Positions 1 through 64,000 of a stretch of DNA of 64,000 nucleotides are shown here, piece after piece. Origin of the DNA: a phage; the sequence record NC_101835.1. One strand, given 5' to 3'. Numbering within the stretch: the stretch's first letter is position 1; each line of letters starts with the position of its first letter. The notes beneath the pieces are model-generated. The model was not told where the DNA came from and did no database searches. It saw only the letters and a list, made by a program, of their open reading frames with translations. A program made the position numbers and the translations under genes.

Positions 1-13
1 TTGGAGAGAAAAA

Positions 14-874
14 GTGAAAGTTGTAAAACGGGACGGTAGAGAAGAGGTCTATAACGGAATTAAGGTGATCAAGGCGGCAGAGTCCGCCTTACTTGAGTCT
101 GGACATACTGAAGAAGAAGCTTACCGGATCGCCTGCGCGGTTAATGAAGTTGTTGCTAACAATCTACCAACCGACCAGTGCACGATCTCTGTAAAAAATA
201 TCCATATCCTTGTTGAAGACGCTCTTATGGATATGGGTTTAAAATGTGCAGCCAGAGAATACATCCAGTATAGGCAGACAAGAGATAATAACAGAGAGGC
301 AGGTGGAAAACTGCTTGCAGATATTAGTGGCTTCTTGGATCGCACTTGTGATGAATTTACAAAAGAAAACGCAAATAAGCCTACCAATCATGTACACACT
401 CATCGTGACCTGCTTGCAGGCATCCTTAGCAAACACCTTGCATCAACACAGATCCTGCCAGACCGTGTCTCAGAAGAGCACAATAGAGGCTTCATCCATG
501 TGCATGATCTTGACTACTTGATCAGTCCGTTAACAAACTGTTGTTTGGTAAATTATCCAGATATGTTGGAAAACGGATTCAATATTGGTAACGCCCATGT
601 CAGTAAGCCGAAGTCAATAGGGGTTGCAACAACAATCCTTAGCCAAATCTCTAGTGCGGTAGCTAGTGCTCAATATGGTGGTCAGACTATGAGCCATATT
701 GATCATTATCTGGCACAGTATGCTGAAGCAACCTATGAGAAGAACCTTAAATTTTGCCAGGAACATTGGTTGCCAGATGCTGAGACTGTTGCAATGCAAA
801 TGACAGATAAGGACGTGTTTGACAGCATGCAGACGTTGCTTTATCAGATCAACACACTAACCTCGGTAAACGGT
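14..874 (+). CDS. nrdD: anaerobic ribonucleoside-triphosphate reductase NrdD, exon 1
   Basis: GTG start at 14 after GGAGAG; ATP-cone-like N-terminus and class III RNR core; reading frame hits a stop right after ...LTSVNG. Confidence 0.85.
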
Positions 875-1131
875 TAACAAACTGGCCGTTTTAAAACTCT
901 GCTAACCTCAGTATGAGGGGTCAGCTGATCGCTGGCTAACGGGGAACGCTAAGGCGAAAGCTATGCCAATCCCGTGACTAGCTTCACAAGGAGTGAGGCG
1001 GTTGTAACGACTAACCTTTTGGTGTAGGGATTATGGAAGATTCCGAAACGCAGAGGTCTGATTAATAATCACACGGTGTGATTTCAGGCAAGAGATAGTC
1101 TGGCCTTGTGGAAACATAAGGGTGGGGACCG
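875..1131 (+). mobile_element. group I intron in nrdD, no ORF
   Basis: Exon 1 ends on T(874), intron ends on G(1131); exon 2 resumes in frame (NG|QTPFITLSLGLDTS); P7-like agatagtctgg near 1093. Confidence 0.6.
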
Positions 1132-1431
1132 CAAACCCCTTTTATCACATTAAGTTTAGGTCTGGACACCTCAGTATTTGGTAGAATGATTACCAAAAAC
1201 TACTTGAAAGTCCACAAAATGGGTCTTGGTGAAGAACGTATCACACCTGTGTTCCCTAAAGTGCTGTTCTTCCTAGAAGATGGTGTCAACATGAACCCTG
1301 GAGATCCTAACTATGATTTGAAACGATTAGCTCTGGAATGCTCTGCAGAGCGGATTTATCCTGACTTTGTTTCTGTTCCACTAAATCGTAAAGTGACAGG
1401 CTCGACAGATGGTAAAGTAACGAGCATGGGT
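1132..1431 (+). CDS. nrdD: NrdD, exon 2
   Basis: Colinear with class III RNR (QTPF...GLGEERITPVFPK...NPGDPNYDLKRLALECS...VTSMG); frame closes 2 codons after MG. Confidence 0.8.
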
Positions 1432-2193
1432 AAACTATAACTGCTCATGTAAAATCTATCTAAACGGGGAAACTCCAGAACGGACAATCCCGTGCTAAAC
1501 GTAACAGAACTCCTGACCAAGAGGAGTCCTGAAATGAGAAAACAAATTCGTGATTTTGAAGGTTATGAAATTGACGAGATGGGCAATGTTTATTGCACCC
1601 GCTACGAAAATGAAAGAATTATTCATTCGTGGGAAGAGATAAACACAGGTTACCGTCTTGTTAGGATACGCAAGAACAAAAAGACTGTTTGCCTAAGGGT
1701 TCACAGACTTGTTGCTGAAGCGTTCTTACCAAATCCAGACAATTTACCCTATGTTAAGCACAAAGGGGACAACAGGAAAGATAACAGTGTATACAACCTT
1801 GAGTGGGGAGCTTGCCCAGACAATACGCAAGAAGGATACAACAACAACTGTTATGCTTTTTACACAAGATGCCACGGTGTGAAAGCCACCAACAAATTAA
1901 CTGGTGAGGTTTTCCACTTTAAAAGTCTGAGATGTTGTGCTGATGTTTTAGGAGTGGATAGAAAAAGAATATCTGCTATCCTGAAACGTGGTGCGCCTAA
2001 TAACTATGATTACGAGTTCTGTTACGAAATGCCTAACGACTAACCGTGATGAATGTAGCGGTGTAGGGTGTAAGCCGATGACACTCGAAATGGTAGACAC
2101 ACTAAGTGTGAAGATATAGTCTGATCTGCATGGGAACATGCAGCAGCACGTAAAGGTGCGGGGGTGGACTTGCGAACCACCCTGAACATAATG
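1432..2193 (+). mobile_element. group I intron in nrdD carrying an HNH homing endonuclease ORF
   Basis: 5' splice site after T(1431), last nt G(2193); exon 3 resumes MG|CRSFLSKY; aagatatagtc core motif at 2111-2121 downstream of the ORF. Confidence 0.6.
1492..2043 (+). CDS. intron-encoded HNH homing endonuclease
   Basis: HNH_3-type motif VHRLVAEAF...KHKGDNRKDNSVYNLEWG; lies wholly inside intron 2; true start may be the ATG near 1534. Confidence 0.75.
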   Translation: MLNVTELLTKRSPEMRKQIRDFEGYEIDEMGNVYCTRYENERIIHSWEEINTGYRLVRIRKNKKTVCLRVHRLVAEAFLPNPDNLPYVKHKGDNRKDNSVYNLEWGACPDNTQEGYNNNCYAFYTRCHGVKATNKLTGEVFHFKSLRCCADVLGVDRKRISAILKRGAPNNYDYEFCYEMPND

Positions 2194-3171
2194 TGTAGAA
2201 GTTTCTTATCGAAATATAGCGACCCTGTAACAGGCGAGGAGAAATACCTTGGCAGATTTAACTTAGGCGTTGTTAGCATTAACCTGCCAATGATTGCGGC
2301 AAAAGCTAAAACGGAAGGTGTTGATTTCTTTGCAGTTCTTGACGAATACCTGGATCTTGCATACGAGGCTCACCTTGTAAGGGTTAATCGTCTAAAAGGG
2401 GCAAAGGCAGGGCAGAACCCTATCATGTGGTGTGAAGGCGCTCTTGCTCGCCTGGATCCTGAAGAGAGTATTGATAAACTCTTCTATGACGGGTACGCTT
2501 CCATCAGTATTGGGTATATTGGTGTGTATGAAACCTGTCAGATTTTGGGCAGAGAGGGTGACAAGGCTTTAGCTCTTGGAATCCTTCAGCACATGAGAGA
2601 TGCTTGTGAGAGATACAAGAAGGAAAGTAGACTAGCGTTTAGCTTGTACGGCACCCCTTCTGAGAGTCTATGCTATAAAGCTGCAACCTGTCTGGATCGT
2701 GAATATCCTGAAGTGTTGAAGCACGAGCATGAATATCTCACCAACAGTTTCCATCAGCCAGTATGGATCAATAGCTCTCCTTTTGATAAGTGGAAGTATG
2801 AGGAAGGTTTTGCTATGATCTCCTCTGGTGGCAACATCGGATACGTAGAGACACCAAATCTGAAAAACAACTTAGATGCTTTGGAAGCTCTTGTTGATTT
2901 CGGATATAAACACATTATGTATTTTGGTATCAACCAGCCTGTGGATAAATGTCTTAAGTGTGGTTTCTCTGGTGAGTTCAGTGCAACAGCTAAAGGGTTC
3001 TGCTGCCCTGCGTGCGGATGCCACGATGAACAATATATCTCAGTGATCCGAAGAGTGTCTGGCTATCTCTCCAGCCCGAACAGTAGACCGTATAACACAG
3101 GTAAACAAGCAGAGGTTATCGAACGTGTTAAACATGTTGGGAATGTAGACTGGTGTCCGTTGAGTAAATAA
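2194..3171 (+). CDS. nrdD: NrdD, exon 3 (glycyl-radical domain)
   Basis: GRFNLGVVSINLP, C-terminal zinc ribbon CLKCG...CPACGC, glycyl radical motif RRVSGYL. Confidence 0.85.
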   Translation, partial: CRSFLSKYSDPVTGEEKYLGRFNLGVVSINLPMIAAKAKTEGVDFFAVLDEYLDLAYEAHLVRVNRLKGAKAGQNPIMWCEGALARLDPEESIDKLFYDGYASISIGYIGVYETCQILGREGDKALALGILQHMRDACERYKKESRLAFSLYGTPSESLCYKAATCLDREYPEVLKHEHEYLTNSFHQPVWINSSPFDKWKYEEGFAMISSGGNIGYVETPNLKNNLDALEALVDFGYKHIMYFGINQPVDKCLKCGFSGEFSATAKGFCCPACGCHDEQYISVIRRVSGYLSSPNSRPYNTGKQAEVIERVKHVGNVDWCPLSK

Positions 3172-3280
3172 GGAAAGAGATTGAGAGCAAGGATGCTCTC
3201 ATTTTTGTTTTTATTGACTTCTATTCCTCTTTTCTATAGTATGCAATATAAAGTGAATAGCGGAAGGGTCTGGTCTGGTA

Positions 3281-4213
3281 ATGAGGAGACTAACAACCGA
3301 AGAGTTTATAGAAAAAGCTCAGACTATACATGGTGACAAATATGATTACTTCAAAGTGGAGTATAAAAACAACAAGACACCTGTGTGTATAATTTGTCCT
3401 GAGCACGGTGAGTTCTGGCAAACCCCTGTGGCACATGCTTTCAAGAAGCATGGTTGTCCAAGGTGTGGTGGGTCAGCGAAAAAGAACACTGAAGAGTTCA
3501 TAAAAGAGGCTATGGTTGTTCATGGGGACAAGTACGATTACTCATTAGTCAAATATGCGAACATGAGAACGCCTGTAAAAATTGTTTGCCCTGAACACGG
3601 TGTGTTTGAACAATACCCTGAAAACCACTTATACCAAAGAAACGGCTGCCCAGAGTGCTATGACTTAAGACGTGGGCAAAGTCAAGCGTTAACCCATAAG
3701 GAGCATGCTGCAATTATCCACAAAGCCAACCCAGACATAGAAATATTAGAGAAAATTGCCAATGATAACACAAAAGTGCAATGTAGGTGCAAAATTTGTG
3801 GGTATAAGTGGTCTGCTAAACCTAATAACCTAAAAAGTGGTCGTGGCTGCTGTAAATGCGCACAAAATGGATTCTTATCTCATGAGTACGGTAAACTCTA
3901 CATTATGGTTGATGACTTAGAAGTGCCAACACTTATGAAAATCGGTGTATGCGTTAAAATGCACAGGAGGAAAAATGAGGTGCTTAACAGTGCTCGTAAA
4001 TCTGGCGCAGGTGTCCACACTCTTCACGTAGTAAAAACGTGGAGCGGATCAACTCAAAACATGGTAGACTTAGAAAAATCTGTGCATAAGGCCTTCAGCA
4101 AGTATAAAATAAACTTTCCTGTAAAATTTGACGGTAGCACTGAGTTTTTCTACTACAGGCCTGAAGTGTTTGACACGGTAGAAGAGGTATACAAGAAGAT
4201 TTGTGGTAAATGA
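3281..4213 (+). CDS. T5orf172 (GIY-YIG superfamily)-like endonuclease with three N-terminal zinc-ribbon repeats
   Basis: Three repeats HGDKYDY..V.Y.N..TPV.I.CP.HG.F.Q.P..H...GCP.C; C-terminal LYIMVDD..KIGV...GSTEFF resembles T5orf172. Confidence 0.5.
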   Translation: MRRLTTEEFIEKAQTIHGDKYDYFKVEYKNNKTPVCIICPEHGEFWQTPVAHAFKKHGCPRCGGSAKKNTEEFIKEAMVVHGDKYDYSLVKYANMRTPVKIVCPEHGVFEQYPENHLYQRNGCPECYDLRRGQSQALTHKEHAAIIHKANPDIEILEKIANDNTKVQCRCKICGYKWSAKPNNLKSGRGCCKCAQNGFLSHEYGKLYIMVDDLEVPTLMKIGVCVKMHRRKNEVLNSARKSGAGVHTLHVVKTWSGSTQNMVDLEKSVHKAFSKYKINFPVKFDGSTEFFYYRPEVFDTVEEVYKKICGK

Positions 4214-4265
4214 TCGTAGAAAGATACACATATCTTAAACATGCTATAAACTAAGGAGGTACAGT

Positions 4266-4382
4266 ATGTCTACAGGTATTTATAAAATTTGCAAGTGCGG
4301 CTGTAGTTGCAATCTTCGTTGGTGCAAGGCACTAGACGATTTTATCTGGCATTGCCCTAAATGTGATGCGGAGTATCTATGA
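4266..4382 (+). CDS. small Cys-rich zinc-ribbon protein (38 aa)
   Basis: AGGAGG RBS; CKCGCSC...HCPKC; stop overlaps the nrdG start (ATGA). Confidence 0.4.
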   Translation: MSTGIYKICKCGCSCNLRWCKALDDFIWHCPKCDAEYL

Positions 4383-4852
4383 ACATTGTCGGATACACAG
4401 AAATATCTTACACCGAAGGGCCAGGTATTAGAACTGCCTTGTGGGTATCTGGGTGCCCACACGCTTGCCCTGGTTGCTTTAATCAGGCATTTTGGTCAAA
4501 AGATAAGGGGAGGGAGTTCACTGAAGAAGACTTGCAAAAAATCTTGTCAGATTTAGATAACCCGTCTGTGTGCGGTATCTCTCTGCTGGGTGGAGAACCC
4601 TTAGCATACTATAATGAGCCAGATATTATTAGCCTGATGGAGAAAATTAAGGAAAAATTTGGTGACAAGAAAACTATTCTTGTATATACTGGGTTCACAT
4701 TTGACCATATCTCTAGTAATGTTCTTAAACTGGCTGATATCATCATTGACGGTAAGTATGTAAAAGATTTACCAACCAAGAAACCGTTCCGAGGTAGCGA
4801 TAACCAAAGAATGTTTAAAAAAGTAGCAGGCGGTTGGGTCCAGGTAGACTAG
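4379..4852 (+). CDS. nrdG: anaerobic RNR activating protein NrdG (radical SAM)
   Basis: GPGIRTALWVSGCPHACPGCFN and GISLLGGEP motifs typical of NrdG. Confidence 0.9.
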   Translation: MNIVGYTEISYTEGPGIRTALWVSGCPHACPGCFNQAFWSKDKGREFTEEDLQKILSDLDNPSVCGISLLGGEPLAYYNEPDIISLMEKIKEKFGDKKTILVYTGFTFDHISSNVLKLADIIIDGKYVKDLPTKKPFRGSDNQRMFKKVAGGWVQVD

Positions 4853-4855
4853 TTG

Positions 4856-4885
4856 TTGACAAAGCTTTGTTTAGATAGGTATAAT
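4856..4885 (+). promoter_or_regulatory. sigma70-like promoter (TTGACA-18-TATAAT)
   Basis: TTGACA at 4856-4861, TATAAT at 4880-4885. Confidence 0.6.
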
Positions 4886-4916
4886 TATCGTAAAATGAAA
4901 GCAGAGGAGGTGCCAA

Positions 4917-5030
4917 ATGGCTAAAAAAGCCTTGAAGAAGGCGTACAAGAAAGAGATTGCGCTTGAGCTTAAGAAAAAACACAAGCGTGAAAAGAAACAT
5001 CATGAAGATGAAGAGGGGGTGCAACAGTGA
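4917..5030 (+). CDS. small basic protein (37 aa)
   Basis: GAGGAGG RBS; MAKKALKKAYKK...; stop overlaps the next GTG start. Confidence 0.4.
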   Translation: MAKKALKKAYKKEIALELKKKHKREKKHHEDEEGVQQ

Positions 5031-5377
5031 CACAAGAACGTATCGATTTGGCTAATAAGTTTGTAGATCTCATTTTGCCACGGTTAGTTACTCAACATGC
5101 AGATGCTATTTCTACTAATCTTGATGGCTTACGTCTAATGCTGAATCGCACAGATGACCCTCGTATTCGGGCTGATTTAGAAGCCTCTGCCAACAAACTG
5201 GAAAAGTTCTTGCAAGTAGGTACGCAAGAAGCCTTACACAAGATTATGGTGGAAGGTTTCTCTAAAGAATTTACCATTAAAGAGCTTAAGGAGCTGATCC
5301 ACCAAGAAGAGATGAATATCCGAGTTCAGGCTGTTGCAAGCAGCATGGAAGCGGCTATTGAAAAACTGTTGCAGTAA
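5027..5377 (+). CDS. hypothetical protein
   Basis: Track ORF, GTG start coupled to upstream ORF. Confidence 0.5.
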   Translation: MTQERIDLANKFVDLILPRLVTQHADAISTNLDGLRLMLNRTDDPRIRADLEASANKLEKFLQVGTQEALHKIMVEGFSKEFTIKELKELIHQEEMNIRVQAVASSMEAAIEKLLQ

Positions 5378-5415
5378 AAGTTCCAGACACATCTCAATCT
5401 GAAAGGAGTCCCAAC

Positions 5416-6210
5416 ATGGGTCGAGCTAAAGAAACAAAACGCATGCGTGATGAAGCTAAAGAGGCTCGCAAATCTGATCGCCTGCGTAAAGCTGCTGAGA
5501 AATTTGCTGAAGAACGAGAGCACACAGCTCCAGCTCTCCGACCGATGAATAAAAAACAAGAGTATTATCTCCACCTTCTTAAAACTAAACAGTTAGTGAT
5601 CGCAACAGGGCTGTTTGGCACAGGCAAGTCGTTTATGGCTGCAGCTTATGCTGCAGACCTGCTTCGTAAGAACGAGATTGATAGAATTATTGTTTGCCGC
5701 CCAAATGTTGAATGTGGAAGCCATGGCACGGGGTTCAAACCTGGAGGTGTATTACAGAAAAACGAACCTTTCTTAAAATCAATTTTAGAAACTCTCAAAA
5801 AACGACTCGGACCTGGTGCTTATAGTACGTTATTGGGAGACGGTCAGACTGGGCGCATCGAGGTGCAAGAGGTTGCAACAATCCGAGGTCGAGATTTCTC
5901 TGATCGTTGCATCATCCTAGTTGATGAGTTTCAGTTGACAACCTGTGCAGAGGCTTTGGCAATTGCCACACGGCTTGGTGAGCATGCACAAATGATTTGC
6001 ATGGGAGACTTACGACAGAACGATCTCAAAGGCACCTCAGGACTTCAGTGGCTGATCGACTTTGTAACGAGGCACGAAATCAACGGTGTTGGTATCGTAG
6101 ATTTTGACGAGCCAGAAGATGTGGTTCGCTCAGGTATTGGTAGACTGTTTGCACTAGGCCTTATGACTGACCGTAATAAAGGTGTGTGGACCCCTGAGGC
6201 AGGTTTATAA
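5416..6210 (+). CDS. phoH: PhoH-like ATPase
   Basis: P-loop ATGLFGTGKSF, Walker B ILVDEFQ; PhoH-like architecture. Confidence 0.8.
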   Translation: MGRAKETKRMRDEAKEARKSDRLRKAAEKFAEEREHTAPALRPMNKKQEYYLHLLKTKQLVIATGLFGTGKSFMAAAYAADLLRKNEIDRIIVCRPNVECGSHGTGFKPGGVLQKNEPFLKSILETLKKRLGPGAYSTLLGDGQTGRIEVQEVATIRGRDFSDRCIILVDEFQLTTCAEALAIATRLGEHAQMICMGDLRQNDLKGTSGLQWLIDFVTRHEINGVGIVDFDEPEDVVRSGIGRLFALGLMTDRNKGVWTPEAGL

Positions 6211-6251
6211 TATATAGGAGAGAGGGTGATATTATTCACCCTCTATTTAAG

Positions 6252-7181
6252 ATGCGTTTAGGAGAACAGTTATCACGAGAAGAAGTGTTTATCAAGAAAG
6301 CTACTGATAAGCATGGTGACAAGTATGATTACTCCAAAGTTGTATACAAAAACAACACAACACCTGTGAATATAGTGTGCAACAAGTGTGGTACAGTTTT
6401 TAGTAAAACTCCTAAGTCTCACCTTATAGGCGCAGGATGCCCAGATTGTAAGAACAGGGAGTTAAGTGAGAGATTCCGAATGTCTAAGGAGGAGTTTGTA
6501 AAAAGGGCAACAGAACTGCACAAGGGGAAGTATGACTACTCTCTTGTAAAAAGTTTTTCTAACAGGAACGACACTGTTACTATTATTTGCCCCATCCACG
6601 GAGAGTTCAAGCAGACAGTTGCAAATCATTTAGCTGGTGGGTGCTACAAGTGTGGAAAAAGAGCGACAGCTAAAAAGATGAGGAAGTCTAAAGATAGATT
6701 CATAGAGGATGCTACTCAACTACACGGAGACATATATGACTATTCAGAAGTGAAGTATGTGAATACCCACACTCCTGTAACCATTATCTGCAAGTCTTGC
6801 GGGTGTAAGTTTCTTCAACAGCCTGCAAACCACCTGTGCGGTAACGGTTGCCCAGAATGCTCTACTTCAGGATTCAGGCAGAGTACTAAAGAGAGCTGTC
6901 TGTACCTTCTTGTTGATGATCTTACCATTCCCACGGTTATAAAAGTTGGGGTGACTATCAATCTACAGAGCAGACTATACAACATAAGAAGGAACACAAA
7001 TTTTCCTGTTCACGTGCTTAAAGTATTTACTTTCGAGCAGGGGTGTGCTACCATGCAGCTTGAAAAATTGGTGCATAAAGTCTTTGCAGATCGCAACTGC
7101 CACTTCGAAGGTTTCGACGGGGCAACGGAGTGGTTCTGGTACTCTCATGATATTGTAGAGTTTCTAGAAGACAATTGTTGA
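6252..7181 (+). CDS. T5orf172-like endonuclease with three zinc-ribbon repeats (paralog of 3281-4213)
   Basis: Same triple HGDKYDYS...CP.HG...GCP.C repeat; C-terminal LYLLVDD..KVGV...GATEWFWY. Confidence 0.5.
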   Translation: MRLGEQLSREEVFIKKATDKHGDKYDYSKVVYKNNTTPVNIVCNKCGTVFSKTPKSHLIGAGCPDCKNRELSERFRMSKEEFVKRATELHKGKYDYSLVKSFSNRNDTVTIICPIHGEFKQTVANHLAGGCYKCGKRATAKKMRKSKDRFIEDATQLHGDIYDYSEVKYVNTHTPVTIICKSCGCKFLQQPANHLCGNGCPECSTSGFRQSTKESCLYLLVDDLTIPTVIKVGVTINLQSRLYNIRRNTNFPVHVLKVFTFEQGCATMQLEKLVHKVFADRNCHFEGFDGATEWFWYSHDIVEFLEDNC

Positions 7182-7206
7182 CAAACAGATAAGCTTTAGG
7201 TATTAT
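7178..7206 (+). promoter_or_regulatory. sigma70-like promoter (TTGACA-17-TATTAT)
   Basis: Resembles the 4856 promoter (GTTGACAAA ... AGGTAT.ATTATCG). Confidence 0.55.
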
Positions 7207-7236
7207 TATCGGACAAAACAAGGAGAAGGAGATAGT

Positions 7237-7548
7237 ATGGCTACAATACAAGAGAGACTGAATAAAATATACTGCCTGTTTGTCTATAACGGCGAGACAA
7301 TTTTGGCAAATAAAGGATCCAAGAATGTGTGGATCAAGGACAGTGGTGGTAATATAATCAACTTAGCGTTGCTACGTGAGCGCCGACACAGATTCTTTAT
7401 CGAGTCTCGGATTATTGAAAGCAGCACCTGCTACAGAACAGGCGATAAAGTAATTGTTGACAATGATACGTGGTATGTGGTAGACTGGCAATCATTGAGC
7501 TGTGATGCTTCTGACAATCGTAAGTATTCCCTAGTGATTGCTAAATAA
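7237..7548 (+). CDS. hypothetical protein
   Basis: Track ORF downstream of promoter with GGAGAAGGAG RBS. Confidence 0.55.
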   Translation: MATIQERLNKIYCLFVYNGETILANKGSKNVWIKDSGGNIINLALLRERRHRFFIESRIIESSTCYRTGDKVIVDNDTWYVVDWQSLSCDASDNRKYSLVIAK

Positions 7549-7608
7549 AGGTAAATGTGAATCAGTTTTAAATAAATAGCTTTCAACTTCCAATATTAAG
7601 GATTTCTC

Positions 7609-8658
7609 ATGAATTTAACACCTCGCAGCACCATGGTACACGGCATGAAAGAAAAACAGAACGGTTTCGAACCTATGAGTAATAAAATGTTTGGTATGCC
7701 GGGTGGTATTATGGAAACATACAGCTACCCAACACCTGTTGTTGACCACGTTCTTTATATCGACGATTTGGAAGACTTACAAGATCATATGTCTCGTCTG
7801 CAGACGATCCGTATGGCTCAGCCAGAAGAAAGTATCCGTGTAATCATTAACAGTCCTGGTGGTTGCGTTCACATTGCTATGGCGTATTTGCAGGCATTCC
7901 GCGAGTCTCAGGCAAGCGTTGTTGCACATGCTGAAGGGATGTGCTGCTCTGCTGGAACAATCTTATGGCTTGGTTGTAAAGAACGTACTGTGGCTCCGGA
8001 CACAGAGTTTATGTTCCACTACTATCAAGGTGGCACTTATGGTAACGGTGTGAACATGAATACTCAGGTCAGCTACTGGAAAAAACGTTTTGAACGCCTG
8101 ATCGAAAAATACTACGGTGGGGTGCTGACAGAAGATGAGATCGCATCCATCACAGCTGGTGGCGAAGTGTGGTTGGACGGAGAAGAGCTGGCAGCACGCA
8201 CTGGAGCTATTATTCTGGATGAAGGCAACATACAACGCATCCAGAACGGACAAAAACCGAAAAAGCTTCTGGCAAAAGGTGATGAAGAAGGCGTGTTAGG
8301 TGAAGCAGGTCTTCCGGAGATTCACCAGTGCACATCTTTAGATGAGTTAGTTCATGCTGTTGAATCTGCAAAAGCGGGTGGTTCGAAAGGTGATGTTCAC
8401 ACTGTGTTCCTGAATCTGCAGATGGAAAGTGGCGAGACCGTCAGAATTGCCCTGAGTGAGATTACTTCAGAAGATCTGCAGAGATTCTCTGTCGTTGAAC
8501 TTCAGGATATTCTGTCTCAATTGAAGACTACTCTGAACGGCGGTGAAGAGGTTAAGGTGAAAGATAAGACTCGCAAGCGTCTGGTGGACAATATTATTAA
8601 AACAGCAAAAGAGCTCAATGAAAAAATCCTGGGTGCAGGAATTGTCGAAGAAGCTTAA
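7609..8658 (+). CDS. ClpP-like serine protease with long C-terminal extension
   Basis: INSPGGCVHIAMAY...AEGMCCSAGT resembles the ClpP/S14 core. Confidence 0.55.
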   Translation: MNLTPRSTMVHGMKEKQNGFEPMSNKMFGMPGGIMETYSYPTPVVDHVLYIDDLEDLQDHMSRLQTIRMAQPEESIRVIINSPGGCVHIAMAYLQAFRESQASVVAHAEGMCCSAGTILWLGCKERTVAPDTEFMFHYYQGGTYGNGVNMNTQVSYWKKRFERLIEKYYGGVLTEDEIASITAGGEVWLDGEELAARTGAIILDEGNIQRIQNGQKPKKLLAKGDEEGVLGEAGLPEIHQCTSLDELVHAVESAKAGGSKGDVHTVFLNLQMESGETVRIALSEITSEDLQRFSVVELQDILSQLKTTLNGGEEVKVKDKTRKRLVDNIIKTAKELNEKILGAGIVEEA

Positions 8659-8670
8659 ACATTAATTCTA

Positions 8671-8695
8671 AAGCCCTCTTCGGAGGGCTTTTATG
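8671..8695 (+). terminator. rho-independent terminator
   Basis: AGCCCTC-ttcg-GAGGGCT hairpin followed by TTTTAT. Confidence 0.65.
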
Positions 8696-8709
8696 ATCTG
8701 GAGATTTGC

Positions 8710-9243
8710 ATGACTTGTGCTAGAAAACCTGATGAACAACGTAACGCCTACGATGAGTATGTGACACCGGAGTGGTGTGCAGAAGGGCTGTATGACCTTA
8801 TTCCGTTCCCAGAAGACTGGACCTACTTAGAGCCTTGCAGGAATAGTGCCTCAGGTGTGTTCTACTCCCGTATGCCGTTAGGATCTGCATGGGGAGAAAT
8901 ACAAGAAGGTGTTGACTATCTGAATACAGAATACAACCATGTTGACTGTATTATCACCAACCCACCATACAGCCTGGCTCGTGAGTTTGTAGACAAGGCG
9001 TTGAAAGATGCTGACGTAGTTATTATGCTTTTGCGTCTTAATTTTCTGGAAAGCAAAGCCAGATTTGAATGGTGGCTTGATAATGCACCTACTACTGTGA
9101 TCACAATATCTAAGCGTCCATCATTTCAATCAAACGGCAGAACTGACGGGCAAGCATATGCGTATTTTGTGTGGGATAAGAAAAACCGTTTAGACTTGCC
9201 GCCGTTTATGTGGTTGGCACCCCCAGAGGTAGACCTGAAATGA
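8710..9243 (+). CDS. DNA N6-adenine methyltransferase (small phage Dam-like)
   Basis: Catalytic IITNPPYS motif; about 177 aa. Confidence 0.6.
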   Translation: MTCARKPDEQRNAYDEYVTPEWCAEGLYDLIPFPEDWTYLEPCRNSASGVFYSRMPLGSAWGEIQEGVDYLNTEYNHVDCIITNPPYSLAREFVDKALKDADVVIMLLRLNFLESKARFEWWLDNAPTTVITISKRPSFQSNGRTDGQAYAYFVWDKKNRLDLPPFMWLAPPEVDLK

Positions 9244-9524
9244 AAATGAGTGCTAAGGACAAATTACACCAGCTAGCGCTAAAACGCCCTGTAACGCTCC
9301 CTGACGAGCTTAACTCCATTTATGATGCGATTGTAGGGGAGATACAAAATAAAGCGTTAGCAGGCTTTCTGGGGTGCGGATTTTCGATAAATCTACCCTC
9401 GCATCTCTCAGATTACTTCCCGCACATTGTTGGAGATTTAAGGGCAGGAGGTCTGCAGGTAGATGTTGTTGGCATCTCCCCAGAGAAAAATAATACGGTT
9501 GCCTACTTGACAGTAACCTGGTAG
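9240..9524 (+). CDS. hypothetical protein
   Basis: In-frame ATG at 9240 overlaps upstream stop (ATGA); track ORF starts 9210. Confidence 0.5.
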   Translation: MKMSAKDKLHQLALKRPVTLPDELNSIYDAIVGEIQNKALAGFLGCGFSINLPSHLSDYFPHIVGDLRAGGLQVDVVGISPEKNNTVAYLTVTW

Positions 9525-9800
9525 TTGTGTATTGTTGTTTTCAACAAGAGGGGGTCATTTATGTACAAGTCATTTTCAATCTACTCAAGACAGGCGAAAC
9601 ACTACACAGAGATCCTGATCACTCAGAAAAAATCTGTGGAAGGTGAGTGGGAATATCACCATAAAATGTTGCGTCCAGACTGGGTTTTTGATAGACTTAT
9701 TGCTATGATCCCTCTCGGAGAAGTATACCCTCTGACAGCCCATCGCGATGCTTGGGATTTAATTGATTACATAGATTCATTTAAGGAGCCTAGATTATGA
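9525..9800 (+). CDS. hypothetical protein
   Basis: Track ORF; real start may be the internal ATG near 9561. Confidence 0.45.
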   Translation: MCIVVFNKRGSFMYKSFSIYSRQAKHYTEILITQKKSVEGEWEYHHKMLRPDWVFDRLIAMIPLGEVYPLTAHRDAWDLIDYIDSFKEPRL

Positions 9801-10195
9801 AGATTGAGATTACTAAAGAAGGTAAGAAAGTGTCCGGCAACTATGCAACAGTAATTCGGGATTTAATGTTTGAAGCCACCAAGATCGGTACATCTAAAGT
9901 TGGTCAAACTGTTAGTGTGAAAAGTAATATCTCCACAGGAGAGAAGGTATTCATTGTGGTCAAAGGGCAGGATCCCGTGGAAGGAACAGTGGGCCGAGGT
10001 GGCTACCTGTGCATTTCTGAAGAGCCGCGTATGTTAGTGGCTGACGCTACTATGGGTGGGAAACGTGTGTGCGAGGCGGATGAGGTAATGATTATCCAAC
10101 CTGTTGATCCAGATGACCCAGCAACTTGGGTGGTAGGAAATGAAATCTTCTCTTTAGAAGAGTTATCCTTCCCAGCACCGCGCTCTGTTCAGTAA
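9797..10195 (+). CDS. hypothetical protein
   Basis: Track ORF, start overlaps upstream stop. Confidence 0.5.
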   Translation: MKIEITKEGKKVSGNYATVIRDLMFEATKIGTSKVGQTVSVKSNISTGEKVFIVVKGQDPVEGTVGRGGYLCISEEPRMLVADATMGGKRVCEADEVMIIQPVDPDDPATWVVGNEIFSLEELSFPAPRSVQ

Positions 10196-10232
10196 TAATT
10201 TATCTTACCAGGGACGGTAGGTAGGAGGTAGC

Positions 10233-10466
10233 ATGAAAGTTAAATTTCTTACAGATTTAGGGTACCCTTCCTTGGTTGACTGTGTTGGTAAAATTGTGGA
10301 AGCAAAACGGCTATCTGCAAACGAGAATGTTGTCCTGGTTAAAGGGAAGGATTTACTAGCTGCAGGTGCAGAGTCTGGCAGGATCTCTCCTGATTATATG
10401 TATTACCTATCTTTAAGTAATCTGCCAGAGCGAGGCGGTAAAGGCCTTGAAGTTGTGGAGGAGTGA
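10233..10466 (+). CDS. small acidic protein, MKVK...VEVVEE family
   Basis: MKVKFL N-terminus, VKGKDLLAAGA core, C-terminal LEVVEE; paralog of 13792 and 14009. Confidence 0.55.
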   Translation: MKVKFLTDLGYPSLVDCVGKIVEAKRLSANENVVLVKGKDLLAAGAESGRISPDYMYYLSLSNLPERGGKGLEVVEE

Positions 10467-10996
10467 CAGGTATGCTTCTGATTAACTGGGAAGACCTCTA
10501 TGGGGACAAAGACCCTGTTGCGTTTGTTGATCGTAGGTGGAGATACACTGAAGAACAACTGGCGGCAAAAAATTTAACTGCAAAACGCAGAAAGATCATC
10601 CAGTGCAAGTACAAATACGCACAGTTTGCTGCAAAAGTGTCTCCACAAATCGAGAGCTTTGTGCTTAAATTGTATGACGAGTACCTCAAATTCAAATTGG
10701 ATTTTGTGCAGGTGTACCGTGCACAGGTACGACCAGATACCAACATATGTAGATGGAAGGTTGTTTGTGAAGGTAAAGATTTGCCGCTCAGCTTGACAAT
10801 TGAGTGGCGTTATGGGTATCATGAGTGTGGTCTGTATGATATTTGGGATGTCATTGTAGATCCTGCTAAGCATCTGAACACAGAGGAGCTGGAATATATC
10901 AATAAGGTTATTCTCGATATGTTTTTCAGCTACACACATGAAAACTCTGAGAAAGAACGGGATAATTTTCTTGACACCCTCAGCGACCATTTGTAG
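10463..10996 (+). CDS. hypothetical protein
   Basis: Track ORF, overlaps upstream stop. Confidence 0.5.
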   Translation: MTGMLLINWEDLYGDKDPVAFVDRRWRYTEEQLAAKNLTAKRRKIIQCKYKYAQFAAKVSPQIESFVLKLYDEYLKFKLDFVQVYRAQVRPDTNICRWKVVCEGKDLPLSLTIEWRYGYHECGLYDIWDVIVDPAKHLNTEELEYINKVILDMFFSYTHENSEKERDNFLDTLSDHL

Positions 10997-10999
10997 TAT
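10971..10999 (+). promoter_or_regulatory. sigma70-like promoter (TTGACA-17-TAGTAT)
   Basis: Consensus -35 with a reasonable -10, upstream of the 11027 gene. Confidence 0.45.
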
Positions 11000-11026
11000 A
11001 CAATTTAACCTACAAAGGGAGGACCA

Positions 11027-11254
11027 ATGAGTATAAATGTTGTGCTAATAGGTTACCTGGTAATGTCCGTTATAACAGCGGTATTCTTGACAGGTGTATG
11101 CATCGTGTCCAGACGAAGGGTGAAGTTTGATGATTTTATCACCATCATCACTGCTGCACCTTTTTGGCCTGTTGTTATCTTCATCGTAATAATGTGCCTA
11201 GTTGATTACTACAAGAATATCAGGAAGGAGAGTAGGGATGGAGACCGCACCTAA
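11027..11254 (+). CDS. small membrane protein (2 TM)
   Basis: GGGAGG RBS; two hydrophobic helices. Confidence 0.55.
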   Translation: MSINVVLIGYLVMSVITAVFLTGVCIVSRRRVKFDDFITIITAAPFWPVVIFIVIMCLVDYYKNIRKESRDGDRT

Positions 11255-11390
11255 AACTATCTATACTGTTCTTAAAGAGATTGCGTTCTACGCAGATCTT
11301 AGCCAGGCACCTTTATGGGAAAAGAGCATGTATTTAAAATGGTGCGTTAATTTAGGGAGACCTTCCAGTGTTTCAAGCCATGTTTATTGA
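11238..11390 (+). CDS. hypothetical protein
   Basis: ATG at 11238 with GGAAGGAG RBS; track ORF 11202-11390. Confidence 0.4.
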   Translation: METAPKTIYTVLKEIAFYADLSQAPLWEKSMYLKWCVNLGRPSSVSSHVY

Positions 11391-11487
11391 GATGCTATCT
11401 GGGATATTGTTACTGGTAGCCATCTTAGGTGGTGCAGTTCTGATGTATAACTATCTTGAAAAAGGAGACAGCAATGGTAAAAAATAA
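11380..11487 (+). CDS. small hydrophobic peptide (35 aa)
   Basis: MFIEMLSGILLLVAILGGAVLMYNYLEKGDSNGKK; below track cut-off. Confidence 0.3.
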   Translation: MFIEMLSGILLLVAILGGAVLMYNYLEKGDSNGKK

Positions 11488-11659
11488 ATCTTTAGAGCAG
11501 GCTGAAAACCTTCTCCACGAGCTGGTAAAGGAGTGGAAAGTTGAATACTCAGATTTTAATGCACGAGAGGGTGAAGATTATTGGCCTACGGAGCGCTCAG
11601 AGGGCGAATGGTATCAAGATTTTATAGAGTGGTTATATCAGACGTGCGATGAGGGGTGA
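11474..11659 (+). CDS. hypothetical acidic protein
   Basis: ATG at 11474 after AAGGAG; track ORF 11456-11659. Confidence 0.5.
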   Translation: MVKNKSLEQAENLLHELVKEWKVEYSDFNAREGEDYWPTERSEGEWYQDFIEWLYQTCDEG

Positions 11660-12126
11660 CGATGTTTGTTAAATATGTAAAAACGTGCCTCAACAGTCTT
11701 GGCAGAGAGCATTGGTACACCTTGCTTGAAAAAGGGGAAATTTTAACAAAATCTGGAAAGATAACTTTGATACCTCTTGATAGTAAAGGTAAAGACCCGT
11801 CACGACTTGTTATAGATGATTACGTTACAGGTGTGACGTTCGAGGTCTCTGTGGAGAGGTTAATACGCAGAGCTGGCGGCCCTTATGACCGAAGAGAGTA
11901 TGTTTTCGATTCCGTTACAGAGATGGGGGAGCATCCGTCTTTAATGTTCAGGATGGTAATCAGAGATATGAGGTCATCTATAGATAGGATCGTAAAGGAC
12001 ATTAAGGAACCTTTTAGAGTAAAAGTTAAGAAGTTTTTCGATTCTAAGATTAACATACTCGCCGTTGCACTAGGTGTAGTTCAACTTCTGTTAATTTTGC
12101 ACTATTTTGAACTGCTATTTAAGTAG
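11656..12126 (+). CDS. hypothetical protein with C-terminal TM helix
   Basis: Track ORF; hydrophobic C-terminus. Confidence 0.5.
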   Translation: MTMFVKYVKTCLNSLGREHWYTLLEKGEILTKSGKITLIPLDSKGKDPSRLVIDDYVTGVTFEVSVERLIRRAGGPYDRREYVFDSVTEMGEHPSLMFRMVIRDMRSSIDRIVKDIKEPFRVKVKKFFDSKINILAVALGVVQLLLILHYFELLFK

Positions 12127-12188
12127 TAGTTGAGATATGGCACAAAGGATGTGCCATAGTGAAATAAACTAAGAAAGAGGTAGAGAGA

Positions 12189-12536
12189 ATGCCAAAGATT
12201 AAAACGTTATTACTGTGGGTAGCTGTTTTAGCTTTTATAGGGTACTGGACTTGGGAAACTGAATTAAAAGATATCGGATATACCAGTCTTGAGAGCAAGG
12301 CGTGCATTGGCATAACCGATGCGTTCAGGCAAAATGCTATGGATCACGAATGTGTTGATGCAGATATAGATGAGAAACTGTCTAAGGACAAAGATTTTTA
12401 CCATGGGCATGCTTTACTTGATAGTGGTGACACTGTAGAGTTCTGGTCGTGGTTTCGTGAAGATGGAACAATAAAAACAGCAGTAAAGATCTCTAACAAA
12501 GAGTTAATGCTGTTGCAGCAAAAGGAGGCTCAATGA
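12189..12536 (+). CDS. membrane-anchored protein
   Basis: N-terminal signal-anchor (LLLWVAVLAFIGYW); RBS AAGAAAGAGG. Confidence 0.55.
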   Translation: MPKIKTLLLWVAVLAFIGYWTWETELKDIGYTSLESKACIGITDAFRQNAMDHECVDADIDEKLSKDKDFYHGHALLDSGDTVEFWSWFREDGTIKTAVKISNKELMLLQQKEAQ

Positions 12537-12820
12537 TCTGGATATCCTATGCTGATGGCACCATGCTGTATACTGCAGGTACCAGATATGAAGTTCAGGA
12601 GAACGATAAAAAATTTATCGTAAAAACATTTGACAAGGACGACAACCTTTTGCTAGAATTGACTTACAAAGTTGGAGAGGTATCCAATATCCAGTTGGAT
12701 TGTGGTCATAAAGATAATCCACTCAAAAAACCTGGAGTAGGTAAGGCTTCAGAAGAACGTCTGTCTCGTATTGCAGAAAGCGTTTCTCCCCAAAAATCTA
12801 AGAAGAGGACTAGAAAATGA
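12533..12820 (+). CDS. hypothetical protein
   Basis: Track ORF, coupled to neighbours. Confidence 0.5.
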   Translation: MIWISYADGTMLYTAGTRYEVQENDKKFIVKTFDKDDNLLLELTYKVGEVSNIQLDCGHKDNPLKKPGVGKASEERLSRIAESVSPQKSKKRTRK

Positions 12821-13011
12821 AAAACTTACGTTTTAACACTTATTACTACAACACATTGAATGATTTGTATTATATTGTTCGAAGTAAAAGTCCTGAAACA
12901 GTCCTATTCTGCCGCGAACCTTTCAAAGGGGAGGAAGTAGAGTCTGAGATGAATGTTAGCCAGATCACCTCTTTGTTGCTCTCAGGCGCAATGGAAGAAG
13001 CAATATTCTAA
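12817..13011 (+). CDS. hypothetical protein
   Basis: Track ORF, coupled to neighbours. Confidence 0.45.
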   Translation: MKNLRFNTYYYNTLNDLYYIVRSKSPETVLFCREPFKGEEVESEMNVSQITSLLLSGAMEEAIF

Positions 13012-13029
13012 ACCAGGCAGGAGGGTTTT

Positions 13030-13218
13030 ATGAAGCACTATTGCCTGTCTGGTAGAATGGGTGCAGATTGTGATTGGGTTTTCTTAAAACTTGTCAGCAT
13101 TCGAGAGTTCATCCCAGAGGAAGAGCAAGAAAGCGAGCTGATGTCATGGATCAACCATTACGGTAACACTTTTCGGCATGTTAAGGTAGAAGAGTTGCCA
13201 AGCGAGGCTGAATTATGA
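13030..13218 (+). CDS. hypothetical protein
   Basis: Track ORF. Confidence 0.45.
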   Translation: MKHYCLSGRMGADCDWVFLKLVSIREFIPEEEQESELMSWINHYGNTFRHVKVEELPSEAEL

Positions 13219-13511
13219 AACTTTTTGAGTGGTTTAAAAAGTTTAAATATAAAGCTGTAGCCATCGTGCCGTGGTCCATTCAGTGGGTTGATGAAGGTGG
13301 TCTACCGATACCTGGTGACAAAGATACTGGGTACTGGATTATGATGGAGAACGGGTTTGGAAAGCGAAAGTATACGTGCACAAACTCTACTCGATCTGCA
13401 CTTAATAGAGTGCCTGGTTACAAACTTATGGTTGTGTGGAAAATGTCAGGCGTGCCTCCAGCCAATGCTCAATTTCTTACTGACAATCCGACCACGGTAG
13501 AGGGAGATTGA
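13215..13511 (+). CDS. hypothetical protein
   Basis: Track ORF, ATGA overlap with upstream gene. Confidence 0.5.
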   Translation: MKLFEWFKKFKYKAVAIVPWSIQWVDEGGLPIPGDKDTGYWIMMENGFGKRKYTCTNSTRSALNRVPGYKLMVVWKMSGVPPANAQFLTDNPTTVEGD

Positions 13512-13795
13512 TAATGAAAAAGATTAACAGTAGTGAAGTAGAGTTTAAACTTGTCGGAAAAGGCACTTACTGGGAAGTTCGTCAAAAGGTATATTTGTTC
13601 GGTCTTATTCCCTACTGGTCTAAATTCTACTGGGGAGCTAACGAGTTGGGAAGATACGCCACCAAATCAATGGCACTTATTGGTATAGCAGAGTACATTG
13701 CAGCCCGAGACAGGGTTGGAACCACTTATTACTACACTGCTGACGATATTCGTAACAGTGTTTACGTCCCACAACCACCTGATGGAGACCGTTGA
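13508..13795 (+). CDS. hypothetical protein
   Basis: Track ORF, overlaps neighbours. Confidence 0.5.
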   Translation: MIMKKINSSEVEFKLVGKGTYWEVRQKVYLFGLIPYWSKFYWGANELGRYATKSMALIGIAEYIAARDRVGTTYYYTADDIRNSVYVPQPPDGDR

Positions 13796-14019
13796 TGAAA
13801 GTTAAAGTTTTAGATTCAAGCTTCTATATTGGTCAGGAGCCTTTAGTAGGAAAAGTGTTTACTGCTGTCCCTAACGAAGATTACCCTGACCTTTTAAAAA
13901 TAAAAGGAGCAGATCTTATTGCCGCTGGTGCATCTCAAGAATGCTTTGACAGTCAGTGGACCTATAACTTTGCCCTAGGTGAGGATGTAGAGGTAGTGGA
14001 GGACGATCATGAAGGTTAA
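13792..14019 (+). CDS. small acidic protein, MKVK...VEVVE family
   Basis: MMKVKVLDS...IKGADLIAAGA...GEDVEVVED. Confidence 0.55.
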   Translation: MMKVKVLDSSFYIGQEPLVGKVFTAVPNEDYPDLLKIKGADLIAAGASQECFDSQWTYNFALGEDVEVVEDDHEG

Positions 14020-14263
14020 AATTCTTGATTCTAACGTCTACTTGGGACAATCCTTCCTGAATGGAAAGGTCGTTCCTGCGGTATACTTTGAAGGGTTGCC
14101 GTGGGATGATCCTGTGCGGCAACATCACAGTTATGTAGGCCACAACGTGGTGTTTATCTTGGGATCAGACCTGATCACCGCTGGTGCACCTGAATATTAT
14201 TTCGGGGAAGAGTCCTACTATGCCTTTGGGGTAGGGTCAGATGCAGATATTGTAGAGCTGTGA
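14009..14263 (+). CDS. small acidic protein, MKVK family
   Basis: MKVKILDS...GSDLITAGA...SDADIVEL. Confidence 0.55.
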   Translation: MKVKILDSNVYLGQSFLNGKVVPAVYFEGLPWDDPVRQHHSYVGHNVVFILGSDLITAGAPEYYFGEESYYAFGVGSDADIVEL

Positions 14264-14275
14264 TGGGTAACCGTT

Positions 14276-14674
14276 GTGAAAAATAAACTGTTTAAAGTTA
14301 CAATGAAAATTCGCGGGGCTTGGAGCGTAAAGCAAGGGCGTATTCCAGAATTTGAGAAAGACTTCTACGTAGTCTCCACCTCGGAGGAGGCTGCATGCTG
14401 GCAGGCTGGCTATGCCTATGCAAGAACCTGGTACGAAGGATACCAGACTGGGGGCTATGACGGAGAAATTATCAGCAAGGGTGTAGAAGAAATTAATGTG
14501 TTGACAAGTGAAAAAGTTTTTGTTATAGTGCATCCAGATTCCAGAGTGAAGCATTACTGGAATGCCAGAACAAAAACTTGGACACCGTTTGCAGATTCTG
14601 CTACGCCACTTTTAAACCAGAAAGCTCTTGACTCTGCCCCAAGTTATGGGGTTGTTGAAGAAAAGCTAAACTGA
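14276..14674 (+). CDS. hypothetical protein (paralog of 16486-16881)
   Basis: Shared motif V.HP.S...YW.....WTP with the 16486 ORF. Confidence 0.55.
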   Translation: MKNKLFKVTMKIRGAWSVKQGRIPEFEKDFYVVSTSEEAACWQAGYAYARTWYEGYQTGGYDGEIISKGVEEINVLTSEKVFVIVHPDSRVKHYWNARTKTWTPFADSATPLLNQKALDSAPSYGVVEEKLN

Positions 14675-14691
14675 AACAGTGAGGTGTCACC

Positions 14692-14982
14692 ATGATGGAT
14701 TTAATTCTAAATATTGATAACGCAGGAGAGTTTAAAGACGATGGTGTAACAAGCATGGACAAACCCTGCTCTGCTAAGGTTGACTCAAAATGGACCTACA
14801 AGTTTGACGGAGAGATCTTCGCAAATGATGAGAAGGTTGTAGATGCTGCAGCCATTTTAAACGCTCTAGGGTACGACCCTGTGAATTCTTTGATCAAGGA
14901 TCCTGTTGAGTTTGCAGAGTATGTTCGAAAAATGGCAGATCTTGCTGTGGATATTTTAAAAACTATCGACAACAAGCTGTAA
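14692..14982 (+). CDS. hypothetical acidic protein
   Basis: Track ORF. Confidence 0.5.
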   Translation: MMDLILNIDNAGEFKDDGVTSMDKPCSAKVDSKWTYKFDGEIFANDEKVVDAAAILNALGYDPVNSLIKDPVEFAEYVRKMADLAVDILKTIDNKL

Positions 14983-14988
14983 AAACTG

Positions 14989-15017
14989 TTGACACAACGC
15001 TTCAGATTTAGTATCAT
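14989..15017 (+). promoter_or_regulatory. sigma70-like promoter (TTGACA-17-TATCAT)
   Basis: Upstream of the HPF gene. Confidence 0.5.
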
Positions 15018-15066
15018 TGTTTTCAAAGAGAGATAGTTATTCCCTCTTCCTTAAAAGGAACACGTT

Positions 15067-15387
15067 ATGCAAATTGAAATCACTGGCAACAATGTAGAAA
15101 TCACAGAAGGTATGGTATCTTTTATTTCCCGCAAAATGTCCAAGCTGGAGCGTTTACATCCCTCTGTTAACTATGCACGTGTGAGTGTAAAAGTTGAAAA
15201 TGATCACCAGGAAGTTATGGCGTTCATTTTTGACAATTCTGGAAAAGAAGTTATTGCCAAGGCTAAAGGCAGTGATGCTTACGAGGCAACTGACCGTATG
15301 GTAGATGTTGCAGCACGTCAGCTGGCTAAATGCGGTGGAAAGAAAGGTAAGGGGAAAGGCAAAGTAAAGATTGACTTTGGAGAATGA
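15067..15387 (+). CDS. hpf: ribosome hibernation promoting factor (HPF/RaiA family)
   Basis: MQIEITGNNVEITEGM...KLER...V.VKVE closely parallels E. coli HPF N-terminus as I recall it; Lys/Gly-rich tail. Confidence 0.8.
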   Translation: MQIEITGNNVEITEGMVSFISRKMSKLERLHPSVNYARVSVKVENDHQEVMAFIFDNSGKEVIAKAKGSDAYEATDRMVDVAARQLAKCGGKKGKGKGKVKIDFGE

Positions 15388-15396
15388 GGTGCTACA

Positions 15397-15498
15397 ATGG
15401 GTGTGATTAAGAAATTAGTCCCAAATGTAGAGATTGCATGCTTTGAAATTATGTTTGCAATCGCAGTTGTAGTTAATGTGTTAGGTTACGGCTATTAA
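15397..15498 (+). CDS. small hydrophobic peptide (33 aa)
   Basis: MGVIKKLVPNVEIACFEIMFAIAVVVNVLGYGY; below track cut-off. Confidence 0.3.
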   Translation: MGVIKKLVPNVEIACFEIMFAIAVVVNVLGYGY

Positions 15499-15524
15499 TA
15501 TCAAATAATTGAGGAGACCTCTAA

Positions 15525-15794
15525 ATGAAAATTAAATTATTCCAAACTGAGCTGGCAGACAAAAATTGTGGACTGGTTGAAGGCATGATTGTTGAAGCAC
15601 AACCAGTGGACTATATGAAGGTGGTTCGTGATGCCCTAGGTGAAGGTTTTGATCTGATGGAGCCAGCTCTGCGAGAAGATGTTATCGAGATGGCTAAAAA
15701 GCACACACCTGAAGGTTTGGTGGTGTTTGTTGCACCGGGTAACGGAGAAGAGTTGATTGTAACTCCTGATGTGTATGAGATTGTAGAGGAATAA
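15525..15794 (+). CDS. small acidic protein, MKIK...YEIVEE family
   Basis: MKIKLF N-terminus, C-terminal VYEIVEE. Confidence 0.55.
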   Translation: MKIKLFQTELADKNCGLVEGMIVEAQPVDYMKVVRDALGEGFDLMEPALREDVIEMAKKHTPEGLVVFVAPGNGEELIVTPDVYEIVEE

Positions 15795-15885
15795 TCCTGC
15801 TTGGATTAGCATACTTCCTCGCTAAGGAAGATTTGTAATTATTTGTGGGAAAGGAGTCCCAATCTCTTACCAGAGGTGATACTAT

Positions 15886-16149
15886 ATGATTGTTTATTTT
15901 AAAACTTCAGGTGGATACCCTGATTCTCAAAGCTTGATCGGAAAAACGTGCACAGCATACTCACCTCTTGATGAGGAGGTAAGCGATATTTTACGAAATA
16001 TGTATCGGATTGACCCCCAAGAAGCCTTTGATCAAAACCTTGTATTTGTCAAGGGCTCAGATATGAAGTCTTTGGGAGCATTCCCTGAAGCAGATGATGA
16101 TGCCGTTTATTCGTTCATGACTCCTTTTGAAGCTATGGTTGTTGGGTGA
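15886..16149 (+). CDS. small acidic protein (counterpart of 13792 in duplicated module)
   Basis: LIGKTCTAY..VFVKGSDMKSLGA parallels LVGKVFTAV..LKIKGADLIAAGA. Confidence 0.5.
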   Translation: MIVYFKTSGGYPDSQSLIGKTCTAYSPLDEEVSDILRNMYRIDPQEAFDQNLVFVKGSDMKSLGAFPEADDDAVYSFMTPFEAMVVG

Positions 16150-16153
16150 TAAT

Positions 16154-16486
16154 ATGAAAGTACGCTTTATTGGTGAAACAATTCCTGTGCATCTCCGGTC
16201 GCCTGAGGATTCTGCAGATCTTGCATCTCAAAAGGCGAGAGGTTATGATAAGAAAGTAACCTCAACCGATGTAGTGCTTGAGGCTACTAGTCTACCTGAC
16301 CCTGCTGCATTCTTTAATCATTATGGGTACTATTTCAGCAATCTGATGAATATCGGTGAGCTTGTGTTTATTAGTGGTGGAGAAATTGTTAGCAAGCTTG
16401 GCGGCGATCCGGATATCTTTCATGAAACCTGTCCTTTTGCATTTGTGGTAGGTTCAGATGTGGAAGTTATTGAGGAGGTGCGGTAA
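16154..16486 (+). CDS. small acidic protein, MKV...VEVIEE family (counterpart of 14009)
   Basis: In-frame ATG at 16154 (track 16127); C-terminal FVVGSDVEVIEE. Confidence 0.5.
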   Translation: MKVRFIGETIPVHLRSPEDSADLASQKARGYDKKVTSTDVVLEATSLPDPAAFFNHYGYYFSNLMNIGELVFISGGEIVSKLGGDPDIFHETCPFAFVVGSDVEVIEEVR

Positions 16487-16881
16487 TGGTAAGCCTATAC
16501 CGTGTTGAGTATAGCTCAGATACTGTATACAACGTAAGAAGCAAAGATCGCAGCGACAGAGTGCAAGAAATGTATGTTCTTGCCGACAGTCCGTTATCTG
16601 CAGCGTTCAAGGCAGGGGCTCTTGCATCTCGTTGGAAATTTGAAGGTGGATCTTTCTATGAAGAAACCCTTGAAGATTCTGTTGTTATTTCTTCTGTAGA
16701 GGTTTCAGATGACTACGAAGGGAAAAAGTTCGTAATGCGGCACCCACACAGCAACATTGCGTACTACTGGGATGTTCTGAACAACGAGTGGACCCCAGAT
16801 CTTCAGAAGGCTACTGTGCTAACACCGTTTTTGGCAGATAAGTTCCCACCAGAAGGTAATTTATCCGCACTGTTTCAGTAA
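16486..16881 (+). CDS. hypothetical protein (paralog of 14276-14674)
   Basis: FVMRHPHSNIAYYWDVLNNEWTP vs VIVHPDSRVKHYWNARTKTWTP. Confidence 0.55.
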   Translation: MVSLYRVEYSSDTVYNVRSKDRSDRVQEMYVLADSPLSAAFKAGALASRWKFEGGSFYEETLEDSVVISSVEVSDDYEGKKFVMRHPHSNIAYYWDVLNNEWTPDLQKATVLTPFLADKFPPEGNLSALFQ

Positions 16882-16957
16882 TTTTCTTGCACACAGGTGT
16901 TGACAACGCCAACCCTGTGTGAAATAATACCTTCATCTTAATAAGACAGGGGACCGA

Positions 16958-17218
16958 TTGATGAAGATTAAATTGAAAAACCTTGAAACGGCAGAGATTC
17001 AGGACGGTGTTGATTTCCGTTCTAAAGATGGTGACATCTTAGAGGTAAATATTCCAACCTACGAGCTGATTAAAGGTTTTGGCAACGTTCCGGAAGAGGA
17101 TATTACAGAAATTCTTATGATGTTGATTCTTGACGGAACTGTGTTTGTAGGTGAAGGTGAGAACGCTATTGCAATCCCAGGCCATTTTTATGAAGTAGTT
17201 GACGAAGAGGTGCTGTAA
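16958..17218 (+). CDS. small acidic protein, MKIK...YEVVDEE family
   Basis: MMKIKLKN...FYEVVDEEVL. Confidence 0.55.
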   Translation: MMKIKLKNLETAEIQDGVDFRSKDGDILEVNIPTYELIKGFGNVPEEDITEILMMLILDGTVFVGEGENAIAIPGHFYEVVDEEVL

Positions 17219-17569
17219 ATGAAAGTAGAAATTACCGGTTTTGATGTGAATGTGGTTCCGGAAGATATTTTAGCTAAACTTCCAGAAGGTTTTGGTAACG
17301 GCGTTGTGGTGGATGCTGTTCCTCCTACCAAAGACATTCTGCTGCAGTATGGTGTAGCAGAGGAAGATGTCGATAAAGTTCTTACAATGATGGCAATCGA
17401 TCGTGTTGTCGTTGTTAAAGGTCTCGATAATTTTGAGAGTGATCCCTTGATTATTCGTGGAGATGACTACAAAATCATCGATAATGAAGGCCAAGAGTTC
17501 TATGAACCTTGTGCAGAAGATATTCTTAACTTATTACTGGAAGCAGGTACCGAAGAGGAGGACGAATAA
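17219..17569 (+). CDS. small acidic protein
   Basis: MKVEITG N-terminus; very acidic C-terminus. Confidence 0.5.
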   Translation: MKVEITGFDVNVVPEDILAKLPEGFGNGVVVDAVPPTKDILLQYGVAEEDVDKVLTMMAIDRVVVVKGLDNFESDPLIIRGDDYKIIDNEGQEFYEPCAEDILNLLLEAGTEEEDE

Positions 17570-17898
17570 TGAAGATTGACCCGTTACTGAAGGCTCGTGC
17601 AGAAAAAGCGTACACCATTAAGCTGACCAACCTGGTTCCTACTTGTCATCCAGATGTAGGTTGGCCTGAAGGTCTGGTAGAGGGGACTGTAACAGCTGCA
17701 TACCTCCCTAACATCAAATACCTCATGGAAATCTTGGAGCTGGATGAGGAAACGGCAGAAGAGTTCCAGTTGGACATGAAACAAAGTGGGACTCTGGTTA
17801 TTCACGGGTGGTACAATACTAGAGATGCAGAAGACCCTCTGGTAACTTCTAATCTGGCATATGAAATCTTAGGGCCTTTGAACCTGGAGGAAGACTAA
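17569..17898 (+). CDS. hypothetical acidic protein
   Basis: Track ORF, ATGA coupling. Confidence 0.5.
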   Translation: MKIDPLLKARAEKAYTIKLTNLVPTCHPDVGWPEGLVEGTVTAAYLPNIKYLMEILELDEETAEEFQLDMKQSGTLVIHGWYNTRDAEDPLVTSNLAYEILGPLNLEED

Positions 17899-18185
17899 TG
17901 AAAGATCTGGTTAAGATTAAGATTAAAGATACCAATGGAGAACTCAGTCATTTTGGAATTAATGATGGTGACGAGCTGATCGCACACCTGCCTACCAAGG
18001 AGGTTGTAAGCAAAGCAGTTGCCGGAGAAGAAGCTGCAATGCAGGCTGCAGGTGTGGATGAAAACTATGTAGCTATGTGCATGTGCCGAGATCAGGTTGT
18101 TCTGTATAAAGCGTATCGACCAAACGGAGCCACGGAGTGGCTTGTATTCCGACCCGAAGGATATGAAATCTTAGAGGCACTATGA
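17898..18185 (+). CDS. hypothetical protein
   Basis: Track ORF, ATGA coupling. Confidence 0.5.
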   Translation: MKDLVKIKIKDTNGELSHFGINDGDELIAHLPTKEVVSKAVAGEEAAMQAAGVDENYVAMCMCRDQVVLYKAYRPNGATEWLVFRPEGYEILEAL

Positions 18186-18265
18186 TAAATCTTGCCAAGG
18201 TTGCAACGGCACTGTTAGTTATTTGCTGGTCTGTAACCTTAACACTGTGTCTTGTATTTCAGTGA
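18182..18265 (+). CDS. small hydrophobic peptide (27 aa)
   Basis: MINLAKVATALLVICWSVTLTLCLVFQ; ATGA overlap with upstream stop. Confidence 0.3.
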   Translation: MINLAKVATALLVICWSVTLTLCLVFQ

Positions 18266-18274
18266 GGTGCTTGT

Positions 18275-18538
18275 ATGAACATCCTGATGTGGGTTATAGC
18301 AGTGGCGTTTGTTGCATGTTTTTGCTGCTGGGTTGCGGTGAGGATTTCTGTAGCTACCCTTCGGAAGTTGGGGTTCTCAGAATGGGATATTAATATCCTT
18401 TCTTTTCGCAATGAAACAATCTCAGCCGCCCTGCTTTGTAAGAAATTTAAGTGGGAACCTTGTGAGGTCATGAGCTATCTAAGAACAGGCGATATCCCTG
18501 AAAGATTTAAAAAAGTTCTTGACGGCAAGGATAAATGA
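18275..18538 (+). CDS. small membrane protein
   Basis: N-terminal TM (ILMWVIAVAFVACFCCWVAV). Confidence 0.5.
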   Translation: MNILMWVIAVAFVACFCCWVAVRISVATLRKLGFSEWDINILSFRNETISAALLCKKFKWEPCEVMSYLRTGDIPERFKKVLDGKDK

Positions 18539-18566
18539 CAGTATAGTGACTAACAAGAGGTGAGGA

Positions 18567-18707
18567 ATGACTGATTTTACTGAAGCTTTAATGATGGCCT
18601 TGTCTGTTTTAGCGCTATCGGTGTGTTTTGGGGCGTTATTCACATCTCTGGTTAAAGTTTTACATACAGTATTATTACCCAAGGAGCGCAGTAATGACGA
18701 AGATTGA
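18567..18707 (+). CDS. small membrane peptide (46 aa)
   Basis: TGAGGA RBS; hydrophobic core; below track cut-off. Confidence 0.35.
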   Translation: MTDFTEALMMALSVLALSVCFGALFTSLVKVLHTVLLPKERSNDED

Positions 18708-18945
18708 CTTAAATGCTGGAGACCATGTTGTTGTCAAATGCATCGGAGATTATCTTGGATTCACAATCGGCAATACTTACGAGGCGGTAGTGGCGAAGGT
18801 TTACCATGATAAAGTCCTCAGTCTTGTATTTGACTGCGATGATGATGGGGATGACCGATACGTCTGTGAGGTGCTGGCACGAGACGATAGTGAAGACCAG
18901 AAATTCCTGGTTATTGAACTGAACGGTATTTTTGTAGAACGTTAA
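18694..18945 (+). CDS. hypothetical acidic protein
   Basis: ATG at 18694 after AAGGAG (track ORF 18628-18945). Confidence 0.5.
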   Translation: MTKIDLNAGDHVVVKCIGDYLGFTIGNTYEAVVAKVYHDKVLSLVFDCDDDGDDRYVCEVLARDDSEDQKFLVIELNGIFVER

Positions 18946-18973
18946 TTTAAAACAACATAAGGAGACTCTTACT

Positions 18974-19279
18974 ATGGCTAAATCTAAAGTTGAACTGTTC
19001 ACCTCTCTTCCTTCTGACACTGCAGAGCGTGATCGCCTTCGCAAAACAATCGAAGAACTGGTAGAACTCCAACTTCAGATTAAAGATCTGAAAGATGCCA
19101 TTAAGGATATCATTCTCGTTGAGAAGCAGGATCACCTGTATTCTCCTAAATTCATCAAATCTCTGGTGGCTACCGAGTTCGATATTCGCTATGAGGCTGA
19201 AAAACGTCGCGCTAAAATCGAAGAAGAGGTTGAGCACATGTCTGAGGCAGACATTCTGTTCAAACGCTCTGTAGAATAA
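18974..19279 (+). CDS. hypothetical protein, coiled-coil-like
   Basis: AAGGAGA RBS; charged heptad-like sequence. Confidence 0.55.
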   Translation: MAKSKVELFTSLPSDTAERDRLRKTIEELVELQLQIKDLKDAIKDIILVEKQDHLYSPKFIKSLVATEFDIRYEAEKRRAKIEEEVEHMSEADILFKRSVE

Positions 19280-19285
19280 TGACAA

Positions 19286-19312
19286 AGAGGGGGGCTTGGG
19301 CCCCTCTTTTTA
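19286..19312 (+). terminator. rho-independent terminator
   Basis: AGAGGGG...CCCCTCT hairpin followed by TTTTT. Confidence 0.7.
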
Positions 19313-19334
19313 CTATCTATGAAGGAGATTTGAG

Positions 19335-19661
19335 ATGGGTATACCGATTACTGTAAAAGAGCTAAATGAACGTGATGCAGGTGGTCTATGGCCTGCACGA
19401 AAAATCCGCTGCGTCTATATGAAAGAGAATCTTGAACATCTTGATCAACAGATAAAGGTCGGCGATATTTTCGAGGTCTTCTATTCCAATCGGCGCAACT
19501 GGGAAACCATTCAGCCTTCTGGTTTTGTTCTTGCCAAACTTGACACTGGAGAAGTGATTATCCCTGGGTTGGATATTGTCTTCGAAATTATCCAAGAGTG
19601 GGATCCGGATAAGATTAGATACGAAGAATTATTCGGTAAAGGTATTATCAAACCTGTGTGA
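19335..19661 (+). CDS. hypothetical protein
   Basis: GAAGGAG RBS. Confidence 0.55.
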   Translation: MGIPITVKELNERDAGGLWPARKIRCVYMKENLEHLDQQIKVGDIFEVFYSNRRNWETIQPSGFVLAKLDTGEVIIPGLDIVFEIIQEWDPDKIRYEELFGKGIIKPV

Positions 19662-19669
19662 GGTGGATT

Positions 19670-19969
19670 ATGTCTACAAAGGCGGCTAAATACTCCTATA
19701 TGCCATCAACCTCTGCAGAGGTAGACTTTAGTTTCGATGTGTTTCCACTGTTTGAGGTGGTTCTGGCATACCCAACAATACTAACTACTCCTGAATCACT
19801 TGTGCCTGTTAAGTTGCAGAACGCTATGCATTCTATGCACTACAACAATAAATGTAGGCACAGATGGTGTCAGGACGAGGAAAAAGATTTGGATAGTTTG
19901 AGAGATTTTGACAGTCACCTTTTGACACCTTTTAGCTACTCCAACCTTGATAAGCCCTCATGGGTATAG
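19670..19969 (+). CDS. hypothetical protein
   Basis: In-frame ATG at 19670 after GAGGTGG (track 19658-19969). Confidence 0.45.
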   Translation: MSTKAAKYSYMPSTSAEVDFSFDVFPLFEVVLAYPTILTTPESLVPVKLQNAMHSMHYNNKCRHRWCQDEEKDLDSLRDFDSHLLTPFSYSNLDKPSWV

Positions 19970-19993
19970 CAAAATATCAAATTTAAGACACCT

Positions 19994-20022
19994 AGGACGC
20001 TCTGTGGCGTCCTTTTCTTTGT
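19994..20022 (+). terminator. rho-independent terminator
   Basis: AGGACGC-tctgtg-GCGTCCT followed by TTTTCTTTG. Confidence 0.65.
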
Positions 20023-20183
20023 CTGGTGCACGATTGCATACCTTGGACAGATAATCTCGTTACAGAGCGTTTAAGAGCTTCCTACAAACAACTCCATATT
20101 TCGAGCGTAGCGAGAACGCACGTCCGTTTTGACCCAAATCACCATACGCTCGGATTTTAACCAAACCCTCGCGGCGTTTCTAT

Positions 20184-20212
20184 TGACACATTACAGCTCC
20201 AGTGATAATATC
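20184..20212 (+). promoter_or_regulatory. sigma70-like promoter (TTGACA-17-TAATAT)
   Basis: Consensus -35/-10 about 20 nt upstream of the 20232 ORF. Confidence 0.5.
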
Positions 20213-20231
20213 CACACATCATTTGGAGAAT

Positions 20232-20333
20232 ATGGAATACACTATGAGAACATTGTCCGAAGTTTTAGTGGTGATCCTGATGATCATTACGTCCATAGCG
20301 GCTGTTGCCGGAATACTCACAGGTGGAACATGA
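20232..20333 (+). CDS. small hydrophobic peptide (33 aa)
   Basis: GGAGAA RBS; MEYTMRTLSEVLVVILMIITSIAAVAGILTGGT; ATGA coupling to next ORF. Confidence 0.35.
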   Translation: MEYTMRTLSEVLVVILMIITSIAAVAGILTGGT

Positions 20334-20542
20334 TCAACACACATGCATCTGAAGAGACATCCGAAGGAGTGACCATATGTCCCTTGGATGAGCCAGTTAA
20401 AGAGGAAAACTTAGATTCTGAGGACTCTTCATCTTCGTCCCAGACAGATCCTGAGGCTGATGACCTGACGTGGGAGGACATCGTAGATATCTGGTTCTCT
20501 ATTATGCCTGAGCACGAAGAGTTCAGAGGTGGTAGACTATGA
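20330..20542 (+). CDS. small acidic protein
   Basis: In-frame internal start of track ORF 20129-20542, whose 5' part overlaps the promoter. Confidence 0.4.
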   Translation: MINTHASEETSEGVTICPLDEPVKEENLDSEDSSSSSQTDPEADDLTWEDIVDIWFSIMPEHEEFRGGRL

Positions 20543-20661
20543 AGCACCGAGCCCACACAGGTTCCTCATGCTAAAGCATGGCCTGAAGAGGCAAACGTGC
20601 ATAATTCCTGCGCATTTGGACGTATAATCCTGTTCACACTCTCATTTCCAGAGGAGATTTT

Positions 20662-20877
20662 ATGAAGATAGAGATATTTGGTGGAGCTGACAACACTCGT
20701 GGCCTGATTTACCTTGAATTCGATGAATCATACCTGCCAGAGGTGTTAAATATAGACTCTGTTGCTGAGGCTTTGGGAGTAAACCCTAAAGAACTCCACT
20801 CTTGTGCTGAGATCGATGGTTGGGAAGAGACCATGAACATTGATTTCAGTGAAGTAGAGGATGAACCGCTGGACTGA
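20662..20877 (+). CDS. small acidic protein
   Basis: GAGGAG RBS; MKIEIFGG...SEVEDEPLD. Confidence 0.55.
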   Translation: MKIEIFGGADNTRGLIYLEFDESYLPEVLNIDSVAEALGVNPKELHSCAEIDGWEETMNIDFSEVEDEPLD

Positions 20878-21079
20878 CACACAATTAGCTGCCCGGCTAA
20901 AGTGCTGGAAGCACCTATAACACATCTTTCAACTAAATTTCCTACCACCACAATCACTTACCTCCCACACATGACTGTTTGCTTGTTTAGTGAGCAGTCA
21001 TGCCTTGACATTCTTGCCTATCCTGATAAAATTAAGTTCTTCTCTTTTCTTTTACCGAGTAATTCGGGTTTTCTGTTCT

Positions 21080-21300
21080 CTTCGGTTTGAAGGGGTATGG
21101 AGATACACCTGAGTGAACAGGGTGAACAACCGAACCTTTGGCTATGGCATTAGCATGGCGAAGCGGACGGGTGACGAAAGAGGGGCCGGAGGACACCAGT
21201 CACTGCCATATGATATATGGGTGATAACCTGAAGAGTCTGAATAAGTGTTTAAGTACCAGTCAGAGGAAAAGGTGAATGGTAGCCGAAGGGGGGAGGGGG
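21080..21300. other. GC-rich structured island in ORF-free region (possible ncRNA)
   Basis: Several short hairpins with GAAA/GCGAAG-type loops, ends in GGGGGGAGGGGGGG; no ORF. Confidence 0.3.
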
Positions 21301-22439
21301 GTTTCTTGTATCTTTAATTTGTATATTATGTATACACTTGTAAACCAATCTAATCTGAATCTGTTTACCACACAAAGCGGATAGAGACAAATATTGCCTA
21401 TTAAACTTGAATTATTTATAGAAAATACCACAACACTACTTAAGTCTTTGATTTTACACACAAATCCTGCAGATATTCACCCTCCATATTTAACATACTT
21501 GTAACATATTCCATACTCTACCTGCCCGATCAATTCACCCAACTACATCCCCATATTTTCCCTGTCTGTACTACCCCTGCCCCGCCGGGAGTCCCATCAT
21601 ATCTGGCTTTCCAGCAAATATCACACCCACAAATATCATTGCCTGAAGAGGGTTTCATCCCATAATACCTGCCTTACCTGAAGAGCGCTTCATACACCAC
21701 GTAAATTTTTTAATTGACCTCCCCCTGCCCCGCCGGAGAGGTTGGCTTTTCCCACACAGACCTGAAGAGTCAGCCAGAAATATCTGAATAGGCCCAATTC
21801 TACCACGATTTTGACCTGACCTACAGGGAGGCCCGAAGGGTCTAGCTTTCAGCTAGAGTCCTTGCAGGACCTACAGGAGCGCTGCCAGGCGGACGGAATG
21901 GGAATACTTCTCATTCTTATAACAATTCTCAAATATCGAGGCAGTGAGAGAAATTAATAGGCCAGGCCGTTCACACAGTGGCACAACATTTGCAACCTAT
22001 TTTGTGTGGATGAATGAGAATACCTATCATTATGAGAATAGTTATCATTACTGGCAATTTAACATAATACCCATTATGCGCACCACTGGCGATCCATACA
22101 GGGATTGATAACATGAGTTACTGTTTACGCATATAACAATTATATTTATTACTATTTGTGTTGGGTATAGTTAGCAGCCGATAGATTAGATATTGACCTG
22201 CAGACTTCCAACTGTCTAGACGTCTAAACGCCCACACAGCAAGGATTATACATACACAACTGAATGTAAACAGGGCCGCAAAAATGCTACCATACCAGAT
22301 TGTAAATTTTTCATGCAGCACTTGACAAAGAGGAGGAAAACTTGTCTGACATACTGTGACATAATATGACATAATAGTGACACACTGGGCATACTCAACA
22401 CTGGATACAATAACAATTGTTACTATTGCATGCCTCACT

Positions 22440-22750
22440 GTTCACGCATAGATGATAAGCCATGCCATTCGTTTGCATGACAATAATTAACTTGTTTACA
22501 ATCTTTCACTGGCTATGCCAGGTGACCTTTGGTCACCCCTTCGGGTGTTTCTATGACATAATATAAAAGCAGGGCAACTATTAGAAGATCTATAGTTGCC
22601 TTGCTTGTTATGTCATGATTAACTAAATACAAGGCAACTATGATCTGATTAATAGATTGCAGACAAACTATCACGGGGGTGATGGTTACTGCTTTTATAT
22701 TATGTCGCGACTCCGTCGCGCCATGCCATTCGTTTGCATAGTTGCCTTAT
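22440..22750. repeat. nested palindrome and direct-repeat complex
   Basis: GCCATGCCATTCGTTTGCAT twice (22459, 22720); GGCAACTAT/ATAGTTGCC arms four times; GACATAATATAAAAGC inverted at 22555 and 22691. Confidence 0.6.
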
Positions 22751-23351
22751 TGTTACAGGTAAAATAATTACATTATTAATTATTTCTTATCTTTCTCTTA
22801 GTCATCTAATGATTCCAGTCAGTATAGTAATGTACAGTAAACATTAGACGACTAAATATTTCTCTGTTTATGATAACTCACCGTGACAATTTCGGACTGT
22901 TTACGAAAAATGTTGACACCTAAGCTGATTTATGTTATGCAGTTTACACGAATAATTATTTTATGCAGGTATTGACTATTCCGTTATTCTGTGGTTGGAA
23001 TAAATACTTTGCAGGCTATAGAATGGCGTGCGTACATGAATTCTGAGATCTGGCGGCTATAGTTATACTCGATTTTTCACGTAGAACACGCTTTTTAGTT
23101 TGTGTAAGTGTATGACTTATAAGAATTTTTACTTGTTGACAAGATATTGAAGATCTGCATCAGGTTAAAATTTGTGCAATAGCTGCATTACGTGCAATTT
23201 TGGAAGGGAAAACGGGTAAAAATAGCCCTGCTACCACACAATGAAAAGTTATGCAATAGTTATTTTACATGTATATTTGTACAGTGTGTGGGGTTGATGG
23301 CTCGTCAATTATTCCACTTGCCAGGTAGGGCCGTTTATGGTAGGAGAAGAG

Positions 23352-23381
23352 CAGACAAAAAGAAAGGGGCCTAAGCCCCTT
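23352..23381 (-). terminator. rho-independent terminator closing the leftward array
   Basis: On minus strand AGGGGC-tta-GGCCCCT followed by TTCTTTTTGTC, just after the stop of 23400-23819. Confidence 0.6.
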
Positions 23382-23399
23382 GATAATTCAGTTAAAAAA

Positions 23400-23819
23400 T
23401 TATAATGATTCGTATATTTCAAAAATCCGATTTGCCAGGTCGTTACGGTAGCGGAATTTTTCCTCACGTTTGATCATAAGATCTTTATAGCCGTACTCTT
23501 TAAGCACTTCATTAACTTTATGGCGGCATACTTTCATATTATCCTGCGCGTCACCAATAAATCTGTTGCTATGGTGCATGGCTTTAATTTCTTCTTCCAG
23601 GACCAGGGCAACTATGCGGACCGGATCAAGCTGATAGGCGGTAACATCCATGCGGCATTGTAAACGGCTTTTTACGTCTGCCACCGGATATACTGCAACC
23701 TCTTCCCCGTCAACATTGACAATAATTAGTTTACCATCGATTTCGAATCCTTTCGCCGCCGGACCGTGACAAAAAGCGTTATCAAAGCTATATGCCGGAT
23801 TATTAGATTTAATGTTCAT
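23400..23819 (-). CDS. hypothetical protein
   Basis: Own promoter (TTGACA-17-TATATT on minus strand near 23890-23862); RBS AAGAGG. Confidence 0.55.
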   Translation of the reverse strand: MNIKSNNPAYSFDNAFCHGPAAKGFEIDGKLIIVNVDGEEVAVYPVADVKSRLQCRMDVTAYQLDPVRIVALVLEEEIKAMHHSNRFIGDAQDNMKVCRHKVNEVLKEYGYKDLMIKREEKFRYRNDLANRIFEIYESL

Positions 23820-23963
23820 GGTGTTTTTACCTCTTAGTTAATTTTCTTACAACTTCCCTTCAAAAAAGAATATAGCAAAACTGCCGATCCCTGTCAACCA
23901 GGGATAGCATAATTTTTATGTGATCAAGGGGCTTTATTGCCCCTGACCATGTAACTTGTTGTA

Positions 23964-24227
23964 TTATTTGTTGCTCATCCAGTTTTCCCAAGCTGCCTGA
24001 TAATCTGCCTCACTACGGCGGATCTCTTCTTGCTCTTCAAGGCGGATCTCTTCTTCCAGGTACCCCAAGATGTCAGCCTTTTTAGTCTGGCGCAGCATCC
24101 AGTCATCTTTTTTGCGAGTGAAGATCTTATAAGCTTTCTCGCAAACCTCTTTTTTGCTACCTTTCTGGACTTCAAGAACACGATAAGCCATATATTGAAC
24201 TAATTTGAGCTGATCAAGACGTTTCAT
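23964..24227 (-). CDS. hypothetical protein
   Basis: Leader hairpin GGGCC-aaaa-GGCCC (24260-24273) then cacaaagaggtaaacatc-ATG. Confidence 0.55.
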   Translation of the reverse strand: MKRLDQLKLVQYMAYRVLEVQKGSKKEVCEKAYKIFTRKKDDWMLRQTKKADILGYLEEEIRLEEQEEIRRSEADYQAAWENWMSNK

Positions 24228-24287
24228 GATGTTTACCTCTTTGTGCGGTTCTGATTAGTGGGCCTTTTGGCCCGTGTCATTATCTTA

Positions 24288-24560
24288 TTACTTATGGCGG
24301 CAGAATTCAAGCGTTTTTAATTGATAATCTTCCTCAGCTTGGAGTACGACCGCCTCGATCATTTCGTTGGCATTGTTAAAGCCATAACCTTTAGCGAACT
24401 CATCCGCGCCACCTTCGTGATCATGTTCTGCGTTCATCGCTTCCACAAAATGGAATTCCAAATTGTTGAGGTAGGGGCTTGATGTTCCGTCCTCTTTTTC
24501 GATGAGATCCCAAATAGCATTAAAACGTGATTCGACTTCTTGATTAATCCAGCTTGACAT
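24288..24560 (-). CDS. hypothetical acidic protein
   Basis: Leader hairpin GGGCA-aaag-TGCCC then RBS. Confidence 0.55.
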   Translation of the reverse strand: MSSWINQEVESRFNAIWDLIEKEDGTSSPYLNNLEFHFVEAMNAEHDHEGGADEFAKGYGFNNANEMIEAVVLQAEEDYQLKTLEFCRHK

Positions 24561-24668
24561 AGTGTTTTCCTCTCTCCTGGTTGTTGTGTGGGCACTTTTG
24601 CCCCTTCAAGATAAATGTTACCCCACCCCATGGCAGATGTCAACGGTTTTTATAGTTCTTATATGACA

Positions 24669-24711
24669 GGCAGGCCCGGTGATTGTCTCCCCCCGTCGCC
24701 AGGTGCCTGCC
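24669..24711 (-). other. conserved 43-nt stem-loop element, copy 1
   Basis: GGCAGGC...GCCTGCC imperfect hairpin just after a TTGCAA-16-TATACT promoter; related copies at 33658 and 33809. Confidence 0.5.
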
Positions 24712-24771
24712 GTGAAACAAGTATAACAAAAAACAGGACCATTGCAAGCCCTGTTTTGTAGTTTATAAATA

Positions 24772-24963
24772 TTATATTTTTTCGCCTATGTAGTCCGGTC
24801 GGTTTTTCTCTGTCATGCGCTTTAGCAATTCTTGCATGTTGCTTATGGCTTGTAGTGTATCCCCTTCCAGGCTTGAATCGACATAATCAGGATCGTCTAT
24901 GACCTTTCTATGATTATGATAACGCAGTACCGCCAATACCTTTCTGACTTGTTCGATATTCAT
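24772..24963 (-). CDS. hypothetical protein
   Basis: Track ORF. Confidence 0.5.
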   Translation of the reverse strand: MNIEQVRKVLAVLRYHNHRKVIDDPDYVDSSLEGDTLQAISNMQELLKRMTEKNRPDYIGEKI

Positions 24964-24975
24964 TTTTACCGCTCT

Positions 24976-25110
24976 TTAAAACAAGGTGCCAACCGTTTCC
25001 AATAGATCACTGACTGCCAGGACAATACCGATCAGCACATATCTAACCATAAGGGGAAAGAGCGCCAATATTGCCACCACAATCCCCAAGGTGATAATTA
25101 TCTTTCTCAT
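24976..25110 (-). CDS. small membrane peptide (about 44 aa)
   Basis: MRKIIITLGIVVAILALFPL...; below track cut-off. Confidence 0.3.
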   Translation of the reverse strand: MRKIIITLGIVVAILALFPLMVRYVLIGIVLAVSDLLETVGTLF

Positions 25111-25112
25111 GG

Positions 25113-25406
25113 TTAACGGTTCACGTAAGTTTTCCCGTTCACGGTTATGGGCAGATCCTCCAGGTCTGGATCTTCCTTAAGGTCGCGAGCAAGCTCACCG
25201 CACCGGATACCCTCGAATCCGTAGTACTCTGTTGTGCCGTCCTTAAAAGTTTTAGCGGCAAGGCATAAGCGATAAGTAACCCCGATTTGATTGACGGCAT
25301 GAATATCCGTTAGATTAACCTCTTTTGCCAGCTCTTTAGCCATTACAGGCGCATTAAGTCCAACAACCAGGGCAACCACTGCGATCATCTTTTTCATTGT
25401 GTCCAT
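25113..25406 (-). CDS. secreted protein (signal peptide)
   Basis: MKKMIAVVALVVGLNAPVMA signal-peptide-like N-terminus. Confidence 0.55.
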   Translation of the reverse strand: MDTMKKMIAVVALVVGLNAPVMAKELAKEVNLTDIHAVNQIGVTYRLCLAAKTFKDGTTEYYGFEGIRCGELARDLKEDPDLEDLPITVNGKTYVNR

Positions 25407-25488
25407 CCTCTTTCTGCTACGTTTAAGGCGGCGGTAACCGCCTGTTTATGCTTTGTTGGTTAATTTTCGGGTATAGGTATAAATTAAA

Positions 25489-25704
25489 CTATGCTGTACG
25501 CTCAACTATAACAACGGCTTGAGGGATCTCACCTTCAACCACTATCAAGGCTTTTTTCTGCGTGATAGATATCTTTACCCGCTTCAGCGTGGCGGTAAAA
25601 TCTTTCATTTCGTCACGTGGTGTTTTAGTGCAATACCAGATCTCAGGCTTGCCGATCTGTAAGTTGCGTAAAAATTCTGTTTTGCCTGTTTTGTTAGTGA
25701 TCAT
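25489..25704 (-). CDS. hypothetical protein
   Basis: Track ORF. Confidence 0.45.
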   Translation of the reverse strand: MITNKTGKTEFLRNLQIGKPEIWYCTKTPRDEMKDFTATLKRVKISITQKKALIVVEGEIPQAVVIVERTA

Positions 25705-25713
25705 TTGGCAACC

Positions 25714-25818
25714 TCACCCGATACCGTTGGAAGACAAGATCGCATTAGCCATGGTTGCAATCAGGCCAATACCCAGGGCAATAACCAAGATCACTGCATC
25801 GATTAATTTCTGTTTCAT
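25714..25818 (-). CDS. small membrane peptide (34 aa)
   Basis: MKQKLIDAVILVIALGIGLIATMANAILSSNGIG; leader hairpin 25854-25873. Confidence 0.3.
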   Translation of the reverse strand: MKQKLIDAVILVIALGIGLIATMANAILSSNGIG

Positions 25819-25895
25819 GGTGTTTATTCTCTTCTGTTAGTAACCTTATTCATGGGGCCGCTACCACAGCCCCAAGGTAAGGCAGCTATGTGCTT

Positions 25896-26141
25896 TTAGT
25901 GTTTCATTCCAACCATCGCGGCACGGATCGCCGTAGTGCTGTACTTGAAGCCGTCCGGGGTCTTATCTTGTCCGGTTAGCTCCAGAAAAAGCATCATATC
26001 CCGCGCCGCATCATTACGATTAGCATTGGCGTTAATAAAGCCTTGGGCCAACCGGTACAATGACTCATCGTTATTAATCCAAAGGCTTACATTCCAATGA
26101 GTTTTGTTTTTGTAACCGTTATAACCTTTATTGCTTTTCAT
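25896..26141 (-). CDS. hypothetical protein
   Basis: Leader hairpin GGTGG...CCACC then AAGAGG RBS. Confidence 0.55.
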   Translation of the reverse strand: MKSNKGYNGYKNKTHWNVSLWINNDESLYRLAQGFINANANRNDAARDMMLFLELTGQDKTPDGFKYSTTAIRAAMVGMKH

Positions 26142-26232
26142 GGTGTTTACCTCTTCTTTGTTCCAGGTGGCGGATCATTCTACCACCTTATGTATTATGC
26201 TTTGTTAGATGGTTGTTTGTTGTCAAACTATT

Positions 26233-26412
26233 TTACCGATAATCATCATATGCTTTATTTACCTGGCGAATATAACATTCAAAAGCCAAATCAATAGATT
26301 TATATTCACGGATATACTCACCATAGGAAACCACATACATTTCTATAGCTTCCTCATATGCGAGGAGAATAGAATCTAAGCCTACGATCTCAGTCTTTGC
26401 AATAATAGCCAT
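26233..26412 (-). CDS. hypothetical protein (59 aa)
   Basis: MAIIAKTEIVGLDSILLAYEEAIEMYV...; just below track cut-off. Confidence 0.35.
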   Translation of the reverse strand: MAIIAKTEIVGLDSILLAYEEAIEMYVVSYGEYIREYKSIDLAFECYIRQVNKAYDDYR

Positions 26413-26487
26413 GATTTTTTATCCTCTTTGTGGTTGGTGGGGTTCGTTGCCCCTTTGATTTATATATTACAGTCTTATATGGTCATG

Positions 26488-26721
26488 TCAACTATTTTCA
26501 AAAAATTTTTCTGCTGTGATATTCTTCCCGGTAGGGTTCGCTACTTTCAAAATTTTATCATGCACTGGACGCCCAAAAGAATAAGCGCCGTACACAGTAA
26601 ACCAATAATCGCCGTCAGGTTGTACTATTACTGCCGCATATGGTACGCCTTTTTCGTTTTTGCTGACAAAATAGATCACGTTGCCATTAATAGCCTCGGC
26701 GCGTTTAATTTGTTCCATCAT
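26488..26721 (-). CDS. hypothetical protein
   Basis: Track ORF. Confidence 0.5.
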   Translation of the reverse strand: MMEQIKRAEAINGNVIYFVSKNEKGVPYAAVIVQPDGDYWFTVYGAYSFGRPVHDKILKVANPTGKNITAEKFFENS

Positions 26722-26777
26722 GATGATTTGCCTCTCTTTATTTTCATAATTGGGGGGCCTTTTCGGCCCCGCCAGGT

Positions 26778-27062
26778 TTATTTATTGATAGCGTGCAGCG
26801 GGAAAGGTACGCCAGGTTGATAGATAACCTTTACAACCTCATCAGGACAAAAGAAGTTGCAGAACTCACCGCAATAGGCCTCATCCTCTTTCAACTCTTC
26901 ATCAACATACTCAAAAAAGTAGTCGATGCTTGGATAATCTTGACCAGGGTTATAATCAACCATAGTGAGGACCAGTTCAAGATCATTGCGGATGATATGC
27001 ATACCAGCTTTTAAATACTTCGCTTCCATTTTTACTACATCGCCAGCGGTAACAATAGCCAT
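26778..27062 (-). CDS. hypothetical protein
   Basis: Internal ATG (MAIVTAGD) with GGAG RBS; track ORF extends to 27128. Confidence 0.5.
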   Translation of the reverse strand: MAIVTAGDVVKMEAKYLKAGMHIIRNDLELVLTMVDYNPGQDYPSIDYFFEYVDEELKEDEAYCGEFCNFFCPDEVVKVIYQPGVPFPLHAINK

Positions 27063-27293
27063 GGTTTTAACTCCTGTTTCTGTTAATGATTGGAGGCATA
27101 ACCCCCCTCGACAACTCTTATTATCCATATTGTAGGGCTTGATGCAAGTACTTCTTTAAAAAAAAAAATTTTTTAAGTGCCTTGGAGGCCGCTGTAACGC
27201 CAAAATAATAAAGGCCATGCAACCGCATAGCCTTTATGTGATTATATCGCTGCAGGCCCTGCTAGGGGCCTTATTTTGCATCATTTGCCGGAA

Positions 27294-27602
27294 CTATACA
27301 GAGAAAACATCGTTCACAATAGCGATCACAATGCCGCCCACCTTGTCACGGTCAACAATGCACAAATCACCATAGATCATGTGGTAGTCTGGATGATCTT
27401 TCACGGAATAGTCAATGAGCGTTTTCTTGTCGTCCAGCTTTGTAACTTCCATTCTCATAACGATATGAGAATCATCAAAGGCATTATTCCGAAAAGTCAT
27501 AGCCTGACCACCAGGGCACCCAGTGATCTCCACTTCCACACCGTCTACGATCTGACCATCAAAGAAATAAAGATTATTAGCCAGGATAAACATGTTTATC
27601 AC
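27294..27602 (-). CDS. hypothetical protein
   Basis: Directly downstream of conserved 45-bp element copy 1; RBS AAGGAG. Confidence 0.55.
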   Translation of the reverse strand: MINMFILANNLYFFDGQIVDGVEVEITGCPGGQAMTFRNNAFDDSHIVMRMEVTKLDDKKTLIDYSVKDHPDYHMIYGDLCIVDRDKVGGIVIAIVNDVFSV

Positions 27603-27639
27603 TCCTTGTTAACTGCGTGTTATTTTACCACGATTAAAA

Positions 27640-27685
27640 TTTACTTTACTGATGGCCCTGGCGTCAAGGCCATCTAAAAATAAAT
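27640..27685 (-). promoter_or_regulatory. conserved 45-bp promoter/hairpin element, copy 1
   Basis: Minus strand TTTATTTTTAGATGGCC-TTGACGCCAG-GGCCATC...TAAATT: 7-bp stem flanking a -35-like TTGACG, then a -10-like hexamer. Confidence 0.45.
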
Positions 27686-27886
27686 TTACAGGCCTACAAT
27701 CTCTTTGATTCGTTTAACTGCTGCCTCAGCGCCTTGGGGGTAGAAATTATGGTAACCGATCACGCGAGTGATACTAATCGCAGTTTGATGATCTTCATAA
27801 TAGCCCTTGAAGATTTCTTGACCGTCAATCAGCACGGCAATTTTTTCTTCTTTTTTGAAGTTAATAACGCGGATATTGTTGCTCAT
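27686..27886 (-). CDS. hypothetical protein
   Basis: Leader hairpin GGGGA...TCCCC then AAGGAG RBS. Confidence 0.55.
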   Translation of the reverse strand: MSNNIRVINFKKEEKIAVLIDGQEIFKGYYEDHQTAISITRVIGYHNFYPQGAEAAVKRIKEIVGL

Positions 27887-28027
27887 TTTGTTTCTCCTTT
27901 CTGGTTTTTGTGTTGGTGGGGATTAGCTCCCCGTTGATTATTATTATCCATATTTCGGACCGGATTGCAACACCCCGGAAGAAAAATTTTTTGAAAAAGT
28001 TAGGCCCCCAGGGATCGGGGGCCGTTA

Positions 28028-28147
28028 TCAGTTACTTACAGCGATAAAATACATCCCTACGCCTAACAATATTTCAAGGGCGATGATCTCAAGCCATACC
28101 ATAACCCGGCGCACCTTATCGGTGCGGGGCTTATCCTTGGTTGTCAT
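28028..28147 (-). CDS. small membrane peptide (39 aa)
   Basis: MTTKDKPRTDKVRRVMVWLEIIALEILLGVGMYFIAVSN; below track cut-off. Confidence 0.3.
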   Translation of the reverse strand: MTTKDKPRTDKVRRVMVWLEIIALEILLGVGMYFIAVSN

Positions 28148-28407
28148 CGTCTCCCCCTTTCATCCTGGTAGTAGTGACGTGGTTTACAATGGCCCCCAGG
28201 AGTACCATCACCACGCACATCACAAGAAAAATTATCTCTGTCGTTGTTCGATCCATTGTTATAAAATTCCTTAAGATCAGGCCTGAAAATAAAGCGTTCG
28301 TTATTGAATCCATCACGCCAGGCGGCTGGCTTCAAATCTTCATCAAAGGGATTAATTAACGTGGTATTATTTAAACGGCTGGCCCACATATTTTCTATTC
28401 CTCTCAA
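28144..28407 (-). CDS. hypothetical protein (start uncertain)
   Basis: Track ORF; overlaps neighbouring ORF in another frame. Confidence 0.3.
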   Translation of the reverse strand: MRGIENMWASRLNNTTLINPFDEDLKPAAWRDGFNNERFIFRPDLKEFYNNGSNNDRDNFSCDVRGDGTPGGHCKPRHYYQDERGRR

Positions 28408-28738
28408 ATAGGCGATCCGCCTCAGTTAAACAAATCTCATGGGCGTGATCTCTGGTTTTAGCTTCATCGAAAACCTGTTGTGCAAGGCTGCAGCGTAGGG
28501 AGACTGGAAGATCACTATAATAGGCGTTGACAAATGTTTGCGCGTCATACAGGTCGGAAAATACTTTACCCTTTCTATTATCGCCTTTGTCAACAATTGC
28601 AAGGATAACAAGTACAATAGTTGCAACCACCCCCAGGAAAATAGATATAATAAACCATAAAAAGGCGGATCTACCCATCTTGCCAGCGATCCAGGCGTTA
28701 AACAAGGCAACTAATACGGCCAAAATAATAAATTCCAT
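28367..28738 (-). CDS. membrane protein (2 TM)
   Basis: Internal start MEFIILAVLVALF...; two hydrophobic helices. Confidence 0.5.
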   Translation of the reverse strand: MEFIILAVLVALFNAWIAGKMGRSAFLWFIISIFLGVVATIVLVILAIVDKGDNRKGKVFSDLYDAQTFVNAYYSDLPVSLRCSLAQQVFDEAKTRDHAHEICLTEADRLFERNRKYVGQPFK

Positions 28739-28802
28739 TCTATGTACCTCTTTTGCAGTTCTGTTTAACAATAAGGCGGCAAATATGCCGCCTGTTACCT
28801 GA

Positions 28803-29183
28803 TTAAAAATTATCGCCGTAAATCTTTCCGCTTTCTGCCCACACCACCACGCGGGGCATACTATCCCACACGTCTTGTTTTAGATTGAGCGCGTGCAATT
28901 CTTCGGTGGTGCCCATACCAGGCACGGGCTGATTGTATACTGCAAAACGACCACCCGCATAGTCATAGGCCAGAGTTAAATCACACTGGATCATCTTTTT
29001 GATCATGGCATTAAGCATGGCGTTAGCCGCATACTGATCACGTTTTAAAGGCAACTCTTTGATTAGTTTGCGATAGTTTTCAATGTGATCGCACACTGTT
29101 TCACGTGGAAGATCTTTCATATCCTCGCGAAAGGTAACCAGGTTAAACATGACGGTGTCAATAGCTTTAGTAGTGTTTTTCAT
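28803..29183 (-). CDS. hypothetical protein
   Basis: Internal ATG at 29183 preceded by AAGAGG and leader hairpin. Confidence 0.55.
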   Translation of the reverse strand: MKNTTKAIDTVMFNLVTFREDMKDLPRETVCDHIENYRKLIKELPLKRDQYAANAMLNAMIKKMIQCDLTLAYDYAGGRFAVYNQPVPGMGTTEELHALNLKQDVWDSMPRVVVWAESGKIYGDNF

Positions 29184-29207
29184 GATGTTTTCCTCTTTGT
29201 TTTGTGT

Positions 29208-29228
29208 GGGGGGCAAACGTCTTGCCCC
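29208..29228 (-). promoter_or_regulatory. 5' leader stem-loop (example of a recurring class)
   Basis: GGGGCAA-gacg-TTGCCCC about 8 nt after a TTGCAA-16-TATATT promoter and 25 nt before the ATG. Confidence 0.5.
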
Positions 29229-29273
29229 TTGAGTTTTAATATAGCAGGTTTTTAGATTATTGCAACACTTTAT

Positions 29274-29897
29274 TTATGAAAAACTCATCTCTCCATATTC
29301 ATCCACATCAAACCGCCAATCATTGGCCTCGATAAGGCCGATCAGGTTTTCGGTAGTAAATTGTTCAAGATAAGCTTGCTCCAGGTCTACGTAAACCTTG
29401 CGGGATAGTTCCCGTACGTTCTCGGTGATCAACTCTTCCAGCTCTTCAACCTTACTTTCTTGCTTGGCTGTCAGGTCTAGCCATGTAGTATCGATGTACC
29501 CGCTTACAGTGTTTTCGTGACTATAGCGGCTATATGGATCACGCTCAACACTTGCGGATAGCTCGCCATCGTGCATTGTGCCGAACAAGTGACGAATTGA
29601 GCGGAATTTAGTCAGAGACTTGACTTTACGCAAGAATTTTTCTAAATCCACGTTTTCCGCACTGATTGACGCGCCGTCGCCCTGGCACCAAAAGCCGGAC
29701 CAATGTACCTTGGTATCTTCAAGGCCATACTCTGGAAAGATATGTTCTTTATAGTCTTCAATTACACTTTCTGCAAAAAAGTTATCCCCGCTGTGTTCTT
29801 CTCTTTCGCGGACCATTTCAATAGCTTTTTCTTTTTGTTCATCGGTCAGCACGTCGAAAGATAAATTGTAACCTGTGGTAATGTTAACGGTGGTCAT
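29274..29897 (-). CDS. hypothetical protein (207 aa)
   Basis: Leader hairpin GGCGGGAA...TTCCCGCC at about 29925-29945. Confidence 0.55.
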   Translation of the reverse strand: MTTVNITTGYNLSFDVLTDEQKEKAIEMVREREEHSGDNFFAESVIEDYKEHIFPEYGLEDTKVHWSGFWCQGDGASISAENVDLEKFLRKVKSLTKFRSIRHLFGTMHDGELSASVERDPYSRYSHENTVSGYIDTTWLDLTAKQESKVEELEELITENVRELSRKVYVDLEQAYLEQFTTENLIGLIEANDWRFDVDEYGEMSFS

Positions 29898-29971
29898 GAT
29901 ATTTTCTCCTATTTTCTTTGTTAGTGGCGGGAAGTTTTCCCGCCTGTGTGTTTAAGTATACTTATCGAGAT

Positions 29972-30232
29972 TTACTTGTCAACACTATTTTTTAAATTAT
30001 TGTGGCGCAAAATGCTTAAAATCTCTTCAACGTCATCAACACGGCGGCAATTTTTAAACGCTACCAATTGCCCCATGATTTTAATCACTGGACGGCCTTG
30101 CCAGTGCCCCTGGAGAAAGCGCGCCTTGACTTTATCGGTGGAACTATCACGCCACCAAATGGCCTTGTTATTGCAGTAGTAAAAATTATTCAGGACAACA
30201 TCAACTTTATCAAAATTTTTTAATTTACGCAT
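29972..30232 (-). CDS. hypothetical protein
   Basis: Track ORF. Confidence 0.5.
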   Translation of the reverse strand: MRKLKNFDKVDVVLNNFYYCNNKAIWWRDSSTDKVKARFLQGHWQGRPVIKIMGQLVAFKNCRRVDDVEEILSILRHNNLKNSVDK

Positions 30233-30478
30233 GGCGTTTACTCCTTCCTTCTTGCTTTGATGTGGTTAGTATATCCGGACTATTCCAAGGTGTCAAGCTT
30301 TAAATAAAATCACTGTCAATGATATTTTTTAACACCATAAAACGGCCCTGGGTGATGTTTTCAGGTTAATAAAGGGGATTGCATAGGTAGGGGCTTTTGT
30401 GGCGTTTGTGGGGCCAACCAGGGGCGCTATTCGTAGGATAGAAATAAAAAACCCCGCACAATGGCGGGGCGTTGGTTG

Positions 30479-30676
30479 CTATTTGTCTTTGTGGCGGTAT
30501 CGTTCCGCTTGTCGTTCACGTTCCAAAAGCAGGCTGGGTAATTTGCGATCATAGTGATTTCGCCAGATCTTCCCAAATCTTTTCGGCTTATTCAGTTTAT
30601 TGTTACGCTGGCGTCGTTCCGGCAGCTCTTCGGAATCATGAGATCGCTTTACAATCTTCTCAAAATTAATCTTCAT
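30479..30676 (-). CDS. small basic protein
   Basis: Internal start MKINFEK; Arg/Lys-rich. Confidence 0.45.
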   Translation of the reverse strand: MKINFEKIVKRSHDSEELPERRQRNNKLNKPKRFGKIWRNHYDRKLPSLLLERERQAERYRHKDK

Positions 30677-31019
30677 ATATTCCCCCCTTGCTAACTTCAA
30701 TATTGGCCTGAATAGCCCGGATACGGCGCTTTATAACCTCCTGATCCTTGCAATCATATCCCCAAAAGTCTACGATTTTTGCGCCTCCAGCCTTTAGGCG
30801 GTATAGTGTTTCTTGCATCTTGTAAGCCGGGATCGGTCGCGGTGTTACCTGGTCGCCCTTCTCATTCTTGTACTTGATAATGTAGTCTTCATTGTCGTTG
30901 AATACCCAAAATGGGTATTCTGTGAGCGCGTTGCTCTCTTTTTCGTTTTTAGATTGGATCTTGTTTACAATTAAAGCCGTAGCAATAGCGCCAATAATAA
31001 AACTTGCCCCGCTGATCAT
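30666..31019 (-). CDS. membrane-anchored protein
   Basis: Internal start MISGASFIIGAIATALIV (TM). Confidence 0.5.
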   Translation of the reverse strand: MISGASFIIGAIATALIVNKIQSKNEKESNALTEYPFWVFNDNEDYIIKYKNEKGDQVTPRPIPAYKMQETLYRLKAGGAKIVDFWGYDCKDQEVIKRRIRAIQANIEVSKGGIYED

Positions 31020-31094
31020 GTACTTTCTCCTTTCATTGTGTTGATAAACTATCTTTATAGATGGCCCTGCTACCAGGACCACCGAAAAAACAGC

Positions 31095-31340
31095 TTATTT
31101 GACGATACCGACAAAACAGATCCCGCCTTCCCCTATATAGGCAATATCGGTAATTTTATAATTTGTCAAGATCCGCGTGTTCAGATCATTAATAAAATCG
31201 GTCATCGCGTTGGTGTGGTTGTCTTCCGTGTCTAAGGCATAATCCCAGGTGTAAACCTTTTTACGTCCGAAGCCTTTTACCATGATACGGGCGCTTTTGG
31301 TGTTGGTAGGGGCATAATATTTGGTGATTAGTGCTGCCAT
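31095..31340 (-). CDS. hypothetical protein
   Basis: Downstream of conserved 45-bp element copy 2; RBS GAGGAG. Confidence 0.55.
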   Translation of the reverse strand: MAALITKYYAPTNTKSARIMVKGFGRKKVYTWDYALDTEDNHTNAMTDFINDLNTRILTNYKITDIAYIGEGGICFVGIVK

Positions 31341-31382
31341 GGTTTTAACTCCTCTGAATTAGTTCAGTGTTAACAGTATAAA

Positions 31383-31427
31383 GTTTACTTTATTGATGGC
31401 CCTGAAGTCAAGGCCATCTAAAAATAA
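31383..31427 (-). promoter_or_regulatory. conserved 45-bp promoter/hairpin element, copy 2
   Basis: GTTTACTTTATTGATGGCCCTGAAGTCAAGGCCATCTAAAAATAA, near-identical to copy 3. Confidence 0.45.
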
Positions 31428-31429
31428 TC

Positions 31430-31771
31430 TTACTCGTTTTCTTCCAGCTCCGCAAGCTCTTCTTTTGCTTCTTCTAACTCTGTCTGTAGTTCCTGGTATT
31501 CTTCATCGTCCTCAATATCCAGGCTGTCGATGTAGTCGCTAAATCCGCAGCGGTAAGCGATAGGATCTAGCTCCTTGAGGATACGCGACGGAAGAAAAGA
31601 AATGTTTCCGATCATAATTTCGCCGTAGATCTCGTCTAACCATTCATCATAGTTTTCGTCGTACTTGTCCTCGTCGATTTCAAAGTTATCGATCTTGTTC
31701 TCAAGGTCTGCGATCTGTTTTTTCAGCGCGGCGATCTGCATAGCTTTTTCTGCGGCGGTCATAGTAGTCAT
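31430..31771 (-). CDS. hypothetical acidic coiled-coil protein
   Basis: Leader hairpin GGGAA-gtt-TTCCC then RBS. Confidence 0.55.
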   Translation of the reverse strand: MTTMTAAEKAMQIAALKKQIADLENKIDNFEIDEDKYDENYDEWLDEIYGEIMIGNISFLPSRILKELDPIAYRCGFSDYIDSLDIEDDEEYQELQTELEEAKEELAELEENE

Positions 31772-31850
31772 GGTGTTTTCTCCTTTTGTGTGCTCTGGGA
31801 AGTTTTCCCGTTTACGTGTTTAAGTATATCGATCTAAGTTAGTTTGTCAA

Positions 31851-31970
31851 TTAAAAATTTAAGAAAAATTTTGCAAAACTGTTAGCGCTACTCATTAACA
31901 TTTGCGCCAGGATGTAACCGACAACGCAAACGATAATAGTTACCTTTGTGTATTGGCGTGTAGTGCTCAT
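31851..31970 (-). CDS. small membrane peptide (39 aa)
   Basis: MSTTRQYTKVTIIVCVVGYILAQMLM...; follows element copy 3. Confidence 0.35.
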   Translation of the reverse strand: MSTTRQYTKVTIIVCVVGYILAQMLMSSANSFAKFFLNF

Positions 31971-32004
31971 CTTAAAGCCCCCTTTTTTCGCTTAGTTGAG
32001 ATTA

Positions 32005-32049
32005 GTTTACTTTATTGATGGCCCTGAAGTCAAGGCCATCTAAAAATAA
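32005..32049 (-). promoter_or_regulatory. conserved 45-bp promoter/hairpin element, copy 3
   Basis: Same sequence as copy 2; directly after the stop of 32052-32546. Confidence 0.45.
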
Positions 32050-32051
32050 AC

Positions 32052-32447
32052 TTAGTAAGTTTTCAGTACTTTACCGTCCAACCTGTCAAGCTGGATCTCG
32101 ATAGCTGCAGAAAACCTATTGTAAACCACATCGCCCATAGAATCCAACCAGTCTATGACATTATACACCTGCTCTTTATTCTTGCAAGTCCGGATCCGTT
32201 TCATTACGTAAGACGGATCAATATTAGTGCTCCCGTTGTTGTGGTCATGCGCCTGGCCTGCTGCACTGGTTATAGATTTTACAACCACCTGAAAGGGCTT
32301 TAAGGTGCCTTTTGCGTTCATCTCACGCGCTTTTGCGGCGCGGTTGTTATATGTTACACAACGGCGGCAAATGTTGACTAAATGCATGTCAATAATTTTT
32401 TCATCGTTTGCCAGTTCGTTCATGATGCGGCGTACGTTCTTATTCAT
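32052..32447 (-). CDS. hypothetical protein
   Basis: Internal start MNKNVRRIMNE after leader hairpin GGCGGGAA-aca-TTCCCGCC. Confidence 0.5.
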   Translation of the reverse strand: MNKNVRRIMNELANDEKIIDMHLVNICRRCVTYNNRAAKAREMNAKGTLKPFQVVVKSITSAAGQAHDHNNGSTNIDPSYVMKRIRTCKNKEQVYNVIDWLDSMGDVVYNRFSAAIEIQLDRLDGKVLKTY

Positions 32448-32530
32448 GATCTTTTTTCCTTTGTGCTGGCGGGAAACATTCCCGCCTTTTGTGTCTAGTT
32501 TACTTAAATTTTGCAGCGTGTCAATGATTT

Positions 32531-32929
32531 TTATTCGTGGGCGCATGTCACAATGTGCTTTTTATAGCCCAGGTGGTCAGCAAGTGCCGACAAAAACTCT
32601 TCTTCGTAGATCCAGCCGTCGGCAGTGATCCCCATAGCATTTAATGCGCTCTCAAGTGCTGCGTTAGCTTTATCGTAACCGTGACCGCTAGCCTTGCCGC
32701 CAGTATAACCGTACTTATTGTTCTTGTTGTCGTGAATCCAAAACACGCAGTAGTGAGTGTTACCACTGGCGGCGGCATAATACCGGATCTCAGCTACTTC
32801 GTGCAAATTATTGTCATCGTCCAGGCCCACCAGATTATAAGCCTTGTAAAATCCACGATCACGGCGGCAGTTCTTGACATCAGAAAAAGAAAAGTCGGCA
32901 TTATCAAAATTAAAGGTTGTGGTTTTCAT
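32531..32929 (-). CDS. hypothetical protein
   Basis: Track ORF; RBS AAGAGG. Confidence 0.55.
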   Translation of the reverse strand: MKTTTFNFDNADFSFSDVKNCRRDRGFYKAYNLVGLDDDNNLHEVAEIRYYAAASGNTHYCVFWIHDNKNNKYGYTGGKASGHGYDKANAALESALNAMGITADGWIYEEEFLSALADHLGYKKHIVTCAHE

Positions 32930-32993
32930 GATTTTATCCTCTTAGTGTCTTTTGTGATTTCAGTATATTTTGTGTCAGACTACATGTCAATAT

Positions 32994-33191
32994 TTATTTT
33001 TTATTAAACCAGTGGTTGATCTGACCTTTTGTCAGGGCGCAACGATTAAGCTGTTGCAGGGTATAGCTATGACCGCGACGAAATTTATAAAGGCCTTGCC
33101 CGTTGTTGATGGTTACATCCACCCGGCAAATCACTTGATTGGTGACCACCTGGCGAGTGTTGCGACGTACTTTAATTCCGTAGGCGTTCAT
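32994..33191 (-). CDS. small basic protein
   Basis: Internal start MNAYGIKVRRNTRQ; RBS AGAGAGGA. Confidence 0.45.
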   Translation of the reverse strand: MNAYGIKVRRNTRQVVTNQVICRVDVTINNGQGLYKFRRGHSYTLQQLNRCALTKGQINHWFNKK

Positions 33192-33277
33192 GATTTTTTT
33201 ATCCTCTCTGTTAATTGGTGTGGTGTTGTTCACCTTGCGAGGATAAGAATAACAAGAACTGTCCGAGCTGTCAACCA

Positions 33278-33454
33278 TTAGTTAAAATTATTTTTTGGGT
33301 AGAATTCTCCAGCCGCCGCCCCTGCCAGGTTAACCATCATTTTTTCGTACTCTTCTTTATGTTCCAACGCTCCCGCCATAGCCTTTTCAACCAGGGCGAT
33401 AGCCTCAGCGTCATTAATAGCTACATTTTCCAGGGGGATCATATTACCTTCCAT
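33278..33454 (-). CDS. hypothetical protein (58 aa)
   Basis: MEGNMIPLENVAINDAEAIALVEKAMAGALEHKEEYEKMM...; RBS GAGGAGG. Confidence 0.35.
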   Translation of the reverse strand: MEGNMIPLENVAINDAEAIALVEKAMAGALEHKEEYEKMMVNLAGAAAGEFYPKNNFN

Positions 33455-33657
33455 TTTTGTACCTCCTCTTCAATTGTTACCTATCCTATAGCATAGGCCC
33501 ACCAGGTTTACAAGCCTTCATTCTCCCCTACCTGGTCAGTTAGGTCCTGCCAGGCTGGCCCCGCCAGGTTGCAGCGGTTAGCGCATCAGGTTAGAAAAAT
33601 TTTTTGAAAAGTGTTGACAGCGGCCCCGCCAGGTGGCACAATATACCTATCGAAAGG

Positions 33658-33693
33658 ACGGCAGGCACTGGTGACGGGGGAGACAACCACCGG
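33658..33693 (+). other. conserved stem-loop element, copy 2
   Basis: GGCAGGCACTGGTGACGGGGGAGACAACCACCGGGG, homologous to the reverse complement of 24669-24711. Confidence 0.45.
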
Positions 33694-33808
33694 GGATGGG
33701 CGCTGCATAAAATGAGAACGATTATCATTATCATTTAAAAATTTATGCAAAAAATCCTTGCTTTCTTTGTCCTGTGTGATACTATAATAACAAGCCGGGG
33801 CAACAGGG

Positions 33809-33832
33809 GCCGGGAGACAATCACCGGGCCTG
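33809..33832 (+). other. conserved stem-loop element, partial copy 3
   Basis: CGGGAGACAATCACCGGGCCTGCC matches the 3' half of the 24669 element. Confidence 0.45.
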
Positions 33833-33949
33833 CCCGTTATTCTGCAAACGAGAATGATTATCATTCAAAATTCTAAATGAGAACTCCTCGCATTTAATAA
33901 ATTTAATTAGCACGCTAATTACCTACCGTGACAATTATATATAAAATAA

Positions 33950-34440
33950 TACCTCCTAAAATATTTCCATATACAAATTTTAAAAATCCATTTCTGAAAA
34001 CGAAAAATCGATTTCGTCCCCAAAAATTTCAGGTCGAGATCCGGAACGATTTCCAGAAAATCCGATTTAGAAAACGAAAAACAGATCGAGTACTGAGAAA
34101 TTTATCGAGAAAAATTTTCAGAAAATCCAAGCCATGAAATGAAAAGTAGATCGAGTACTGGAAAAATTGTACCGCAACCCACTGATAGTGATGGGTTTTC
34201 CGTCATAAATCACTAAGAGTGAGTGGAGAAAGGTATGGTGGAGAGGTGTGTATGTGTGGGAAATCTGTAATGGTGGCCTGAAATATGGTGCAAACGGCTA
34301 GATAGATTGGCACAATTTTCCGCGCCTGTGTTGAAAAAATCCATTTTAGTTTTCGATCCATTTTCTGATTTTCTAAGGATTTTAAAATATCCTGGTAGGT
34401 AAAATATCAAAAGGAGGAAATCCATTTTAGAAATCCCCCT
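33950..34440. repeat. AT-rich iteron region
   Basis: GAAAATCC(A/G)(A/T)TT five times, AGATCGAGTACTG twice (34083, 34148), palindrome TAATTAGC-ac-GCTAATTA near 33903. Confidence 0.55.
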
Positions 34441-34470
34441 TATACTTGATATGCCAGGAATTTTCAAGTA

Positions 34471-34800
34471 TCAGTTGTCTTTGTTTTTAGGTTTGTACAT
34501 GCGCAGAGGTATGGTCTTTGTAACATTCCATTTCCTCAACCCTTCCCAGCTCCAGTTGTGGGCGTGGTATCCGGTTATGCATGCACTACTGGAGTGATCG
34601 TAAGCATAAGAGAACGCTAAGCGCACCAGGTGGGGCCAGTCCTTCCATGGTTGTGGACCGTAAGCTTTTCTCCAACACCGACACAAACTAAATGTCTCAA
34701 GGATAGGAAGGATAACAAACCCATACACTGTCACCAAAATAGTCAGTGCAATGATTGTCAGGAACACATACCCTGCAGTTGAAATGATGATCTCTGTCAT
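34471..34800 (-). CDS. membrane protein
   Basis: N-terminal TM; ATGA coupling. Confidence 0.5.
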   Translation of the reverse strand: MTEIIISTAGYVFLTIIALTILVTVYGFVILPILETFSLCRCWRKAYGPQPWKDWPHLVRLAFSYAYDHSSSACITGYHAHNWSWEGLRKWNVTKTIPLRMYKPKNKDN

Positions 34801-35000
34801 TTGTCGTCCCCTTTCTTACGGATATAAATGTGAGAACCTGCCTGTATATAAATTTCTCGACCATCTTCTGCGAAGATGTGGAATACACGGTCACCTTCGT
34901 ACTCAATACGAGATATCTTCATAGTGGTCTTCCCACCGGGGATACGGATCTCATCACCCACAGCAATGTTCCATGCGGATTTAAGCTTAAACATCAGCAC
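34797..35000 (-). CDS. hypothetical protein
   Basis: Track ORF. Confidence 0.5.
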   Translation of the reverse strand: MLMFKLKSAWNIAVGDEIRIPGGKTTMKISRIEYEGDRVFHIFAEDGREIYIQAGSHIYIRKKGDDK

Positions 35001-35232
35001 CCTCCTTTGGGAACTTAAACTCTGGCATAGCCATGTACGCTACAACAGGGTTGTGATCAAAGTAGAACTGACCGTTAATTATCCCGGTTTTGTCCACATA
35101 GTTACCAGATCCTGCAAGAACAACCTCGCAAGCTCCGAAATCCACATTGCCATCCTCATCAGCCATGGCTACGATATACTTTCCAAGAGGCATGTTTTTA
35201 ACGCCGTCTACAAATGTCCACTCTGTGTTCAT
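34987..35232 (-). CDS. hypothetical protein
   Basis: Track ORF. Confidence 0.5.
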   Translation of the reverse strand: MNTEWTFVDGVKNMPLGKYIVAMADEDGNVDFGACEVVLAGSGNYVDKTGIINGQFYFDHNPVVAYMAMPEFKFPKEGADV

Positions 35233-35241
35233 ACTTTACCC

Positions 35242-35574
35242 TTAAGGTAGCCAGTAAACAATCTCGCCTTTCAGCTTCATGTCGTTTCCAACATAAATTT
35301 CCCAGCCATCCATCTTAGCCACTGCAGGAGTGAAGTCCGTAGAACCACTAACCTCTTTCCAAGTCCCGTAGTCAGGTTGCCAGATATAGAATCCACCTTC
35401 CTTGTCCCATGCTCCATATACCACATCGAGCAGGTTGCCCATTGCAACAATAATAGGCCGTGGGAATAATACATCTACAGATGCGCCACAATTTCGGGTA
35501 TCTTTTAAGTTGCAATCCCAAAAGATGTCTGCCAGTGTGGCGGCGATAGCTTTACGTCTTTCCAATGTTACCAT
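35242..35574 (-). CDS. hypothetical protein
   Basis: Track ORF. Confidence 0.5.
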   Translation of the reverse strand: MVTLERRKAIAATLADIFWDCNLKDTRNCGASVDVLFPRPIIVAMGNLLDVVYGAWDKEGGFYIWQPDYGTWKEVSGSTDFTPAVAKMDGWEIYVGNDMKLKGEIVYWLP

Positions 35575-35581
35575 ATCATAC

Positions 35582-35773
35582 TCACTTGTTGTTAAGAAGT
35601 TCTAAAACTTTCTGTTTTACTTTATCAAGATCTGTTGATTCAAAAACTGTGCGATATCCCCAACTTTGCCCGTAGGAGTGACTGCAATCCCCGTAGCACC
35701 ATTGCTCAATTTGATAGTATTCAAGGAACGGGTGCTGTCTAACTATGATACCATCCCGGTTAAAAATTACCAT
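35582..35773 (-). CDS. hypothetical protein
   Basis: Track ORF. Confidence 0.45.
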   Translation of the reverse strand: MVIFNRDGIIVRQHPFLEYYQIEQWCYGDCSHSYGQSWGYRTVFESTDLDKVKQKVLELLNNK

Positions 35774-35836
35774 AATACATCACTCTCTGTTAGTTTATGC
35801 ATATATTATACACTGCAGTTTTCAGATGTCAATCTT

Positions 35837-36031
35837 TTACAGGTTACTCCAGTATAATCGGCATTTACATTTTGGGCAATGAGGTTCTTTTATGTAATAA
35901 CCATCAGTCTTTGGAACACTTTTTGGTGCAGTTTTAAGATTGTACCTGGTAAAACATCGGAAGCAGGTTACCTCTCCCACCTGTTGATCGTTGATCCACT
36001 CACCAGAGTAAAGCTCTTTCTTGTTTCTCAT
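35837..36031 (-). CDS. small zinc-ribbon protein
   Basis: Internal start MRNKKELY; CFRC...CPKCKC. Confidence 0.45.
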   Translation of the reverse strand: MRNKKELYSGEWINDQQVGEVTCFRCFTRYNLKTAPKSVPKTDGYYIKEPHCPKCKCRLYWSNL

Positions 36032-36282
36032 AATTCTCTCCCAAATCCTCTGCAATCTTATACCAAAATCTCCAGCCAGAAAGCACACGGGAACACTTTG
36101 AGGATTGAATCTTTACTTGGCTCGGAAGTTCTTTTTCCGTATGGTAGGTAGAAATACCCTCCTGCAGATTCGAATATAGCTCCTTCGGTTGTATCTACCA
36201 CAGCAAGAATTAAGATTTTAGTCTCCACAGTGCTCTCCTCTCTTAGTTGTTGTGGAGACTATATCACCTCAGAAGATGGTCG

Positions 36283-36681
36283 TCAACACTTTTTGTACTC
36301 TACTACAACCACATCAATATCTGTGGTTGCAAGATTAATTACATCTTCTACATGTTCCCACTTTAGACCGCCAATACCGCATCCGATTTTAGGAATGTAG
36401 AACGGCAATGACACACCTTTGAATACCTCGTTGACTCGCTCAAAACCTTTCATGATTGAGAAGTATTCAGCATTGGGCCCTGGGTAGAACTGGGTATACA
36501 GGTTGATTCCATATACGACCCTGTTCTTGGCAAAATGCTCCCAACAAGAAAACATACCCAGCTTGCCTAGATCACCATAAGCAGTCTCTTTGTCGGCTGC
36601 CAGTGCTTGAGGGAACTCACGGGCAATATCTTTCGCTATGCCTGCACCCATTGTGTGAAAGCAGTTACAACCGTGGATCAT
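36283..36681 (-). CDS. putative macro-domain-like (ADP-ribose binding/processing) protein
   Basis: N-terminal HGCNCFHTMGAGIAKDI pattern resembles macro-like domains; from memory only. Confidence 0.35.
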   Translation of the reverse strand: MIHGCNCFHTMGAGIAKDIAREFPQALAADKETAYGDLGKLGMFSCWEHFAKNRVVYGINLYTQFYPGPNAEYFSIMKGFERVNEVFKGVSLPFYIPKIGCGIGGLKWEHVEDVINLATTDIDVVVVEYKKC

Positions 36682-36731
36682 GTGGCCCGACCCTTTCTTG
36701 AAAAGAGAGATTAGATCTCCCCCCTATAGTA

Positions 36732-37157
36732 TCAATAATCACGGTATGCCAGCTCCTCTTCCGCAATTTCAAAAAACTCAGTCCAGCACTGTGGCATATT
36801 GGAGTTACCGAAGTGGCTTTCATAGTAAAGGTTCTCACCGCTCGGGAGGTAGAAATCTGTTACCTCGTAGAATCCACAATCGTCGCACTCACCTTCTTCA
36901 AACTTGGCCTCAACCTTAATACCGAGGAAGGTGAAAAGTTTATGGATATCTTCAGTTTCGAACTCCCAGCAAATATTGTTTTCCGCATCGGTATAGAACT
37001 GGATCAGCAGACCATTGTCCAGTTTACCAAAATACTCTGTGAAGTAACTTCCTTCCCAGAAATCTTTATGACAAATAATATCCATGCGTTTGCCCATAAT
37101 AATGGTGTGAGCGTTTTGGGCATCGTCACGAATCAGTTTTGGCATTTCATAGATCAT
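36732..37157 (-). CDS. hypothetical acidic protein
   Basis: Track ORF. Confidence 0.5.
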   Translation of the reverse strand: MIYEMPKLIRDDAQNAHTIIMGKRMDIICHKDFWEGSYFTEYFGKLDNGLLIQFYTDAENNICWEFETEDIHKLFTFLGIKVEAKFEEGECDDCGFYEVTDFYLPSGENLYYESHFGNSNMPQCWTEFFEIAEEELAYRDY

Positions 37158-37225
37158 CTTAGTTCTCCGGGTTCAACAGGTGGTGGTGCTACAGGAAGAT
37201 CATAAAACATGGCTATCACAGTCTC

Positions 37226-37423
37226 TTACACAGGAATTGCTTCAAATAGACCGTTATCTATACCGTCCTTCAGATAGAGATTATATTCTATGTCGGTATC
37301 TGTATAAAGGGCAGCATCCAGCATTCTATCTGTGAGTCCATCCATCGGGTGGAGAAACCACCACCCACGCCAGTCAAAGTAACAGCCTGGTGCATCTTCT
37401 CTTACACGGATTCGATAAATCAT
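37226..37423 (-). CDS. hypothetical protein
   Basis: Track ORF. Confidence 0.45.
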   Translation of the reverse strand: MIYRIRVREDAPGCYFDWRGWWFLHPMDGLTDRMLDAALYTDTDIEYNLYLKDGIDNGLFEAIPV

Positions 37424-37519
37424 GGGCAGTGGCCTCCTGTTAGTTATACATCCCAGTTTTCTTCGTTCATCACGTCCTCCCGTTTTATGAAGTTATAATT
37501 GCACACCTTTCAACCTGTG

Positions 37520-37936
37520 TCAACAGAAAACTTCAACAAATTCTTCCACAGTTTTAATGTCATGGGAAAAAGGTTTACGGCTATAACGGGCAATAGCACT
37601 ATCAACCACCGCCCGATACTCAAGATCTTCAGAATATTTCATGAAGCATTGCAGCGTCTCTGGGCAGATAGCTAAATAGCTCCACCACCCTTCTTCAGAT
37701 TGGTAGTCGAATCCCATACTCTCCAACCATGAAGCATATACTCCAGCACCCTCAAGCCAGTGAGTATTTTCATCCAGAAACTTGTTAACAGACATGTGAG
37801 CTTCTAAGCACTTGTCCAGCTCTTTTCCGTTAACCAGCCACGCACTAACTGTGGCGCATCCAAGGTCTACAGATTGAGTTGACAGGTTGTATTGGTCATA
37901 GTTCTCAGGTTTAACAATGATATCTTCTAATGTCAT
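37520..37936 (-). CDS. hypothetical protein
   Basis: Track ORF. Confidence 0.5.
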   Translation of the reverse strand: MTLEDIIVKPENYDQYNLSTQSVDLGCATVSAWLVNGKELDKCLEAHMSVNKFLDENTHWLEGAGVYASWLESMGFDYQSEEGWWSYLAICPETLQCFMKYSEDLEYRAVVDSAIARYSRKPFSHDIKTVEEFVEVFC

Positions 37937-37998
37937 TTTTCAGATCTCCTTATACAAAAATGCCCCACCCTTTCGGGCAGGGCTATGTCAGTTAGGTG

Positions 37999-38577
37999 CT
38001 AAAAGTATTCATAGAGGTATCCATCGGGAGCTGGAATTTTTTCATGAATGTAGTAACCAACATATATTCCGGTTTCTCTGCTGCAAGAGTTGTGGGATAC
38101 CCATTCTTTAAGAACGTTGCCATTCATGTCCAACCTCCTTACATTTTTGCACCGTCTACCGCTGGTGCTTCTATGTAACAGAATATCCTCTGTCTGCTTG
38201 TCTTTATTTTCTCCCCAAGTCGTTAAACGGATATTATCAAAAGAGTATCCTTTGAAATCGTCTATCCTGTCACAAGAAGGCTTTTTCCTTTTGTCGTATC
38301 CGCTGGCTACCCATTGGTCATACAACTCTTTGTAACCGTTTAGGTATAGCCACTCTTTAAACTCTTTTTTGGTGTAAGTCGGAGGAGGGTGACCTCTTTG
38401 CTTGCTGTTGCACTTTTGAGTCTTGTACAACACACGTATTACACCTTTTTCTGAAGAGTCTTTAGCAAATTGGTCAGCCTCCCTGCTGGCCTTCTTACAG
38501 CACTCTTTGCACGTTGATTTGTTGCTGGTGTAGAAGTCGGAGGCCTCCTTGTCCTCCCCACAACGTTTGCATTTCAT
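37999..38577 (-). CDS. zinc-ribbon plus HNH-like protein with substituted catalytic His
   Basis: N-terminal CKRCG...CKEC; CDRIDDFKGYSFDNIRLTTWGEN follows the HNH_3 pattern with H replaced by R. Confidence 0.35.
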   Translation of the reverse strand: MKCKRCGEDKEASDFYTSNKSTCKECCKKASREADQFAKDSSEKGVIRVLYKTQKCNSKQRGHPPPTYTKKEFKEWLYLNGYKELYDQWVASGYDKRKKPSCDRIDDFKGYSFDNIRLTTWGENKDKQTEDILLHRSTSGRRCKNVRRLDMNGNVLKEWVSHNSCSRETGIYVGYYIHEKIPAPDGYLYEYF

Positions 38578-38585
38578 AACTGACC

Positions 38586-39812
38586 TCAGAAAGGGATCGA
38601 GTCATCAAAGGCGTACTGTGCTGGATTCTGATCCATCGGGTCATCTTCCTCATCATTTACAGGAGGAGCGTCTACAGTGTTTTGCTGTGGAGCTGCTTCC
38701 TGTTTGGCAGCCTGAGGTTCTTGATGGTCAGTTGACCCAGCACCGTTCTTGATCCAATCGTACAACGGCTCAGCCAGATTAGTCAAGACATCTTTTGCTT
38801 CTGCAGTAATTGCCACTGCAAAATCATCAACTTTCGTTTTCTTGTCAATACGGCGACAAGCGTTCAACACCGCATTACCGACACTGGCACCTACTTCATC
38901 TTCAGTTCGGTTGGTGGCTTGAGCATACTCTTTCTTAAGCTCAATAGTGACTACGTGTAGTGTTTTAGCCACTCCTAATGGGTCGTCTACCTTAAACCCG
39001 CGATCCAGGATGATCTGCAACGCATTGATGCTATGCCCCGTTTCCACACCGATAGGGTCGTAAGAGGATTTACGCTTGCCACCGGAGCCTTGAGTGCCGT
39101 TCTCTGCCTTAGGAGGATAGGCCTTGAAACCACTGATAATGTTTCCAGTGTCTTTGTCAACAATGGCTGCAACACGACCACCTACCACCAGGTCTTTAAG
39201 CTGCTCATCAGTGACAACCATAGCACCTTCGCCAATCTTGTGGTCATTAACAGTAACCACGTTGCCAACAATCTGAGTCACATCACCATAGATGCGTAAA
39301 ACGTCCTGATTGGCATTCTGCTGAGGTTTCTGCTTCTGGCCTTGTGATTGTGCACCTTGTTGCTGTTTTTGCTGCTGAGTCGCTGCTGGAGCCTCTCCTG
39401 CACCCAGCTTGACCATCTTAGCCAGTGAGCCTTTGTAATAGGTCTTACCGTTATGCTCGTTTGCCTTCAAAGGGATATTTACGATCCATCCTGGCGTTAC
39501 GGTTTCCCACTTGTCATCAATTTTAACAGAGACAGAGTCTTGATGACCCGGTTTAAGCAACTTATCGCCCATACTGATCCAAACTTCTTCACCACCTTGA
39601 AGCAGGTTATCAGAGGAATCCAGTTCAGAAATCAGTAAAGAGATGGTGTGGCTGGATTCAATTTTCTTACCTTGCCACACAGTGGTTTTAATACCTGTTG
39701 TAGGATCAGCACCTTTGATAGGCTTGATGCTGACACGTTTAATCATGCCGTGAGCCAGTAAAACAGTTTCACGCGGATTCATCGGGTTAGCGAATTGTTG
39801 AATAACGCTCAT
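38586..39812 (-). CDS. putative ssDNA-binding protein with host-SSB-like C-terminal tip
   Basis: Gln-rich linker, acidic tail ending AFDDSIPF (cf. bacterial SSB DDDIPF); sits at the head of the replication module. Confidence 0.4.
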   Translation of the reverse strand: MSVIQQFANPMNPRETVLLAHGMIKRVSIKPIKGADPTTGIKTTVWQGKKIESSHTISLLISELDSSDNLLQGGEEVWISMGDKLLKPGHQDSVSVKIDDKWETVTPGWIVNIPLKANEHNGKTYYKGSLAKMVKLGAGEAPAATQQQKQQQGAQSQGQKQKPQQNANQDVLRIYGDVTQIVGNVVTVNDHKIGEGAMVVTDEQLKDLVVGGRVAAIVDKDTGNIISGFKAYPPKAENGTQGSGGKRKSSYDPIGVETGHSINALQIILDRGFKVDDPLGVAKTLHVVTIELKKEYAQATNRTEDEVGASVGNAVLNACRRIDKKTKVDDFAVAITAEAKDVLTNLAEPLYDWIKNGAGSTDHQEPQAAKQEAAPQQNTVDAPPVNDEEDDPMDQNPAQYAFDDSIPF

Positions 39813-40177
39813 TATTTGTCTCCTTGTTCTTCGTTAGTGTTTGCCGTGTGTGCAAACCCTGCTTGAATTAATTTGTCCTGAACTTGAGCCAACAGGCCCA
39901 TTGCAAAACTTGTAGTCCCAGAGAGGGCCATTAGCATATCTCGTTGTTGAGCTACCCAACCTAAGGCATAGTCCAAACGACGATATTTTTCTTCTTCACG
40001 CAGAGCCTGAAATAATTGTTCAGCCTCCGGTTGTTGTGTGAGCTCCTGAAGTCTTCCCATGAAAGAAGAAAGCACTAGCAGAAGAGACACTTGATCTTTA
40101 CTTAACCCTAAGAAAAATTCTTGAGGTTGTTCTTGCTCGTTCATCGCAACCGACGCTTGATCGTTCATTTGTTCCAT
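39812..40177 (-). CDS. hypothetical protein
   Basis: Track ORF. Confidence 0.5.
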   Translation of the reverse strand: MEQMNDQASVAMNEQEQPQEFFLGLSKDQVSLLLVLSSFMGRLQELTQQPEAEQLFQALREEEKYRRLDYALGWVAQQRDMLMALSGTTSFAMGLLAQVQDKLIQAGFAHTANTNEEQGDK

Positions 40178-40260
40178 TATGGAATCTCCGATTTTATTTG
40201 AACAACATAGAAGGAGACACTATTTTAGCATCCCCTTCTGTAAATTACAATAGGTATTTG

Positions 40261-40506
40261 TTAGCCAATCACTTCGAAAGTTCCCCAATTCCCGTCCAGC
40301 AGGCAGGTGATCGGATCTCCATCGTCGTCAAAGATTTCAAAGTTTTCAGCATCCAGGATGTGGCCCTCGAACACAATACTCTCGTCGCCACCACCAGAAA
40401 TAACAGCGTATTCCTTACCTTGAGTCAAGTTTTGACACCCTTTGCCACCAAAACCTACTTCCACACAACGTACTTTCTGTCCTGCGCGAGCAACTACTTC
40501 AGCCAT
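40261..40506 (-). CDS. hypothetical protein
   Basis: Track ORF. Confidence 0.5.
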   Translation of the reverse strand: MAEVVARAGQKVRCVEVGFGGKGCQNLTQGKEYAVISGGGDESIVFEGHILDAENFEIFDDDGDPITCLLDGNWGTFEVIG

Positions 40507-40523
40507 CTTAAGGTCTCCTGATA

Positions 40524-40844
40524 TTAATCGTCAAGTTCAAAATAGATTTTAACAGCTTCATCAAAGATTGGAATCCCGACGTTGTTGATAAGCTGCCAAA
40601 CTACCATATCTTTACCTGGATCTGGGAGAATGTCAACCTTTCTCCATGCGCTGTATATCCAGTTCGGACCACCTTCTGCACTAACTGGCAGATTTTCACC
40701 AGCTTCCTGTAGATACTTATACAGCAAAAGATATTCTGGATACTCTAGAACACTGTCCTCTGTAGTATATAGCAGTTCACGGTATACTTTTAAGAACCCT
40801 GCTGGGGTAATGTTTTCAGTCTTCATTTGCCGCTTCTCCTGCAT
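40524..40844 (-). CDS. hypothetical protein
   Basis: Track ORF. Confidence 0.5.
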   Translation of the reverse strand: MQEKRQMKTENITPAGFLKVYRELLYTTEDSVLEYPEYLLLYKYLQEAGENLPVSAEGGPNWIYSAWRKVDILPDPGKDMVVWQLINNVGIPIFDEAVKIYFELDD

Positions 40845-41205
40845 TCATCAGGTCTGCCATAGCGTCACCCACGAAGAGAACAACCACATCGTTGACAGCG
40901 TCAGCATCATCTTTGTTGACGTTGCTGAATTTAGGACACACAGCAATGATCATATAGACACCGTTACCAACCTGGACTGTCCGTGTGGTGCACATCATGG
41001 CGGTATTTGTGCCTTCTTTGAAGGCGAAGCCTTGAAGACGCTCCTCTAAAGTGTTACCGGTAGACTTCAGAAGCGCCAGCTCGTCCAAGGCATAGATGAT
41101 ATCTCCGGAAGTTAGTGTTGCCTTGCCATCAGACACCATAATCACTCCATCAGTACCGTCAAGCTTAGAGGCTTCAAAGATATCAATATCCCAAATATTT
41201 TTCAT
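40816..41205 (-). CDS. hypothetical acidic protein
   Basis: Track ORF. Confidence 0.5.
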   Translation of the reverse strand: MKNIWDIDIFEASKLDGTDGVIMVSDGKATLTSGDIIYALDELALLKSTGNTLEERLQGFAFKEGTNTAMMCTTRTVQVGNGVYMIIAVCPKFSNVNKDDADAVNDVVVLFVGDAMADLMNAGEAANED

Positions 41206-41537
41206 TACGCTTCCTCGTCGTCTAAGTAATCATCAAGAGAGGCGAAGATTTCACCGAAGTATTCTAAGATTTCTAGCTCACGTGTGGTGCAGCAAACATA
41301 ATCGCCTTGGTCGTCCTTAATAGTGGCCTCTTTACCCAGAATATCTACTTCAAGTTCATCGTTCAACAGGACGGCCCCTGTGTAAACTTTGTCAGCTGTG
41401 CAGTCCCGAAAAGCAGAGTCCTTCTCCAGATAGTCTGGCTTAACCTTGGCTTTAATTCGTTGGTATTGTTTGGTCATTGCTGTGGTCCCCTTTCGTTTTG
41501 ATAGGGCCATTATATTAGGCCCTATCACTGTTGTCAA
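41205..41537 (-). CDS. hypothetical protein (tandem paralog of 41541-41795)
   Basis: Shared KP(D/E)..A(F)(K/R)DCT...KDD(Q/E)GD..(C)T motifs. Confidence 0.5.
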   Translation of the reverse strand: MTTVIGPNIMALSKRKGTTAMTKQYQRIKAKVKPDYLEKDSAFRDCTADKVYTGAVLLNDELEVDILGKEATIKDDQGDYVCCTTRELEILEYFGEIFASLDDYLDDEEA

Positions 41538-41540
41538 GTA

Positions 41541-41795
41541 TTAATGTTCAGGTTTTACAAAAACGACTTCATTAACAGTGCACCAGACAGAGTCTCCTTC
41601 ATCATCTTTAAAGGTAAGGCACTGTGCTGAGTTTTCCAGCTCATCGATCTCTTCTTGTGATAAAGGGGCCCCTTCTTCCAGAAGGGCTTTTACCAGAGGG
41701 TTCTCACAAAACTCTGCTTCATAAATTGCACCGACTGTGCAATCTTTAAAAGCTCGGTCATTTGCAACGCATTCTGGCTTCAAAGTAATTTTCAT
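41541..41795 (-). CDS. hypothetical protein (tandem paralog)
   Basis: See 41205-41537. Confidence 0.5.
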   Translation of the reverse strand: MKITLKPECVANDRAFKDCTVGAIYEAEFCENPLVKALLEEGAPLSQEEIDELENSAQCLTFKDDEGDSVWCTVNEVVFVKPEH

Positions 41796-41871
41796 CTTGG
41801 CAGTCTCCTCAGTTATTTAAAAATCAACGCTCTGTTTGTGTGAAGCATCTTATATCTAATCTTACTTCTTG

Positions 41872-42270
41872 TCAATGGCTATTTTCAATCAGCCACACAG
41901 GGTCGAGGTAAATTTGTTGGCGTGTTGCCCAATGACAAACTTCATTGTACATCTGAATCTCTTTGTCTGTCAATTCACGAATAGGCTCATCTATACCCTC
42001 ATTTTTGTGGTAATCCCAGTCGGCATCGATTTCCCACAGCCATGACTTGTTGTCACCACGCTTACGCACACAGAAGTCACCAGGACGGCCTGCCAATGCA
42101 TTTAAGAACTCGTTCTCCGCTCGCTCTTGGAGAATACTAAGGAGCAAAACGTTAGAACATGACCGTAGAATATGCTTCAGCTCACAATCATCAATCTCAA
42201 CTTCAATACGTTGTTTGACTGTGTGGGTACCTTTTACTAACATCCTACCTCCTCTAAACGAACTCTGCAA
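41872..42270 (-). CDS. hypothetical protein
   Basis: Track ORF. Confidence 0.5.
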   Translation of the reverse strand: MQSSFRGGRMLVKGTHTVKQRIEVEIDDCELKHILRSCSNVLLLSILQERAENEFLNALAGRPGDFCVRKRGDNKSWLWEIDADWDYHKNEGIDEPIRELTDKEIQMYNEVCHWATRQQIYLDPVWLIENSH

Positions 42271-42448
42271 GGGTTGTGTTGTTCACTGCACCGCAGTAAA
42301 TGGAGTATCCCAGCCCATTAGAGTGCAGAAACCACGGCGTGCCGAAATTATCTTTCACGTAGACATCGCCGTTGCTTGTAAAGGGCCAATATTCTTCACC
42401 AAGGGTGAAATACCTACTCATACCCTCAGCCAGATACTTTACTTTCAT
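42254..42448 (-). CDS. small protein, G..W(F/Y)L family
   Basis: KDNFGTPWFLHSNGLGYSIYCGAV; related to the next two ORFs. Confidence 0.5.
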   Translation of the reverse strand: MKVKYLAEGMSRYFTLGEEYWPFTSNGDVYVKDNFGTPWFLHSNGLGYSIYCGAVNNTTLAEFV

Positions 42449-42672
42449 AGGCCCTCTTCAACAGCTACAAACTTGGCAAGCAGGGTGGTTCCGTAGATAT
42501 GATACTCACCGTTTGCCAGATGGGAGATAAACCAGGAAATCCCTTCCTCGTCTTTAATCATCTTGTTTGCACGATTTTTATCGTAATAAACCTCGTAGGT
42601 CTTTCCTTCTTTAAAGAATGACAGGTCTGTCATCTTTTCTTCTACAAAAGTAGCTTTAACCAAAGTTGTCAT
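42445..42672 (-). CDS. small protein, G..W(F/Y)L family
   Basis: KDEEGISWFISHLANGEYHIYG. Confidence 0.5.
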   Translation of the reverse strand: MTTLVKATFVEEKMTDLSFFKEGKTYEVYYDKNRANKMIKDEEGISWFISHLANGEYHIYGTTLLAKFVAVEEGL

Positions 42673-42986
42673 TGATCGGTCTCCTTCTTGTTAAGTCTGA
42701 ATACTGCAATAATAGCATTCCCAAGGTGCAGTGTCAAATCATTTCCAAGATACCACAACATTCCACGGTCATCTTTAATGAAAGGGTAACAATCTGGTGC
42801 CTTCCAGACATTGTACACTTTCCCAACCTGAAAGAAATCAGGCCCTGTTGGGATTTTGGTGCCAGGCCACACTTGGGATGCCTGAACACACTCCACCTGC
42901 ATAATAACAGGGATAGTCATAGATGTAAATGTTTTTGTTGGTTCTACTACCATAAAAGTCTCCTCTTTGCTCAACAACACTTCCAT
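42669..42986 (-). CDS. small protein, G..W(F/Y)L family
   Basis: KDDRGMLWYLGNDLTLHLGNAII; internal start MEVLLSKEE chosen to clear the polymerase exon. Confidence 0.45.
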   Translation of the reverse strand: MEVLLSKEETFMVVEPTKTFTSMTIPVIMQVECVQASQVWPGTKIPTGPDFFQVGKVYNVWKAPDCYPFIKDDRGMLWYLGNDLTLHLGNAIIAVFRLNKKETDQ

Positions 42987-43002
42987 GTGTTGATAGTTTA
43001 CA

Positions 43003-43356
43003 TTAGTGACAATCACCCCAATTACGACCACACAAGTATTCACCTGTGATCTGGAACGGGACTCCCATCATTTTAGAAGCTTGCCAGAAGCAATGTACCA
43101 CCATTTCGCCCACAGGACTCCAGATAAGTTCAAGCTTTCCGTCATCGTTCAAGATAGGATCGTACACCGTGTTTCCGTTTCTGTCAACCACTTCGTTTCC
43201 GTTTTCATCCTTGCGTGCCTTTTTGTACTTATGACCGTCGAACACATGAAGTTTGGCCTCCTGCTCTGCCTTAAATGCTTCCAATTCTTCAATTGTGTCG
43301 AAGGTGTACACAGTCTTATACTTAGGTGTGTCAGGGACCTGAAGTTGGTACTCATC
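43003..43356 (-). CDS. DNA polymerase A, exon 2 (motif C to C-terminus)
   Basis: Begins DEYQLQV (motif C acidic pair after splicing to ...YYH), ends GRNWGDCH as in T7/Pol I C-termini. Confidence 0.7.
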   Translation of the reverse strand, partial: DEYQLQVPDTPKYKTVYTFDTIEELEAFKAEQEAKLHVFDGHKYKKARKDENGNEVVDRNGNTVYDPILNDDGKLELIWSPVGEMVVHCFWQASKMMGVPFQITGEYLCGRNWGDCH

Positions 43357-43632
43357 CAATAGTTCAGGTAGGTCGTTAAGCTACCCCGCACCATTACGTG
43401 CATAGCCATACGTTTTCACGTAGGATCGGACCATCTCATATTCCTATGATAAGCAACCACAGGAATCCTCCCATTTCGACCGCACTTGCTGGTCTACTTC
43501 CTTTCGGAATGGCCTCTGAGCGTTCGCTCTTTTGAGCGCTTCGTTGCGGATTACCTTGCCATAAGGTTTAGGCTTCCCGCAGTTAAAGAGGTTATTCGAC
43601 ATAGATTACTCTATGAAGCCACAATGTTATTT
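43357..43632 (-). mobile_element. group I intron in DNA polymerase gene, no ORF
   Basis: Exon 1 ends on U after ...IIYYH, intron ends on G before DE; splicing rebuilds the YYH|DE motif; 276 nt. Confidence 0.6.
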
Positions 43633-46056
43633 ATGGTAATAAATAATACGACGAACACCTTCATCGTACCACCCACGCTTCACCATTTGGTGGTGCATAA
43701 GTATCCCAACCAAGTCACACAGCGATGCACCACCATTCTGTTGATATGCATTAAGTAAAGAGTGTTTAGATCGGGTCCAGATGGCATGACCATCAAAAGA
43801 GTAGATAAACTTCTTACCCGTTGCTTCCCAGAATTTCTCCAGATCCTCTTTACGGCCCTTAAGACCAGGGTTGGCATCCCAAAGCGCATCGATTACCCTT
43901 TGTCCCAACTCTGGAGAGATGTCCAGCATATCTGCAACTTTATCTTTTTGTGCCCCGTACATAACCCCATACGTGATAGGTTTACCGTCGTTACGGGACA
44001 CCTCTCTACCTGCTACTTTTGTATATGCCTCAGCATTGTTTTGGTGTGCGTCCCCGTTACTTACAACATCGTAATACAGGCCGTTGTCGAACTCAAAGGC
44101 ACCCCAAGCCCCGATAAGCTGCTCTAAGTTGGACCCGTCAATACCGATCTCAAAGTATCCCGGAGGAACACCCCACAGACTACGCATCTCTTTACCCATA
44201 ACCACTTTAGGAGATGGTTTAGGCATGTTTGCACAAATACTGTGTTTCTGTCTGGAAGTGTTTGTTAATCCAGAGCTTTTAGCAGGAAGCTTATGGTCAA
44301 TCTTCAAACGTGGGTGATTAAGAAGACCAGTGTCAACCTTATCCTCCTTGATTGGATCAAGTACCGATCTGCGGTTTCGCAATGATAACCATAAGACGAT
44401 ATCTTTAGCCATCTCTCCGTTCAATTTTTCAAGATTCGGACACAGGTGTCCAAACGTATCTTTCAGTTGCGGAGAAGTAATAAGTGCCCTAGCTTTTCTA
44501 CGTATTTTCCCGAATACTTCCTTTTTAATCCTTTCGGAGTTAGGAAAGCTTCGGAACTTGTGCACTGTTGTCTGAAACTTAGCATCAGTTTTGTTCCAGA
44601 AGTTGATAATTAGGTCACAATACTCTGACTCTAAAAGCTCGTCCATGTATGCATATACTCGTGCATCAACATCTGCATCAGGTAGAGCTTTCTTCTTGCT
44701 GTCTTTAGTTACATCCTTAGTTCTCCACATTGTCGGAAGCCAACCAGCACTGATCAGGTATCGCTTAATGTCGTCCTGATTGCTGATTTTCATAGGTATC
44801 TTGCAGTCAGGCATTCGCTTCTGCTGCAGATCGCTTATTGCCTGATCCATCAGCTCTTTAGGCAAAGGTTGTGGTGTGGAGGTGCCCTTAATATAACCTC
44901 TCAAGAAATCAGCCATCTTGTCGGGGTCTTTGCAGCCCATCTCTTCACACCATTTTATCCCCATCTTACTGACATCTCCTGTGGAGGTAAATGCTCTCTT
45001 AGGCGGGGCTTTGAACTCTAGAGCGCTCATGTCTACAGGATAGCCAAGCTTATCTTTTAACCATTTCCAACCATTATTAGAGATTGTCCCGTCTTGGTTA
45101 AACGGCTTTTCAGGGAACTTGGGCCGCTGAGACATTGACAGCTCTTTTAAAGGCAGTTGTGGTTCAACACGATCAGCGATTTCTTTCATCCACGCATCGC
45201 AACGGTCACGTAAAGCAATAGCTCCATCTATGTCGAAGTATACACCCTGACGGGCCTGCAGCTCCATCAGGAAGTGCTGCAGCATGCCTCGACGTAATGC
45301 GTTCTTCCAGGTGATCTTCTTGAACCCTTTCGGCTTCTCTTTGGCAGGATCGTACATAAAGTTCTGCATGTCAGATTTGCCGTAGAATACACCTTTTGAT
45401 TCCGCTACCAGTTCTTTCCAGAGCAGCTCCTGGATGATAACGTCCTCAAATACACGATCCACATACTTCCACAACGGAAGATCGCGCCAGTCATCAATTT
45501 GAACTTTCTGGTTACCAAGGGCATAGCCCCATGCCATAAGGCCGTGGGGACCAACAGGCTGCATTTTCTTAGTAACCGGGTTGAATACAGCGTCCGGACA
45601 ACCTTTTGGTAAAGGGCGATCAGGCCACAAGATTCGGCTCATCGCCAACGTATCAAACAGGTTAACCTGGTGGTCGTTGATAGTCCCCATGCATTTAGGA
45701 TCACGGAACATATCAAAATGAATACCGGATAATCTTTCCATCAGCATAAAGTCATAACTGTAGCAGTTATGGCAGTTCAAAGCTGTTGGTGACCAGTCGG
45801 AATTGCCTGTAAGCCAACCTTCCAACTCCGAAAAATCTGCTATGCGAACTTCAAAACCTTTATAAAGAGTTTTCTTTGCCAGAATGAAGTTCTTAGCCTT
45901 TTCTATATCCTCCTCGGAGTAGTGTGTGCGGTCATTTAGAGGAAGGAACAGCATAAAACGGTTCTTATTCAGCTCTTTAAACAGGCCGCAGTGATAATAA
46001 AGATCTGGATCTTCCAAAAGCCCTGAGGCCTCCAGATCGAAGCACCAATTACTCAT
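43633..46056 (-). CDS. DNA polymerase A, exon 1 (3'-5' exonuclease and polymerase motifs A/B)
   Basis: Exo I FDLEASGL; motif B RNDGKPITYGVMYGAQ; upstream of motif C colinear with T7 gp5. Confidence 0.8.
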
Positions 46057-46787
46057 ACTGTCTCCTCCTGTGTCTTCTCAGCATTCTTTCTTGCAGCTAT
46101 TGCATCGTCCCTGTTCTTGAAATACCCAAGGCATTTCCTTTTACCATCTACATAAATTCTGGCTACCCATCTTTCATGGGTTTTATCCCAATTCACCCCT
46201 GAGCAACCGCTGGTGTTATTATACTGCACGGCTCTTCCACTCTTGTGCGAAAAACCATTATCTTCGAAGAACTTTCTTGCCCACTCTGCCTCTTCAAAAG
46301 TTCTGTACTGGCCTAGCCAGACCCTTTCACCTACAGAGTCTGTGCCTTGAGCTACCCATGCCCCTCTTTCTTCAGAATAGTGCACCCCGACCCTGCCAGA
46401 TTTGTTGTTGCTACGAGGTATCTTGCAACTTTTCTTTTTGTTATCTGTAGGTTCGAGTAGTTGCAAATTTTGAATACTGTTGTCAGCCACACCACCTGTT
46501 TCCCTTATCTCCTTGATGTGGTCAACCTCATACCCTTCCGGTACAGGACCGTTAAACATTTCCCAGATTATAACGTGGGCACCTTTAGTGCAATGCTTTC
46601 CTAGACTAACCACAGGCCTGCCATCAGCATCTTGCCCCTTGTCAGCTCTGGAGCCTGCTGAAGTTTTAACATATCCTACACCGCTGCCTGCCAGAATGTC
46701 TATCTTCCAAAAAAGATTTTGACCGTCATACTCCAATATTTCTGACCACAAGTGATTAGCTACACAGTGATCTCTGAACTCGTTCAT
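46053..46787 (-). CDS. HNH-AP2 homing endonuclease (free-standing)
   Basis: HNH motif HVIIWEMF...EVDHIKEIRETGGVADNSIQNLQLL; two AP2-like repeats (GVHYSEERGAWVAQ, GVNWDKTHERWVARI). Confidence 0.75.
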   Translation of the reverse strand: MNEFRDHCVANHLWSEILEYDGQNLFWKIDILAGSGVGYVKTSAGSRADKGQDADGRPVVSLGKHCTKGAHVIIWEMFNGPVPEGYEVDHIKEIRETGGVADNSIQNLQLLEPTDNKKKSCKIPRSNNKSGRVGVHYSEERGAWVAQGTDSVGERVWLGQYRTFEEAEWARKFFEDNGFSHKSGRAVQYNNTSGCSGVNWDKTHERWVARIYVDGKRKCLGYFKNRDDAIAARKNAEKTQEETV

Positions 46788-46845
46788 AAAGTGTTCTCCT
46801 TAAAGGGGAGGCGGTTGTACTACCCCTCCCACTCTTTGTTAAACA

Positions 46846-48924
46846 TTAAAAAGGCGTTTCATCATCCTCAAAACCAGGGACCGGGTCAGAGGATGGATCA
46901 TCGTACTGGAGGTCTTCCTGCGTGTCAACAGGCTTAACAGTAGGAGTTACAACCTTATCAGCCACAACCTTGCCCATAGGTGTTTCTACAACTGCATGCT
47001 CCTGATCCTCAAACATAGCCTGAGGTCTCCAAACAACCTCCCCACCTTCTCCGTCTGTAAACATTTGCATTTCTTTGTCCCAGTACCAATTACTGGCATC
47101 ATGGAACTTACCTGTATGTGGGTCCATAACTAAAGTGTCAGCAATACCTAAAGTTTTTGCTGGACGGTTTTTAAGACCTACCAGACGGACACGCCCACGA
47201 GAACGATCCACCATTTCTTCGGCCTCGACACCTATGACTACCCAACTCAACTGTTCAAGCCCAGCCGATCCTCGCAAATTCTCTTTTCGCACAGGATACC
47301 AGAAAGGTAATGGGTTACCATCCTTGTCCTTAGGGGGCACAATCTCTGTACGTTTGAGGTGAGCGATCACCAAGATAAACACGTTAAACTGCTTACAAAA
47401 CGCAGCCAGCTGAGTCATAGCCATGTCCAGTTCTTTTCGCTCATCTTTAACATTAAGCCCTGAAATTACCATAGACAGGTGATCCAGCACAATATAGCGA
47501 CAATGGTACAGGCAGACCATTTGCTTAAGCTTGGTAATCAACTCGTCCACTGGAATAGACCCGAAATGTTTGAACACTTTGATTTTTCCAGCTTTTGCCC
47601 ATGATTGGTGAATCTCTGCATGTTCTTGATCAGTTAAAAACTGGCTAGGATCTTCAACAAACTCTTTAACATCAAACCCTAACTGGTTTGCATACAAGGA
47701 GTTAATTGCTTCCTCTGGGTCCTCCTCAAGATGAATCATGCATAGACGATCATCCTCTTCGTAGTCATCGGCCTTTGGACATGTCGGGTCCATTAGGTAT
47801 CTTGCAATACAGTGTTCCAGTTTTTTGGCTACAGTTGTTTTACCACCTCCTGATGGACCTGTAAGCATTACGAGTGTCCCTTTGTGCAAGCCTTTTAGCA
47901 TTTTTTGCAGTTTTGGAAACTCTGCGCTGATATCTACCCCGTTGGAAGTCTTTTTCCGCAAAGATTCGATAGAGAAGTCTTCTAAATCCGACACAGCATC
48001 AGGCACATACTTAACAGGATGCCGGAACATGTTTACAATATCTTCCAGCTTTTTAGCCTTCAGCATGTCACGGATATCTTTTACACCATCAGGGTCGTTT
48101 ACCTCGCCAGGATATTCCACGTGGTAAACGTTGTCAGCCATCAAAAATGCTGCAATATTATGTGTGGCTTCAACACCTTTGATAACGTGTTTTTGCTTCT
48201 CTACCTCGTTAGCCGCATCGTTGTCCATTGCAAGGACCACTGTTCCGTAGCTACGGATAAATTTCTCATTGTTTGCAAAAGTATCTACTGCGTTTGCACA
48301 TCCACAGTTAATTCCAACAAAAGGTAGGCAGGGTTTTCCTGCCAGATCACCCCCGTTGATAACTGCATCGATCCCGTCCTGGACCTCTTTAGCCCACTGT
48401 TTCACCTTTGCCGGGGCTTTAGCGTTGGTGAGAATCCCTTTTACTTGTATCTGATATGCAGCCTGCCATGCTGCAATAACATCACCTTCCCCCTCACAAA
48501 CGTTAATCTGCTTACGGTTGTTAGAAGATGCACACAGCTTTTGCCCAAACATTTGGGAGTTAGCCTTTACGATCCCAACCGTCGTAAAGTGCCCACGTTG
48601 CTCTTTGGGGATCGTCCAGTCACGCTTTTTGAAACCGGACAGATTCCCGTAGCGGTCGTAATATGGGAAATATGTTGCAGTAACTGTCACACCGTCTTCT
48701 TGGGACAATGCTGATCGCACACCAAAATATTGTGCAGCCATCAGACCGATATTTTGTTGTGGGACAGGGACGATTTTAGTATTTTCTAAAACAGTCTCTA
48801 CAGTTTCAACTTCTTTTTCATCACGATAGTCTCGTTTCACACTTCCCCCACTTTTATACTTAGTTGCTTTCGGGTTTGGCTCACCGAAACGGTTGTATGC
48901 AGATGCCATAAATTTACTTCCCAT
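46846..48924 (-). CDS. primase-helicase (TOPRIM primase fused to DnaB-like helicase)
   Basis: TOPRIM VCEGEGD; Walker A GPSGGGKT; acidic C-terminal tail ...FEDDETPF. Confidence 0.8.
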   Translation of the reverse strand: MGSKFMASAYNRFGEPNPKATKYKSGGSVKRDYRDEKEVETVETVLENTKIVPVPQQNIGLMAAQYFGVRSALSQEDGVTVTATYFPYYDRYGNLSGFKKRDWTIPKEQRGHFTTVGIVKANSQMFGQKLCASSNNRKQINVCEGEGDVIAAWQAAYQIQVKGILTNAKAPAKVKQWAKEVQDGIDAVINGGDLAGKPCLPFVGINCGCANAVDTFANNEKFIRSYGTVVLAMDNDAANEVEKQKHVIKGVEATHNIAAFLMADNVYHVEYPGEVNDPDGVKDIRDMLKAKKLEDIVNMFRHPVKYVPDAVSDLEDFSIESLRKKTSNGVDISAEFPKLQKMLKGLHKGTLVMLTGPSGGGKTTVAKKLEHCIARYLMDPTCPKADDYEEDDRLCMIHLEEDPEEAINSLYANQLGFDVKEFVEDPSQFLTDQEHAEIHQSWAKAGKIKVFKHFGSIPVDELITKLKQMVCLYHCRYIVLDHLSMVISGLNVKDERKELDMAMTQLAAFCKQFNVFILVIAHLKRTEIVPPKDKDGNPLPFWYPVRKENLRGSAGLEQLSWVVIGVEAEEMVDRSRGRVRLVGLKNRPAKTLGIADTLVMDPHTGKFHDASNWYWDKEMQMFTDGEGGEVVWRPQAMFEDQEHAVVETPMGKVVADKVVTPTVKPVDTQEDLQYDDPSSDPVPGFEDDETPF

Positions 48925-49708
48925 TAATTCTGCTCCTTACTACAGGCTCGTTTGCTAAGAATACGGCTTTTGCCCAGCCACGTGGTGTGAGGCTTCGGAT
49001 CATCTTCGTTCTTGCACTCTTTCCACCCAGCTTGGCGTGTTGCATGGAATACCCGCTAACCGCGTCAACTATTTGCGGGACAGGTTTTGTGGCCGGGATT
49101 ATAAATCCATTACCTATCCAGCCGCAAGTTATTTTTGGATAGGCATCACGTGGAGCTATAAATTCAGGAAACCAAGGGTTTACATCATCCTCCGGTAAAT
49201 ACCCTCCATAGTCAGAAGGATGAAAACGGTAATCAGGTTTGCGCCACAGTGTGGACATAACACCAACAGGATTCTCTACATGCCACGGGCAATCGTAAAT
49301 CTCTCCCAGCTCTTCCGCAACCCGAGCATCCTTTACAGCATTAATTTGGATCATGGGGTCCTTAGCCAGCTTTTTCTTAAAATGTGCAGCACCTGATACC
49401 GCTAAATGCGTGCACGGAGGAAATGCAAGAATAAAGTCTGGGGCTGGGTACATGCAAAAAGTTTCCTGAGGGAACCATGGGTCAATCCAATAATCCACAT
49501 AGTGGATGTTGGGATGATCGGTTATCACCTCTGCATAACTGCCGTGATCAGCACCTTCTGCATTGAAGCATAGGCACAGGTACCCAGCTTTTGCCCAGTC
49601 AATGACTGCACCACCAGACCCGTCAAATAGACTCCACACAACACCTTTGTGGTAGTGTTCTTTGTAGATAAATTTCAATTTGCTGTCTCCTAATGCAAAA
49701 AGCCCCAC
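48914..49708 (-). CDS. DNA cytosine-C5 methyltransferase-like protein
   Basis: Motif I LFDGSGG, motif IV-like AFPPCTHLAVSG, motif VI HVENPVG. Confidence 0.55.
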   Translation of the reverse strand: MGLFALGDSKLKFIYKEHYHKGVVWSLFDGSGGAVIDWAKAGYLCLCFNAEGADHGSYAEVITDHPNIHYVDYWIDPWFPQETFCMYPAPDFILAFPPCTHLAVSGAAHFKKKLAKDPMIQINAVKDARVAEELGEIYDCPWHVENPVGVMSTLWRKPDYRFHPSDYGGYLPEDDVNPWFPEFIAPRDAYPKITCGWIGNGFIIPATKPVPQIVDAVSGYSMQHAKLGGKSARTKMIRSLTPRGWAKAVFLANEPVVRSRINGK

Positions 49709-49729
49709 CCTTTCGGGCAGGGCCTAGTG

Positions 49730-50212
49730 TTAAACCCGGATACCTATTGTATACTCGGTGGATACCAATGTCAAATCTAAATTTAAAATTTCTTGCATCT
49801 CATAGTATGCGTCCAGGGTGAGATACATTTCCCCATCCTTTTCTACATACTTGTCCAAGTGCTTGAGGCATTTCGGATAACTATCGAGCGCAGCTTTCAG
49901 ACACTCAAACTCTGTGCTGTTGATGAGTCCTTCCATCTTGGCTACCCGTTCTGGGGTAACGATAGCACTGTAGTGAGATTTAGCTTCCTGAATGCAATGG
50001 GTCCAAGCATCAACTTTCTCTTCGAAAAGTCCGAAGAATTTCTTTTTGGTGAGCTTCAGATTCTTTAAGTGCTTAAGCACTCGGTTGCCGATCACAGCCA
50101 CATCACGAAACTTAAGGATCACTTTGTCGATATCTTCGCGACCTATTTTCACAAAACAGGCCTTACACATTTCAGGGGAGGAATAACCAACTTTCCACAT
50201 AAAATCTGACAT
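49730..50212 (-). CDS. hypothetical protein
   Basis: Track ORF. Confidence 0.5.
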   Translation of the reverse strand: MSDFMWKVGYSSPEMCKACFVKIGREDIDKVILKFRDVAVIGNRVLKHLKNLKLTKKKFFGLFEEKVDAWTHCIQEAKSHYSAIVTPERVAKMEGLINSTEFECLKAALDSYPKCLKHLDKYVEKDGEMYLTLDAYYEMQEILNLDLTLVSTEYTIGIRV

Positions 50213-50224
50213 ACCACCCTCTCC

Positions 50225-50620
50225 TTATTCCTGAAAAGCAACGATATCATATGAACTTGCAGACGATCCTAGTGAAGAATGACTCCAGTCCAGGTTATCA
50301 GAGTAGTCAGCGTACTGTGCACCACTACGTAGTTTATATTTTACCCACTTACCTGGTGCAGGGTTTTCACCACCTTCCCATACTTCCCAGTCTTCTGGCA
50401 GGCCGTCCTGAGGGTAGTCATCCACCTCACTAATAATCTTAGGGTTTGGCACCAAGACCCATGCAGGCTCTTCCTTCCGGGTAAGTGTCCACACAGCGTA
50501 GGTATCTGAGCAGGCGCATGATAGCAAAGTATATCCACTATTCAGAACTTCTGCAAGCTCTTTTTCAGCATCTCCCAATTTGGTTAAGTGGTATTGGATA
50601 ATCTTCACACCTGTAATCAT
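50225..50620 (-). CDS. hypothetical protein
   Basis: Track ORF. Confidence 0.5.
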   Translation of the reverse strand: MITGVKIIQYHLTKLGDAEKELAEVLNSGYTLLSCACSDTYAVWTLTRKEEPAWVLVPNPKIISEVDDYPQDGLPEDWEVWEGGENPAPGKWVKYKLRSGAQYADYSDNLDWSHSSLGSSASSYDIVAFQE

Positions 50621-50922
50621 CAGAAACCTCCCACTTCTTCAGCAAATGCAGCTGCTGTCGTCGCTGCATCCAGATAGGACTCTAGTTCACGGGCTGCACG
50701 TTTGTAAATTGAGTGGCGCATATCGTTTGGCAGTTGGTGGAAGTCCACCTCTTCACCGTTGTGGTAAACACGCACATCGGTAATTTGTCTAAATCCGTAA
50801 TAGTCAACATCAGAGTCACGGCACTCCGAGTCTGGCAGCTGGACAACTGCTTGAGCTTCCACAGTAAACATATCGTCAAGTTCGAAATCGATTTCAAAAG
50901 TGTATGGTTTATAACGTTTCAT
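50620..50922 (-). CDS. hypothetical protein
   Basis: Track ORF. Confidence 0.5.
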   Translation of the reverse strand: MKRYKPYTFEIDFELDDMFTVEAQAVVQLPDSECRDSDVDYYGFRQITDVRVYHNGEEVDFHQLPNDMRHSIYKRAARELESYLDAATTAAAFAEEVGGF

Positions 50923-50982
50923 CGTTTAGTGCTTCCTTAGTTTTTGTGGGGAGGAGTGCCTCCCCTTTAGACTAACATCTTA

Positions 50983-51324
50983 CTACTGAAGGTCTTCAGA
51001 GTCAAGCTCAAAAAGAATCAAACTGTGCATGCCTGCAGAGAGATCAACGCACCCTGCAATAATAAGGGTCTGATAGTAAGGTTCAGCACCATCAATGTCT
51101 TCGTTAAAATCTACAACAAGATAGTCACCTTTGTTAAAGGTGTATTTGTCCGATGTAAACGCAAAACCTACCCAGTCCCCTACTGCAGGATCTTTATCAG
51201 TCACCTTTGTTAGCAGTAGATCTTTTTCACGAGATCTTTTAGTAAAATCGTGAATCACAACATCCTTCTCTTCAGGAGTTGGATTGCCGCACACGTAGTT
51301 AACTATATTTCTCCACAAACTCAT
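50983..51324 (-). CDS. hypothetical protein
   Basis: Track ORF. Confidence 0.5.
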   Translation of the reverse strand: MSLWRNIVNYVCGNPTPEEKDVVIHDFTKRSREKDLLLTKVTDKDPAVGDWVGFAFTSDKYTFNKGDYLVVDFNEDIDGAEPYYQTLIIAGCVDLSAGMHSLILFELDSEDLQ

Positions 51325-52691
51325 ACGTCCCCCTCTTCGGCTCTGGTTTCAAAATCTTTCCTGACAATTTTGTCTAAGTCAGGGAATGTTGTATTGTAAA
51401 ACTCTACGACTCGCGGGTCAACAATAATGTCAACTTCTCTTAGTGGACGCAACAAGTTTATTCCTTGTATTGTCTTAACTCGACTCAAAGCAACATACGT
51501 CATCCCCGGAGAGAAAGCTCCGTTCTTTCCAAGGTCTAGGTTGTAACAATCTAGCGTAAGTCCTTGACTTTTATGAGATGTTACGGCGTACCCAGATTTC
51601 AGAGGAAGTTGCTTGTATGACCCAATCACTACCCTCTCTATAAACTTCTCCATCTTCCTTTCTGCAATATTGTATCTCTGAGAGGGCTTATACTCGTTAT
51701 TCTCCCACAACCTCTGCTCTATGTCAACCTGTGTTCCATCTTCAAGCTCTACCACCACCGCCTTGTTCTTAAATTTAACAATTGTGGCACGTGTTCCGTT
51801 AACATAATAAGGTACTTTGTGCGTCGGGTCAACATCGTTGGCGGTTATCATAACTTTCATGCCAATTTTCAACTTCATCTCCTGCTCAACTGGCAGGGTG
51901 GAGGGAAACTTACCCTTCATTTCACCAGTGTATACCTTCTCTGGGGCGTTGATGGCATCATAGAACCTTCTGTTTACTTCCTCTGCTTGTTTGTTGGTGG
52001 CGCAAATTGTGAGAGCATCTGTTGGTACACCACCTTTGTAACAGCGAGCATTAAGTTCTGCTACAACCTCTTTTATGCGACGACCCTCACGAACACAGTT
52101 GAGCATTGTGGCAAATCGAATAGACTCCTGTCGGAACTGATCTATTAGGGCTATGTTGTGGAGGTCAAGCTCTTTCCAAGATTCGGTATAGCAACACAGG
52201 TCCGTATGGTAGAAGTTGAAGTAGGCTTCCTTCTCCATAGAAGAGACAACAGGAGGTGCCTGGTAAAAATCGCCAAACAATATGACCTGTATGCCCCCGA
52301 AAGGTTTGTCATTTTTTCGAAGGAAGCGGAGTTTCCTATCCATCTCTATAAACTTATCAGCACGAATCATAGAGATTTCATCGATAATTAGGATGGTAAA
52401 TGCCTTGCTTTTCAAAGGCTTTGCTGTTTTTGCCCTTATTGCGGTCCAGTCCGACTCCATGCTCACACCTGCTGCAAGATCGAAGGTTCGGTGTGCTGTT
52501 GCTCCATTAACGTTTAAAGCGGCTACCCCTGTCGGGGCAACCGTTATGCAAGAGTCTCCATACATTGACTGGATCATGTTGATGAGGTACGTCTTCCCAC
52601 AACCTGCGGGTCCTGAAACGAAGACATTCTCACCGCTCATGATTGCAACGAGGGCAGCATCTGTGCCTACATCATACTGCCCTTTTTCCAT
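51321..52691 (-). CDS. SF1 DNA helicase (Dda/RecD/PIF1-like)
   Basis: Walker A GPAGCGKT, Walker B ILIIDEISM, C-terminal VTSHKSQG.T...ALSRV. Confidence 0.8.
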   Translation of the reverse strand: MEKGQYDVGTDAALVAIMSGENVFVSGPAGCGKTYLINMIQSMYGDSCITVAPTGVAALNVNGATAHRTFDLAAGVSMESDWTAIRAKTAKPLKSKAFTILIIDEISMIRADKFIEMDRKLRFLRKNDKPFGGIQVILFGDFYQAPPVVSSMEKEAYFNFYHTDLCCYTESWKELDLHNIALIDQFRQESIRFATMLNCVREGRRIKEVVAELNARCYKGGVPTDALTICATNKQAEEVNRRFYDAINAPEKVYTGEMKGKFPSTLPVEQEMKLKIGMKVMITANDVDPTHKVPYYVNGTRATIVKFKNKAVVVELEDGTQVDIEQRLWENNEYKPSQRYNIAERKMEKFIERVVIGSYKQLPLKSGYAVTSHKSQGLTLDCYNLDLGKNGAFSPGMTYVALSRVKTIQGINLLRPLREVDIIVDPRVVEFYNTTFPDLDKIVRKDFETRAEEGDV

Positions 52692-53896
52692 TACGCCTCC
52701 TCGTAAAGAATGTCGATAGTATTACCGTCACGATCAACTACATATTCAATAGGGTCTCCATCTTTGCGTGCTTCCGGAGCTACCACAATCTCATAGCGGC
52801 ATGCACGGCACTTAGCGCTATTGTGTTGGTATGGCACACTAACCACATCTGCAGGATCAACCATAACAGTCATTACAGTGCCGTAGCTCTTTGCATACTC
52901 TTTGCTGGCGCAGTGTAAGCCATAGGAGCACGCAGCTTCCGGATCATCCTCTACAAAGTTACGAGGCATGGATACAAAAGCACCCTGGTATTGTGGAACT
53001 TTACCACTGTGCCAATCCACCCACTTGCTGCCGTTAAACTGAACCCCTTTGTAGCAAATGATTCGACCATCTTCTGCAATCTGGATATCGTTGGCCTGCA
53101 TAAAATCGTAGAGCATGTTTACAGATTTTGCAGAAGGATTGCGTAGCAGGCGAACGAGGAATTTCACATAGCGGTCATCCAGCGTTCCGTCTGCATAATC
53201 TTTCTCAATTTTCTTTGCAATGGTGGATCGCATCTCTACACCGTAGTAGTAGAGCTTACCATCTTTCATGATCAGGTTGTCTGCAAGTGTGGTGAACTCA
53301 TTCTTGCGTTCCAGCCAGACAAGGATTTCACCAATTGCCTCATCATATTCCTGAACAGAGATATGGTCGAAGACTTTCTGGTAAACTTCCTCACTTTCGC
53401 TGCGGCGAATTTCAAAAATGCCTTCGTTGCAGGTGATCTGGAGGAGTTCACCACAAATAACTACCAAAGGCTCGATGCTTCGAGTCTGTTGCTGAGACAC
53501 ACTGCTCACCACCTCCAGCACCGGGTCTTTGACTTCTACTAAAGGTTCTTCTGACTTGATTGCCACCCCAGTGAACCCCACACCGTGAACAACACACAGT
53601 GGGTATACCACGCCCCAACGTTTAACGGAACCTTCGCCTAAGTCTAAGATCATGGCGTACTTACCATTATCTTCCAGCCCATATCGAAATAGACGGGCCT
53701 CTTCACGGGTTTCAAAATCCTCACGGGTGTAGCAGACGCTGTCACGGTCAGGATCGAACAATTCTGGGGCACCCACTGCCAGTGTCCAGGTTGTGTCACC
53801 TTTCTCAATGGCACATGTGAAACCCTTCTTCTCAAGTTCTGCACGGCGGTCGCGTGCTTCTTTACGAGTTTTGAAATGTTCGTAGATGAAAATCAT
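52691..53896 (-). CDS. hypothetical protein (possibly rIIB-like, speculative)
   Basis: Immediately downstream of and coupled to the GHKL protein; no motif recognised. Confidence 0.3.
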   Translation of the reverse strand: MIFIYEHFKTRKEARDRRAELEKKGFTCAIEKGDTTWTLAVGAPELFDPDRDSVCYTREDFETREEARLFRYGLEDNGKYAMILDLGEGSVKRWGVVYPLCVVHGVGFTGVAIKSEEPLVEVKDPVLEVVSSVSQQQTRSIEPLVVICGELLQITCNEGIFEIRRSESEEVYQKVFDHISVQEYDEAIGEILVWLERKNEFTTLADNLIMKDGKLYYYGVEMRSTIAKKIEKDYADGTLDDRYVKFLVRLLRNPSAKSVNMLYDFMQANDIQIAEDGRIICYKGVQFNGSKWVDWHSGKVPQYQGAFVSMPRNFVEDDPEAACSYGLHCASKEYAKSYGTVMTVMVDPADVVSVPYQHNSAKCRACRYEIVVAPEARKDGDPIEYVVDRDGNTIDILYEEA

Positions 53897-53906
53897 CTTG
53901 GTCTCC

Positions 53907-55889
53907 TTATTTGATGTTATTCTTTGTATCGATCAGTTCACGGTATTCAATCATAGCAGGAGTGTCCCAATATTTCAAGCCTACATGCTTCAAAAGTGGG
54001 TATTTCTTTTCCAATCTTGCAATATAGGCCTTCCCGCATTTAACTCGGTTGGCGATTAAGATTTTGGCACGATGATTTAGCTCACTGTGCTTCCACGTGG
54101 TGTTACCTTCCCACTTGTGGAAATGTGGCCGATAATTTCCAAAATCTTGCATGGGAATAATTTTCCCTAATTGTCTATACAGGCTGTCATAAGAAGTCTC
54201 ATTTGCTGCACGGGTCAGTAAGAATTTCCAAGCATCCTCTTTCAACAGGTGCTCCACATTCTTCTCTGTAACATACTGGCAATCAGGATCAGTCCAAAGC
54301 AGACGAGATTCAGATACCAGATACAGATCTTCACCTTCAGGAATCTGAAGTGCCGCACGTACACGGTCATAATCTTGCTGGTAGATGTTACTCATCTGCC
54401 CCAGCCAACAACTTCCACGTTGGATATCACCCTCATAAGGGATGCAGTGTTTAATCTTCCGGAACTCTGCCTTAGTAATACGCTCACGGCGGAAGTAACC
54501 ATCCTTCTCAAGTTTTTTAACCCAATAGCCTGGCTCATAACGAGTTTTTGTTTCACCTTTCTTGGCAGGTCGGCGAGGGAGCTCCGATAACAATTTGACC
54601 GTATCTGCAAAGAACGGGTGGTGTGCCGCTTCTTTAAACTCTTCCACCAGATCCGTGGTACGGCAATAGAAAACGTTGCGTCCGGTGATCTCGCTTAAGT
54701 AGTTACACTTATTTCGGTTATATTTGCCGTCTCCGTCGTTAAATACTAAATAGACTCCCCGTAAGAACTCTGACTTTCCATAACGAGCATAGCCTATGCG
54801 GCCTTTATTTAAGCCGCCAGCGAAAATTTCACAATCGCCTAAGTCTCCAAGTCCTGTTTCTTCCCAACGGTTCCACATAAAGTTTTTGCCGAAGATGTGT
54901 CCGAACACCCCACTATTCTTCATCATTTCACGTGCTTCTGAGGATGTTTTTGCTGTTTCCAATTCCGCAACAACTTCTGCCCCACGAAGACGGATACCTT
55001 CTTTGACAAAGGCCTCCAGGCGATCCTGGAATCCACCGTCGTCATGGCCCTCTATGGTCCATTCACGCCCAGGGTTAATATTGCAATCCCCAATAGGAAT
55101 TTCCACGCAGATTGCAGGGTAATCGGTCAATGTCTCCAGGAACTTGGAGCGGTAAGGTTGGTGACCCATCACAACACGGCTCTCATCAGAACTGGTATAA
55201 CCTTTCAGGATGGTCATTTTCCAGCCATCCTTCTCGTAATGATACTGTGCCTCAACCTTGTCACCTTCTAACATCTTACTGGTCATAGGATCGGTGACGA
55301 TGAACGGAAACTTCGCATAGCGTAAGCACGATGCAATAGCAGTGCGATATTTCAGGACATGCTCTTTCTTAACATGGAACTGAACTTTTACCCCGTTGTG
55401 CTCTTCAGTCTTCCGCTCACGGATCTTGGTAACGTTTGGGATACCCTGATCCAAGAACAATAGATATGTGCTTTCAACACCATTGTGCACACTGATAACA
55501 TCGAAAGTGTCCACCATACTGAACGGAGCCTTTGAACCAACACCTTTATTACCTACCAGAGCGTTGCTGTTGCGCTTGGTTGACTCCCCGAGATTCATGA
55601 AAGTGTTGCGGACCATCTCTTCTGACATGCCCAATCCAACGTCCTGCACAAAGAAGTATGGTTCAAGGTCTGTAGGGGAGTGAATGATGATCGGTACATC
55701 ACCCCGTCCAGACTCAACATGGGAGTCCACAGCATTGAAGATTGGTTCACGGCAGCTTGCCAGCACCTTATCTTCGTAAATCCCTTTAATGATTAGCCCA
55801 AAAGTCTCTTTGTTCAGAGAAATTGAGCCCCTGGTGACCTCCATATTTCCGGTTAGTACTGCTTTAGTTTCATTACTGTTTACAATCAT
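53907..55889 (-). CDS. GHKL-family ATPase (possibly rIIA-like)
   Basis: Bergerat-fold boxes: N-box REPIFNAVDS, G1 DVGLGM, G2 GNKGVGSKAPF. Confidence 0.5.
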   Translation of the reverse strand: MIVNSNETKAVLTGNMEVTRGSISLNKETFGLIIKGIYEDKVLASCREPIFNAVDSHVESGRGDVPIIIHSPTDLEPYFFVQDVGLGMSEEMVRNTFMNLGESTKRNSNALVGNKGVGSKAPFSMVDTFDVISVHNGVESTYLLFLDQGIPNVTKIRERKTEEHNGVKVQFHVKKEHVLKYRTAIASCLRYAKFPFIVTDPMTSKMLEGDKVEAQYHYEKDGWKMTILKGYTSSDESRVVMGHQPYRSKFLETLTDYPAICVEIPIGDCNINPGREWTIEGHDDGGFQDRLEAFVKEGIRLRGAEVVAELETAKTSSEAREMMKNSGVFGHIFGKNFMWNRWEETGLGDLGDCEIFAGGLNKGRIGYARYGKSEFLRGVYLVFNDGDGKYNRNKCNYLSEITGRNVFYCRTTDLVEEFKEAAHHPFFADTVKLLSELPRRPAKKGETKTRYEPGYWVKKLEKDGYFRRERITKAEFRKIKHCIPYEGDIQRGSCWLGQMSNIYQQDYDRVRAALQIPEGEDLYLVSESRLLWTDPDCQYVTEKNVEHLLKEDAWKFLLTRAANETSYDSLYRQLGKIIPMQDFGNYRPHFHKWEGNTTWKHSELNHRAKILIANRVKCGKAYIARLEKKYPLLKHVGLKYWDTPAMIEYRELIDTKNNIK

Positions 55890-56386
55890 TTATTGCGCTC
55901 CTTGTAGTAGATATGACTCCCGAATTGAGCTGTCCTCTGCATCTTTTTTGCCCATTTCGGTCGTACTTTGGTTGTATGGTAGTGTGTTGCTCCACCTGTT
56001 ATATCCATAGCCATGTATGCAACATGGTTGTTATTATAGACCTTTAGAAGCATCTTTGCAAGACTTTTAGCGTGATCCCATGAATCTTTTTCTGTCACCT
56101 TAAAAGTTTTGCCGTGGTTTGTCCACGAAAACTGGTTGGGTTGGTAGACAATCTTTCTTATAGTGTCTGGGTATTTAGGGTGAGATTTCCTGTTTAATGT
56201 GGCAAACCCAGATGCCAGCATACCCATCGTGCCATCCCCTCTAGCTTCCCTGTAGATATTACATGCCAAAATGTTTTCCTTAGTATCTGAGGGCTTGCAA
56301 GTATGATATACTTTTTGTTTTGGTGCTGCAACAACAGGCAGCGATAAAAATGCGCTCAAAATAATAGCAAAGATCTTAATTTTCAC
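55886..56386 (-). CDS. secreted SleB-like cell wall hydrolase
   Basis: Signal peptide MKIKIFAIILSAFLSLPVVAA; Hydrolase_2-like NIYREARGDG...LNR...YP. Confidence 0.6.
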   Translation of the reverse strand: MKIKIFAIILSAFLSLPVVAAPKQKVYHTCKPSDTKENILACNIYREARGDGTMGMLASGFATLNRKSHPKYPDTIRKIVYQPNQFSWTNHGKTFKVTEKDSWDHAKSLAKMLLKVYNNNHVAYMAMDITGGATHYHTTKVRPKWAKKMQRTAQFGSHIYYKERNK

Positions 56387-56434
56387 AATAACTCCAAATA
56401 GAAAATCCCCGCCGAAGCGGGGTGGTATTAGAAA

Positions 56435-56815
56435 TTAATCGTAGTGTGCCAAAATCTCTCCATCGTTGCAAGTTCCCTCTACAAAGTTATGAAGATTCAT
56501 GCACTCATCTTGATAGAAGAATTTACCGCTTTTCAGCCGTAAGCCAAACAACTCCGCATCTCCACGATGGCAAGCCTCTACAAGTTCATAGATTTCATAC
56601 GGCAACTCTCCGTCGTCATGGAAGAACCCAGCCTTATCGTTGACATAGATGAAGAAATAATCACTGCTATCGCAAGCGTCCAATATTTTAAACCAGATTT
56701 CATCTACATCTTTTTCTCGGATATCGATCACGCAAGTGGAGCTGCATTCGTACTCCTTCTCCGGCTCCTCGGTCAATACCACCAGGTAGTTTCCCCGCTT
56801 ACCTACTTTAGCCAT
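56435..56815 (-). CDS. hypothetical acidic protein
   Basis: Track ORF. Confidence 0.5.
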   Translation of the reverse strand: MAKVGKRGNYLVVLTEEPEKEYECSSTCVIDIREKDVDEIWFKILDACDSSDYFFIYVNDKAGFFHDDGELPYEIYELVEACHRGDAELFGLRLKSGKFFYQDECMNLHNFVEGTCNDGEILAHYD

Positions 56816-56824
56816 ACAACCTCC

Positions 56825-58009
56825 TTAAGCTTTAGCCAAAATGGCGCTAAACTCTTCACCAAACTCTTTTACAATCTTCATCAGGTTTGGGTATGCTTTG
56901 ATCAGCTGAGCAACAATCTTGTCACGACCTTTACCGATAAGCAAGGCATTTCCTAAGGCATTAGGTTTCATCATCGCCATAAAGACTGAGAATACAAAAT
57001 CTCGGTTCTCGTCCTTGAAGTTTTCCCAAAGGAAATCGAGGAAGTTTGCCACACAGCTAACAAGATCTTCGTCGGAGATACTTGCATTTTCCATCATATT
57101 ACGAATAGCGATACAACCTTCAGATCCAAGAATCCACAAGATGTCTGGCTGTTTAGGGCCTACGTATTCTTTGCAACCTCCTGCCATAATCCGACCTATT
57201 TCCGGTAAGTTGCGTTTCTTGGTGTGGTAAGTCCAGATCTCTACCGCTGCAGTGTGACCAATAGCACCTTGTAGAAGAACACGGGCCATAGCGTCAGAAA
57301 TAATACCGCTGTCAAAATCGTGCAAGATATCAGATGCAGCAACCCAAGATCGCGGTGTGGCAAAAGATGGACAATTAATCTCAGCCATGGCCTCATAATT
57401 ATCAATAGCTGATGGAACTCTTTTCAGATATCCAATTACAGAGGAGTGCACCCCATTAAGGAATGCGTAGTCCTCAATAAACACCTCTGCGTTGCTTGTA
57501 ACTTCTACAATGATAAAGCGGTTAGCCAGAGGGGCTTCGAGCGCCGAAAGAACAGCACCATCTGTAGAACGGTTACCTGCAGCTACAAAAACAGAGCCCT
57601 TAGGGAATGCATAGGTGCCACACTTGTGGTCGAGCATAATCTGCATTGCAACCTTTTGCAGGTAGTTATCTGCATGAGTGAGCTCATCCAGAAAGACAAT
57701 TCCGCTCCAGTCAGGATCCGCAGGCCAAAATTCTGGGATTGCAAACACTGTACGTGTAGTCCCATCCGCTTCTACAGGGATAGGTAGCCCAGATAAGTCG
57801 GCAGGATCTTTATCTGACAGCCGCACGTCAACCAGGTTGTCATCTCTCTCACCGAACATATTATCAGCGATCTGCTTCATCACCTGACTCTTTCCCACAC
57901 CCATTGGTCCTAAAATCAGGACAGATCGGTTATGACGCTGGGCAAACTGAATGATAGCTGGCAACTCACGGACAGTGATTTGACCACTTTCAAATACGTT
58001 TCTTGACAT
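56825..58009 (-). CDS. MoxR/CbbQ-type AAA+ ATPase
   Basis: Walker A LILGPMGVGKSQ, Walker B IVFLDELTHAD. Confidence 0.7.
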   Translation of the reverse strand: MSRNVFESGQITVRELPAIIQFAQRHNRSVLILGPMGVGKSQVMKQIADNMFGERDDNLVDVRLSDKDPADLSGLPIPVEADGTTRTVFAIPEFWPADPDWSGIVFLDELTHADNYLQKVAMQIMLDHKCGTYAFPKGSVFVAAGNRSTDGAVLSALEAPLANRFIIVEVTSNAEVFIEDYAFLNGVHSSVIGYLKRVPSAIDNYEAMAEINCPSFATPRSWVAASDILHDFDSGIISDAMARVLLQGAIGHTAAVEIWTYHTKKRNLPEIGRIMAGGCKEYVGPKQPDILWILGSEGCIAIRNMMENASISDEDLVSCVANFLDFLWENFKDENRDFVFSVFMAMMKPNALGNALLIGKGRDKIVAQLIKAYPNLMKIVKEFGEEFSAILAKA

Positions 58010-58311
58010 TAGTAAAAGTCCTCTACTTGTGTGTAAGTGTTTTCAAAGTTTTCCAAAACAGATATCACATCGGATCTGTCAATATCGTACACAACTTCCC
58101 AGTTGTATGCAACCCTTTCTGCTGTTGCCTCTTCTGGCGCTAGTCGTCTGCTGGCATAAAAGAGTGTTGGAGTACACTTTCTTGCTTGCCCTCTAACTTT
58201 CCCATAATAATATCTGTGAATATCTTTGTCAAAATTTAACTCTTTTTCTGCACGAAGTTCATATTGCTGGTATAACATGTTTATTACTCTTTTAAGTGGC
58301 ATCCTTGCCAC
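58009..58311 (-). CDS. hypothetical protein
   Basis: Track ORF. Confidence 0.5.
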   Translation of the reverse strand: MARMPLKRVINMLYQQYELRAEKELNFDKDIHRYYYGKVRGQARKCTPTLFYASRRLAPEEATAERVAYNWEVVYDIDRSDVISVLENFENTYTQVEDFY

Positions 58312-58317
58312 TACCTG

Positions 58318-58698
58318 CTAGAATACGGTCCGAATCCAGACAAGGTTCTTATCTGCCCAATCATAGAGGCAAGTCATTGCACTGTTGAATTGCTCACACG
58401 GAGGATAATCTTCTTCCATCTGGCGCATAGCAGAGCCTTGTGGGTAAAGCTCCTGTGCTGCAAACCACGCGTCGTAGTCATCAACGGTGTCGAAGTAGTA
58501 TACAACATCCTCCAACTCAGGATCGAACTTTGAACTATCAGGATCCAGTTGTTCAGGGAACTTGGAGCGTAACTTGCCAGCCACAATACTTGCCAACTCG
58601 CTAACATGCTTATTGTCCCACTCCACTAGCTTCCCGCCTTCAGTGATGCGTCCTAACCACTGATCATGAAGGTCAACTGTTGTCTTCCACTGGGCCAT
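58318..58698 (-). CDS. hypothetical protein
   Basis: Track ORF. Confidence 0.5.
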   Translation of the reverse strand: MAQWKTTVDLHDQWLGRITEGGKLVEWDNKHVSELASIVAGKLRSKFPEQLDPDSSKFDPELEDVVYYFDTVDDYDAWFAAQELYPQGSAMRQMEEDYPPCEQFNSAMTCLYDWADKNLVWIRTVF

Positions 58699-58700
58699 TA

Positions 58701-58958
58701 TCAGTCCACCTCTTCTTCTCGTTGTAGTTCAAGATACCCGTAGGTCTGGACATCTTCAAGGGTGTGGAACTCCTCATCTGCCGCTAATGCACGAACAACT
58801 TGGCACAAAACCTTATGAGGAACTTCATCCAGACCAAGATTCAGTGCAGGGAACACCTTATCTAAGTCAACAAAATAAATGAACTGTAGCTCACCAGCTT
58901 CAAAAGGTGTATCTTCAATAAACATCTTCTCGGCATTAGTCAAGATCTGCACTTTCAT
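58701..58958 (-). CDS. hypothetical protein
   Basis: Track ORF. Confidence 0.5.
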   Translation of the reverse strand: MKVQILTNAEKMFIEDTPFEAGELQFIYFVDLDKVFPALNLGLDEVPHKVLCQVVRALAADEEFHTLEDVQTYGYLELQREEEVD

Positions 58959-59335
58959 TATTCTACCTCCTCTTCTTTTTCTTCGGCATTAGTTTCATGG
59001 CTACCCCACTCTGGAGTTTCCACCTCGATAGTAAACTCACGCACTACACGGTAATTACCCATGAAGCGCTCCACTTCGTCAAGGCTTACGGAGAAGCCAT
59101 TGGCAACCAGGTCTGCAGCACCCTCTTCTACCAGGTAGTCCAGATTGGCTTCCAGAGCTTCAGGCTCAAACCCTGTCAATGCAATCAGATAACCTTCCCC
59201 TTCATCAGGTAGGACAATACAGCCCAACTGATTTTCTTTAAAAAGGCAGTGACCATCATTATTGATCGGGTGTTCATTGCAGTAAATAGCTGCACGATAA
59301 GTAACTTTAGACATAGGTAAGGTCTCCTTAGGCAA
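58958..59335 (-). CDS. hypothetical acidic protein
   Basis: Track ORF. Confidence 0.5.
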   Translation of the reverse strand: MPKETLPMSKVTYRAAIYCNEHPINNDGHCLFKENQLGCIVLPDEGEGYLIALTGFEPEALEANLDYLVEEGAADLVANGFSVSLDEVERFMGNYRVVREFTIEVETPEWGSHETNAEEKEEEVE

Positions 59336-59606
59336 TTGTCATTTTACATTCTTGAAATTTTAACACAAGACGGTGATTGTGCCTAGTGTCTAAAAAGATT
59401 TTCTCAACCATCAGGCACACGGTATAACCGTCCATCTTGTTGATAACAAAATCTCCAGGGTGAGGGAGGATGTCTCCCGGATTGGGGAAACATAGTCCAC
59501 TCAGAAAGGCATCGTCAGTGGTGGACTTAATAGATTTCCACACACTGTCTGCCTGAACATGTTCACCGACGTAATATACATTACCACATGCCTTCATCAT
59601 AGTCAA
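59328..59606 (-). CDS. hypothetical protein
   Basis: Track ORF. Confidence 0.5.
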   Translation of the reverse strand: MTMMKACGNVYYVGEHVQADSVWKSIKSTTDDAFLSGLCFPNPGDILPHPGDFVINKMDGYTVCLMVEKIFLDTRHNHRLVLKFQECKMTIA

Positions 59607-60502
59607 ACCCTCGCATAAATTAAACTTGTATCAGTATACTTCTTTAATGGGTAAATATCCTGTCCATAGATGCAATCATTAAACACCTCATCTACCCAAA
59701 GGCTACACTTATATCCCATCATTTCTAAAACACCCATCTCTTCTTCGGTAAACTTATCACCGCTCTTGCAAGATGTCAATACCTCATTCTGAACTCTTGC
59801 TACCTCGAAGCGGTTATTGGCAATATCGCTATTGGCGATCAAATACTCACCTAGAGGGTGTGCGGCATTAAAGATGCACAGTGGACGGCTGACGTAATAG
59901 TCTCCGGGTGTATAAAAATTGTTGAGGTCTTTCACTAGAACATTCTTATCAGTCACTTCATTTATAACATCATGCATATCGCACATCTTTATATGTTTGA
60001 GGATTCCATCCCCCATCACAAAATAAAAACTTGCTGAGACACTTTCGGCATAGATCTTACTAGATCCGTTGTAGTTGTATTTTACTCGGATGCTAACGGG
60101 GGTTTTTCCTGTCGCGTTAGCCATCATCCAAAGAAATGGCAGCTCATACTTCTCCTCTGAGGAAACAAAAGGTGAGGTAGCCAGAGATCGAAAACCTCCA
60201 GAGAAGTTGAAAGTTACAGAACCGCTCCGGCGGTATGATACCGCGTATTCTACTTTTATATCGACATACCCATTGGAATAGGTGTGTCCTTCATTATCTA
60301 AATATGTCCACTTATCAGACCCAGATACCAATCTACGCTCAATAACCTTCATCACTATAGGAATTAATGGGTTGGTACAAACCGCTTTTGAAGTAGCTTT
60401 ATCATCTAAAGCCTCGTAAATTGCAGAAAGGATGTCTCCAGCTGAAAGATTGGTTGTTATATCCTGTTGCCACCGCGTACTAAAACTGTTAAGATTTGCC
60501 AT
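59603..60502 (-). CDS. hypothetical protein (299 aa)
   Basis: First gene of the leftward operon that ends with the MoxR ATPase. Confidence 0.55.
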   Translation of the reverse strand: MANLNSFSTRWQQDITTNLSAGDILSAIYEALDDKATSKAVCTNPLIPIVMKVIERRLVSGSDKWTYLDNEGHTYSNGYVDIKVEYAVSYRRSGSVTFNFSGGFRSLATSPFVSSEEKYELPFLWMMANATGKTPVSIRVKYNYNGSSKIYAESVSASFYFVMGDGILKHIKMCDMHDVINEVTDKNVLVKDLNNFYTPGDYYVSRPLCIFNAAHPLGEYLIANSDIANNRFEVARVQNEVLTSCKSGDKFTEEEMGVLEMMGYKCSLWVDEVFNDCIYGQDIYPLKKYTDTSLIYARV

Positions 60503-60584
60503 GAGTGAGTGCTCCTATGTTAGTTTTCTTTCGAATGGGTGCACTATATCGGAGATTTAGAGTAAAGTCAACACGTTTTTGATG

Positions 60585-60625
60585 TTGACATCTGTTGAGA
60601 CAATTGATAAGATTTCTTCACTTAC
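60585..60625 (+). promoter_or_regulatory. promoter with palindromic operator-like site
   Basis: TCAACA-N9-TGTTGA inverted repeat overlapping TTGACA-17-TAAGAT. Confidence 0.4.
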
Positions 60626-60644
60626 AGAGCACGAGAGACAACTC

Positions 60645-61622
60645 ATGAATCTTGAAAAATATTATACACCAGAAGAGTTAGAGCGCCTGCTCAAAAAATA
60701 TAGACGCAAACAGAATAATGCACGGAAACGAGATATAGAGTTCGACCTGTCGTGGGAAGAATACCTACTATTTGGTAAAAAACTTTTAGGGGAAGGGGTA
60801 TGCGACTACACCCTTATACCTTTCGACATGCACACAGATGAAAACGGACTGGGAAATCCTTTCTATCCATCTCTGGAGCGGATAGATGATGAAGGTCCTT
60901 ACGCAATTGATAATTGTTGTGTGGTAGGGTTGAGGTGCAACGCTCTGAAGGACTGTCTGGTAGATAAAAAGACTGCAATATTGATAAAAGACAAAACTGA
61001 TCGAAAAATTGTCCAGCAGATGATGCTCCACCTGAGCGAAGAGCGTATGGAGAAATTGAAAGGTGATTATACTTTCGAAGATTTCATCTTGCAATACGGG
61101 ACAGAAGAAGATAAACTAGCACTTTTTGACGAAGAGGAAGAAGATATGTCACCAATGCAGGACTTTAAAAATTTCATGGCTGATCGTGCAGCCAACAAAC
61201 ACATTTCAGATATCGTAAACGAAACTGTGACAGAAGAAATTGAAGAACAGAACTCTGAAGAGGAAAAAGAGCCTCAGGAGGTCGAAGAGGAGATTGCAGA
61301 AGAGGTTCCTGCACTGCCTGATGATGTTGAGGTTGCTAAGGCTTACACTTTCTATTGTCAAACGTTCTACGATGCAGGTATGAAAGTTGATCTGTCGTTC
61401 AGCCAATTTAAGAGTTCATATATTCGCAAATGCTGTGCTTTAACTGGTGAACGTCTCGGAGCTGGACTTAAACCGCTGTTGGTGACCGACTGGAATAAAG
61501 GTTTCACTAAAGGAAACTTTATGGTAGTATCTCCAATTATGGAAAAAGCCATGACAGATCTTATGAAGACCACTCGCATGACAATGACTGAGTTGGCAGG
61601 TATTTTCAAACACGTTAAATAA
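60645..61622 (+). CDS. endonuclease VII/HNH-like His-Me finger domain protein, acidic C-terminal half
   Basis: SLERIDDEGPYAIDNCCVVGLRCNALK resembles the endo VII core with His positions substituted; start placed downstream of the promoter. Confidence 0.4.
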   Translation: MNLEKYYTPEELERLLKKYRRKQNNARKRDIEFDLSWEEYLLFGKKLLGEGVCDYTLIPFDMHTDENGLGNPFYPSLERIDDEGPYAIDNCCVVGLRCNALKDCLVDKKTAILIKDKTDRKIVQQMMLHLSEERMEKLKGDYTFEDFILQYGTEEDKLALFDEEEEDMSPMQDFKNFMADRAANKHISDIVNETVTEEIEEQNSEEEKEPQEVEEEIAEEVPALPDDVEVAKAYTFYCQTFYDAGMKVDLSFSQFKSSYIRKCCALTGERLGAGLKPLLVTDWNKGFTKGNFMVVSPIMEKAMTDLMKTTRMTMTELAGIFKHVK

Positions 61623-61634
61623 TGACAGGGGCCA

Positions 61635-63116
61635 ATGGCCCCTTCTGGAGTTTTAATGGATAGCAGAAGTTCAGAAATCGTTGCCTCACAGAAAGATGAT
61701 GCCCTGAGAATGTTGCAGGCTGCACGTATGTATCTCCTTGAAAAGCTGCCGTTTTATGGCACACTGCTGTCAGGGTTGCAGTTCGTAGAAAACCACACAT
61801 GGTGCTCCACCATGGCAACCGACCATAAACGCATCTATTACAGCCCTGAGTTCATTATGGGATTGGCTGATGAACGCAAGGCTATTCTTAAGGCCTCTCT
61901 AACTGACAAGCAGTTTGAGATGGCTGAGGTTTTCTATTCCCCCAAATCTGTGAAAGAGGTGGCCTTTCTTCTGTCGCATGAGGTGGGGCATATTATCTGT
62001 GATCACCTGGTCCGTGGTAAAAGCTTTGAGCCGGAACTGTTCAATATTGCTTGTGATCACGTTATCAACACAGGCCTTGTGGTTGACTTTAGCAAACCTC
62101 CTTGTGTTTTCTTCTCGAAGGGGAAAAGCACTACGTTCGTGAAAGGTAAGCCTTTTGGCTTCTTAGCCAGCTGCTACTGCGACATGAAGTTTCATGGATG
62201 GATTGCTGAGAACGTTTATGCAGTTCTTGATAAGCAAAGAGATCAGAATAACGGTAAAAGTAAGAGCGGTAAAGGTGAGAACTCTCAAGAAGATAAGCGA
62301 CAAACCGATGATCACATGAGTGGTAACGGTGGCACCAGTGATGATCTTGGAAAGGCTATGGGGTATGATCAGCCACAACCTGTAATCAGTCAATCTGATA
62401 AAGATCAGGCCATGCAGGACTCTGGTGACATGCTGGAGGCAGCAATGCAAGCTTCCGGAGGTCGTTGCCCTGAGGCGGTTCGTGAGTTTGTCAAGAATAG
62501 AGGTAAGCCTGTAATTAATTATATAGACATCATCAAGCAACGCATGTTGTCTAAACGAAAGGCTGAACTGACCTACAGAAAACCTGGTCGCCGATCTGGG
62601 TCTTTGACCAGCACAATGCGAAAAGTTGGGGCTATAAACAAGAACCAGCACGTTATTGTTCCTGGTCGTAATCCGGAAAACACCATAGATATTGTGGTAG
62701 CTTTAGACGTTTCTGGCTCGATCTCTCAAAGAACTTTAAAGAAAATGTTCAATGAAATCACCGGATTGTGCAATCTGTATAAAGAGTTTAAGGTTACAAT
62801 GTTCTGTTGGTCAACTGAAGTCGGAGAGGTTAAAGTATACACTCGCGGCAACATAGACGAGATGATCAACTATGAGGTACACTCAACATGGGGCACAACA
62901 GCTGCTTGCGTGTTCGAGTATCTGGATGCCAACATACCGAATGCAAAAGATGTCATCGTCCTGACCGACCTATACTTTGAGCATAACTTTGAACAAAAGG
63001 CTGTTGACAACAAGTGGAAAAAGTACGATACTTTATGGGTTCTCACCGAAGGGTATAATAAAAATTATATCCCTAGCTTTGGGAAAACTGTGGAATTAAT
63101 CGAGTACGCTAAGTAA
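61635..63116 (+). CDS. VWA-domain protein with N-terminal HExxH metallopeptidase-like domain
   Basis: HEVGH zinc motif; MIDAS motif DVSGSIS; typical partner of MoxR ATPases. Confidence 0.65.
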   Translation: MAPSGVLMDSRSSEIVASQKDDALRMLQAARMYLLEKLPFYGTLLSGLQFVENHTWCSTMATDHKRIYYSPEFIMGLADERKAILKASLTDKQFEMAEVFYSPKSVKEVAFLLSHEVGHIICDHLVRGKSFEPELFNIACDHVINTGLVVDFSKPPCVFFSKGKSTTFVKGKPFGFLASCYCDMKFHGWIAENVYAVLDKQRDQNNGKSKSGKGENSQEDKRQTDDHMSGNGGTSDDLGKAMGYDQPQPVISQSDKDQAMQDSGDMLEAAMQASGGRCPEAVREFVKNRGKPVINYIDIIKQRMLSKRKAELTYRKPGRRSGSLTSTMRKVGAINKNQHVIVPGRNPENTIDIVVALDVSGSISQRTLKKMFNEITGLCNLYKEFKVTMFCWSTEVGEVKVYTRGNIDEMINYEVHSTWGTTAACVFEYLDANIPNAKDVIVLTDLYFEHNFEQKAVDNKWKKYDTLWVLTEGYNKNYIPSFGKTVELIEYAK

Positions 63117-63122
63117 GAGAGG

Positions 63123-63389
63123 ATGTTATTTATGGCAACAGAGGTAGTAATTAAAGCTGAACGCCCAGTTAAAAAAGCTATCAACACGTTCCCTGTGGGA
63201 ACCATTGTGAGCATGATCACAGAGTCAGGTCGTGTATCTACGCTGCTGATTGTGAAATCTGCATGTTCTTCTTGTGTGTGGGCTTACGATCTGGACAAGA
63301 AAGAACTAAAATATTTTGTTGGGGAGCTGAAAGCAACCGAGCTCGATGCTCGTATCGAAGTATTTGGTGAAACTATGGAGGAAGAGTAA
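63123..63389 (+). CDS. hypothetical protein
   Basis: Track ORF. Confidence 0.5.
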   Translation: MLFMATEVVIKAERPVKKAINTFPVGTIVSMITESGRVSTLLIVKSACSSCVWAYDLDKKELKYFVGELKATELDARIEVFGETMEEE

Positions 63390-63652
63390 TGACCACGAAA
63401 ATCACTATTGCAGAACCGAAAGCTAACACGCAACCTATCGAAAAATTTAAATGTGGTGAGGTGGTAACATTTACACCAGATAATGAAGATGCTAAGATTT
63501 TCGCCATGGTCACAGCTGAGTGGATGTGCGACAATACCACACAGGTTCTGCGTTTTGACACCTATCTTACCGATGAAATCAGGAACGACAAGATCGTGAC
63601 TGGTGTTGATACTGAAATTATTTTCTACAAGAGCTTTTTAGAGGGTTTCTGA
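63389..63652 (+). CDS. hypothetical protein
   Basis: Track ORF, ATGA coupling. Confidence 0.5.
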   Translation: MTTKITIAEPKANTQPIEKFKCGEVVTFTPDNEDAKIFAMVTAEWMCDNTTQVLRFDTYLTDEIRNDKIVTGVDTEIIFYKSFLEGF

Positions 63653-63653
63653 T

Positions 63654-63887
63654 ATGGAAAAAATTCGTAAATTATCCAGCAATCAGGTTGTGAAAGACTT
63701 TGAATCTGGAGAGATTCTGTATGTTCGTGATGCAGATGACGAAGGTGAAGATCTTGTTATGTTGGTGGGGCACGCTGAGGACGGATGCATCCAAGCTGTT
63801 TTTCTTGAAACAGCTATGGTGCACTGGATAGAGCTGGACTTGAAAGCACGAAAACCTAAAGCAGAAATCCTGATTTACGAAGATTAA
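63654..63887 (+). CDS. hypothetical acidic protein
   Basis: Track ORF. Confidence 0.5.
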   Translation: MEKIRKLSSNQVVKDFESGEILYVRDADDEGEDLVMLVGHAEDGCIQAVFLETAMVHWIELDLKARKPKAEILIYED

Positions 63888-64000
63888 CAAAAAGGAGATA
63901 GCCGTGTTGAGCAAGCGTGAATGCGACAGCATTAGCCTGAATTCTTATAAGAAACAATGGTTTGGGGTAGAAGTTTGCCGACTGCGGCTAGGCTCCTACC

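Follow-up and report, generated by a model that had tools for sequence, protein, structure and literature searches.

Two PacI-like His-Me finger proteins without the canonical histidine in a phage genome: a probable homing endonuclease and a relative of T4 Srd

Within the His-Me finger superfamily, the PacI group ("group 20" of Jablonska et al. 2017) has a mainly viral membership, and its viral members may be "viral restrictases" (PMC5714182). PacI lacks the histidine and is nevertheless active as a restriction endonuclease; a loop tyrosine has been proposed as the replacement, and the metal is held by an aspartate plus an asparagine (PMC5714182, PMC4081073). The role of this tyrosine is a structural proposal, and reviews differ on whether it acts as general base or as nucleophile (PMC5714182, PMC4081073). 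Dead His-Me fingers also exist, in groups 16 and 21, which lack both the histidine and a substitute tyrosine (PMC5714182). Among phage proteins, the homology of rV5 gp11 to the T4 protein Srd has already been published (PMC3606486), and T4 Srd is reported, in papers that cite Qi et al. 2015, to bind and stimulate RNase E (N-terminal half), speeding host mRNA decay.

Here we compare with these systems two genes from a 64,000-nucleotide stretch of DNA (the window) of an rV5-like phage of E. coli. Gene A (37999..38577, minus strand) is an ORF for a PacI-like His-Me finger protein of 192 aa, and gene B (60645..61622, plus strand), an ORF from ATG, encodes an Srd-like protein of 325 aa, the ortholog of rV5 gp11. 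Both proteins have a PacI-type core without histidine, and it is probable, in our view, that gene A is an active homing endonuclease and that gene B is a host-takeover protein of the Srd type.

The PacI-like core of both proteins

The two motifs picked out in the original prediction, which did not mention the minus-strand orientation of gene A, are real: the ORF translations contain CDRIDDFKGYSFDNIRLTTWGEN at residues 102-124 of gene A (38206..38274, minus strand; supported by conservation, the PacI alignment and the predicted structure) and SLERIDDEGPYAIDNCCVVGLRCNALK at residues 76-102 of gene B (60870-60950). Both genes carry the beta-beta-alpha-metal fold of the PacI-like clade and are further members of this already known clade. 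PacI is the top structural match for each of them, and the two profiles are homologous to each other in profile comparison. The gene A family profile matches PacI among PDB sequences (E 0.0012), its motif aligning with PacI residues 91-117, VDRSDSFEGYSPQNARLACFICNRIKS, and the structure model of gene A has strands at 100-104 and 116-120 followed by a helix at 121-134. R93 and Y100 of PacI align with R104 and Y111 of gene A and with R79 and Y86 of gene B. The fold of gene B also matches giant-virus "HNH" proteins from Pandoravirus, Medusavirus and Pithovirus, matches that correspond to the PacI-group membership described earlier (PMC5714182).

The assignment of both domains to the His-Me finger (HNH/endonuclease VII) superfamily, with the canonical histidine missing in both, is borne out, as is the kinship of both genes with proteins of the homing endonuclease type. 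The further statement that R/D stands where the histidine is expected is correct for the arginine, which occupies the general-base site (R104 in gene A, R79 in gene B), and incorrect for the D, which is a conserved aspartate two residues after the arginine (DRID and ERID, respectively). Canonical HNH_3 proteins carry the same aspartate, as DHID. Among Pfam models, HNH, HNH_3 and Endonuclease_7 match neither gene A, gene B nor 99 family members; the similarity is seen only through PHROGs, profile-profile comparison and structure.

Across 193 related domains, none has a histidine at the arginine position, 170 keep the tyrosine, and 158 keep the full PacI-type constellation; the metal-ligand positions are D in 101, E in 64 and N in 166. 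In this clade, which is large and consists mostly of viral proteins, arginine in place of the general-base histidine would be a fixed ancestral feature; PacI appears to be the only member with a solved structure. The tyrosine in the inter-strand loop probably takes over the role of the histidine, and a single metal ion would be held by the Asp or Glu before the arginine together with the helix asparagine. When the ligand roles are mapped from PacI (PMC4081073), the candidate metal ligands are D103 and N124 in gene A and E78 (Glu, not Asp) and N99 in gene B; Y111 is the putative substitute for histidine in gene A, where N115 is structural. Since the PacI-like clade lacks the histidine constitutively, its loss in genes A and B does not imply catalytic death. 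As for the two Cys4 zinc sites per subunit found in PacI, gene A has one and gene B none, and the double site is a trait of PacI that need not define the wider clade.

The Srd-like protein encoded by gene B

Upstream of gene B, a promoter scan finds a sigma-70-type promoter (60585..60613, plus strand, 10/12 matches) consisting of TTGACA, 17 nt and TAAGAT with an extended -10 TG. A longer TTG-started frame of 347 aa is also open, and the position of the promoter argues for ATG 60645 as the true start. Gene B is probably an early gene. It is conserved and non-mobile, being found in 116 of 118 relatives; database labels of these relatives read "anti-sigma factor", "HNH endonuclease" or "anti-termination".

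Three parts can be distinguished in the protein. The N-terminal PacI-like domain (residues 1-125; 60645..61019, plus strand), delimited by invariant columns and profile matches, has the constellation intact (E78, R79, D81, Y86, N90, N99, K102), with R79, Y86 and N90 invariant in the family and E78 and N99 present in at least 90%. Its profile matches 406 cluster representatives at E<=1e-3. There is no Cys4 pattern in gene B, only a single invariant cysteine, C53, plus C91, C92 and C98. An acidic linker follows (residues ~165-222; 61137..61310, plus strand), which is predicted to be disordered (pLDDT <50 at residues 183-206, with 10-residue block means of 42-64 across 161-220) and is poorly conserved, its alignment columns being variable and gap-rich. 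The C-terminal domain (residues 223-325; 61311..61619, plus strand) is a degenerate duplicate of the N-terminal one, as seen in hhalign (97.8%, E 6.8e-13) and in the model; it keeps C264, D282 and N291 and has lost the equivalents of E78, R79, Y86 and N99. Its fold is nevertheless confident in the predicted structure, and thus those residues of the N-terminal domain are not needed for folding. The C-terminal domain serves in this way as an internal control, the positions being free there and fixed in the N-terminal domain. Taken together, the three parts would resemble the PacI homodimer fused into a single pseudo-dimeric chain.

The relationship to T4 Srd (NP_049634) is seen by BLASTP (E 5e-7 over 143 aa, ~24% identity), by the match of Srd to the profile of the gene B N-terminal domain (54.9 bits), and by its match at 1.5e-16, over Srd residues 4-158, to PHROG 3118, to which gene B belongs, with reciprocal PHROG matches. 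The Srd-family PHROGs are 1400 and 4592. Homology to Srd suggests that gene B most likely acts in host takeover, possibly also through RNase E; the transfer of function is uncertain because only the N-terminal half is homologous. In the first domain, the invariant PacI-type residues probably contact or cut nucleic acid.

It is also conceivable, though rather unlikely, that gene B is an active single-site nuclease or nickase directed early against host DNA or RNA, the dead C-terminal domain only completing a pseudo-dimer of the PacI type. In favor of this are the near-invariance of E78, R79, Y86, N90 and N99 from rV5-like phages to T4 Srd, the free variation of the same positions in the folded C-terminal domain, the strong early-type promoter, and the finding that two-domain relatives have exactly one intact copy in 27/42 cases and two in 13/42. 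Against it, the accessible portions of the literature on Srd mention no nuclease activity for the T4 protein, the metal ligand is Glu for Asp and both PacI zinc sites are missing, and an early nuclease of broad specificity would need to spare phage DNA, for which no protection mechanism is evident. By extension, and only tentatively, the whole Srd family, T4 Srd and rV5 gp11 included, might consist of competent PacI-type, Tyr-dependent nucleases or nickases whose cleavage or binding underlies early host shutoff. If so, this cleavage or binding would replace or accompany sigma mimicry and passive activation of RNase E, and the "one live, one dead" tandem would be a fused pseudo-dimer by which a double-strand cutter became a single-site enzyme.

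Gene A and its presence/absence cassette

The product of gene A is a probable free-standing homing endonuclease with three parts. An N-terminal zinc ribbon, CxxC...CxxC (residues 3-26; 38500..38571, minus strand), is supported by family conservation, with C3, C6, C23 and C26 each present in 90% or more of its members, and by the family-profile alignment, in which it pairs with the CPRC...CKGC of PacI. It is the only such site in the protein; the second Cys4 site of PacI is missing, and no Cys pair flanks the finger. The PacI-like core follows, in which D103, R104, Y111 and N124 are invariant over the 50 sequences of the family, at identities down to 34%, and the C-terminal part (residues ~143-192; 38002..38151, minus strand) is a DNA-binding tail of the NUMOD/I-HmuI kind. 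Relatives of gene A are labeled "endonuclease VII" or "homing endonuclease" in the databases. The gene is under strong purifying selection (dN/dS = 0.02-0.14).

Gene A lies in a presence/absence cassette of about 590-597 nt (38005..38601) that substitutes for ~10 nt of the empty allele. The bounds come from pairwise alignment with FFH2 and Murica, which have the empty allele, and the junction from an alignment of thirteen alleles (six carriers and seven empty). Besides gene A and a short leader, the cassette holds the recoded last five codons and stop codon of a 408-aa gene (38586..39812, minus strand; located from the ORF and the junction alignment), which is its insertion host. DNA of gene A occurs in 51 phage records, compared with 117 for the flanking sequence, and a single species holds both A-plus and A-minus genomes (SYGMH1 versus FV3). 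The junction is the same in 6/6 carriers aligned and lies at the host gene's stop codon; the empty site of alleles without gene A includes ...GGGCTATGTTAACTAGATGTTAAAACGGTATGTCATCATC.... The C-terminus of the 408-aa gene reads DDSIPF* in the window versus DDDIPF* where the cassette is missing, while rV5-type carriers have a version of this gene that continues for 15 codons inside the cassette. Immediately beyond the end of gene A, a terminator scan finds an intrinsic terminator (37962..37983, minus strand; 9-bp stem, 7 GC pairs, T-run) that alleles with and without gene A share and that follows the 408-aa gene in the empty ones; for gene A, placed between that gene and its terminator, no promoter of its own was found. 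Carrier alleles have, in addition to the recoded gene end, three fixed substitutions: of 369 polymorphic flank sites only 3 segregate with gene A, none of them more than 14 nt from the junction. Such changes would agree with an altered target site in the carriers. No co-conversion tract of more than ~15 nt is detectable around the cassette in the 13 alleles. The whole region is mosaic among relatives, and for this reason a comparison with phage A112b gave no information on co-conversion. Repeated loss or ordinary recombination could also have produced the presence/absence polymorphism.

The original prediction had suggested that both proteins may be domesticated DNA-binding versions of homing endonucleases. 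On such a view they would be catalytically dead His-Me fingers turned into sequence-specific DNA-binders, a fate comparable to that of SMAD MH1, which derives from an HNH nuclease. We regard this as improbable overall, unlikely for gene A and only partly plausible for gene B. The canonical histidine is missing, Pfam nuclease models give no match, and dead His-Me fingers are known from groups 16 and 21 (PMC5714182); however, those groups lack the tyrosine too, whereas tyrosine, acidic residue and asparagine are invariant here, and PacI is enzymatically active with this motif. For gene A the proposal conflicts with the family-wide invariance of the PacI residues, the mobile cassette and the purifying selection, and a patchy spread at one precise site better suits a selfish nuclease. 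As closely as sequence data allow, gene A would be a nuclease that is active despite the substitutions. For gene B, "domesticated" is apt insofar as the gene is conserved and non-mobile, is a homolog of T4 Srd and has a clearly degenerate second copy, but the first copy retains the PacI-type constellation and differs from the dead C-terminal domain, which displays relaxed selection at these positions. A role of gene B as a DNA-binder is unsupported.

That gene A encodes a working nuclease of the PacI type without homing, having a restriction-like or exclusion role against host DNA or competing phages, seems distinctly improbable. Its patchiness would then be the ordinary gain and loss of an accessory gene. 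In favor of this, the PacI precedent is a restriction enzyme, and "viral restrictases" have been suggested for group 20 (PMC5714182); the lack of a long co-conversion tract and the mosaic region would also agree with such a role. It accounts less well for the shared position at the stop codon in all six carriers together with the recoded gene end, for the small protein with a tail typical of homing endonucleases, and for the promoterless setting between the 408-aa gene and that gene's terminator. Position, tail, recoded end and promoterless setting fit a free-standing homing endonuclease gene. As such, the enzyme, combining PacI-like core, Cys4 zinc ribbon and I-HmuI/NUMOD tail, would cut relatives lacking gene A close to where the 408-aa gene stops, and recombinational repair would then copy in the cassette, its recoded gene end restoring the 408-aa gene and destroying the target site.

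Comparison with known systems

T4 Srd is homologous over residues ~4-158 to the N-terminal domain of gene B and the helical region after it, and shows the same constellation, SLERFDNNVGYIKGNVIAVKKKYN; the acidic linker and degenerate C-terminal domain of gene B have no counterpart in Srd. In the searchable literature, Srd was not found described as belonging to the PacI-like His-Me fingers. A function of gene B as anti-sigma factor or as sigma-70/sigma-S decoy is very doubtful: T4 Srd is labeled "postulated decoy of sigma factors RpoD and RpoS", a label carried by PHROGs 1400 and 4592 and many gene B relatives and repeated in the rV5 paper (PMC3606486), but gene B has no structural or sequence resemblance to regions of the sigma-70 family.

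T4 endonuclease VII (gp49) belongs to the same superfamily as genes A and B. The helix-then-beta-beta-alpha layout and the gene B lead-in RKRxIEFxLtxEeY...C presumably resemble the Endonuclease_7 pattern, judging by eye. Identity with endonuclease VII was rejected, there being no PF02945 match in gene A, gene B or 99 relatives, no D-H-D-H motif and no Cys4 around the finger. As judged from its sequence, the database label "endonuclease VII" is a misnomer for gene A, and nothing in either gene suggests junction-resolving activity.

The I-HmuI and HNH_3 + NUMOD homing endonucleases resemble gene A in having a small beta-beta-alpha-metal head with an extended DNA-binding tail, and phage enzymes of the I-HmuI type resemble it also in their patchy spread among near-identical genomes. 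The window itself holds a canonical HNH_3 + NUMOD homing endonuclease at 1492-2043. Canonical HNH_3/I-HmuI members keep the catalytic histidine (D-H-I-D), whereas gene A has D-R-I-D and a loop one residue shorter with a tyrosine. HNH_3 (PF13392) matches neither gene A nor 50 relatives at E<=0.1, and gene A shares only the C-terminal NUMOD-like tail with this family.

PacI (PDB 3LDY/3M7K) is a type II restriction enzyme from bacteria; its 142-aa chain forms a homodimer and carries two Cys4 sites, and its target is a palindrome of 8 bp. PacI and genes A and B have in common the motif [D/E]-R-x-D...G/P-Y...N...N-x-x-K, with arginine at the histidine site, at a sequence identity to PacI of just 14-23%. 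Gene B differs from PacI in being a fused two-domain protein with one copy degenerate and no Cys4 site. Gene A shares the N-terminal CxxC...CxxC zinc ribbon with PacI, and differs from it in having one zinc site, an added I-HmuI-like tail and the behavior of a mobile cassette.

Two phage proteins with a putative PacI-type active site

The window is a segment of a Vequintavirus genome (an rV5-like E. coli myovirus), 97%–99.9% identical to many phage records. Gene A (37999..38577, minus strand) is a 192-aa ORF with CDRIDDFKGYSFDNIRLTTWGEN at residues 102–124, and gene B (60645–61622, plus strand, from the ATG at 60645) is a 325-aa ORF with SLERIDDEGPYAIDNCCVVGLRCNALK at residues 76–102; among the window's 734 six-frame ORFs the motif is confined to these two. 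The original prediction read both as His-Me finger domains in which the catalytic His has been replaced, and both motifs are present and the superfamily assignment is correct. The profile comparison proposed for it was formally negative in Pfam, where scans of gene A, gene B, and all 99 aligned relatives gave no matches to HNH, HNH_3, or Endonuclease_7, but positive with PHROGs, profile-profile comparison, and structure. NCBIfam and PADLOC searches returned nothing relevant. In PHROGs, gene A matches phrog_1035 ("endonuclease VII", 6e-33) and gene B matches phrog_3118 ("HNH endonuclease", 7e-111); gene B also matches the T4 Srd families 4592 and 1400 and cross-matches the family of gene A. Compared directly, the A- and B-family profiles align across ~81 columns (A 45–130, B 13–105; hhalign 95.5%, E 1.5e-8).

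PacI is the best PDB-sequence match of the 50-sequence A-family profile (E 0.0012), with the family motif aligned to PacI 91–117, VDRSDSFEGYSPQNARLACFICNRIKS, and the zinc ribbon of gene A aligned to the N-terminal CPRC...CKGC of PacI. Only chance-level matches (PH1500 and NAP1L1, for instance) were seen when the B-family profiles A2 and A4 were compared to PDB sequences, and the link of gene B to PacI comes from structure and from homology to family A. The AlphaFold models are confident (pLDDT 93.9 for gene A and 87.1 for gene B), and among the matches of the gene B model are "HNH" proteins of the giant viruses Pandoravirus, Medusavirus, and Pithovirus. A paper on the KolobokP transposon was discarded as a PacI lead, its "PacI" text matches being to the word "Pacific".

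As described in PMC5714182, PMC4081073, and PMC3384342, PacI has no catalytic His, a loop Tyr acts in its role, and a single Asp together with a single Asn holds the metal. The same literature makes PacI the defining member of "group 20" of the His-Me finger superfamily, a largely viral group with members in giant viruses. An exhaustive search with the gene B N-domain recovered 406 cluster representatives (50% identity) at E ≤ 1e-3, and residues of the active-site constellation were counted in 193 aligned domains drawn from the best 150 hits. At the His position (79 in gene B numbering), 163 of these domains carry R, 13 carry K, and none carries H. The loop Tyr (position 86) is Y in 170, the first and second Asn (positions 90 and 99) are N in 185 and 166, respectively, and the acidic residue at position 78 is D in 101 and E in 64; the full constellation is intact in 158/193. 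Every aligned A-family sequence, down to 34% identity, keeps D103, R104, Y111, and N124. In the B family the invariant residues are C53, R79, Y86, N90, and K102, with E78 and N99 present in at least 90%. To judge from these alignments, the Arg at the His position is ancestral and not a product of decay. A missing HNH His should not be taken as a sign of inactivity: a large viral clade, comprising these cluster representatives, is built on the PacI-type Arg/Tyr site. The proposal that replacement of the His had left both proteins inactive and domesticated is not supported: the His was never part of this clade, the member with a solved structure (PacI) is an active enzyme, and gene A acts like a selfish nuclease.

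Gene A and its cassette

DNA of gene A is found in 51 phage records, versus 117 that have its flanks, and the same interval measures 2,414 nt in empty alleles and 3,001 nt in the window. The cassette occupies window ~38005–38601. When six carriers were aligned with seven empty alleles, the cassette proved to be inserted at exactly the same point in each carrier, the stop codon of a neighboring 408-aa gene, where the empty allele (FFH2 and Murica) reads ...GGGCTATGTTAACTAGATGTTAAAACGGTATGTCATCATC.... This host gene (38586–39812, minus strand), which has a long Q-rich, low-complexity center, ends in DDDIPF* in empty alleles; in the window and in phage nom the cassette provides a replacement end, recoded as ...DDSIPF* with a new TGA stop, and in rV5-type carriers the host gene reads 15 codons into the cassette. 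Gene A separates the host gene from the terminator of that gene (37983–37962). SYGMH1 and FV3 are a carrier and a non-carrier of gene A within one species.

In this 13-allele alignment, only three of 369 polymorphic flank positions (37991, 37992, and 37996) segregate with the presence of gene A, and no co-conversion tract was detected around the cassette beyond ~15 nt. The window was also compared with A112b, a relative without gene A, to which it is 99.9% identical near gene B and 82%–98% identical in blocks around gene A; as a co-conversion comparison this failed because the region around gene A is mosaic. Between 33500 and 53000 an especially divergent block lies at ~43568–46032 (81.7% identity to A112b), and such swings in identity indicate that this genome region is strongly mosaic. 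The A112b record (MG065682.1) is flagged UNVERIFIED and is classified as Vequintavirus FFH2.

Gene A is under strong purifying selection (dN/dS 0.02–0.14). Over its C-terminal third it can be aligned with the I-HmuI DNA-binding tail, and 19/50 A-family relatives match Pfam I-HmuI_NUMOD-like and 16/50 match NUMOD1. By these features gene A appears to act like a selfish nuclease gene, and it is best read as a putative homing endonuclease, free-standing and active, whose active site is of the PacI type and for which we infer cleavage, a target site, and homing. The "endonuclease VII" label is a misnomer, as there is no Endonuclease_7 match in Pfam.

The N-terminus of gene A exists in two versions, of 192 aa (window and phage nom) and 207 aa (rV5, JEP1, SYGMH1, and 12A). 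The window type (38500–38577, minus strand) has a shorter zinc-ribbon loop, without roughly "KMSDGHLN", and another 5' junction. These differences suggest a secondary rearrangement at the upstream end of the cassette. Elsewhere in the window, a separate 183-aa ORF (1492–2043, plus strand) is a canonical I-HmuI-type homing endonuclease (phrog_59 "HNH endonuclease", 2e-33), with sub-threshold Pfam matches to HNH_3 and I-HmuI_NUMOD-like. It retains the His (VKHKGDNRKDNSVYNLEW); the genome therefore has both His-type and PacI/Tyr-type HNH genes, with similar tails.

Gene B as an Srd homolog

Gene B is present in 116 of 118 related records, and the rV5 genome paper had already named its ortholog, gp11, a probable homolog of Srd (PMC3606486). 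The match between gene B and Srd was seen by BLASTP (E 5e-7) and with the domain profile (54.9 bits), and PHROGs recovers it in both directions across Srd residues 4–158; T4 Srd has the same constellation, SLERFDNNVGYIKGNVIAVKKKYN. The conserved domain of T4 Srd is recognized here as a nuclease fold of the PacI-like type whose catalytic constellation is intact; no paper linking Srd with HNH was found in the literature searched. Srd is reported to bind the N-terminal half of RNase E and to stimulate the decay of host mRNA (Qi et al. 2015, cited through PMC13232886 and PMC4980113). Of the idea that gene B is domesticated, exaptation into host takeover is plausible, but the first domain keeps an apparently functional site. 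A sigma-decoy reading was rejected on fold grounds, and the name "anti-sigma factor" is a postulate copied from record to record.

Beyond its Srd-like part, gene B continues with a linker that is acidic and disordered and then with a C-terminal domain whose fold is modeled confidently; this domain duplicates the N-domain within the same protein (hhalign 97.8%, E 6.8e-13). A profile search of T4 Srd found no counterpart of this second domain. The C-domain retains C264, D282, and N291 (the equivalents of C53, D81, and N90), while the equivalents of E78, R79, Y86, and N99 are free to vary, and it is a useful internal control for residue conservation in the N-domain. These four residues are dispensable for folding yet fixed in the N-domain, and are therefore under functional selection. 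Among 42 two-domain relatives, both copies are intact in 13 and one is intact in 27.

A near-consensus sigma-70 promoter is predicted at 60585–60613 (TTGACA, 17 nt, TAAGAT, with TG), which favors the start of gene B at 60645 over longer annotated versions. Many database records place the start ~21 codons further upstream (346–347 aa; window 60579–60644), as at 4583–5623 of L002, a related phage record. The long start is probably mis-annotated, since its start codon would fall inside or upstream of the predicted promoter. Gene B is followed directly by the coding region of a 493-aa protein (61635–63116, plus strand), annotated as a metallopeptidase in relatives; beyond a divergent promoter, relatives (L002) annotate a "putative alpha 1-3 fucosyltransferase" and MoxR-type ATPases. 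Sixteen GenBank "Campylobacter phage" records (MG065646–MG065690) match the window and group with Escherichia vequintaviruses, several being its closest matches (99.9% around gene B). The "Campylobacter" host labels of these records look doubtful.

Comparison with known nucleases

Three annotation habits are corrected here: calling gene A "endonuclease VII", calling gene B an "anti-sigma factor", and equating a missing HNH His with inactivity. The conserved nuclease-type site shared by gene B and T4 Srd offers a testable handle on Srd-stimulated host mRNA decay. If gene A cuts, it would be the first characterized homing endonuclease to use a Tyr active site of the PacI type, adding a catalytic variant to the HNH homing enzymes and a compact new DNA-targeting scaffold. 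Both genes belong to groups that are already known, the PacI-like His-Me fingers in each case and the Srd family for gene B; specialists may find two points worth attention, the PacI-like nuclease fold of the conserved T4 Srd domain and a mobile phage cassette in which a PacI-type active site is fused to a tail of the I-HmuI type.

Follow-up and report, generated by a model that had tools for sequence, protein, structure and literature searches.

A candidate replicative single-stranded DNA-binding protein with a bacterial SSB-like tail tip in the T7-like replication module of a Vequintavirus

An SSB-like protein of 408 aa is probably the replicative ssDNA-binding protein of an rV5/FFH2-like Vequintavirus of E. 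coli, acting in a T7-type replisome in which its own acidic tail and that of the primase-helicase would both be docking peptides. Its gene was found in a 64,000-nt stretch of phage DNA (the window), within a replication module and on the same strand as the primase-helicase and DNA polymerase (PolA) genes (Table 1), and the synteny of these three genes is retained in distant contigs. No SSB is annotated in the complete FFH2 genome, which encodes an orthologue with 99.8% protein identity, and the sole solved relatives of the polymerase and the primase-helicase are T7 gp5 and gp4, respectively (with Twinkle as a weak match to the latter). Thus, T7-style tail docking is the best reading. Sequence data and conservation, fold predictions, gene neighborhood and the closest solved relatives lead us to infer that the SSB-like protein binds ssDNA and oligomerizes, and that its tail and that of the helicase contact partners. 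The proposed replisome would comprise the SSB-like protein, a primase-helicase like gp4 and a family A polymerase like gp5, with no clamp. By analogy with T7, both tails would be flexible docking peptides that recruit the polymerase, among other partners, both to the fork and to DNA coated with SSB.

Table 1. Features of the replication module and its surroundings, in window coordinates.
Feature	Coordinates	Strand	Remarks
Homing-endonuclease-like gene, free-standing, phrog_1035	37999..38577	-	Start 8 nt past the stop of the SSB-like gene
SSB-like gene, 408 aa, phrog_4477	38586..39812	-	Orthologue of Bas52_0087 / FFH2 ORF193
SSB-like tail tip FDDSIPF, aa 402-408	38589..38609	-	6/7 match to E. 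coli FDDDIPF
Disordered acidic C-terminal tail, aa 357-408	38589..38744	-	pLDDT < 50; composition
Four-helix domain, aa 251-356	38745..39062	-	Best-conserved part of the family
Second small barrel, five-stranded, OB/SH3-like, aa 170-235	39108..39305	-	Strands 3 and 4 joined by a short helix
Gln-rich disordered linker, aa 140-169	39306..39395	-	pLDDT < 50; length variable among homologues
N-terminal beta-barrel, aa 1-139	39396..39812	-	Predicted OB fold, SSB/PriB/RPA type
121-aa gene, phrog_7310	39812..40177	-	Stop overlaps the SSB-like gene start
Family A DNA polymerase, exon 2	43003..43356	-	DEYQLQV...GRNWGDCH, then stop
Group I intron	43357..43632	-	Splits the polymerase gene at motif C (YYH/DE)
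Family A DNA polymerase, exon 1	43633..46056	-	808 codons, through ...IIYYH
HNH-AP2 homing endonuclease gene	46053..46787	-	Between primase-helicase and polymerase
T7 gp4-like primase-helicase gene, 692 aa	46846..48924	-	Pfam DnaB_C/AAA_25; phrog_239 'DNA primase/helicase'
Primase-helicase tail tip GFEDDETPF, aa 684-692	46849..46875	-	Conserved in homologues

The SSB-like protein is covered over its full length by the phrog_4477 profile (aa 1-408, E 2.1e-172). The original prediction held that its body does not resemble a canonical OB-fold SSB. At the level of sequence, neither the whole protein nor its three domains searched separately gave a Pfam match at E <= 10, a profile search of PDB sequences matched the SSB tail alone (E about 0.3), and similarity of the OB domain to bacterial SSB was undetectable with Pfam or tblastn, the sole tblastn match of E. 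coli SSB being to the tail of the SSB-like protein. At the level of fold, the N-terminal domain is predicted to be an SSB-type OB fold, with SSB, PriB and RPA as the closest folds. A Foldseek search of BFVD returned uncharacterized family members and weak matches to phage ssDNA-binding or SSB-like proteins. From N- to C-terminus, the predicted layout is an OB fold of the SSB/RPA type, then the small barrel and the four-helix domain, and finally a long acidic tail that is disordered and has an SSB tip. The small barrel, described as a second OB fold in a preprint on the orthologue Bas52_0087 (bioRxiv 10.64898/2026.04.29.721553), is missing from short family members (about 260-310 aa). Conserved residues of the four-helix domain are D252, G255, G259, H260, N263, G308, G312, A314 and A318; it carries small-residue helix-packing motifs and probably has a self-association role.

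The weight of the helical domain bears on a different reading, namely that the protein is some other scaffold of DNA metabolism (a recombination mediator, annealing factor or helicase loader) and not a replicative SSB. It is this domain, and not the OB fold, that is best conserved; a search for its structural neighbors found none, and two IMG/VR proteins (L016 and L020) seemingly consist of the helical domain and tail with the N-terminal OB domain absent. We nevertheless consider a scaffold role quite unlikely, given that the OB fold is nearest to SSB-class proteins, that the order of DNA-binding fold, disordered linker and acidic tip is that of an SSB, that no alternative SSB was found, and that Phold independently gives an SSB-like fold.

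The C-terminus of the SSB-like protein reads ...NDEEDDPMDQNPAQYAFDDSIPF, ending in YAFDDSIPF, one position off the FDDDIPF of the host SSB. The tip of the FFH2 orthologue is exactly FDDDIPF, identical to that of E. coli SSB, and D replaces the S of the window allele in 76% of family members. In 26 aligned homologues (identity down to 29%), P407 and F408 never vary, the consensus being DFDDDIPF. Among 147 family representatives (50% identity clusters), 111 end in PF and the commonest terminal hexapeptide is DDDIPF (28 representatives); others have IPFN, IPFS, LDF or IPW at the end, and some sequences are fragments. Short family forms and E. coli SSB have their final 12 residues, EPPMDFDDDIPF, in common, and at the DNA level 46 nt encoding the tail share 87% identity with E. 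coli ssb. Horizontal transfer from E. coli ssb was considered, but this identity is not decisive, because identical peptides themselves force high DNA identity.

In a survey of 217 ATG-started window ORFs of at least 50 aa, with PF or an acidic run plus F at the end as the criterion, acidic-PF ends were found only in the SSB-like protein and the primase-helicase. Both tails are as originally described. Their ORFs lie on the minus strand, and the conservation of the ends rules out chance or low complexity as an explanation. The primase-helicase gene is an intein-free allele. Its product matches Pfam DnaB_C (E 1.8e-13) and AAA_25 in the helicase domain and phrog_239 over aa 18-678, and its best PDB matches are T7 gp4 structures (E 1.6e-16). 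In the primase part there is weak alignment to the gp4 motifs EGE.D and D.D (TOPRIM); Pfam Toprim_2 is recorded for a homologue, and Pfam TOPRIM was not matched in the window protein. An N-terminal Cys4 zinc finger is absent: the first Cys comes no earlier than residue 131, and CxxC pairs are lacking. The tail end [acidic]-x-PF is found in 113 of 120 homologues (identity down to 42%). In Stephanstirmvirinae-like relatives, the helicase ends in ...PEGSY and the SSB-like protein retains DFDDDIPF, so a common partner for both tails is not required.

The polymerase gene is interrupted by a group I intron (Rfam RF00028, 64.7 bits, E 8.8e-15, match at 43407..43642). Putative splice sites, with U at the 5' splice site and G at the 3' end, would restore the HDE motif, and the predicted spliced product is 925 aa. 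By analogy with T7, this polymerase is a candidate docking partner for the tails. In T7, the acidic tails of gp2.5 and gp4 bind basic patches of the polymerase and compete for the same sites. The proposed likeness to this system fits: the phage polymerase is a homologue of gp5 and the primase-helicase of gp4, the tails of SSB and helicase are acidic and Phe-ended in both replisomes, and tail docking is documented in T7. However, the T7 front basic patch KWKRR aligns to just 'KK' in the phage polymerase and is not conserved. The phage polymerase also differs from gp5 in its length, large insertions and intron, and the phage helicase differs from gp4 in the missing zinc finger. The body of the SSB-like protein appears unlike gp2.5 by sequence, its best structural neighbors being bacterial-type SSBs, and the protein ends in the IPF motif of bacteria.

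In 32 deposited close relatives, PF is followed by a 15-residue add-on and is therefore internal, as it is in the largest protein cluster (533 members). This add-on, previously undescribed, has 14-15 residues, comprising APIGLQY and a hydrophobic end, and is polymorphic among near-identical phages. It is present in DrSchubert and MaxBurger and absent from RudolfGeigy and WalterGehring. An internal PF is hard to reconcile with binding modes that require the free carboxylate of the final Phe. The same APIGLQY add-on lies behind PF in three kinds of protein, namely SSB-like proteins, primase-helicases and canonical SSBs; in evolution, the two tails therefore behave as a single type of module. Homologue searches with the peptide found only short SSB-annotated fragments from Proteus, Providencia, Salmonella, E. 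coli and Klebsiella, and a megablast search with one SSB carrying the add-on gave no match in E. coli genomes. In the window allele, PF is terminal and a homing-endonuclease gene follows. That the add-on is a mere leader of such a downstream gene is no general explanation, because downstream genes vary across 43 contigs; third-codon positions of the add-on also vary, although the peptide itself is retained. Within Vequintavirus, the add-on co-occurs with one endonuclease variant.

The resemblance of the two tails could in principle be functionally coincidental, the SSB-like tail being a module acquired from ssb genes of the bacterial type and that of the helicase an inherited acidic gp4-type end with a different partner or none. 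Consistent with this, there is a systematic difference at position -3 (I/V/L among SSB-like proteins versus T/S/E/C in the helicases), and the helicase tail is lineage-specific. Set against these points are the invariant Pro-Phe after acidic residues in both tails, the add-on behind PF in both families, and the competition of the T7 tails for common polymerase sites, which together make coincidence highly improbable. A bolder proposal, which we put forward only tentatively and think unlikely to hold, is that acidic Pro-Phe tails are a shared, exchangeable docking code of clamp-less T7-type replisomes, with the add-on as a portable switch. If so, a distinct SSB family with an OB fold and a helical oligomerization domain would compete with the primase-helicase through their tails for polymerase sites and for host SSB partners such as ExoI, and the add-on would mask, redirect or destabilize the tail and could alter sensitivity to SSB-sensing defence systems. 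The principle of an acidic Phe-ended tail is itself already established in T7 and bacterial SSB.

Bacterial SSBs (E. coli, PF00436) use their acidic tip to bind partners. The phage protein resembles them in its predicted OB fold, disordered linker and tip (...DFDDDIPF), but has an additional barrel and four-helix domain, and its linker is Gln/acid-rich where that of bacterial SSB is Gly/Pro/Gln-rich. In phage HK620, the last six residues of SSB (NDYPPF) are required for Sak4 recruitment to SSB-coated ssDNA; thus an SSB tail of a phage that ends in PF can act on partners from the phage itself. Unlike the protein described here, HK620 SSB is a distant homologue of bacterial SSB and belongs to a temperate-phage recombination module, outside T7-type replisomes. 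As the tip of the SSB-like protein is nearly identical to that of the host, it might also compete for or recruit host SSB-binding proteins, for example exonuclease I.

The SSB-like protein is itself already known from a preprint of April 2026 on the defence system DRT10 (bioRxiv 10.64898/2026.04.29.721553). Bas52_0087 of Escherichia phage RudolfGeigy (QXV84166.1; MZ501102.1) is this same protein: the two are 99.0% identical across 408 aa, and Bas52_0087 likewise has D252 and Y351. It was described there as 'SSB-like with an FDDDIPF C-tip' and, from Phold and AF2, as SSB-like with two OB folds and a disordered C-terminus. The window allele differs in its FDDSIPF tip and the homing-endonuclease gene downstream. 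According to the same preprint, DRT10 triggering requires Bas52_0087 and is modulated by the dosage of SbcB, an exonuclease that binds the SSB tip, and expression of Bas52_0087 alone leaves E. coli unharmed. Both DRT10 escape positions, D252 and Y351, map to the four-helix domain of the window protein. The preprint is silent on a separate helical fold, the primase-helicase tail, the T7-like context and the add-on alleles. A retron paper on Bas51 was set aside, the trigger there being a methyltransferase, a different protein.

The genetics of Bas52_0087 independently suggests a link of the SSB-like protein to host SSB partners (ExoI/SbcB) and raises the question of whether it is mainly a host-directed SSB mimic. 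Its tail would then rival host SSB for exonuclease I and other tip-binding enzymes, so that phage ssDNA ends are protected or host repair is diverted, and polymerase docking would be secondary or absent. The near-identity of the tip to E. coli SSB, in both peptide (12 shared residues) and DNA (46 nt, 87% identical), agrees with this, as do the genetic link of SbcB dosage to DRT10 triggering, the lack of conservation of the T7 basic patch in the polymerase and the retention of the SSB tip where the helicase is without a PF tail. However, the harmlessness of the protein when expressed alone makes it less likely that essential SSB partners of the host are strongly titrated, and the tip is buried in the add-on alleles. 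The gene moreover lies inside the replication module. No other SSB candidate was found in the FFH2 annotation or with tblastn, so a replicative role is still needed. On balance we regard a mainly host-directed function as improbable. The identification of the protein as a replicative SSB would also explain why DRT10, which is keyed to ssDNA processing, is triggered by it.

This likely identity completes the T7-type replisome of rV5-like phages and offers a testable model of how that replisome holds together and touches host ssDNA metabolism. The rV5-like phages (Vequintavirinae) and their relatives have genomes of 135-150 kb, are widely isolated and have been studied for E. coli biocontrol and therapy. 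A practical gain is better annotation of a gene that is labelled 'hypothetical' in nearly all genome records, together with defined peptides and mutants.

Distant relatives carry a gene of similar size at the position of the 121-aa phrog_7310 gene, and comparison of the small genes upstream of the SSB-like gene in these relatives did not establish homology. In the window, the 121-aa gene and the SSB-like gene may be translationally coupled (Table 1).

The window comes from an rV5-like E. coli myophage (Vequintavirus), and its 408-aa SSB-like ORF (PHROG family phrog_4477) shares 99.8% identity with the FFH2 and O157 typing phage 14 orthologues, with copies at 95% identity or more in 115 phage records. 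The C-termini of the SSB-like protein and of the T7 gp4-like primase-helicase (692 aa, ending GFEDDETPF) read directly from the window ORFs as in the original prediction, and none of the other ORFs among the 217 of the window ends in PF, or in F after an acidic run. Conservation of these tails is a stronger argument than their rarity. P407 and F408 never vary among 26 aligned SSB-like homologues, the most distant at 29% identity, whose tips have the consensus DFDDDIPF. An exhaustive profile search returned 246 representatives (50% identity clusters); 111 of the 147 examined have a PF end, most commonly the hexapeptide DDDIPF, the remainder being mostly fragments or proteins with IPFN/S, LDF or IPW ends. 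When 136 members are aligned, conservation is highest in the tail (D403, D404, D405, P407, F408) and the helical domain, S405 of the window being a minority variant. Among primase-helicase homologues, 113/120 have an [acidic]-x-PF end, down to 42% identity and including those of Vibrio phages. The SSB-like tip matches that of host SSB, and some short forms of the family have their last 12 residues in common with E. coli SSB. Over 46 nt, the tail-coding DNA of these forms has 87% identity to E. coli ssb, a hint of module exchange, though not a decisive one.

For the primase-helicase, relatives of solved structure are limited to T7 gp4 (E 1.6e-16) and, as a weak match, Twinkle; the inferred 925-aa polymerase, with its intron removed, has T7 gp5 as its sole PDB match (E 5.9e-16). 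T7 gp4 and gp2.5 both use their acidic tails to bind basic patches of gp5, the Phe at the end of gp2.5 being indispensable. On these grounds the natural reading is a clamp-less T7-type replisome in which the SSB-like and primase-helicase tails would both be docking peptides. The conserved PF tail of the primase-helicase is a newly added case of the known T7 gp4 pattern. However, the front basic patch of T7 gp5 (KWKRR) aligns with only 'KK' in the window polymerase, and T7 gp4 has a zinc finger whereas the window primase-helicase does not: its first cysteine does not occur before residue 131, and therefore the Cys4 zinc-binding domain, used by T7 primase in template recognition, is absent. In Stephanstirmvirinae-like relatives the helicase ends in PEGSY, and the SSB-like end DFDDDIPF is kept. 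The original interpretation, of tails that dock on the polymerase and may recruit host SSB partners, is partly supported overall; the ideas of T7-like tail docking and of host mimicry are reasonable and agree with independent genetics.

Many relatives have primase-helicases of ~975-1025 aa (clusters P0062-P0064, P0103-P0151). In P0063 an insert of ~313 aa follows VRKENLRG, starting CVSADTEF and ending FITGN before S; from its sequence it looks like an intein, and a Pfam search gave no intein match. The window carries the insert-free allele, with NLRG directly followed by SAGLEQL.

The SSB-like protein has no Pfam match, PHROG family 4477 is labeled 'unknown function', and the protein is hypothetical in the GenBank records listed, with one exception, a Stephanstirmvirinae short form annotated as SSB. 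The complete FFH2 genome has no SSB annotation, and the SSB-like tail was the sole match in tblastn with E. coli SSB. Given the family alignment, AlphaFold2 predicts three confident folded parts (beta-barrel, aa 1-139; small five-stranded barrel, aa 170-235; four-helix domain, aa 251-356), with disordered linkers between them and a disordered acidic tail after. As far as structure prediction goes, the earlier view that the fold of the 408-aa body is open is wrong. The four-helix domain modeled alone has pLDDT >90 for the most part, and a search for its structural neighbors found none that was convincing. It has conserved small-residue spacings (G255-x3-G259 and G308-x3-G312-x-A314-x3-A318), of a kind typical of tight helix packing.

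The protein is already described, by prediction, in a preprint dated 30 April 2026 on Bas52_0087 (bioRxiv 10.64898/2026.04.29.721553), its 99.0% identical orthologue in Escherichia phage RudolfGeigy (Bas52). There, an 'SSB-like architecture' containing two OB folds was predicted by Phold and AF2, the authors noted the FDDDIPF tip and proposed competition with exonuclease I (SbcB), and D252V and Y351C were found as mutations escaping the reverse-transcriptase defence system DRT10; Bas52_0087 expressed alone was neither toxic nor sufficient for DRT10 triggering. The preprint makes no mention of the primase-helicase tail. D252 and Y351 are both present in the window protein, within the four-helix domain.

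The least expected items are an add-on peptide of ~15 residues behind Pro-Phe and its polymorphism. Among phages of about 98% identity, three alleles occur at the 3' end of the SSB-like gene (window 38577-38591 versus related loci L056 and L006, alignment A3), which diverge exactly behind the Pro-Phe codons. FFH2 and Bas52 have no endonuclease gene downstream; in the window type (17 records) the stop codon is followed by 8 nt and then the endonuclease gene; and in the add-on type 45 extra nt after PF encode APVGLQYGKSRIHAL and overlap the start of a variant endonuclease. The add-on junction is found in 32 deposited genomes, versus 17 for the window-type junction, and also in the 533-member cluster P0001. 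As the Phe is internal in the add-on allele, binding modes needing its free carboxylate should be abolished there.

Scanning IMG/VR with degenerate DNA for PFAPIGLQY gave 43 contigs, with the add-on (APIGLQY plus 7-8 mostly hydrophobic residues, e.g. PALLMCM, GRSRIYAL, AKHAIYVI) directly behind DDDIPF or DDTPF. Its carriers are canonical bacterial-type phage SSBs, other OB-type SSBs, phrog_4477 proteins and primase-helicases; the downstream genes vary among contigs, and the peptide is kept although codon third positions differ. This distribution shows the SSB and helicase tips behaving as a single portable module. The add-on is absent from the window itself, and a text search of one literature library found the string APIGLQY in none of its papers. 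Two IMG/VR loci (L016, L020) encode 171-194-aa proteins with seemingly a short N-terminal part and a four-helix-like region (e.g. LGNTVGNAVINC), then the acidic tail plus add-on, and lacking the N-terminal OB barrel; if this reading is real, the helical domain and tail can exist alone.

Replication genes of the window, all on the minus strand, and loci carrying the add-on
Feature	Position	Strand
Dcm-like methyltransferase gene	48914..49708	-
Primase-helicase gene	46846..48924	-
HNH-AP2 (HNH_3 + AP2) homing endonuclease gene	46053..46787	-
Family A polymerase gene, intron-split	43003..46056	-
Group I intron (Rfam RF00028, 64.7 bits)	43357..43632	-
Run of small ORFs	between polymerase gene and 121-aa ORF	-
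121-aa ORF (phrog_7310)	39812..40177	-
408-aa SSB-like ORF	38586..39812	-
Second homing-endonuclease-like gene (phrog_1035, 'endonuclease VII'-like)	37999..38577	-
Add-on, L006	2893-2937	
Add-on, L008	12016-12063	
Add-on, L056	about 3728-3772	
Add-on, L013-L055		

In distant contigs the primase-helicase, PolA, small genes and SSB-like gene are in the same order, the SSB-like protein being a short form without the middle barrel. The 121-aa gene overlaps the SSB-like gene start by one base; its position is taken in distant relatives by a 131-132-aa gene (phrog_16560), and homology between the two was looked for but could not be shown. The two free-standing homing-endonuclease genes lie directly downstream of the SSB-like and primase-helicase genes, and both adjoin conserved tail-coding 3' ends. 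The intron (276 nt) is inserted inside polymerase motif C, between YYH and DE, and has no endonuclease ORF; in WalterGehring, FFH2 and such relatives a homing endonuclease gene occupies the site. The inferred spliced polymerase ends in GRNWGDCH.

Follow-up and report, generated by a model that had tools for sequence, protein, structure and literature searches.

A compact group I intron lacking an endonuclease gene in an rV5-like phage's DNA polymerase gene

The family-A DNA polymerase gene of the phage sequence analyzed here is split within its catalytic motif C by 276 nucleotides that very probably (we put the probability at roughly 93%) form a bona fide IA2-type phage group I intron, predicted to be spliced from the message of this essential gene. 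The window, by which we mean the whole 64,000-nucleotide stretch of record NC_101835.1, is, to judge from its sequence, that of an rV5-like Vequintavirus, a coliphage. An earlier note made from the letters of the window had placed a compact, ORF-less group I intron at 43357..43632. These coordinates prove exact, being fixed both by intron-less alleles in related phages and by the exon junction of GenBank protein QXV84155.1.

Results

The insert parts the motif C histidine from the Asp-Glu pair

The long polymerase ORF lies on the minus strand (43627..46056(-), 809 aa), a detail on which the earlier note was silent, and finishes ...GVRRIIYYHK before a UAA, just as that note had read it (RRIIYYH-K-stop). 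In that frame the following ORF, 43003..43359(-), translates as (TTG)DEYQLQV...GRNWGDCH, with the beginning and the end that had been described, and exactly the claimed 276 nt (43632..43357) lie between the CAU (His) codon of the first and the GAU (Asp) codon of the second. Exon 2 begins GAU GAG, the Asp-Glu of motif C, and ends GRNWGDCH; taking out the insert fuses CAU to GAU GAG in frame and gives a 925-aa protein. The terminal U of the upstream exon (43633) and the terminal G of the intervening sequence (43357), which had been cited as marks of group I splicing, are both present. The features of the locus are collected in Table 1.

In PDB, HMMER matches the spliced product to chains of T7 DNA polymerase (E ~1e-15), in an alignment that spans the junction (query rriiyyhdeyql, T7 aymawvhdeiqv). 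With BLASTP against T7 gene 5, translated from NC_001604, the main alignment likewise crosses the junction (E = 3e-19). The noted likeness to T7 gp5 is borne out by that record, which reads AWVH653-D654-EIQVG (V652-H653-D654-E655) and has the C-terminus GPNWAICH; the C-terminal BLASTP alignment is weak (E = 0.54), and both proteins finish N-W-x-x-C-H. The T7 alignment puts the intron inside motif C, with the His before it and the Asp-Glu after it, where it had been said to lie: YYH^DEYQL in the window and WVH653^D654EIQV in T7 (a caret marks the junction here and below). The Pfam DNA_pol_A profile matches residues 620-822 of the product just under threshold (31.8 bits against 34.3), and exon 2 alone finds only chance matches among the PDB sequences. 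We take Asp654 of T7 and Asp882 of Klenow to be the motif C metal-binding aspartates.

As read from the sequence, exon 2 has neither an ATG of its own nor a Shine-Dalgarno-like sequence upstream. Its sole in-frame start candidate is the TTG made by the last three bases of the intron. The correct product would be one 925-aa polymerase.

Table 1. Features of the interrupted polymerase locus (window coordinates)
Feature	Position	Strand	Basis or remark
Exon 1, family-A DNA polymerase gene	43633..46056	(-)	808 codons, Met1..His808, end UAU UAC CAU; ORF list, translation
P1 hairpin	43619..43636	(-)	exon CCAU + intron AA (43636..43631) with internal guide UUGUGG (43624..43619); Rfam alignment, helix table
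Group I intron, assigned to the IA2 type, 276 nt, no endonuclease gene	43357..43632	(-)	RF00028, intron-less alleles, covariation
In-frame UAA, two codons into the intron	43627..43629	(-)	sequence
P2 hairpin	43600..43615	(-)	compensatory changes in 6/6 pairs
52-aa ORF inside the intron (rV5 hypothetical protein gp222)	43444..43602	(-)	judged not a gene
Catalytic core (P3, P4, P5, P6/P6a, P7 5' strand, P7.1-GUA-P7.2, P8)	43440..43591	(-)	helix table
P3	43591..43586 with 43472..43467	(-)	helix table
P7 5' strand GGCCA	43514..43510	(-)	helix table
P7.1-GUA-P7.2	43509..43478	(-)	helix table
P8	43466..43440	(-)	helix table
P7 3' strand UGGUC	43429..43433	(-)	pairs with GGCCA 43514..43510; P3/P7 pseudoknot, holds the guanosine-binding site
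P9, P9.1, P9.2 peripheral 3' hairpins	43366..43424	(-)	compensatory changes in each
86-aa out-of-frame ORF (rV5 gp221), reaching from the intron 3' end into exon 2	43149..43409	(-)	judged not a gene
3' splice site	43353..43357	(-)	terminal G43357, then exon-2 GAUG (43356..43353)
Exon 2	43003..43356	(-)	117 codons, Asp809..His925; stop 43003..43005

Intron-less alleles fix the insertion point

Used as a tblastn query, the spliced C-terminus returned a single unbroken 537-nt match in the Vequintaviruses PMBT16, V18, EdH4, DrSchubert and B9-1. Intron-less sister phages carry an uninterrupted TATTACCAT^GATGAGTAC at the insertion point. The alleles of DrSchubert and PMBT16 read TATTACCAT^GA(T/C)GA(G/A), and that of PMBT16, TATTACCAT^GATGAGTACCAA, is identical to the predicted ligation product. 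The DrSchubert polymerase CDS has 2778 nt, the sum of exon 1 (2424) and exon 2 (354), and is collinear with the spliced sequence of the window at 96.6% identity; both DrSchubert and PMBT16 are intron-less at ~97% gene identity. The insertion point cannot be shifted, because the flanking bases of the two boundaries differ.

Of 11 Vequintavirus records in an evenly spaced sample of the tblastn matches, 5 are intron-less and 3 have the 276-nt intron; in the last 3 the interruption is larger and is presumably the HNH intron, as their two exon matches were not joined. Close genomes therefore differ in the presence or absence of an intron at one site, the polymorphism expected of mobile introns.

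The exon sequence just past the insertion site also varies. Over its first 18 nt, DrSchubert has GAC GAA TAT CAG CTT CAA and the window (43339..43356) GAT GAG TAC CAA CTT CAG, five synonymous differences. PMBT16, though intron-less, is identical to the window over this interval, and exon 2 of FFH2 and of JLBYU08 has part of the DrSchubert haplotype in common. Such a pattern may reflect co-conversion tracts or divergence of an endonuclease target.

The insert has the fold and the splice sites of a group I intron

A search with a group I model, which had been named as a suitable check, gives a clear answer: Rfam RF00028 matches 43642..43407(-) over the full model length at 64.7 bits (gathering score 50), and, with E = 4e-14 in the 64-kb window, this is not a chance match. 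The minimum free energy z-score of the 276-nt intron is -2.83. At the 5' splice site, U43633 forms with G43622 a U.G wobble, the fourth pair of P1, which closes that helix at the site; P1 is invariant in all homologues of both alignments (12/12 and 17/17). At the 3' splice site, the exon-2 bases GAUG could form a 4-bp P10 with intron CAUU (43626..43623, intron nt 7-10), the first three pairs of which are retained in 11 of 12 homologues.

Every one of the 12 homologues has an early in-frame stop, in 11 of them as AAAUAA or AAGUAA and in TH18 at the ninth intron codon. In the window, the UAA at 43627..43629 would halt translation of unspliced RNA before the ribozyme core.

Group IA2 introns carry hairpins P7.1 and P7.2, linked by G-U-A, between P7 and the 3' strand of P3 (PMC3428280). 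The window has P7.1 as UUCC-GAAA-GGAA, a GUA linker and then GACCAGCAAGUGCGGUC, an arrangement by which we assign the intron to subgroup IA2; GUAG is invariant in the 12 homologues. All core helices in the helix table are intact in the window copy. Its P6 is weak, with 2 canonical pairs and an A.C mismatch, and its P7 contains a G.U pair at a position that is A-U in 10 of the 12 aligned introns.

Covariation supports the helices, including the pseudoknot

Our main alignment holds 12 copies from sequenced phages (Vequintavirus, Seunavirus, Certrevirus, phi92-like, two Vibrio phages, Pseudomonas Pakpunavirus and a Pseudaeromonas phage), aligned after excision of their ORF inserts. Against it we tested a structure drawn by hand, from P1 to P9.2 and with P7 as a pseudoknot. 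Paired bases fill 98.5% of its cells, in contrast with only 34-41% in slid controls whose partners were moved by 1-3 columns. Two-sided compensatory changes occur in 31 of its 57 pairs, and the observed covariation score was matched in none of 500 shuffles. These changes fall in P3 (three covarying pairs), P6, P7, P7.2 and P8; all five pairs of P7 are paired in every one of the 12 sequences, two of them with compensatory changes. MAFFT misplaces P4 and P5 where the introns have a bulged base, and this test included only the two outer P4 pairs.

A wider set, made up of 17 ORF-less copies (the window copy, 5 others from sequenced phages and 11 from uncultivated viral contigs), adds compensatory changes in P4, P5 and P6a and shows such changes in 41 of 63 pairs. 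Unguided, RNAalifold recovers P1-P9.2 from this set with the exception of P7, which is missing because pseudoknots are beyond the program. The alternative that it offers, pairing GUCCG (P7 3' strand/J7-9) with UUG^GA over the 3' splice site, has no two-sided changes, whereas P7 covaries, and we rejected it; a 2-bp P9.0 at the GUCCG/UUG site is possible. The insert belongs to group I by covariation-backed helices that include the P3/P7 pseudoknot, and the identification made in the earlier note is upheld on this evidence together with the Rfam score. Selection acts on the RNA structure of the insert.

The window copy lacks the endonuclease gene that its relatives carry

The earlier note had called the intron ORF-less, and we find no homing endonuclease gene in it. 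Its lone internal ORF, of 52 aa, matches nothing in Pfam, shows no similarity to the HNH proteins that related introns encode, and is absent from the other short introns. The 86-aa ORF that runs into exon 2 has no Pfam match and overlaps the conserved polymerase frame. The window copy, then, has no homing endonuclease of its own.

All homologues that we examined share one insertion site, ...(Y/S/A)YH^DE..., and have their P1 and guide sequence in common. In FFH2, SSE121, CR9, A5-4, SPA01, KLEP7 and CB7, the P6a loop holds an HNH ORF of 156-174 aa, and these proteins are 46-78% identical among themselves. That of KLEP7 matches Pfam HNH_3; that of FFH2, 46% identical to it, has no Pfam match at 1e-3. 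With the HNH protein of the SSE121 intron as query, tblastn reached 859 records, a very broad HNH family within which T7-like polymerase introns were not singled out. The JLBYU08 intron is in essence that of FFH2 with a short hairpin in place of the ORF; the window copy lacks the P5 extension and most of P7.1, and an uncultivated viral contig (L073) has an intermediate form.

A scan of IMG/VR by the P1/guide signature, a pattern of only 16 specified bases, picked out 116 contigs, and 47 of them have a recognizable intron 3' half within 2.5 kb; the remaining matches are truncated loci, divergent introns or chance matches. Complete introns of this family are found in 36 contigs, 17 of them short (236-311 nt) and 19 long (687-919 nt). 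Since relatives hold the same intron with an HNH gene in P6a, the window copy would be an endonuclease-less derivative, by its sequence a typical one and not the smallest.

The window intron also has a mosaic look. At its two extremities, the first 50 nt and the last 50 nt (P9.1-P9.2 and the 3' tail), it is almost the same as the FFH2/JLBYU08 type, whereas P7, P7.1 and P9 agree with the SSE121 type, and P5 and P8 with contig L073. The pattern suggests recombination among intron lineages.

The locus in related phages and in existing records

Over the polymerase region, rV5-like Vequintavirus genomes are 96-98% identical to the window, and rV5 and ~20 other records carry the 276-nt insert at 100% identity. 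The RefSeq record of rV5 gives the polymerase as two separate "DNA polymerase" CDSs, with two hypothetical ORFs in or over the insert. The 2013 rV5 paper gives a polymerase of 775 aa and mentions introns for the terminase gene alone. By contrast, the record of RudolfGeigy (BASEL phage Bas52, MZ501102) annotates the polymerase as a single joined CDS; according to the BASEL collection paper, intron boundaries were fixed through comparative annotation. Joining the RudolfGeigy exons at His/Asp and translating them reproduces QXV84155.1 exactly, and therefore the polymerase junction is already on record in GenBank. The spliced protein of the window differs from the RudolfGeigy polymerase at 9 of 925 residues.

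Some ~20 unannotated GenBank records (MG0656xx), named "Campylobacter phage" with Campylobacter jejuni as host, are 97-98% identical to the E. coli rV5-like sequence of the window, and one of them (C2) is its best match. The host labels of these records look doubtful.

Other interruptions in the window and in its relatives

The window also has a divided nrdD (anaerobic ribonucleotide reductase) gene at 14..3171 (+), in three pieces (14..877, 1186..1440 and 2164..3171) that match Pfam NRDD profile positions 1-154, 180-263 and 263-562. An HNH/I-HmuI-like ORF (1492..2043) lies within the second gap, and sub-threshold group I matches are found at 865..1121 (30.1 bits) and 2038..2143 (35.3 bits). 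The gene probably contains two further group I introns, of which one lacks an ORF and the other bears an HNH gene. The presence of the nrdD interruptions varies among relatives.

Some polymerase genes have a second interruption further upstream: those of SSE121 (358..999), TH18 (436..1156) and CB7 (20811..21523(-)), in coordinates of the extracted loci. The one in SSE121 is a group I intron (Rfam, 63.8 bits) and has an HNH ORF of its own. The window gene is uninterrupted at this upstream site. In Escherichia phage 241Ecol014PP (locus 488..3886), polymerase exon 1 has 969 extra nt that keep the frame, and residues 672-706 give a weak Hint-domain match below threshold. Besides the same 276-nt intron, this gene probably contains an intein, and an HNH gene follows exon 2. 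In the large terminase gene of Escherichia phage Av-05, a stretch is 73% identical to intron nt 8-148, with three matching places in the record, so that the terminase introns of the rV5 paper may be relatives of the polymerase intron.

Discussion

How the polymerase would be made

Our reading provides an account of how a polymerase with an intact catalytic site arises from the divided gene. The gene would be transcribed as a single pre-mRNA, and ribosomes on exon 1 would halt at the UAA two codons into the intron. The intron would take up the P1-P9.2 structure with its P3/P7 pseudoknot. By group I chemistry, a free guanosine bound in P7 would attack the bond after U43633, held in the P1 U.G wobble; the exon-1 3'-OH would then attack the bond after the terminal G43357, with the 4-bp P10 aligning exon 2. 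Translation of the ligated message, UAU UAC CAU^GAU GAG UAC, would yield the 925-aa polymerase with its motif C, YYHDEYQ, restored, and the spliced protein should release the tryptic junction peptide IIYYHDEYQLQVPDTPK.

Some other explanations of the gap can be set aside at once. An intein, a frameshift and a sequencing error are ruled out by the stop codons that the insert has in the polymerase frame, and a group II intron was rejected outright. A less trivial proposal is that the insert stays in the RNA and that the polymerase consists of two polypeptides, of 809 aa and ~117 aa, assembling post-translationally, as those of the split NrdA of Aeromonas phage Aeh1 reportedly do after translation. 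The two CDSs of the rV5 RefSeq record would suit it, as would the non-splicing HNH insertions that the CB7 paper describes in another gene (PMC7344957). It nevertheless seems very unlikely, in that exon 2, with only a TTG and neither an in-frame ATG nor a Shine-Dalgarno-like sequence, is poorly fitted for separate translation, and His would be parted from Asp-Glu within one catalytic strand. Furthermore, purifying selection has kept the ribozyme fold of the insert complete, with compensatory changes, for which a mere spacer would have no use, and the homologous CB7 intron at the same site is reported to splice. Still harder to credit is a decayed, splicing-dead remnant, left behind by the loss of endonuclease and peripheral helices, with the polymerase a pseudogene or helper-dependent. 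The trimmed state of the window copy, with its short P5, missing P5 extension, short P7.1 and weak, A.C-mismatched P6, might invite that idea; against it, every core helix is intact, the polymerase gene is otherwise intact, even shorter copies (236-266 nt) in viral contigs have the same covarying structure, and the identical 276-nt sequence occurs in at least 22 independently isolated, plaque-forming phages.

A milder variant would accept a true group I intron that is spliced in vivo and make it non-autonomous, in need of exon-1 translation or of a host or phage RNA chaperone, so that polymerase supply would be tied to cell physiology. A published study found some phage introns to be excised in infected cells only and not in vitro, and the conserved early in-frame stop codon is in keeping with such a dependence. 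No sequence feature demands a cofactor, however, and we consider this variant rather unlikely. In addition, Bonocora and Shub reportedly observed in 2004 that the same-site introns of PhiI and W31 self-splice under mild conditions.

Origin and persistence of the intron

The comparisons with ORF-bearing relatives point to an ancestor of the window copy that was a mobile intron, with an HNH homing endonuclease gene in its P6a loop; that gene and several peripheral extensions would since have been lost. With the HNH gene gone, the intron would be unable to drive its own spread. Its persistence is probably due to the fact that no deletion short of a precise one would bring back the catalytic-site codons. 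One may also speculate, although we think it doubtful, that an endonuclease-less intron is kept as protection: by splitting the TACCAT^GATGA target, it would confer immunity to the HNH endonucleases of co-infecting relatives, which might even copy it in trans into intron-less genomes. Were this true, it would account for the roughly equal frequency of short copies (236-311 nt) and long ones at this site, across unrelated phage lineages.

The practical value of these results lies in annotation. The RefSeq record of rV5, like many records of its relatives, still gives the polymerase as two genes and adds one or two spurious "hypothetical proteins" within the intron. The intron itself raises no new question. 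Its family also offers naturally minimized IA2 ribozymes (236-330 nt), together with intron-less alleles and endonuclease-bearing ones to match, in easily grown coliphages; these make a convenient system for work on intron homing, endonuclease loss and persistence.

Comparison with known phage introns

It is useful to compare the polymerase intron with those already described. The td, nrdB and nrdD (sunY) genes of phage T4, all of nucleotide metabolism, contain IA2-type introns with early in-frame stops; these introns differ in presence or absence among relatives, and ORF-less derivatives of them are known. Their host genes differ from the polymerase gene considered here, and the window has a split nrdD as well. 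The RudolfGeigy/rV5 intron is the same as that of the window in sequence, exons and junction, with nothing material different.

The intron of Pectobacterium phage CB7 (Certrevirus, Vequintavirinae) that holds CB7_50 occupies the same site, IIYYH^DEYQLEV, and shares the P1/guide sequence and the 3' end of the window intron, with identities of 79% over nt 1-66 and 73.5% over nt 113-248. Splicing of the CB7 polymerase intron has been reported on the basis of RT-PCR and Sanger sequencing of cDNA (PMC7344957). It has 687 nt and an HNH ORF, unlike the 276-nt window intron, which has none, and the CB7 gene has the second, upstream intron that is absent from the window gene.

We take residues 881-883 of E. 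coli Pol I to be His-Asp-Glu, which would make site 881 the His881^Asp882 boundary of the Klenow fragment. The introns of the T7-like phages PhiI and W31 are IA2 introns at position 881 (E. coli numbering) with an HNH gene in P6a (PMC3428280). Compared by description, these introns (AY769989, AY769990) share polymerase gene family, site and subgroup with that of the window; we call the site the same because of the published position together with the Pol I numbering. Their HNH gene has the P6a position that it has in the ORF-bearing relatives of the window intron, whereas the window copy carries none, and their hosts are ~40-kb podoviruses, in contrast with the 137-kb myovirus from which the window derives. 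The polymerase introns of the Bacillus phages SPO1, SP82 and Bastille and of cyanophage Pf-WMP3 lie elsewhere, at position 674 in the fingers region (PMC3428280), and not at motif C. Overall, both the polymerase intron of the window and its insertion site are already known, and the intron is an ordinary member of a known phage intron family.

Follow-up and report, generated by a model that had tools for sequence, protein, structure and literature searches.

The rII locus and its neighbours

The analysed stretch of 64,000 nt (NC_101835.1; hereafter, the window) is an rV5-like genome, from the E. coli myovirus genus Vequintavirus. In the ORF listing, two adjacent minus-strand ORFs starting with ATG are seen at 53907..55889 (660 aa) and 52691..53896 (401 aa), just where the original prediction placed them. 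They correspond to rIIA and rIIB. The features of the region are as follows.

56407..56422, minus strand: terminator-like hairpin CCCCGCTTCGGCGGGG with a T-run, a short way upstream of the hydrolase gene (consensus scan, pattern match only)
55886..56386, minus strand: SleB-type cell-wall hydrolase gene, directly upstream of rIIA (Pfam Hydrolase_2, E 2.1e-19; PHROG 938, endolysin)
53907..55889, minus strand: rIIA gene, 660 aa; GHKL ATPase domain, second transducer-like domain and mostly helical C-terminal region
55320..55811, minus strand: GHKL (Bergerat-fold) ATP-binding domain, RIIA residues ~27-190, including N-box, G1 and G2
55722-55751, minus strand: N-box REPIFNAVDS, RIIA residues 47-56
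55626-55643, minus strand: G1 box DVGLGM, RIIA residues 83-88
55521-55553, minus strand: G2 box GNKGVGSKAPF, RIIA residues 113-123
53897..53906, minus strand: rIIA-rIIB spacer GGAGACCAAG, 10 nt (sequence read)
53903-53906, minus strand: rIIB Shine-Dalgarno GGAG within the spacer, 6 nt ahead of the ATG (sequence read)
52691..53896, minus strand: rIIB gene, 401 aa (PHROG and T4 RIIB matches)
53600..53890, minus strand: N-terminal module of RIIB, in which residues 3-42 and 56-99 form two tandem SPOR-like repeats (beta-alpha-beta-beta)
52781..53470, minus strand: RIIB conserved core, residues 143-372
51321..52691, minus strand: Dda/Pif1-like SF1 helicase gene, directly downstream of rIIB (Pfam PIF1, E 1.1e-32; PHROG 325, Dda-like helicase, E 6.4e-112)

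Reading of the junctions revealed that the hydrolase stop and the rIIA start overlap as ATGA, and that the rIIB stop and the helicase ATG have one base in common (TAATG). Between rIIA and rIIB, the TAA stop is followed by GGAGACCAAG and then by the rIIB ATG. The two genes had been described as translationally coupled. They are indeed adjacent and coupling is plausible, but they do not overlap, and rIIB has its own Shine-Dalgarno behind the spacer; coupling is thus a candidate and is not required. The transcription unit containing rIIA and rIIB probably has its start at the hairpin upstream of the hydrolase gene. EdH4 is annotated with a terminator at the equivalent site, and the next terminator-like site downstream on the minus strand is found at 49700-49725 (consensus scan). 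Genes for a primase-helicase and a DNA polymerase are seen within a few kb of the pair.

The locus is common among relatives. It is carried at 90-98% DNA identity by 120 Vequintavirus records, most of which are annotated with RIIA/RIIB or "membrane integrity protector". The same genes, annotated rIIA/rIIB, are present in EdH4 and in other rV5-like phages (rV5, Murica, FFH2, inoa, and the BASEL Bas49-57 types), with the same neighbours: SleB-type hydrolase, rIIA, rIIB, and helicase. In EdH4 (Vequintavirus murica, MK327930), the genes are EdH4_00063 and EdH4_00062; RIIA is identical at 651 of 660 residues (99%) and RIIB at 391 of 401 (98%), so 9 and 10 residues differ, respectively. EdH4 and inoa have an adenine methyltransferase gene 1.4 kb downstream that is missing from the present genome, and the DNA polymerase gene of the present genome contains additional mobile insertions. 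rV5-like genomes are conventionally opened at rIIA (PMC4591320).

In T4, rIIA (NP_049616, 725 aa) and rIIB (NP_049889, 312 aa) have the same order and strand, with a spacer of 11 nt instead of 10 nt. The T4 neighbours are topoisomerase and denB, which differ from the lysin and helicase seen here.

RIIA and its ATPase fold

The 660-aa protein matches PHROG 612 (RIIA) with an E-value of 2e-124, its residues 1-658 covering profile positions 1-724 of 725. Five more RIIA PHROGs are matched with E-values from 3e-34 to 1e-18. BLASTP against T4 RIIA shows 28% identity over residues 1-198 (E 3e-21); beyond residue 200, T4 RIIA is too diverged for BLASTP and only profiles match. A tblastn search found matches in 2,648 phage records, and annotation as RIIA is overwhelming among the matches listed.

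The three Bergerat boxes quoted in the original prediction are all present, and in the BLASTP alignment they are paired with those of T4 RIIA: REPIFNAVD/RELITNMID, DVGLGM/DFGPGM, and GNKGVGSKAPF/GGFGLGSKSPF. As sequence patterns, they lie far above chance expectation. Pfam HATPase_c_3 is found at residues 50-147 (34.9 bits against a cut-off of 25, E 1.8e-8). RIIA thus shows the N-box (ExxxNxxD), G1 (DxGxG), G2 (GxxGxG), and fold that characterize the GHKL superfamily. The residues E48, N52, D55, D83, G85, G87, G113, G116, and G118 are invariant among 22 homologues, down to ~20% identity. The invariance of the catalytic-type E48, N52, and D83 and of both glycine boxes suggests that RIIA would be competent as an ATPase.

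Topoisomerase and MutL features had been stated to be lacking. At the level of family domains this holds: Toprim, DNA_gyraseB, DNA_mis_repair, MutL_C, and HSP90 are all absent in Pfam at E<=0.1, and the NCBIfam HSP90 equivalog scores 17.8 bits, below its cut-off of 455. At the level of structure it does not, as the predicted model aligns with N-terminal fragments of Hsp90, Topo II, and MutL over 250-346 residues. An alignment of this length indicates a second, transducer-like domain. The closest structural match is the chaperone-type clamp Hsp90/TRAP1; a phmmer search of PDB sequences returned TRAP1 alone, at E 0.09. Identity to the GHL ATPases (Hsp90/TRAP1, type II topoisomerase B subunits, MutL, and MORC) is only 9-19%, and RIIA lacks their hallmarks: Toprim, MutL C-terminal, CW, and Hsp90 C-terminal domains. 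None of these families includes RIIA by sequence or has a counterpart of the partner RIIB. Judged from the model, the likeness to GHL proteins is at the superfamily level.

The conserved core and variable N-terminus of RIIB

The 401-aa protein had been considered to be of unknown family. It is RIIB: it matches PHROG 609 (RIIB) with an E-value of 1.3e-61, and together with phrog_36818, 3803, 2886, and 11221, five RIIB PHROGs span E-values from 1.3e-61 to 9e-21. Residues 172-371 show 37% identity to T4 RIIB over 204 residues (E 4e-39, BLASTP). The local Pfam copy gives no match; PF26926.1 is precomputed for all close homologues, one of which is 100% identical to this protein. Among the best 31 Foldseek matches in BFVD, the named ones are almost all RIIB or rII-type, and one is labelled transposase.

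These matches bear on the fallback offered by the original prediction, that the pair is an uncharacterised GHKL module unrelated to rII. Such a reading could appeal to RIIA having only generic matches (HATPase_c_3; sacsin and Hsp90, both weak) in Pfam and NCBIfam, to the 401-aa protein having none in the local Pfam copy, and to the lack of a PDB relative by sequence. It is refuted by the full-length RIIA PHROG match, the RIIB PHROG matches, and BLASTP to both T4 proteins, and dozens of near-identical genomes are annotated rIIA/rIIB at this locus; its remaining probability is negligible. The pair suggested from the boxes and gene order is thus an rII pair that mirrors the order and spacing of T4. 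A lack of rII-family similarity had been named as the outcome that would speak against it, and the opposite was found. Only in comparison with T4 is the pair divergent. Among rV5-like phages it is conserved, its annotation is routine, and its function has been tested. For both proteins, family membership and domain anatomy are shown.

Conservation of RIIB is concentrated in the core (residues 143-372) and is highest at residues ~240-372. The near-invariant residues are N253-P-S255, G277, K283, D294, R312, C323-S-x-G-x-H328, Y334, P348, and K362-x-R-x-C366-x-Y368. In an alignment of 149 diverse RIIB proteins, N253, P254, S255, G277, K283, D294, R312, C323, G326, H328, Y334, P348, K362, R364, C366, and Y368 are each at least 94% conserved, and all are present here. 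The N-terminal 200 residues show low occupancy and conservation in the same alignment.

In T4 RIIB, residues 7-50 match HTH_7 and HTH_28. This HTH-like segment is absent here, and two SPOR-like repeats together with a disordered linker of ~40 residues are seen instead. Since the N-terminus varies among members, the missing HTH is no argument against RIIB membership. The repeats do not combine a Pfam score above the gathering threshold, periplasmic location, and binding to denuded glycan strands, which together characterize the SPOR domain (PF05036). RIIB has no signal peptide or transmembrane segment (maximum Kyte-Doolittle 19-residue mean 1.69), and RIIA has no predicted transmembrane helix (0.83). 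The sequences thus give no sign of the membrane association that is assumed from T4.

RB43 has a natural RIIA-RIIB fusion (YP_238977, 1049 aa), whose N-to-C order is the gene order here. It shows 37% identity to the RIIA GHKL domain (E 4e-25) and 35% to the RIIB core (E 3e-28). It is one polypeptide instead of two, and has no SPOR-like repeats.

Probable counter-defence against RexAB and alternative roles

The best explanation, to which we assign a probability of about 0.9, is that rIIA and rIIB form an accessory counter-defence module, dispensable on ordinary hosts and needed for efficient plating on cells that express RexAB, an abortive-infection system of the lambda prophage. Knocking down RIIA or RIIB by CRISPRi-ART was reported collectively for five phages, T4, MM02, EdH4, SUSP1, and N4. 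There was no effect on Rex-free E. coli, and the efficiency of plating was lower on E. coli expressing lambda RexAB (PMC11879866). The Rex-dependent phenotype of the present genes would be carried over by analogy from EdH4. T4, which shares the homologous GHKL N-terminus (28% identity) and RIIB core (37%), has the same class of Rex-evasion phenotype, and transposon insertions in its rIIA and rIIB are depleted on RexAB (bioRxiv 10.1101/2025.11.20.689424). In BASEL plating, wild-type T-even phages are insensitive to RexAB, which fits the model and is silent on Vequintavirinae rII mutants.

As for the mechanism, RIIA may be a GHL-type nucleotide-controlled clamp, composed of the Bergerat ATPase and the transducer-like domain, with Hsp90/TRAP1 as its closest match. 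RIIA and RIIB would work in one complex; their occurrence as a single polypeptide in RB43 suggests one functional unit. The strongly conserved RIIB core could be the effector or ligand-binding part. Its near-invariant polar residues among 149 members point to it as the active part, as does the finding that RIIB of T6 is toxic by itself and by itself sets off a gasdermin defence system (bioRxiv 10.1101/2023.05.28.542683). Together, RIIA and RIIB might block the signal, or the activation of RexA-RexB, by which the membrane would be depolarised and infection aborted. The N-terminus of RIIB, which is variable (SPOR-like here and HTH-like in T4), can be speculated to serve as a module for lineage-specific targeting or anchoring.

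The pair could be read in two other ways. One is that the pair functions primarily in DNA transactions (replication, recombination, or replisome topology), RIIA being a DNA clamp like Topo, MutL, or MORC, RIIB its DNA-binding or catalytic partner, and Rex evasion a by-product. RexA of lambda binds DNA, and Rex is believed to detect a DNA-protein intermediate of the phage, which would suit this role. So would the tight packing of the rII genes in one unit with the Dda/Pif1-like helicase gene, where the rIIB stop and the helicase start have a base in common, the proximity of the genes for primase-helicase and DNA polymerase, the likeness of the T4 RIIB N-terminus to an HTH, and the label "putative DNA-binding" on RIIA in one GenBank record. 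However, rII knockdown in the five phages and insertion in T4 (Tn-seq) have no fitness cost on Rex-free hosts, which leaves no essential role in replication. Toprim, nuclease, and MutL C-terminal domains are absent in Pfam, RIIA resembles chaperone-type Hsp90/TRAP1 best, and the Vequintavirus RIIB has SPOR-like repeats instead of an HTH. We consider a primary role in DNA transactions unlikely.

The other is that the pair times lysis by regulating the adjacent cell-wall hydrolase or a holin clock. PHROG and RefSeq names of RIIA/RIIB include "lysis inhibitor", the rIIA start overlaps the stop of the SleB-type hydrolase, which is of the endolysin class in PHROG, and the RIIB N-terminus resembles peptidoglycan-binding SPOR domains. 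Yet the T4 rII "r" phenotype is host-dependent and true lysis inhibition is the work of rI and holin T, so the "lysis inhibitor" label is historical. RIIB has no signal peptide or transmembrane segment that would bring it to the periplasm, the site of peptidoglycan; no lysin lies beside T4 rII; and plating on Rex-free hosts did not suffer from the knockdown (PMC11879866). Lysis timing is thus very improbable.

A broader target would refine the counter-defence explanation and does not contradict it. The RIIB-core family comprises 7,632 clusters from phages of numerous hosts that never encounter lambda. As rII modules are far commoner than lambda-type Rex, RexAB is unlikely to be the sole or original target. 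The rII of Vequintavirus might mainly counter another defence, Rex-like or a membrane-depolarising abortive infection, with the RexAB effect as one instance. We regard this as a serious possibility, at somewhat under even odds. The rII of four phage subfamilies, at <40% identity, all counter lambda RexAB, which suggests that the target is a common downstream event rather than a specific protein. Besides, in uropathogenic isolates the Bas37 orthologues of RIIA/RIIB came out as fitness genes, and RIIB itself is sensed by a gasdermin/CARD system.

Given the knockdown published for the 98-99% identical EdH4, rIIA/rIIB identity and the Rex phenotype are already known and ordinary. Added here are the two SPOR-like repeats as the RIIB N-terminus and the RIIA-RIIB fusion in RB43. 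It can also be speculated, albeit with a low probability, that the core of RIIB, with its near-invariant N-P-S, K, D, R, C-S-x-G-x-H, and K-x-R-x-C-x-Y, acts as an enzyme or binds a small ligand, that its fold has no relative of solved structure, and that the Hsp90-like RIIA clamp drives or gates it. The swapped N-terminus of Vequintavirus would then re-target it to another site or defence than in T4. The possibility of an enzyme or ligand-binding core concerns not the present locus in particular, but the rII family at large.

The rIIA and rIIB genes and their relatives

The locus consists of two minus-strand ORFs, which encode proteins of 660 aa (RIIA) and 401 aa (RIIB). Together with their neighbors, a hydrolase gene and a helicase gene, they form a tightly packed unit.

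Genes and signals at the rII locus
56407-56422, same strand as the rII genes, terminator-like hairpin (pattern match)
55886..56386, minus strand, SleB-type cell-wall hydrolase gene, whose stop overlaps the rIIA start as ATGA
53907..55889, minus strand, rIIA, 660 aa
52691..53896, minus strand, rIIB, 401 aa
51321..52691, minus strand, Dda/Pif1-like helicase gene, with one base common to its start and the rIIB stop
49700-49725, same strand as the rII genes, terminator-like hairpin (pattern match)

The original prediction was a GHKL ATPase with a coupled downstream protein, possibly a divergent rIIA/rIIB pair. PHROG profiles 612 and 609, BLASTP against T4 RIIA and RIIB, and a T4-like gene order all support this reading. 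The refuting outcome, a lack of rII-family similarity, did not arise. In the HMM searches, phrog_612 "RIIA" matches the 660-aa protein along its full length (E = 2e-124). The 401-aa protein is matched at residues 132-375 by phrog_609 "RIIB" (E = 1.3e-61), and also by four more RIIB PHROGs. T4 RIIA shows 28% identity to residues 1-198 of RIIA (E = 3e-21), with the three GHKL boxes in register. T4 RIIB shows 37% identity to RIIB over residues 172-371 (E = 4e-39). The 401-aa protein, first described as of unknown family, thus belongs to the RIIB family.

The order and strand of the two genes are as in T4, and the spacer between them is 10 nt in the window and 11 nt in T4. Between the rIIA stop codon TAA and the ATG of rIIB lies GGAGACCAAG. 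As proposed, rIIB lies directly after rIIA. Because the genes do not overlap and the spacer contains its own Shine-Dalgarno sequence, translational coupling is reduced to a plausible feature. The two terminator-like hairpins are at sites equivalent to the terminators placed by the annotators of Escherichia phage EdH4 (MK327930). The SleB-type hydrolase gene starts with GTG, and the N-terminus of its product, MKIKIFAIILSAFLSLPVVAAP, is hydrophobic and looks by eye signal-peptide-like or SAR-like. Upstream of the unit are a MoxR/AAA-type ATPase gene (56825-58009, minus strand; PHROG 1297, E = 2e-110) and, upstream of that gene, a small ORF overlapping it (58009-58311, minus strand).

Megablast identifies the window as the genome of a Vequintavirus (rV5-like) phage, and the locus is matched by 120 phage records at 90-98% identity. 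Most of these records label the genes RIIA/RIIB, "protector from prophage-induced early lysis" or "membrane integrity protector". By convention, rV5-like genomes are opened at rIIA (PMC4591320). EdH4, which is Vequintavirus murica, shares 651 of the 660 residues of RIIA and 391 of the 401 residues of RIIB. This is the rIIA/rIIB module of rV5-like phages, which earlier work has already described and annotated. Sixteen unannotated "Campylobacter phage" records (MG065646, MG065647, MG065654 and others) are 96-98% identical to the locus; their host label, "Campylobacter jejuni", looks doubtful.

The window differs from EdH4 outside the rII locus as well. Within the gene for the family A DNA polymerase, Rfam RF00028 gives a group I intron match over the whole model (positions 1-253 of 253) at 43407-43642 on the minus strand, with 64.7 bits (gathering score 50) and E = 2.6e-15. 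Here the window has 288 nt (43345-43632) in place of 12 nt in EdH4. The polymerase ORF (43627..46056) stops at this intron-bearing insertion, and the remaining C-terminal coding part is at about 43003-43344. At the 5′ end of the gene, 36 nt in EdH4 are replaced by a 767-nt insertion (46017-46783). It contains a probable homing endonuclease gene, a 244-aa ORF (46053..46787, minus strand) with the domains HNH_3 (E = 5e-12) and AP2 (E = 1e-7). The start of this ORF corresponds in position to the polymerase start codon of EdH4, and at its other end the stop codon overlaps with the ATG of the polymerase ORF (809 aa). In EdH4 (EdH4_00059) and phage inoa (inoa_171), two ORFs of 100 aa and 113 aa located downstream of the helicase flank a 1.33-kb gene for an adenine-specific DNA methyltransferase; this gene is absent from the window (about 50919-50927). 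The 64-kb window contains no tRNA genes.

Domain anatomy of RIIA and RIIB

The GHKL assignment of RIIA is statistically solid. Translation places the predicted boxes REPIFNAVDS, DVGLGM and GNKGVGSKAPF at residues 47-56, 83-88 and 113-123. The Pfam HATPase_c_3 match scores 34.9 bits, above the gathering score of 25 (E = 1.8e-8). An alignment of 22 homologues, with identity down to about 20%, shows no variation at residues E48, N52, D55, D83, G85, G87, G113, G116 and G118. By sequence, RIIA falls into none of the specific GHL families in Pfam, NCBIfam and PDB searches; the PDB search returned TRAP1 alone (E = 0.09). The predicted absence of topoisomerase or MutL features therefore holds at the sequence level. 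It does not hold for the structural model, which aligns with both Topo II and MutL.

Predicted RIIA model compared with GHL proteins (score; aligned residues)
TRAP1: 16.0; 295
GRP94: 15.5; 346
Topo II: 14.0; 327
Phage T6 topo II ATPase: 13.9; 266
Topo VI-B: 12.8; 307
MutL: 12.5; 250
MORC2: 12.0; 264

Judged from the model, RIIA resembles a GHL clamp of two domains, with Hsp90/TRAP1 nearest. The Topo/MutL-like fold and the gene neighborhood might suggest that the primary role of the rII pair is in DNA transactions. Such a role is unlikely, and the dispensability of the pair on Rex-free hosts speaks against an essential one.

RIIB has a different anatomy. Its predicted model, built from 17 homologues, has a mean pLDDT of 72, with a confident core at about residues 220-380 and a disordered linker at residues 100-142. 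Searches of NCBIfam and of a Pfam copy lacking PF26926.1, the family model precomputed for RIIB homologues, gave no significant match, and a PDB sequence search found no relative. In 149 diverse members, at least 94% conservation is seen at N253-P-S255, G277, K283, D294, R312, C323, G326, H328, Y334, P348, K362, R364, C366 and Y368. This set, described as polar, may form an active or ligand-binding site.

The N-terminus of RIIB contains two beta-alpha-beta-beta repeats, at residues 3-42 and 56-99 (window 53600-53890, minus strand), whereas that of T4 RIIB is HTH-like. The repeats are significantly alike (score 45 against 20.3 ± 4.0 in shuffles). A SPOR-like unit, with weak SPOR resemblance, is duplicated in tandem here, and the module seems exchangeable among phage lineages. 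GenBank record OQ376695 calls RIIB a "SPOR domain-containing protein". The weak SPOR resemblance, the neighboring lysin and the historical label are the sole hints at a role in lysis timing, which is very improbable. The database label "lysis inhibitor" on both proteins is historical.

The "rIIA-rIIB" of phage RB43, which came to light via BFVD, is a single protein of 1049 aa matching both the GHKL domain of RIIA (E = 4e-25) and the core of RIIB (E = 3e-28). The length of phrog_609 (1055 positions) and its additional match to residues 26-183 of RIIA are explained by this natural fusion, which also argues that RIIA and RIIB act as one unit. A search for RIIA-RIIB fusions or informative partner domains among the 150 best RIIB-core representatives yielded no protein near 1000 aa, and ten long members contained no Pfam partner domain except one PP-binding domain. 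The "rIIB protein" of Salmonella phage SEP1 (MW311372, locus positions 4757-8515) matches RIIA and is not a fusion; the annotation is shifted by one gene. There, a 58-aa ORF is labelled rIIA, a 788-aa GHKL protein is labelled rIIB, and a 368-aa gene at the expected rIIB position carries the label DNA N6-adenine methyltransferase.

Function of the rII pair

According to Adler et al. (Nat Microbiol 2025, PMC11879866), rII knockdown lowered the EOP when the E. coli host expressed lambda RexAB. EdH4 was tested, and its RIIA and RIIB are near-identical to those of the window; a test of the pair's function thus exists for a nearly identical phage, where the requirement is conditional and Rex-dependent. 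Transposon insertions in T4 rIIA and rIIB become depleted when the host carries RexAB (HIDEN-SEQ preprint, bioRxiv 10.1101/2025.11.20.689424). On its own, T6 RIIB is toxic to E. coli and suffices to set off a Lysobacter gasdermin/CARD defence system, and mutants escaping this system map to rIIB and turn RexAB-sensitive (Wein et al. preprint, bioRxiv 10.1101/2023.05.28.542683). The BASEL paper calls rIIAB "long-known yet poorly understood". Beyond these works, the literature searched contained no GHKL analysis of RIIA or recent paper on the Rex/rII mechanism, and reported no biochemical activity of either protein. PADLOC gave no meaningful match for RIIA or RIIB, and neither contains a convincing transmembrane helix.

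It can be inferred that RIIA works as an ATP-controlled clamp complexed with RIIB. The conserved RIIB core would be the effector, and the variable N-terminus could be a lineage-specific targeting module. Together they may prevent the activation of RexAB or the resulting membrane depolarisation. An exhaustive phmmer search with the RIIB core yielded 7,632 clusters at 50% identity. Because the rII family is so widespread, a broader role against abortive infection, with RexAB as one case, is fairly likely, and it is compatible with the leading explanation.

Few phage genes have been known for as long as rIIA and rIIB. As a discovery the pair has little weight: more than 100 rV5-like genomes already have it annotated, and its role in Rex evasion has been tested in a phage with 98-99% identical proteins. 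The value lies in correct filing: the 401-aa protein has a family, and "lysis inhibitor" is a name from history. The structural observations could aid work on the rII mechanism, namely the likeness of RIIA to a two-domain GHL clamp, the RB43 fusion, the enzyme-like residue set of a RIIB core with no PDB relative, and the lineage-varying N-terminus of RIIB.
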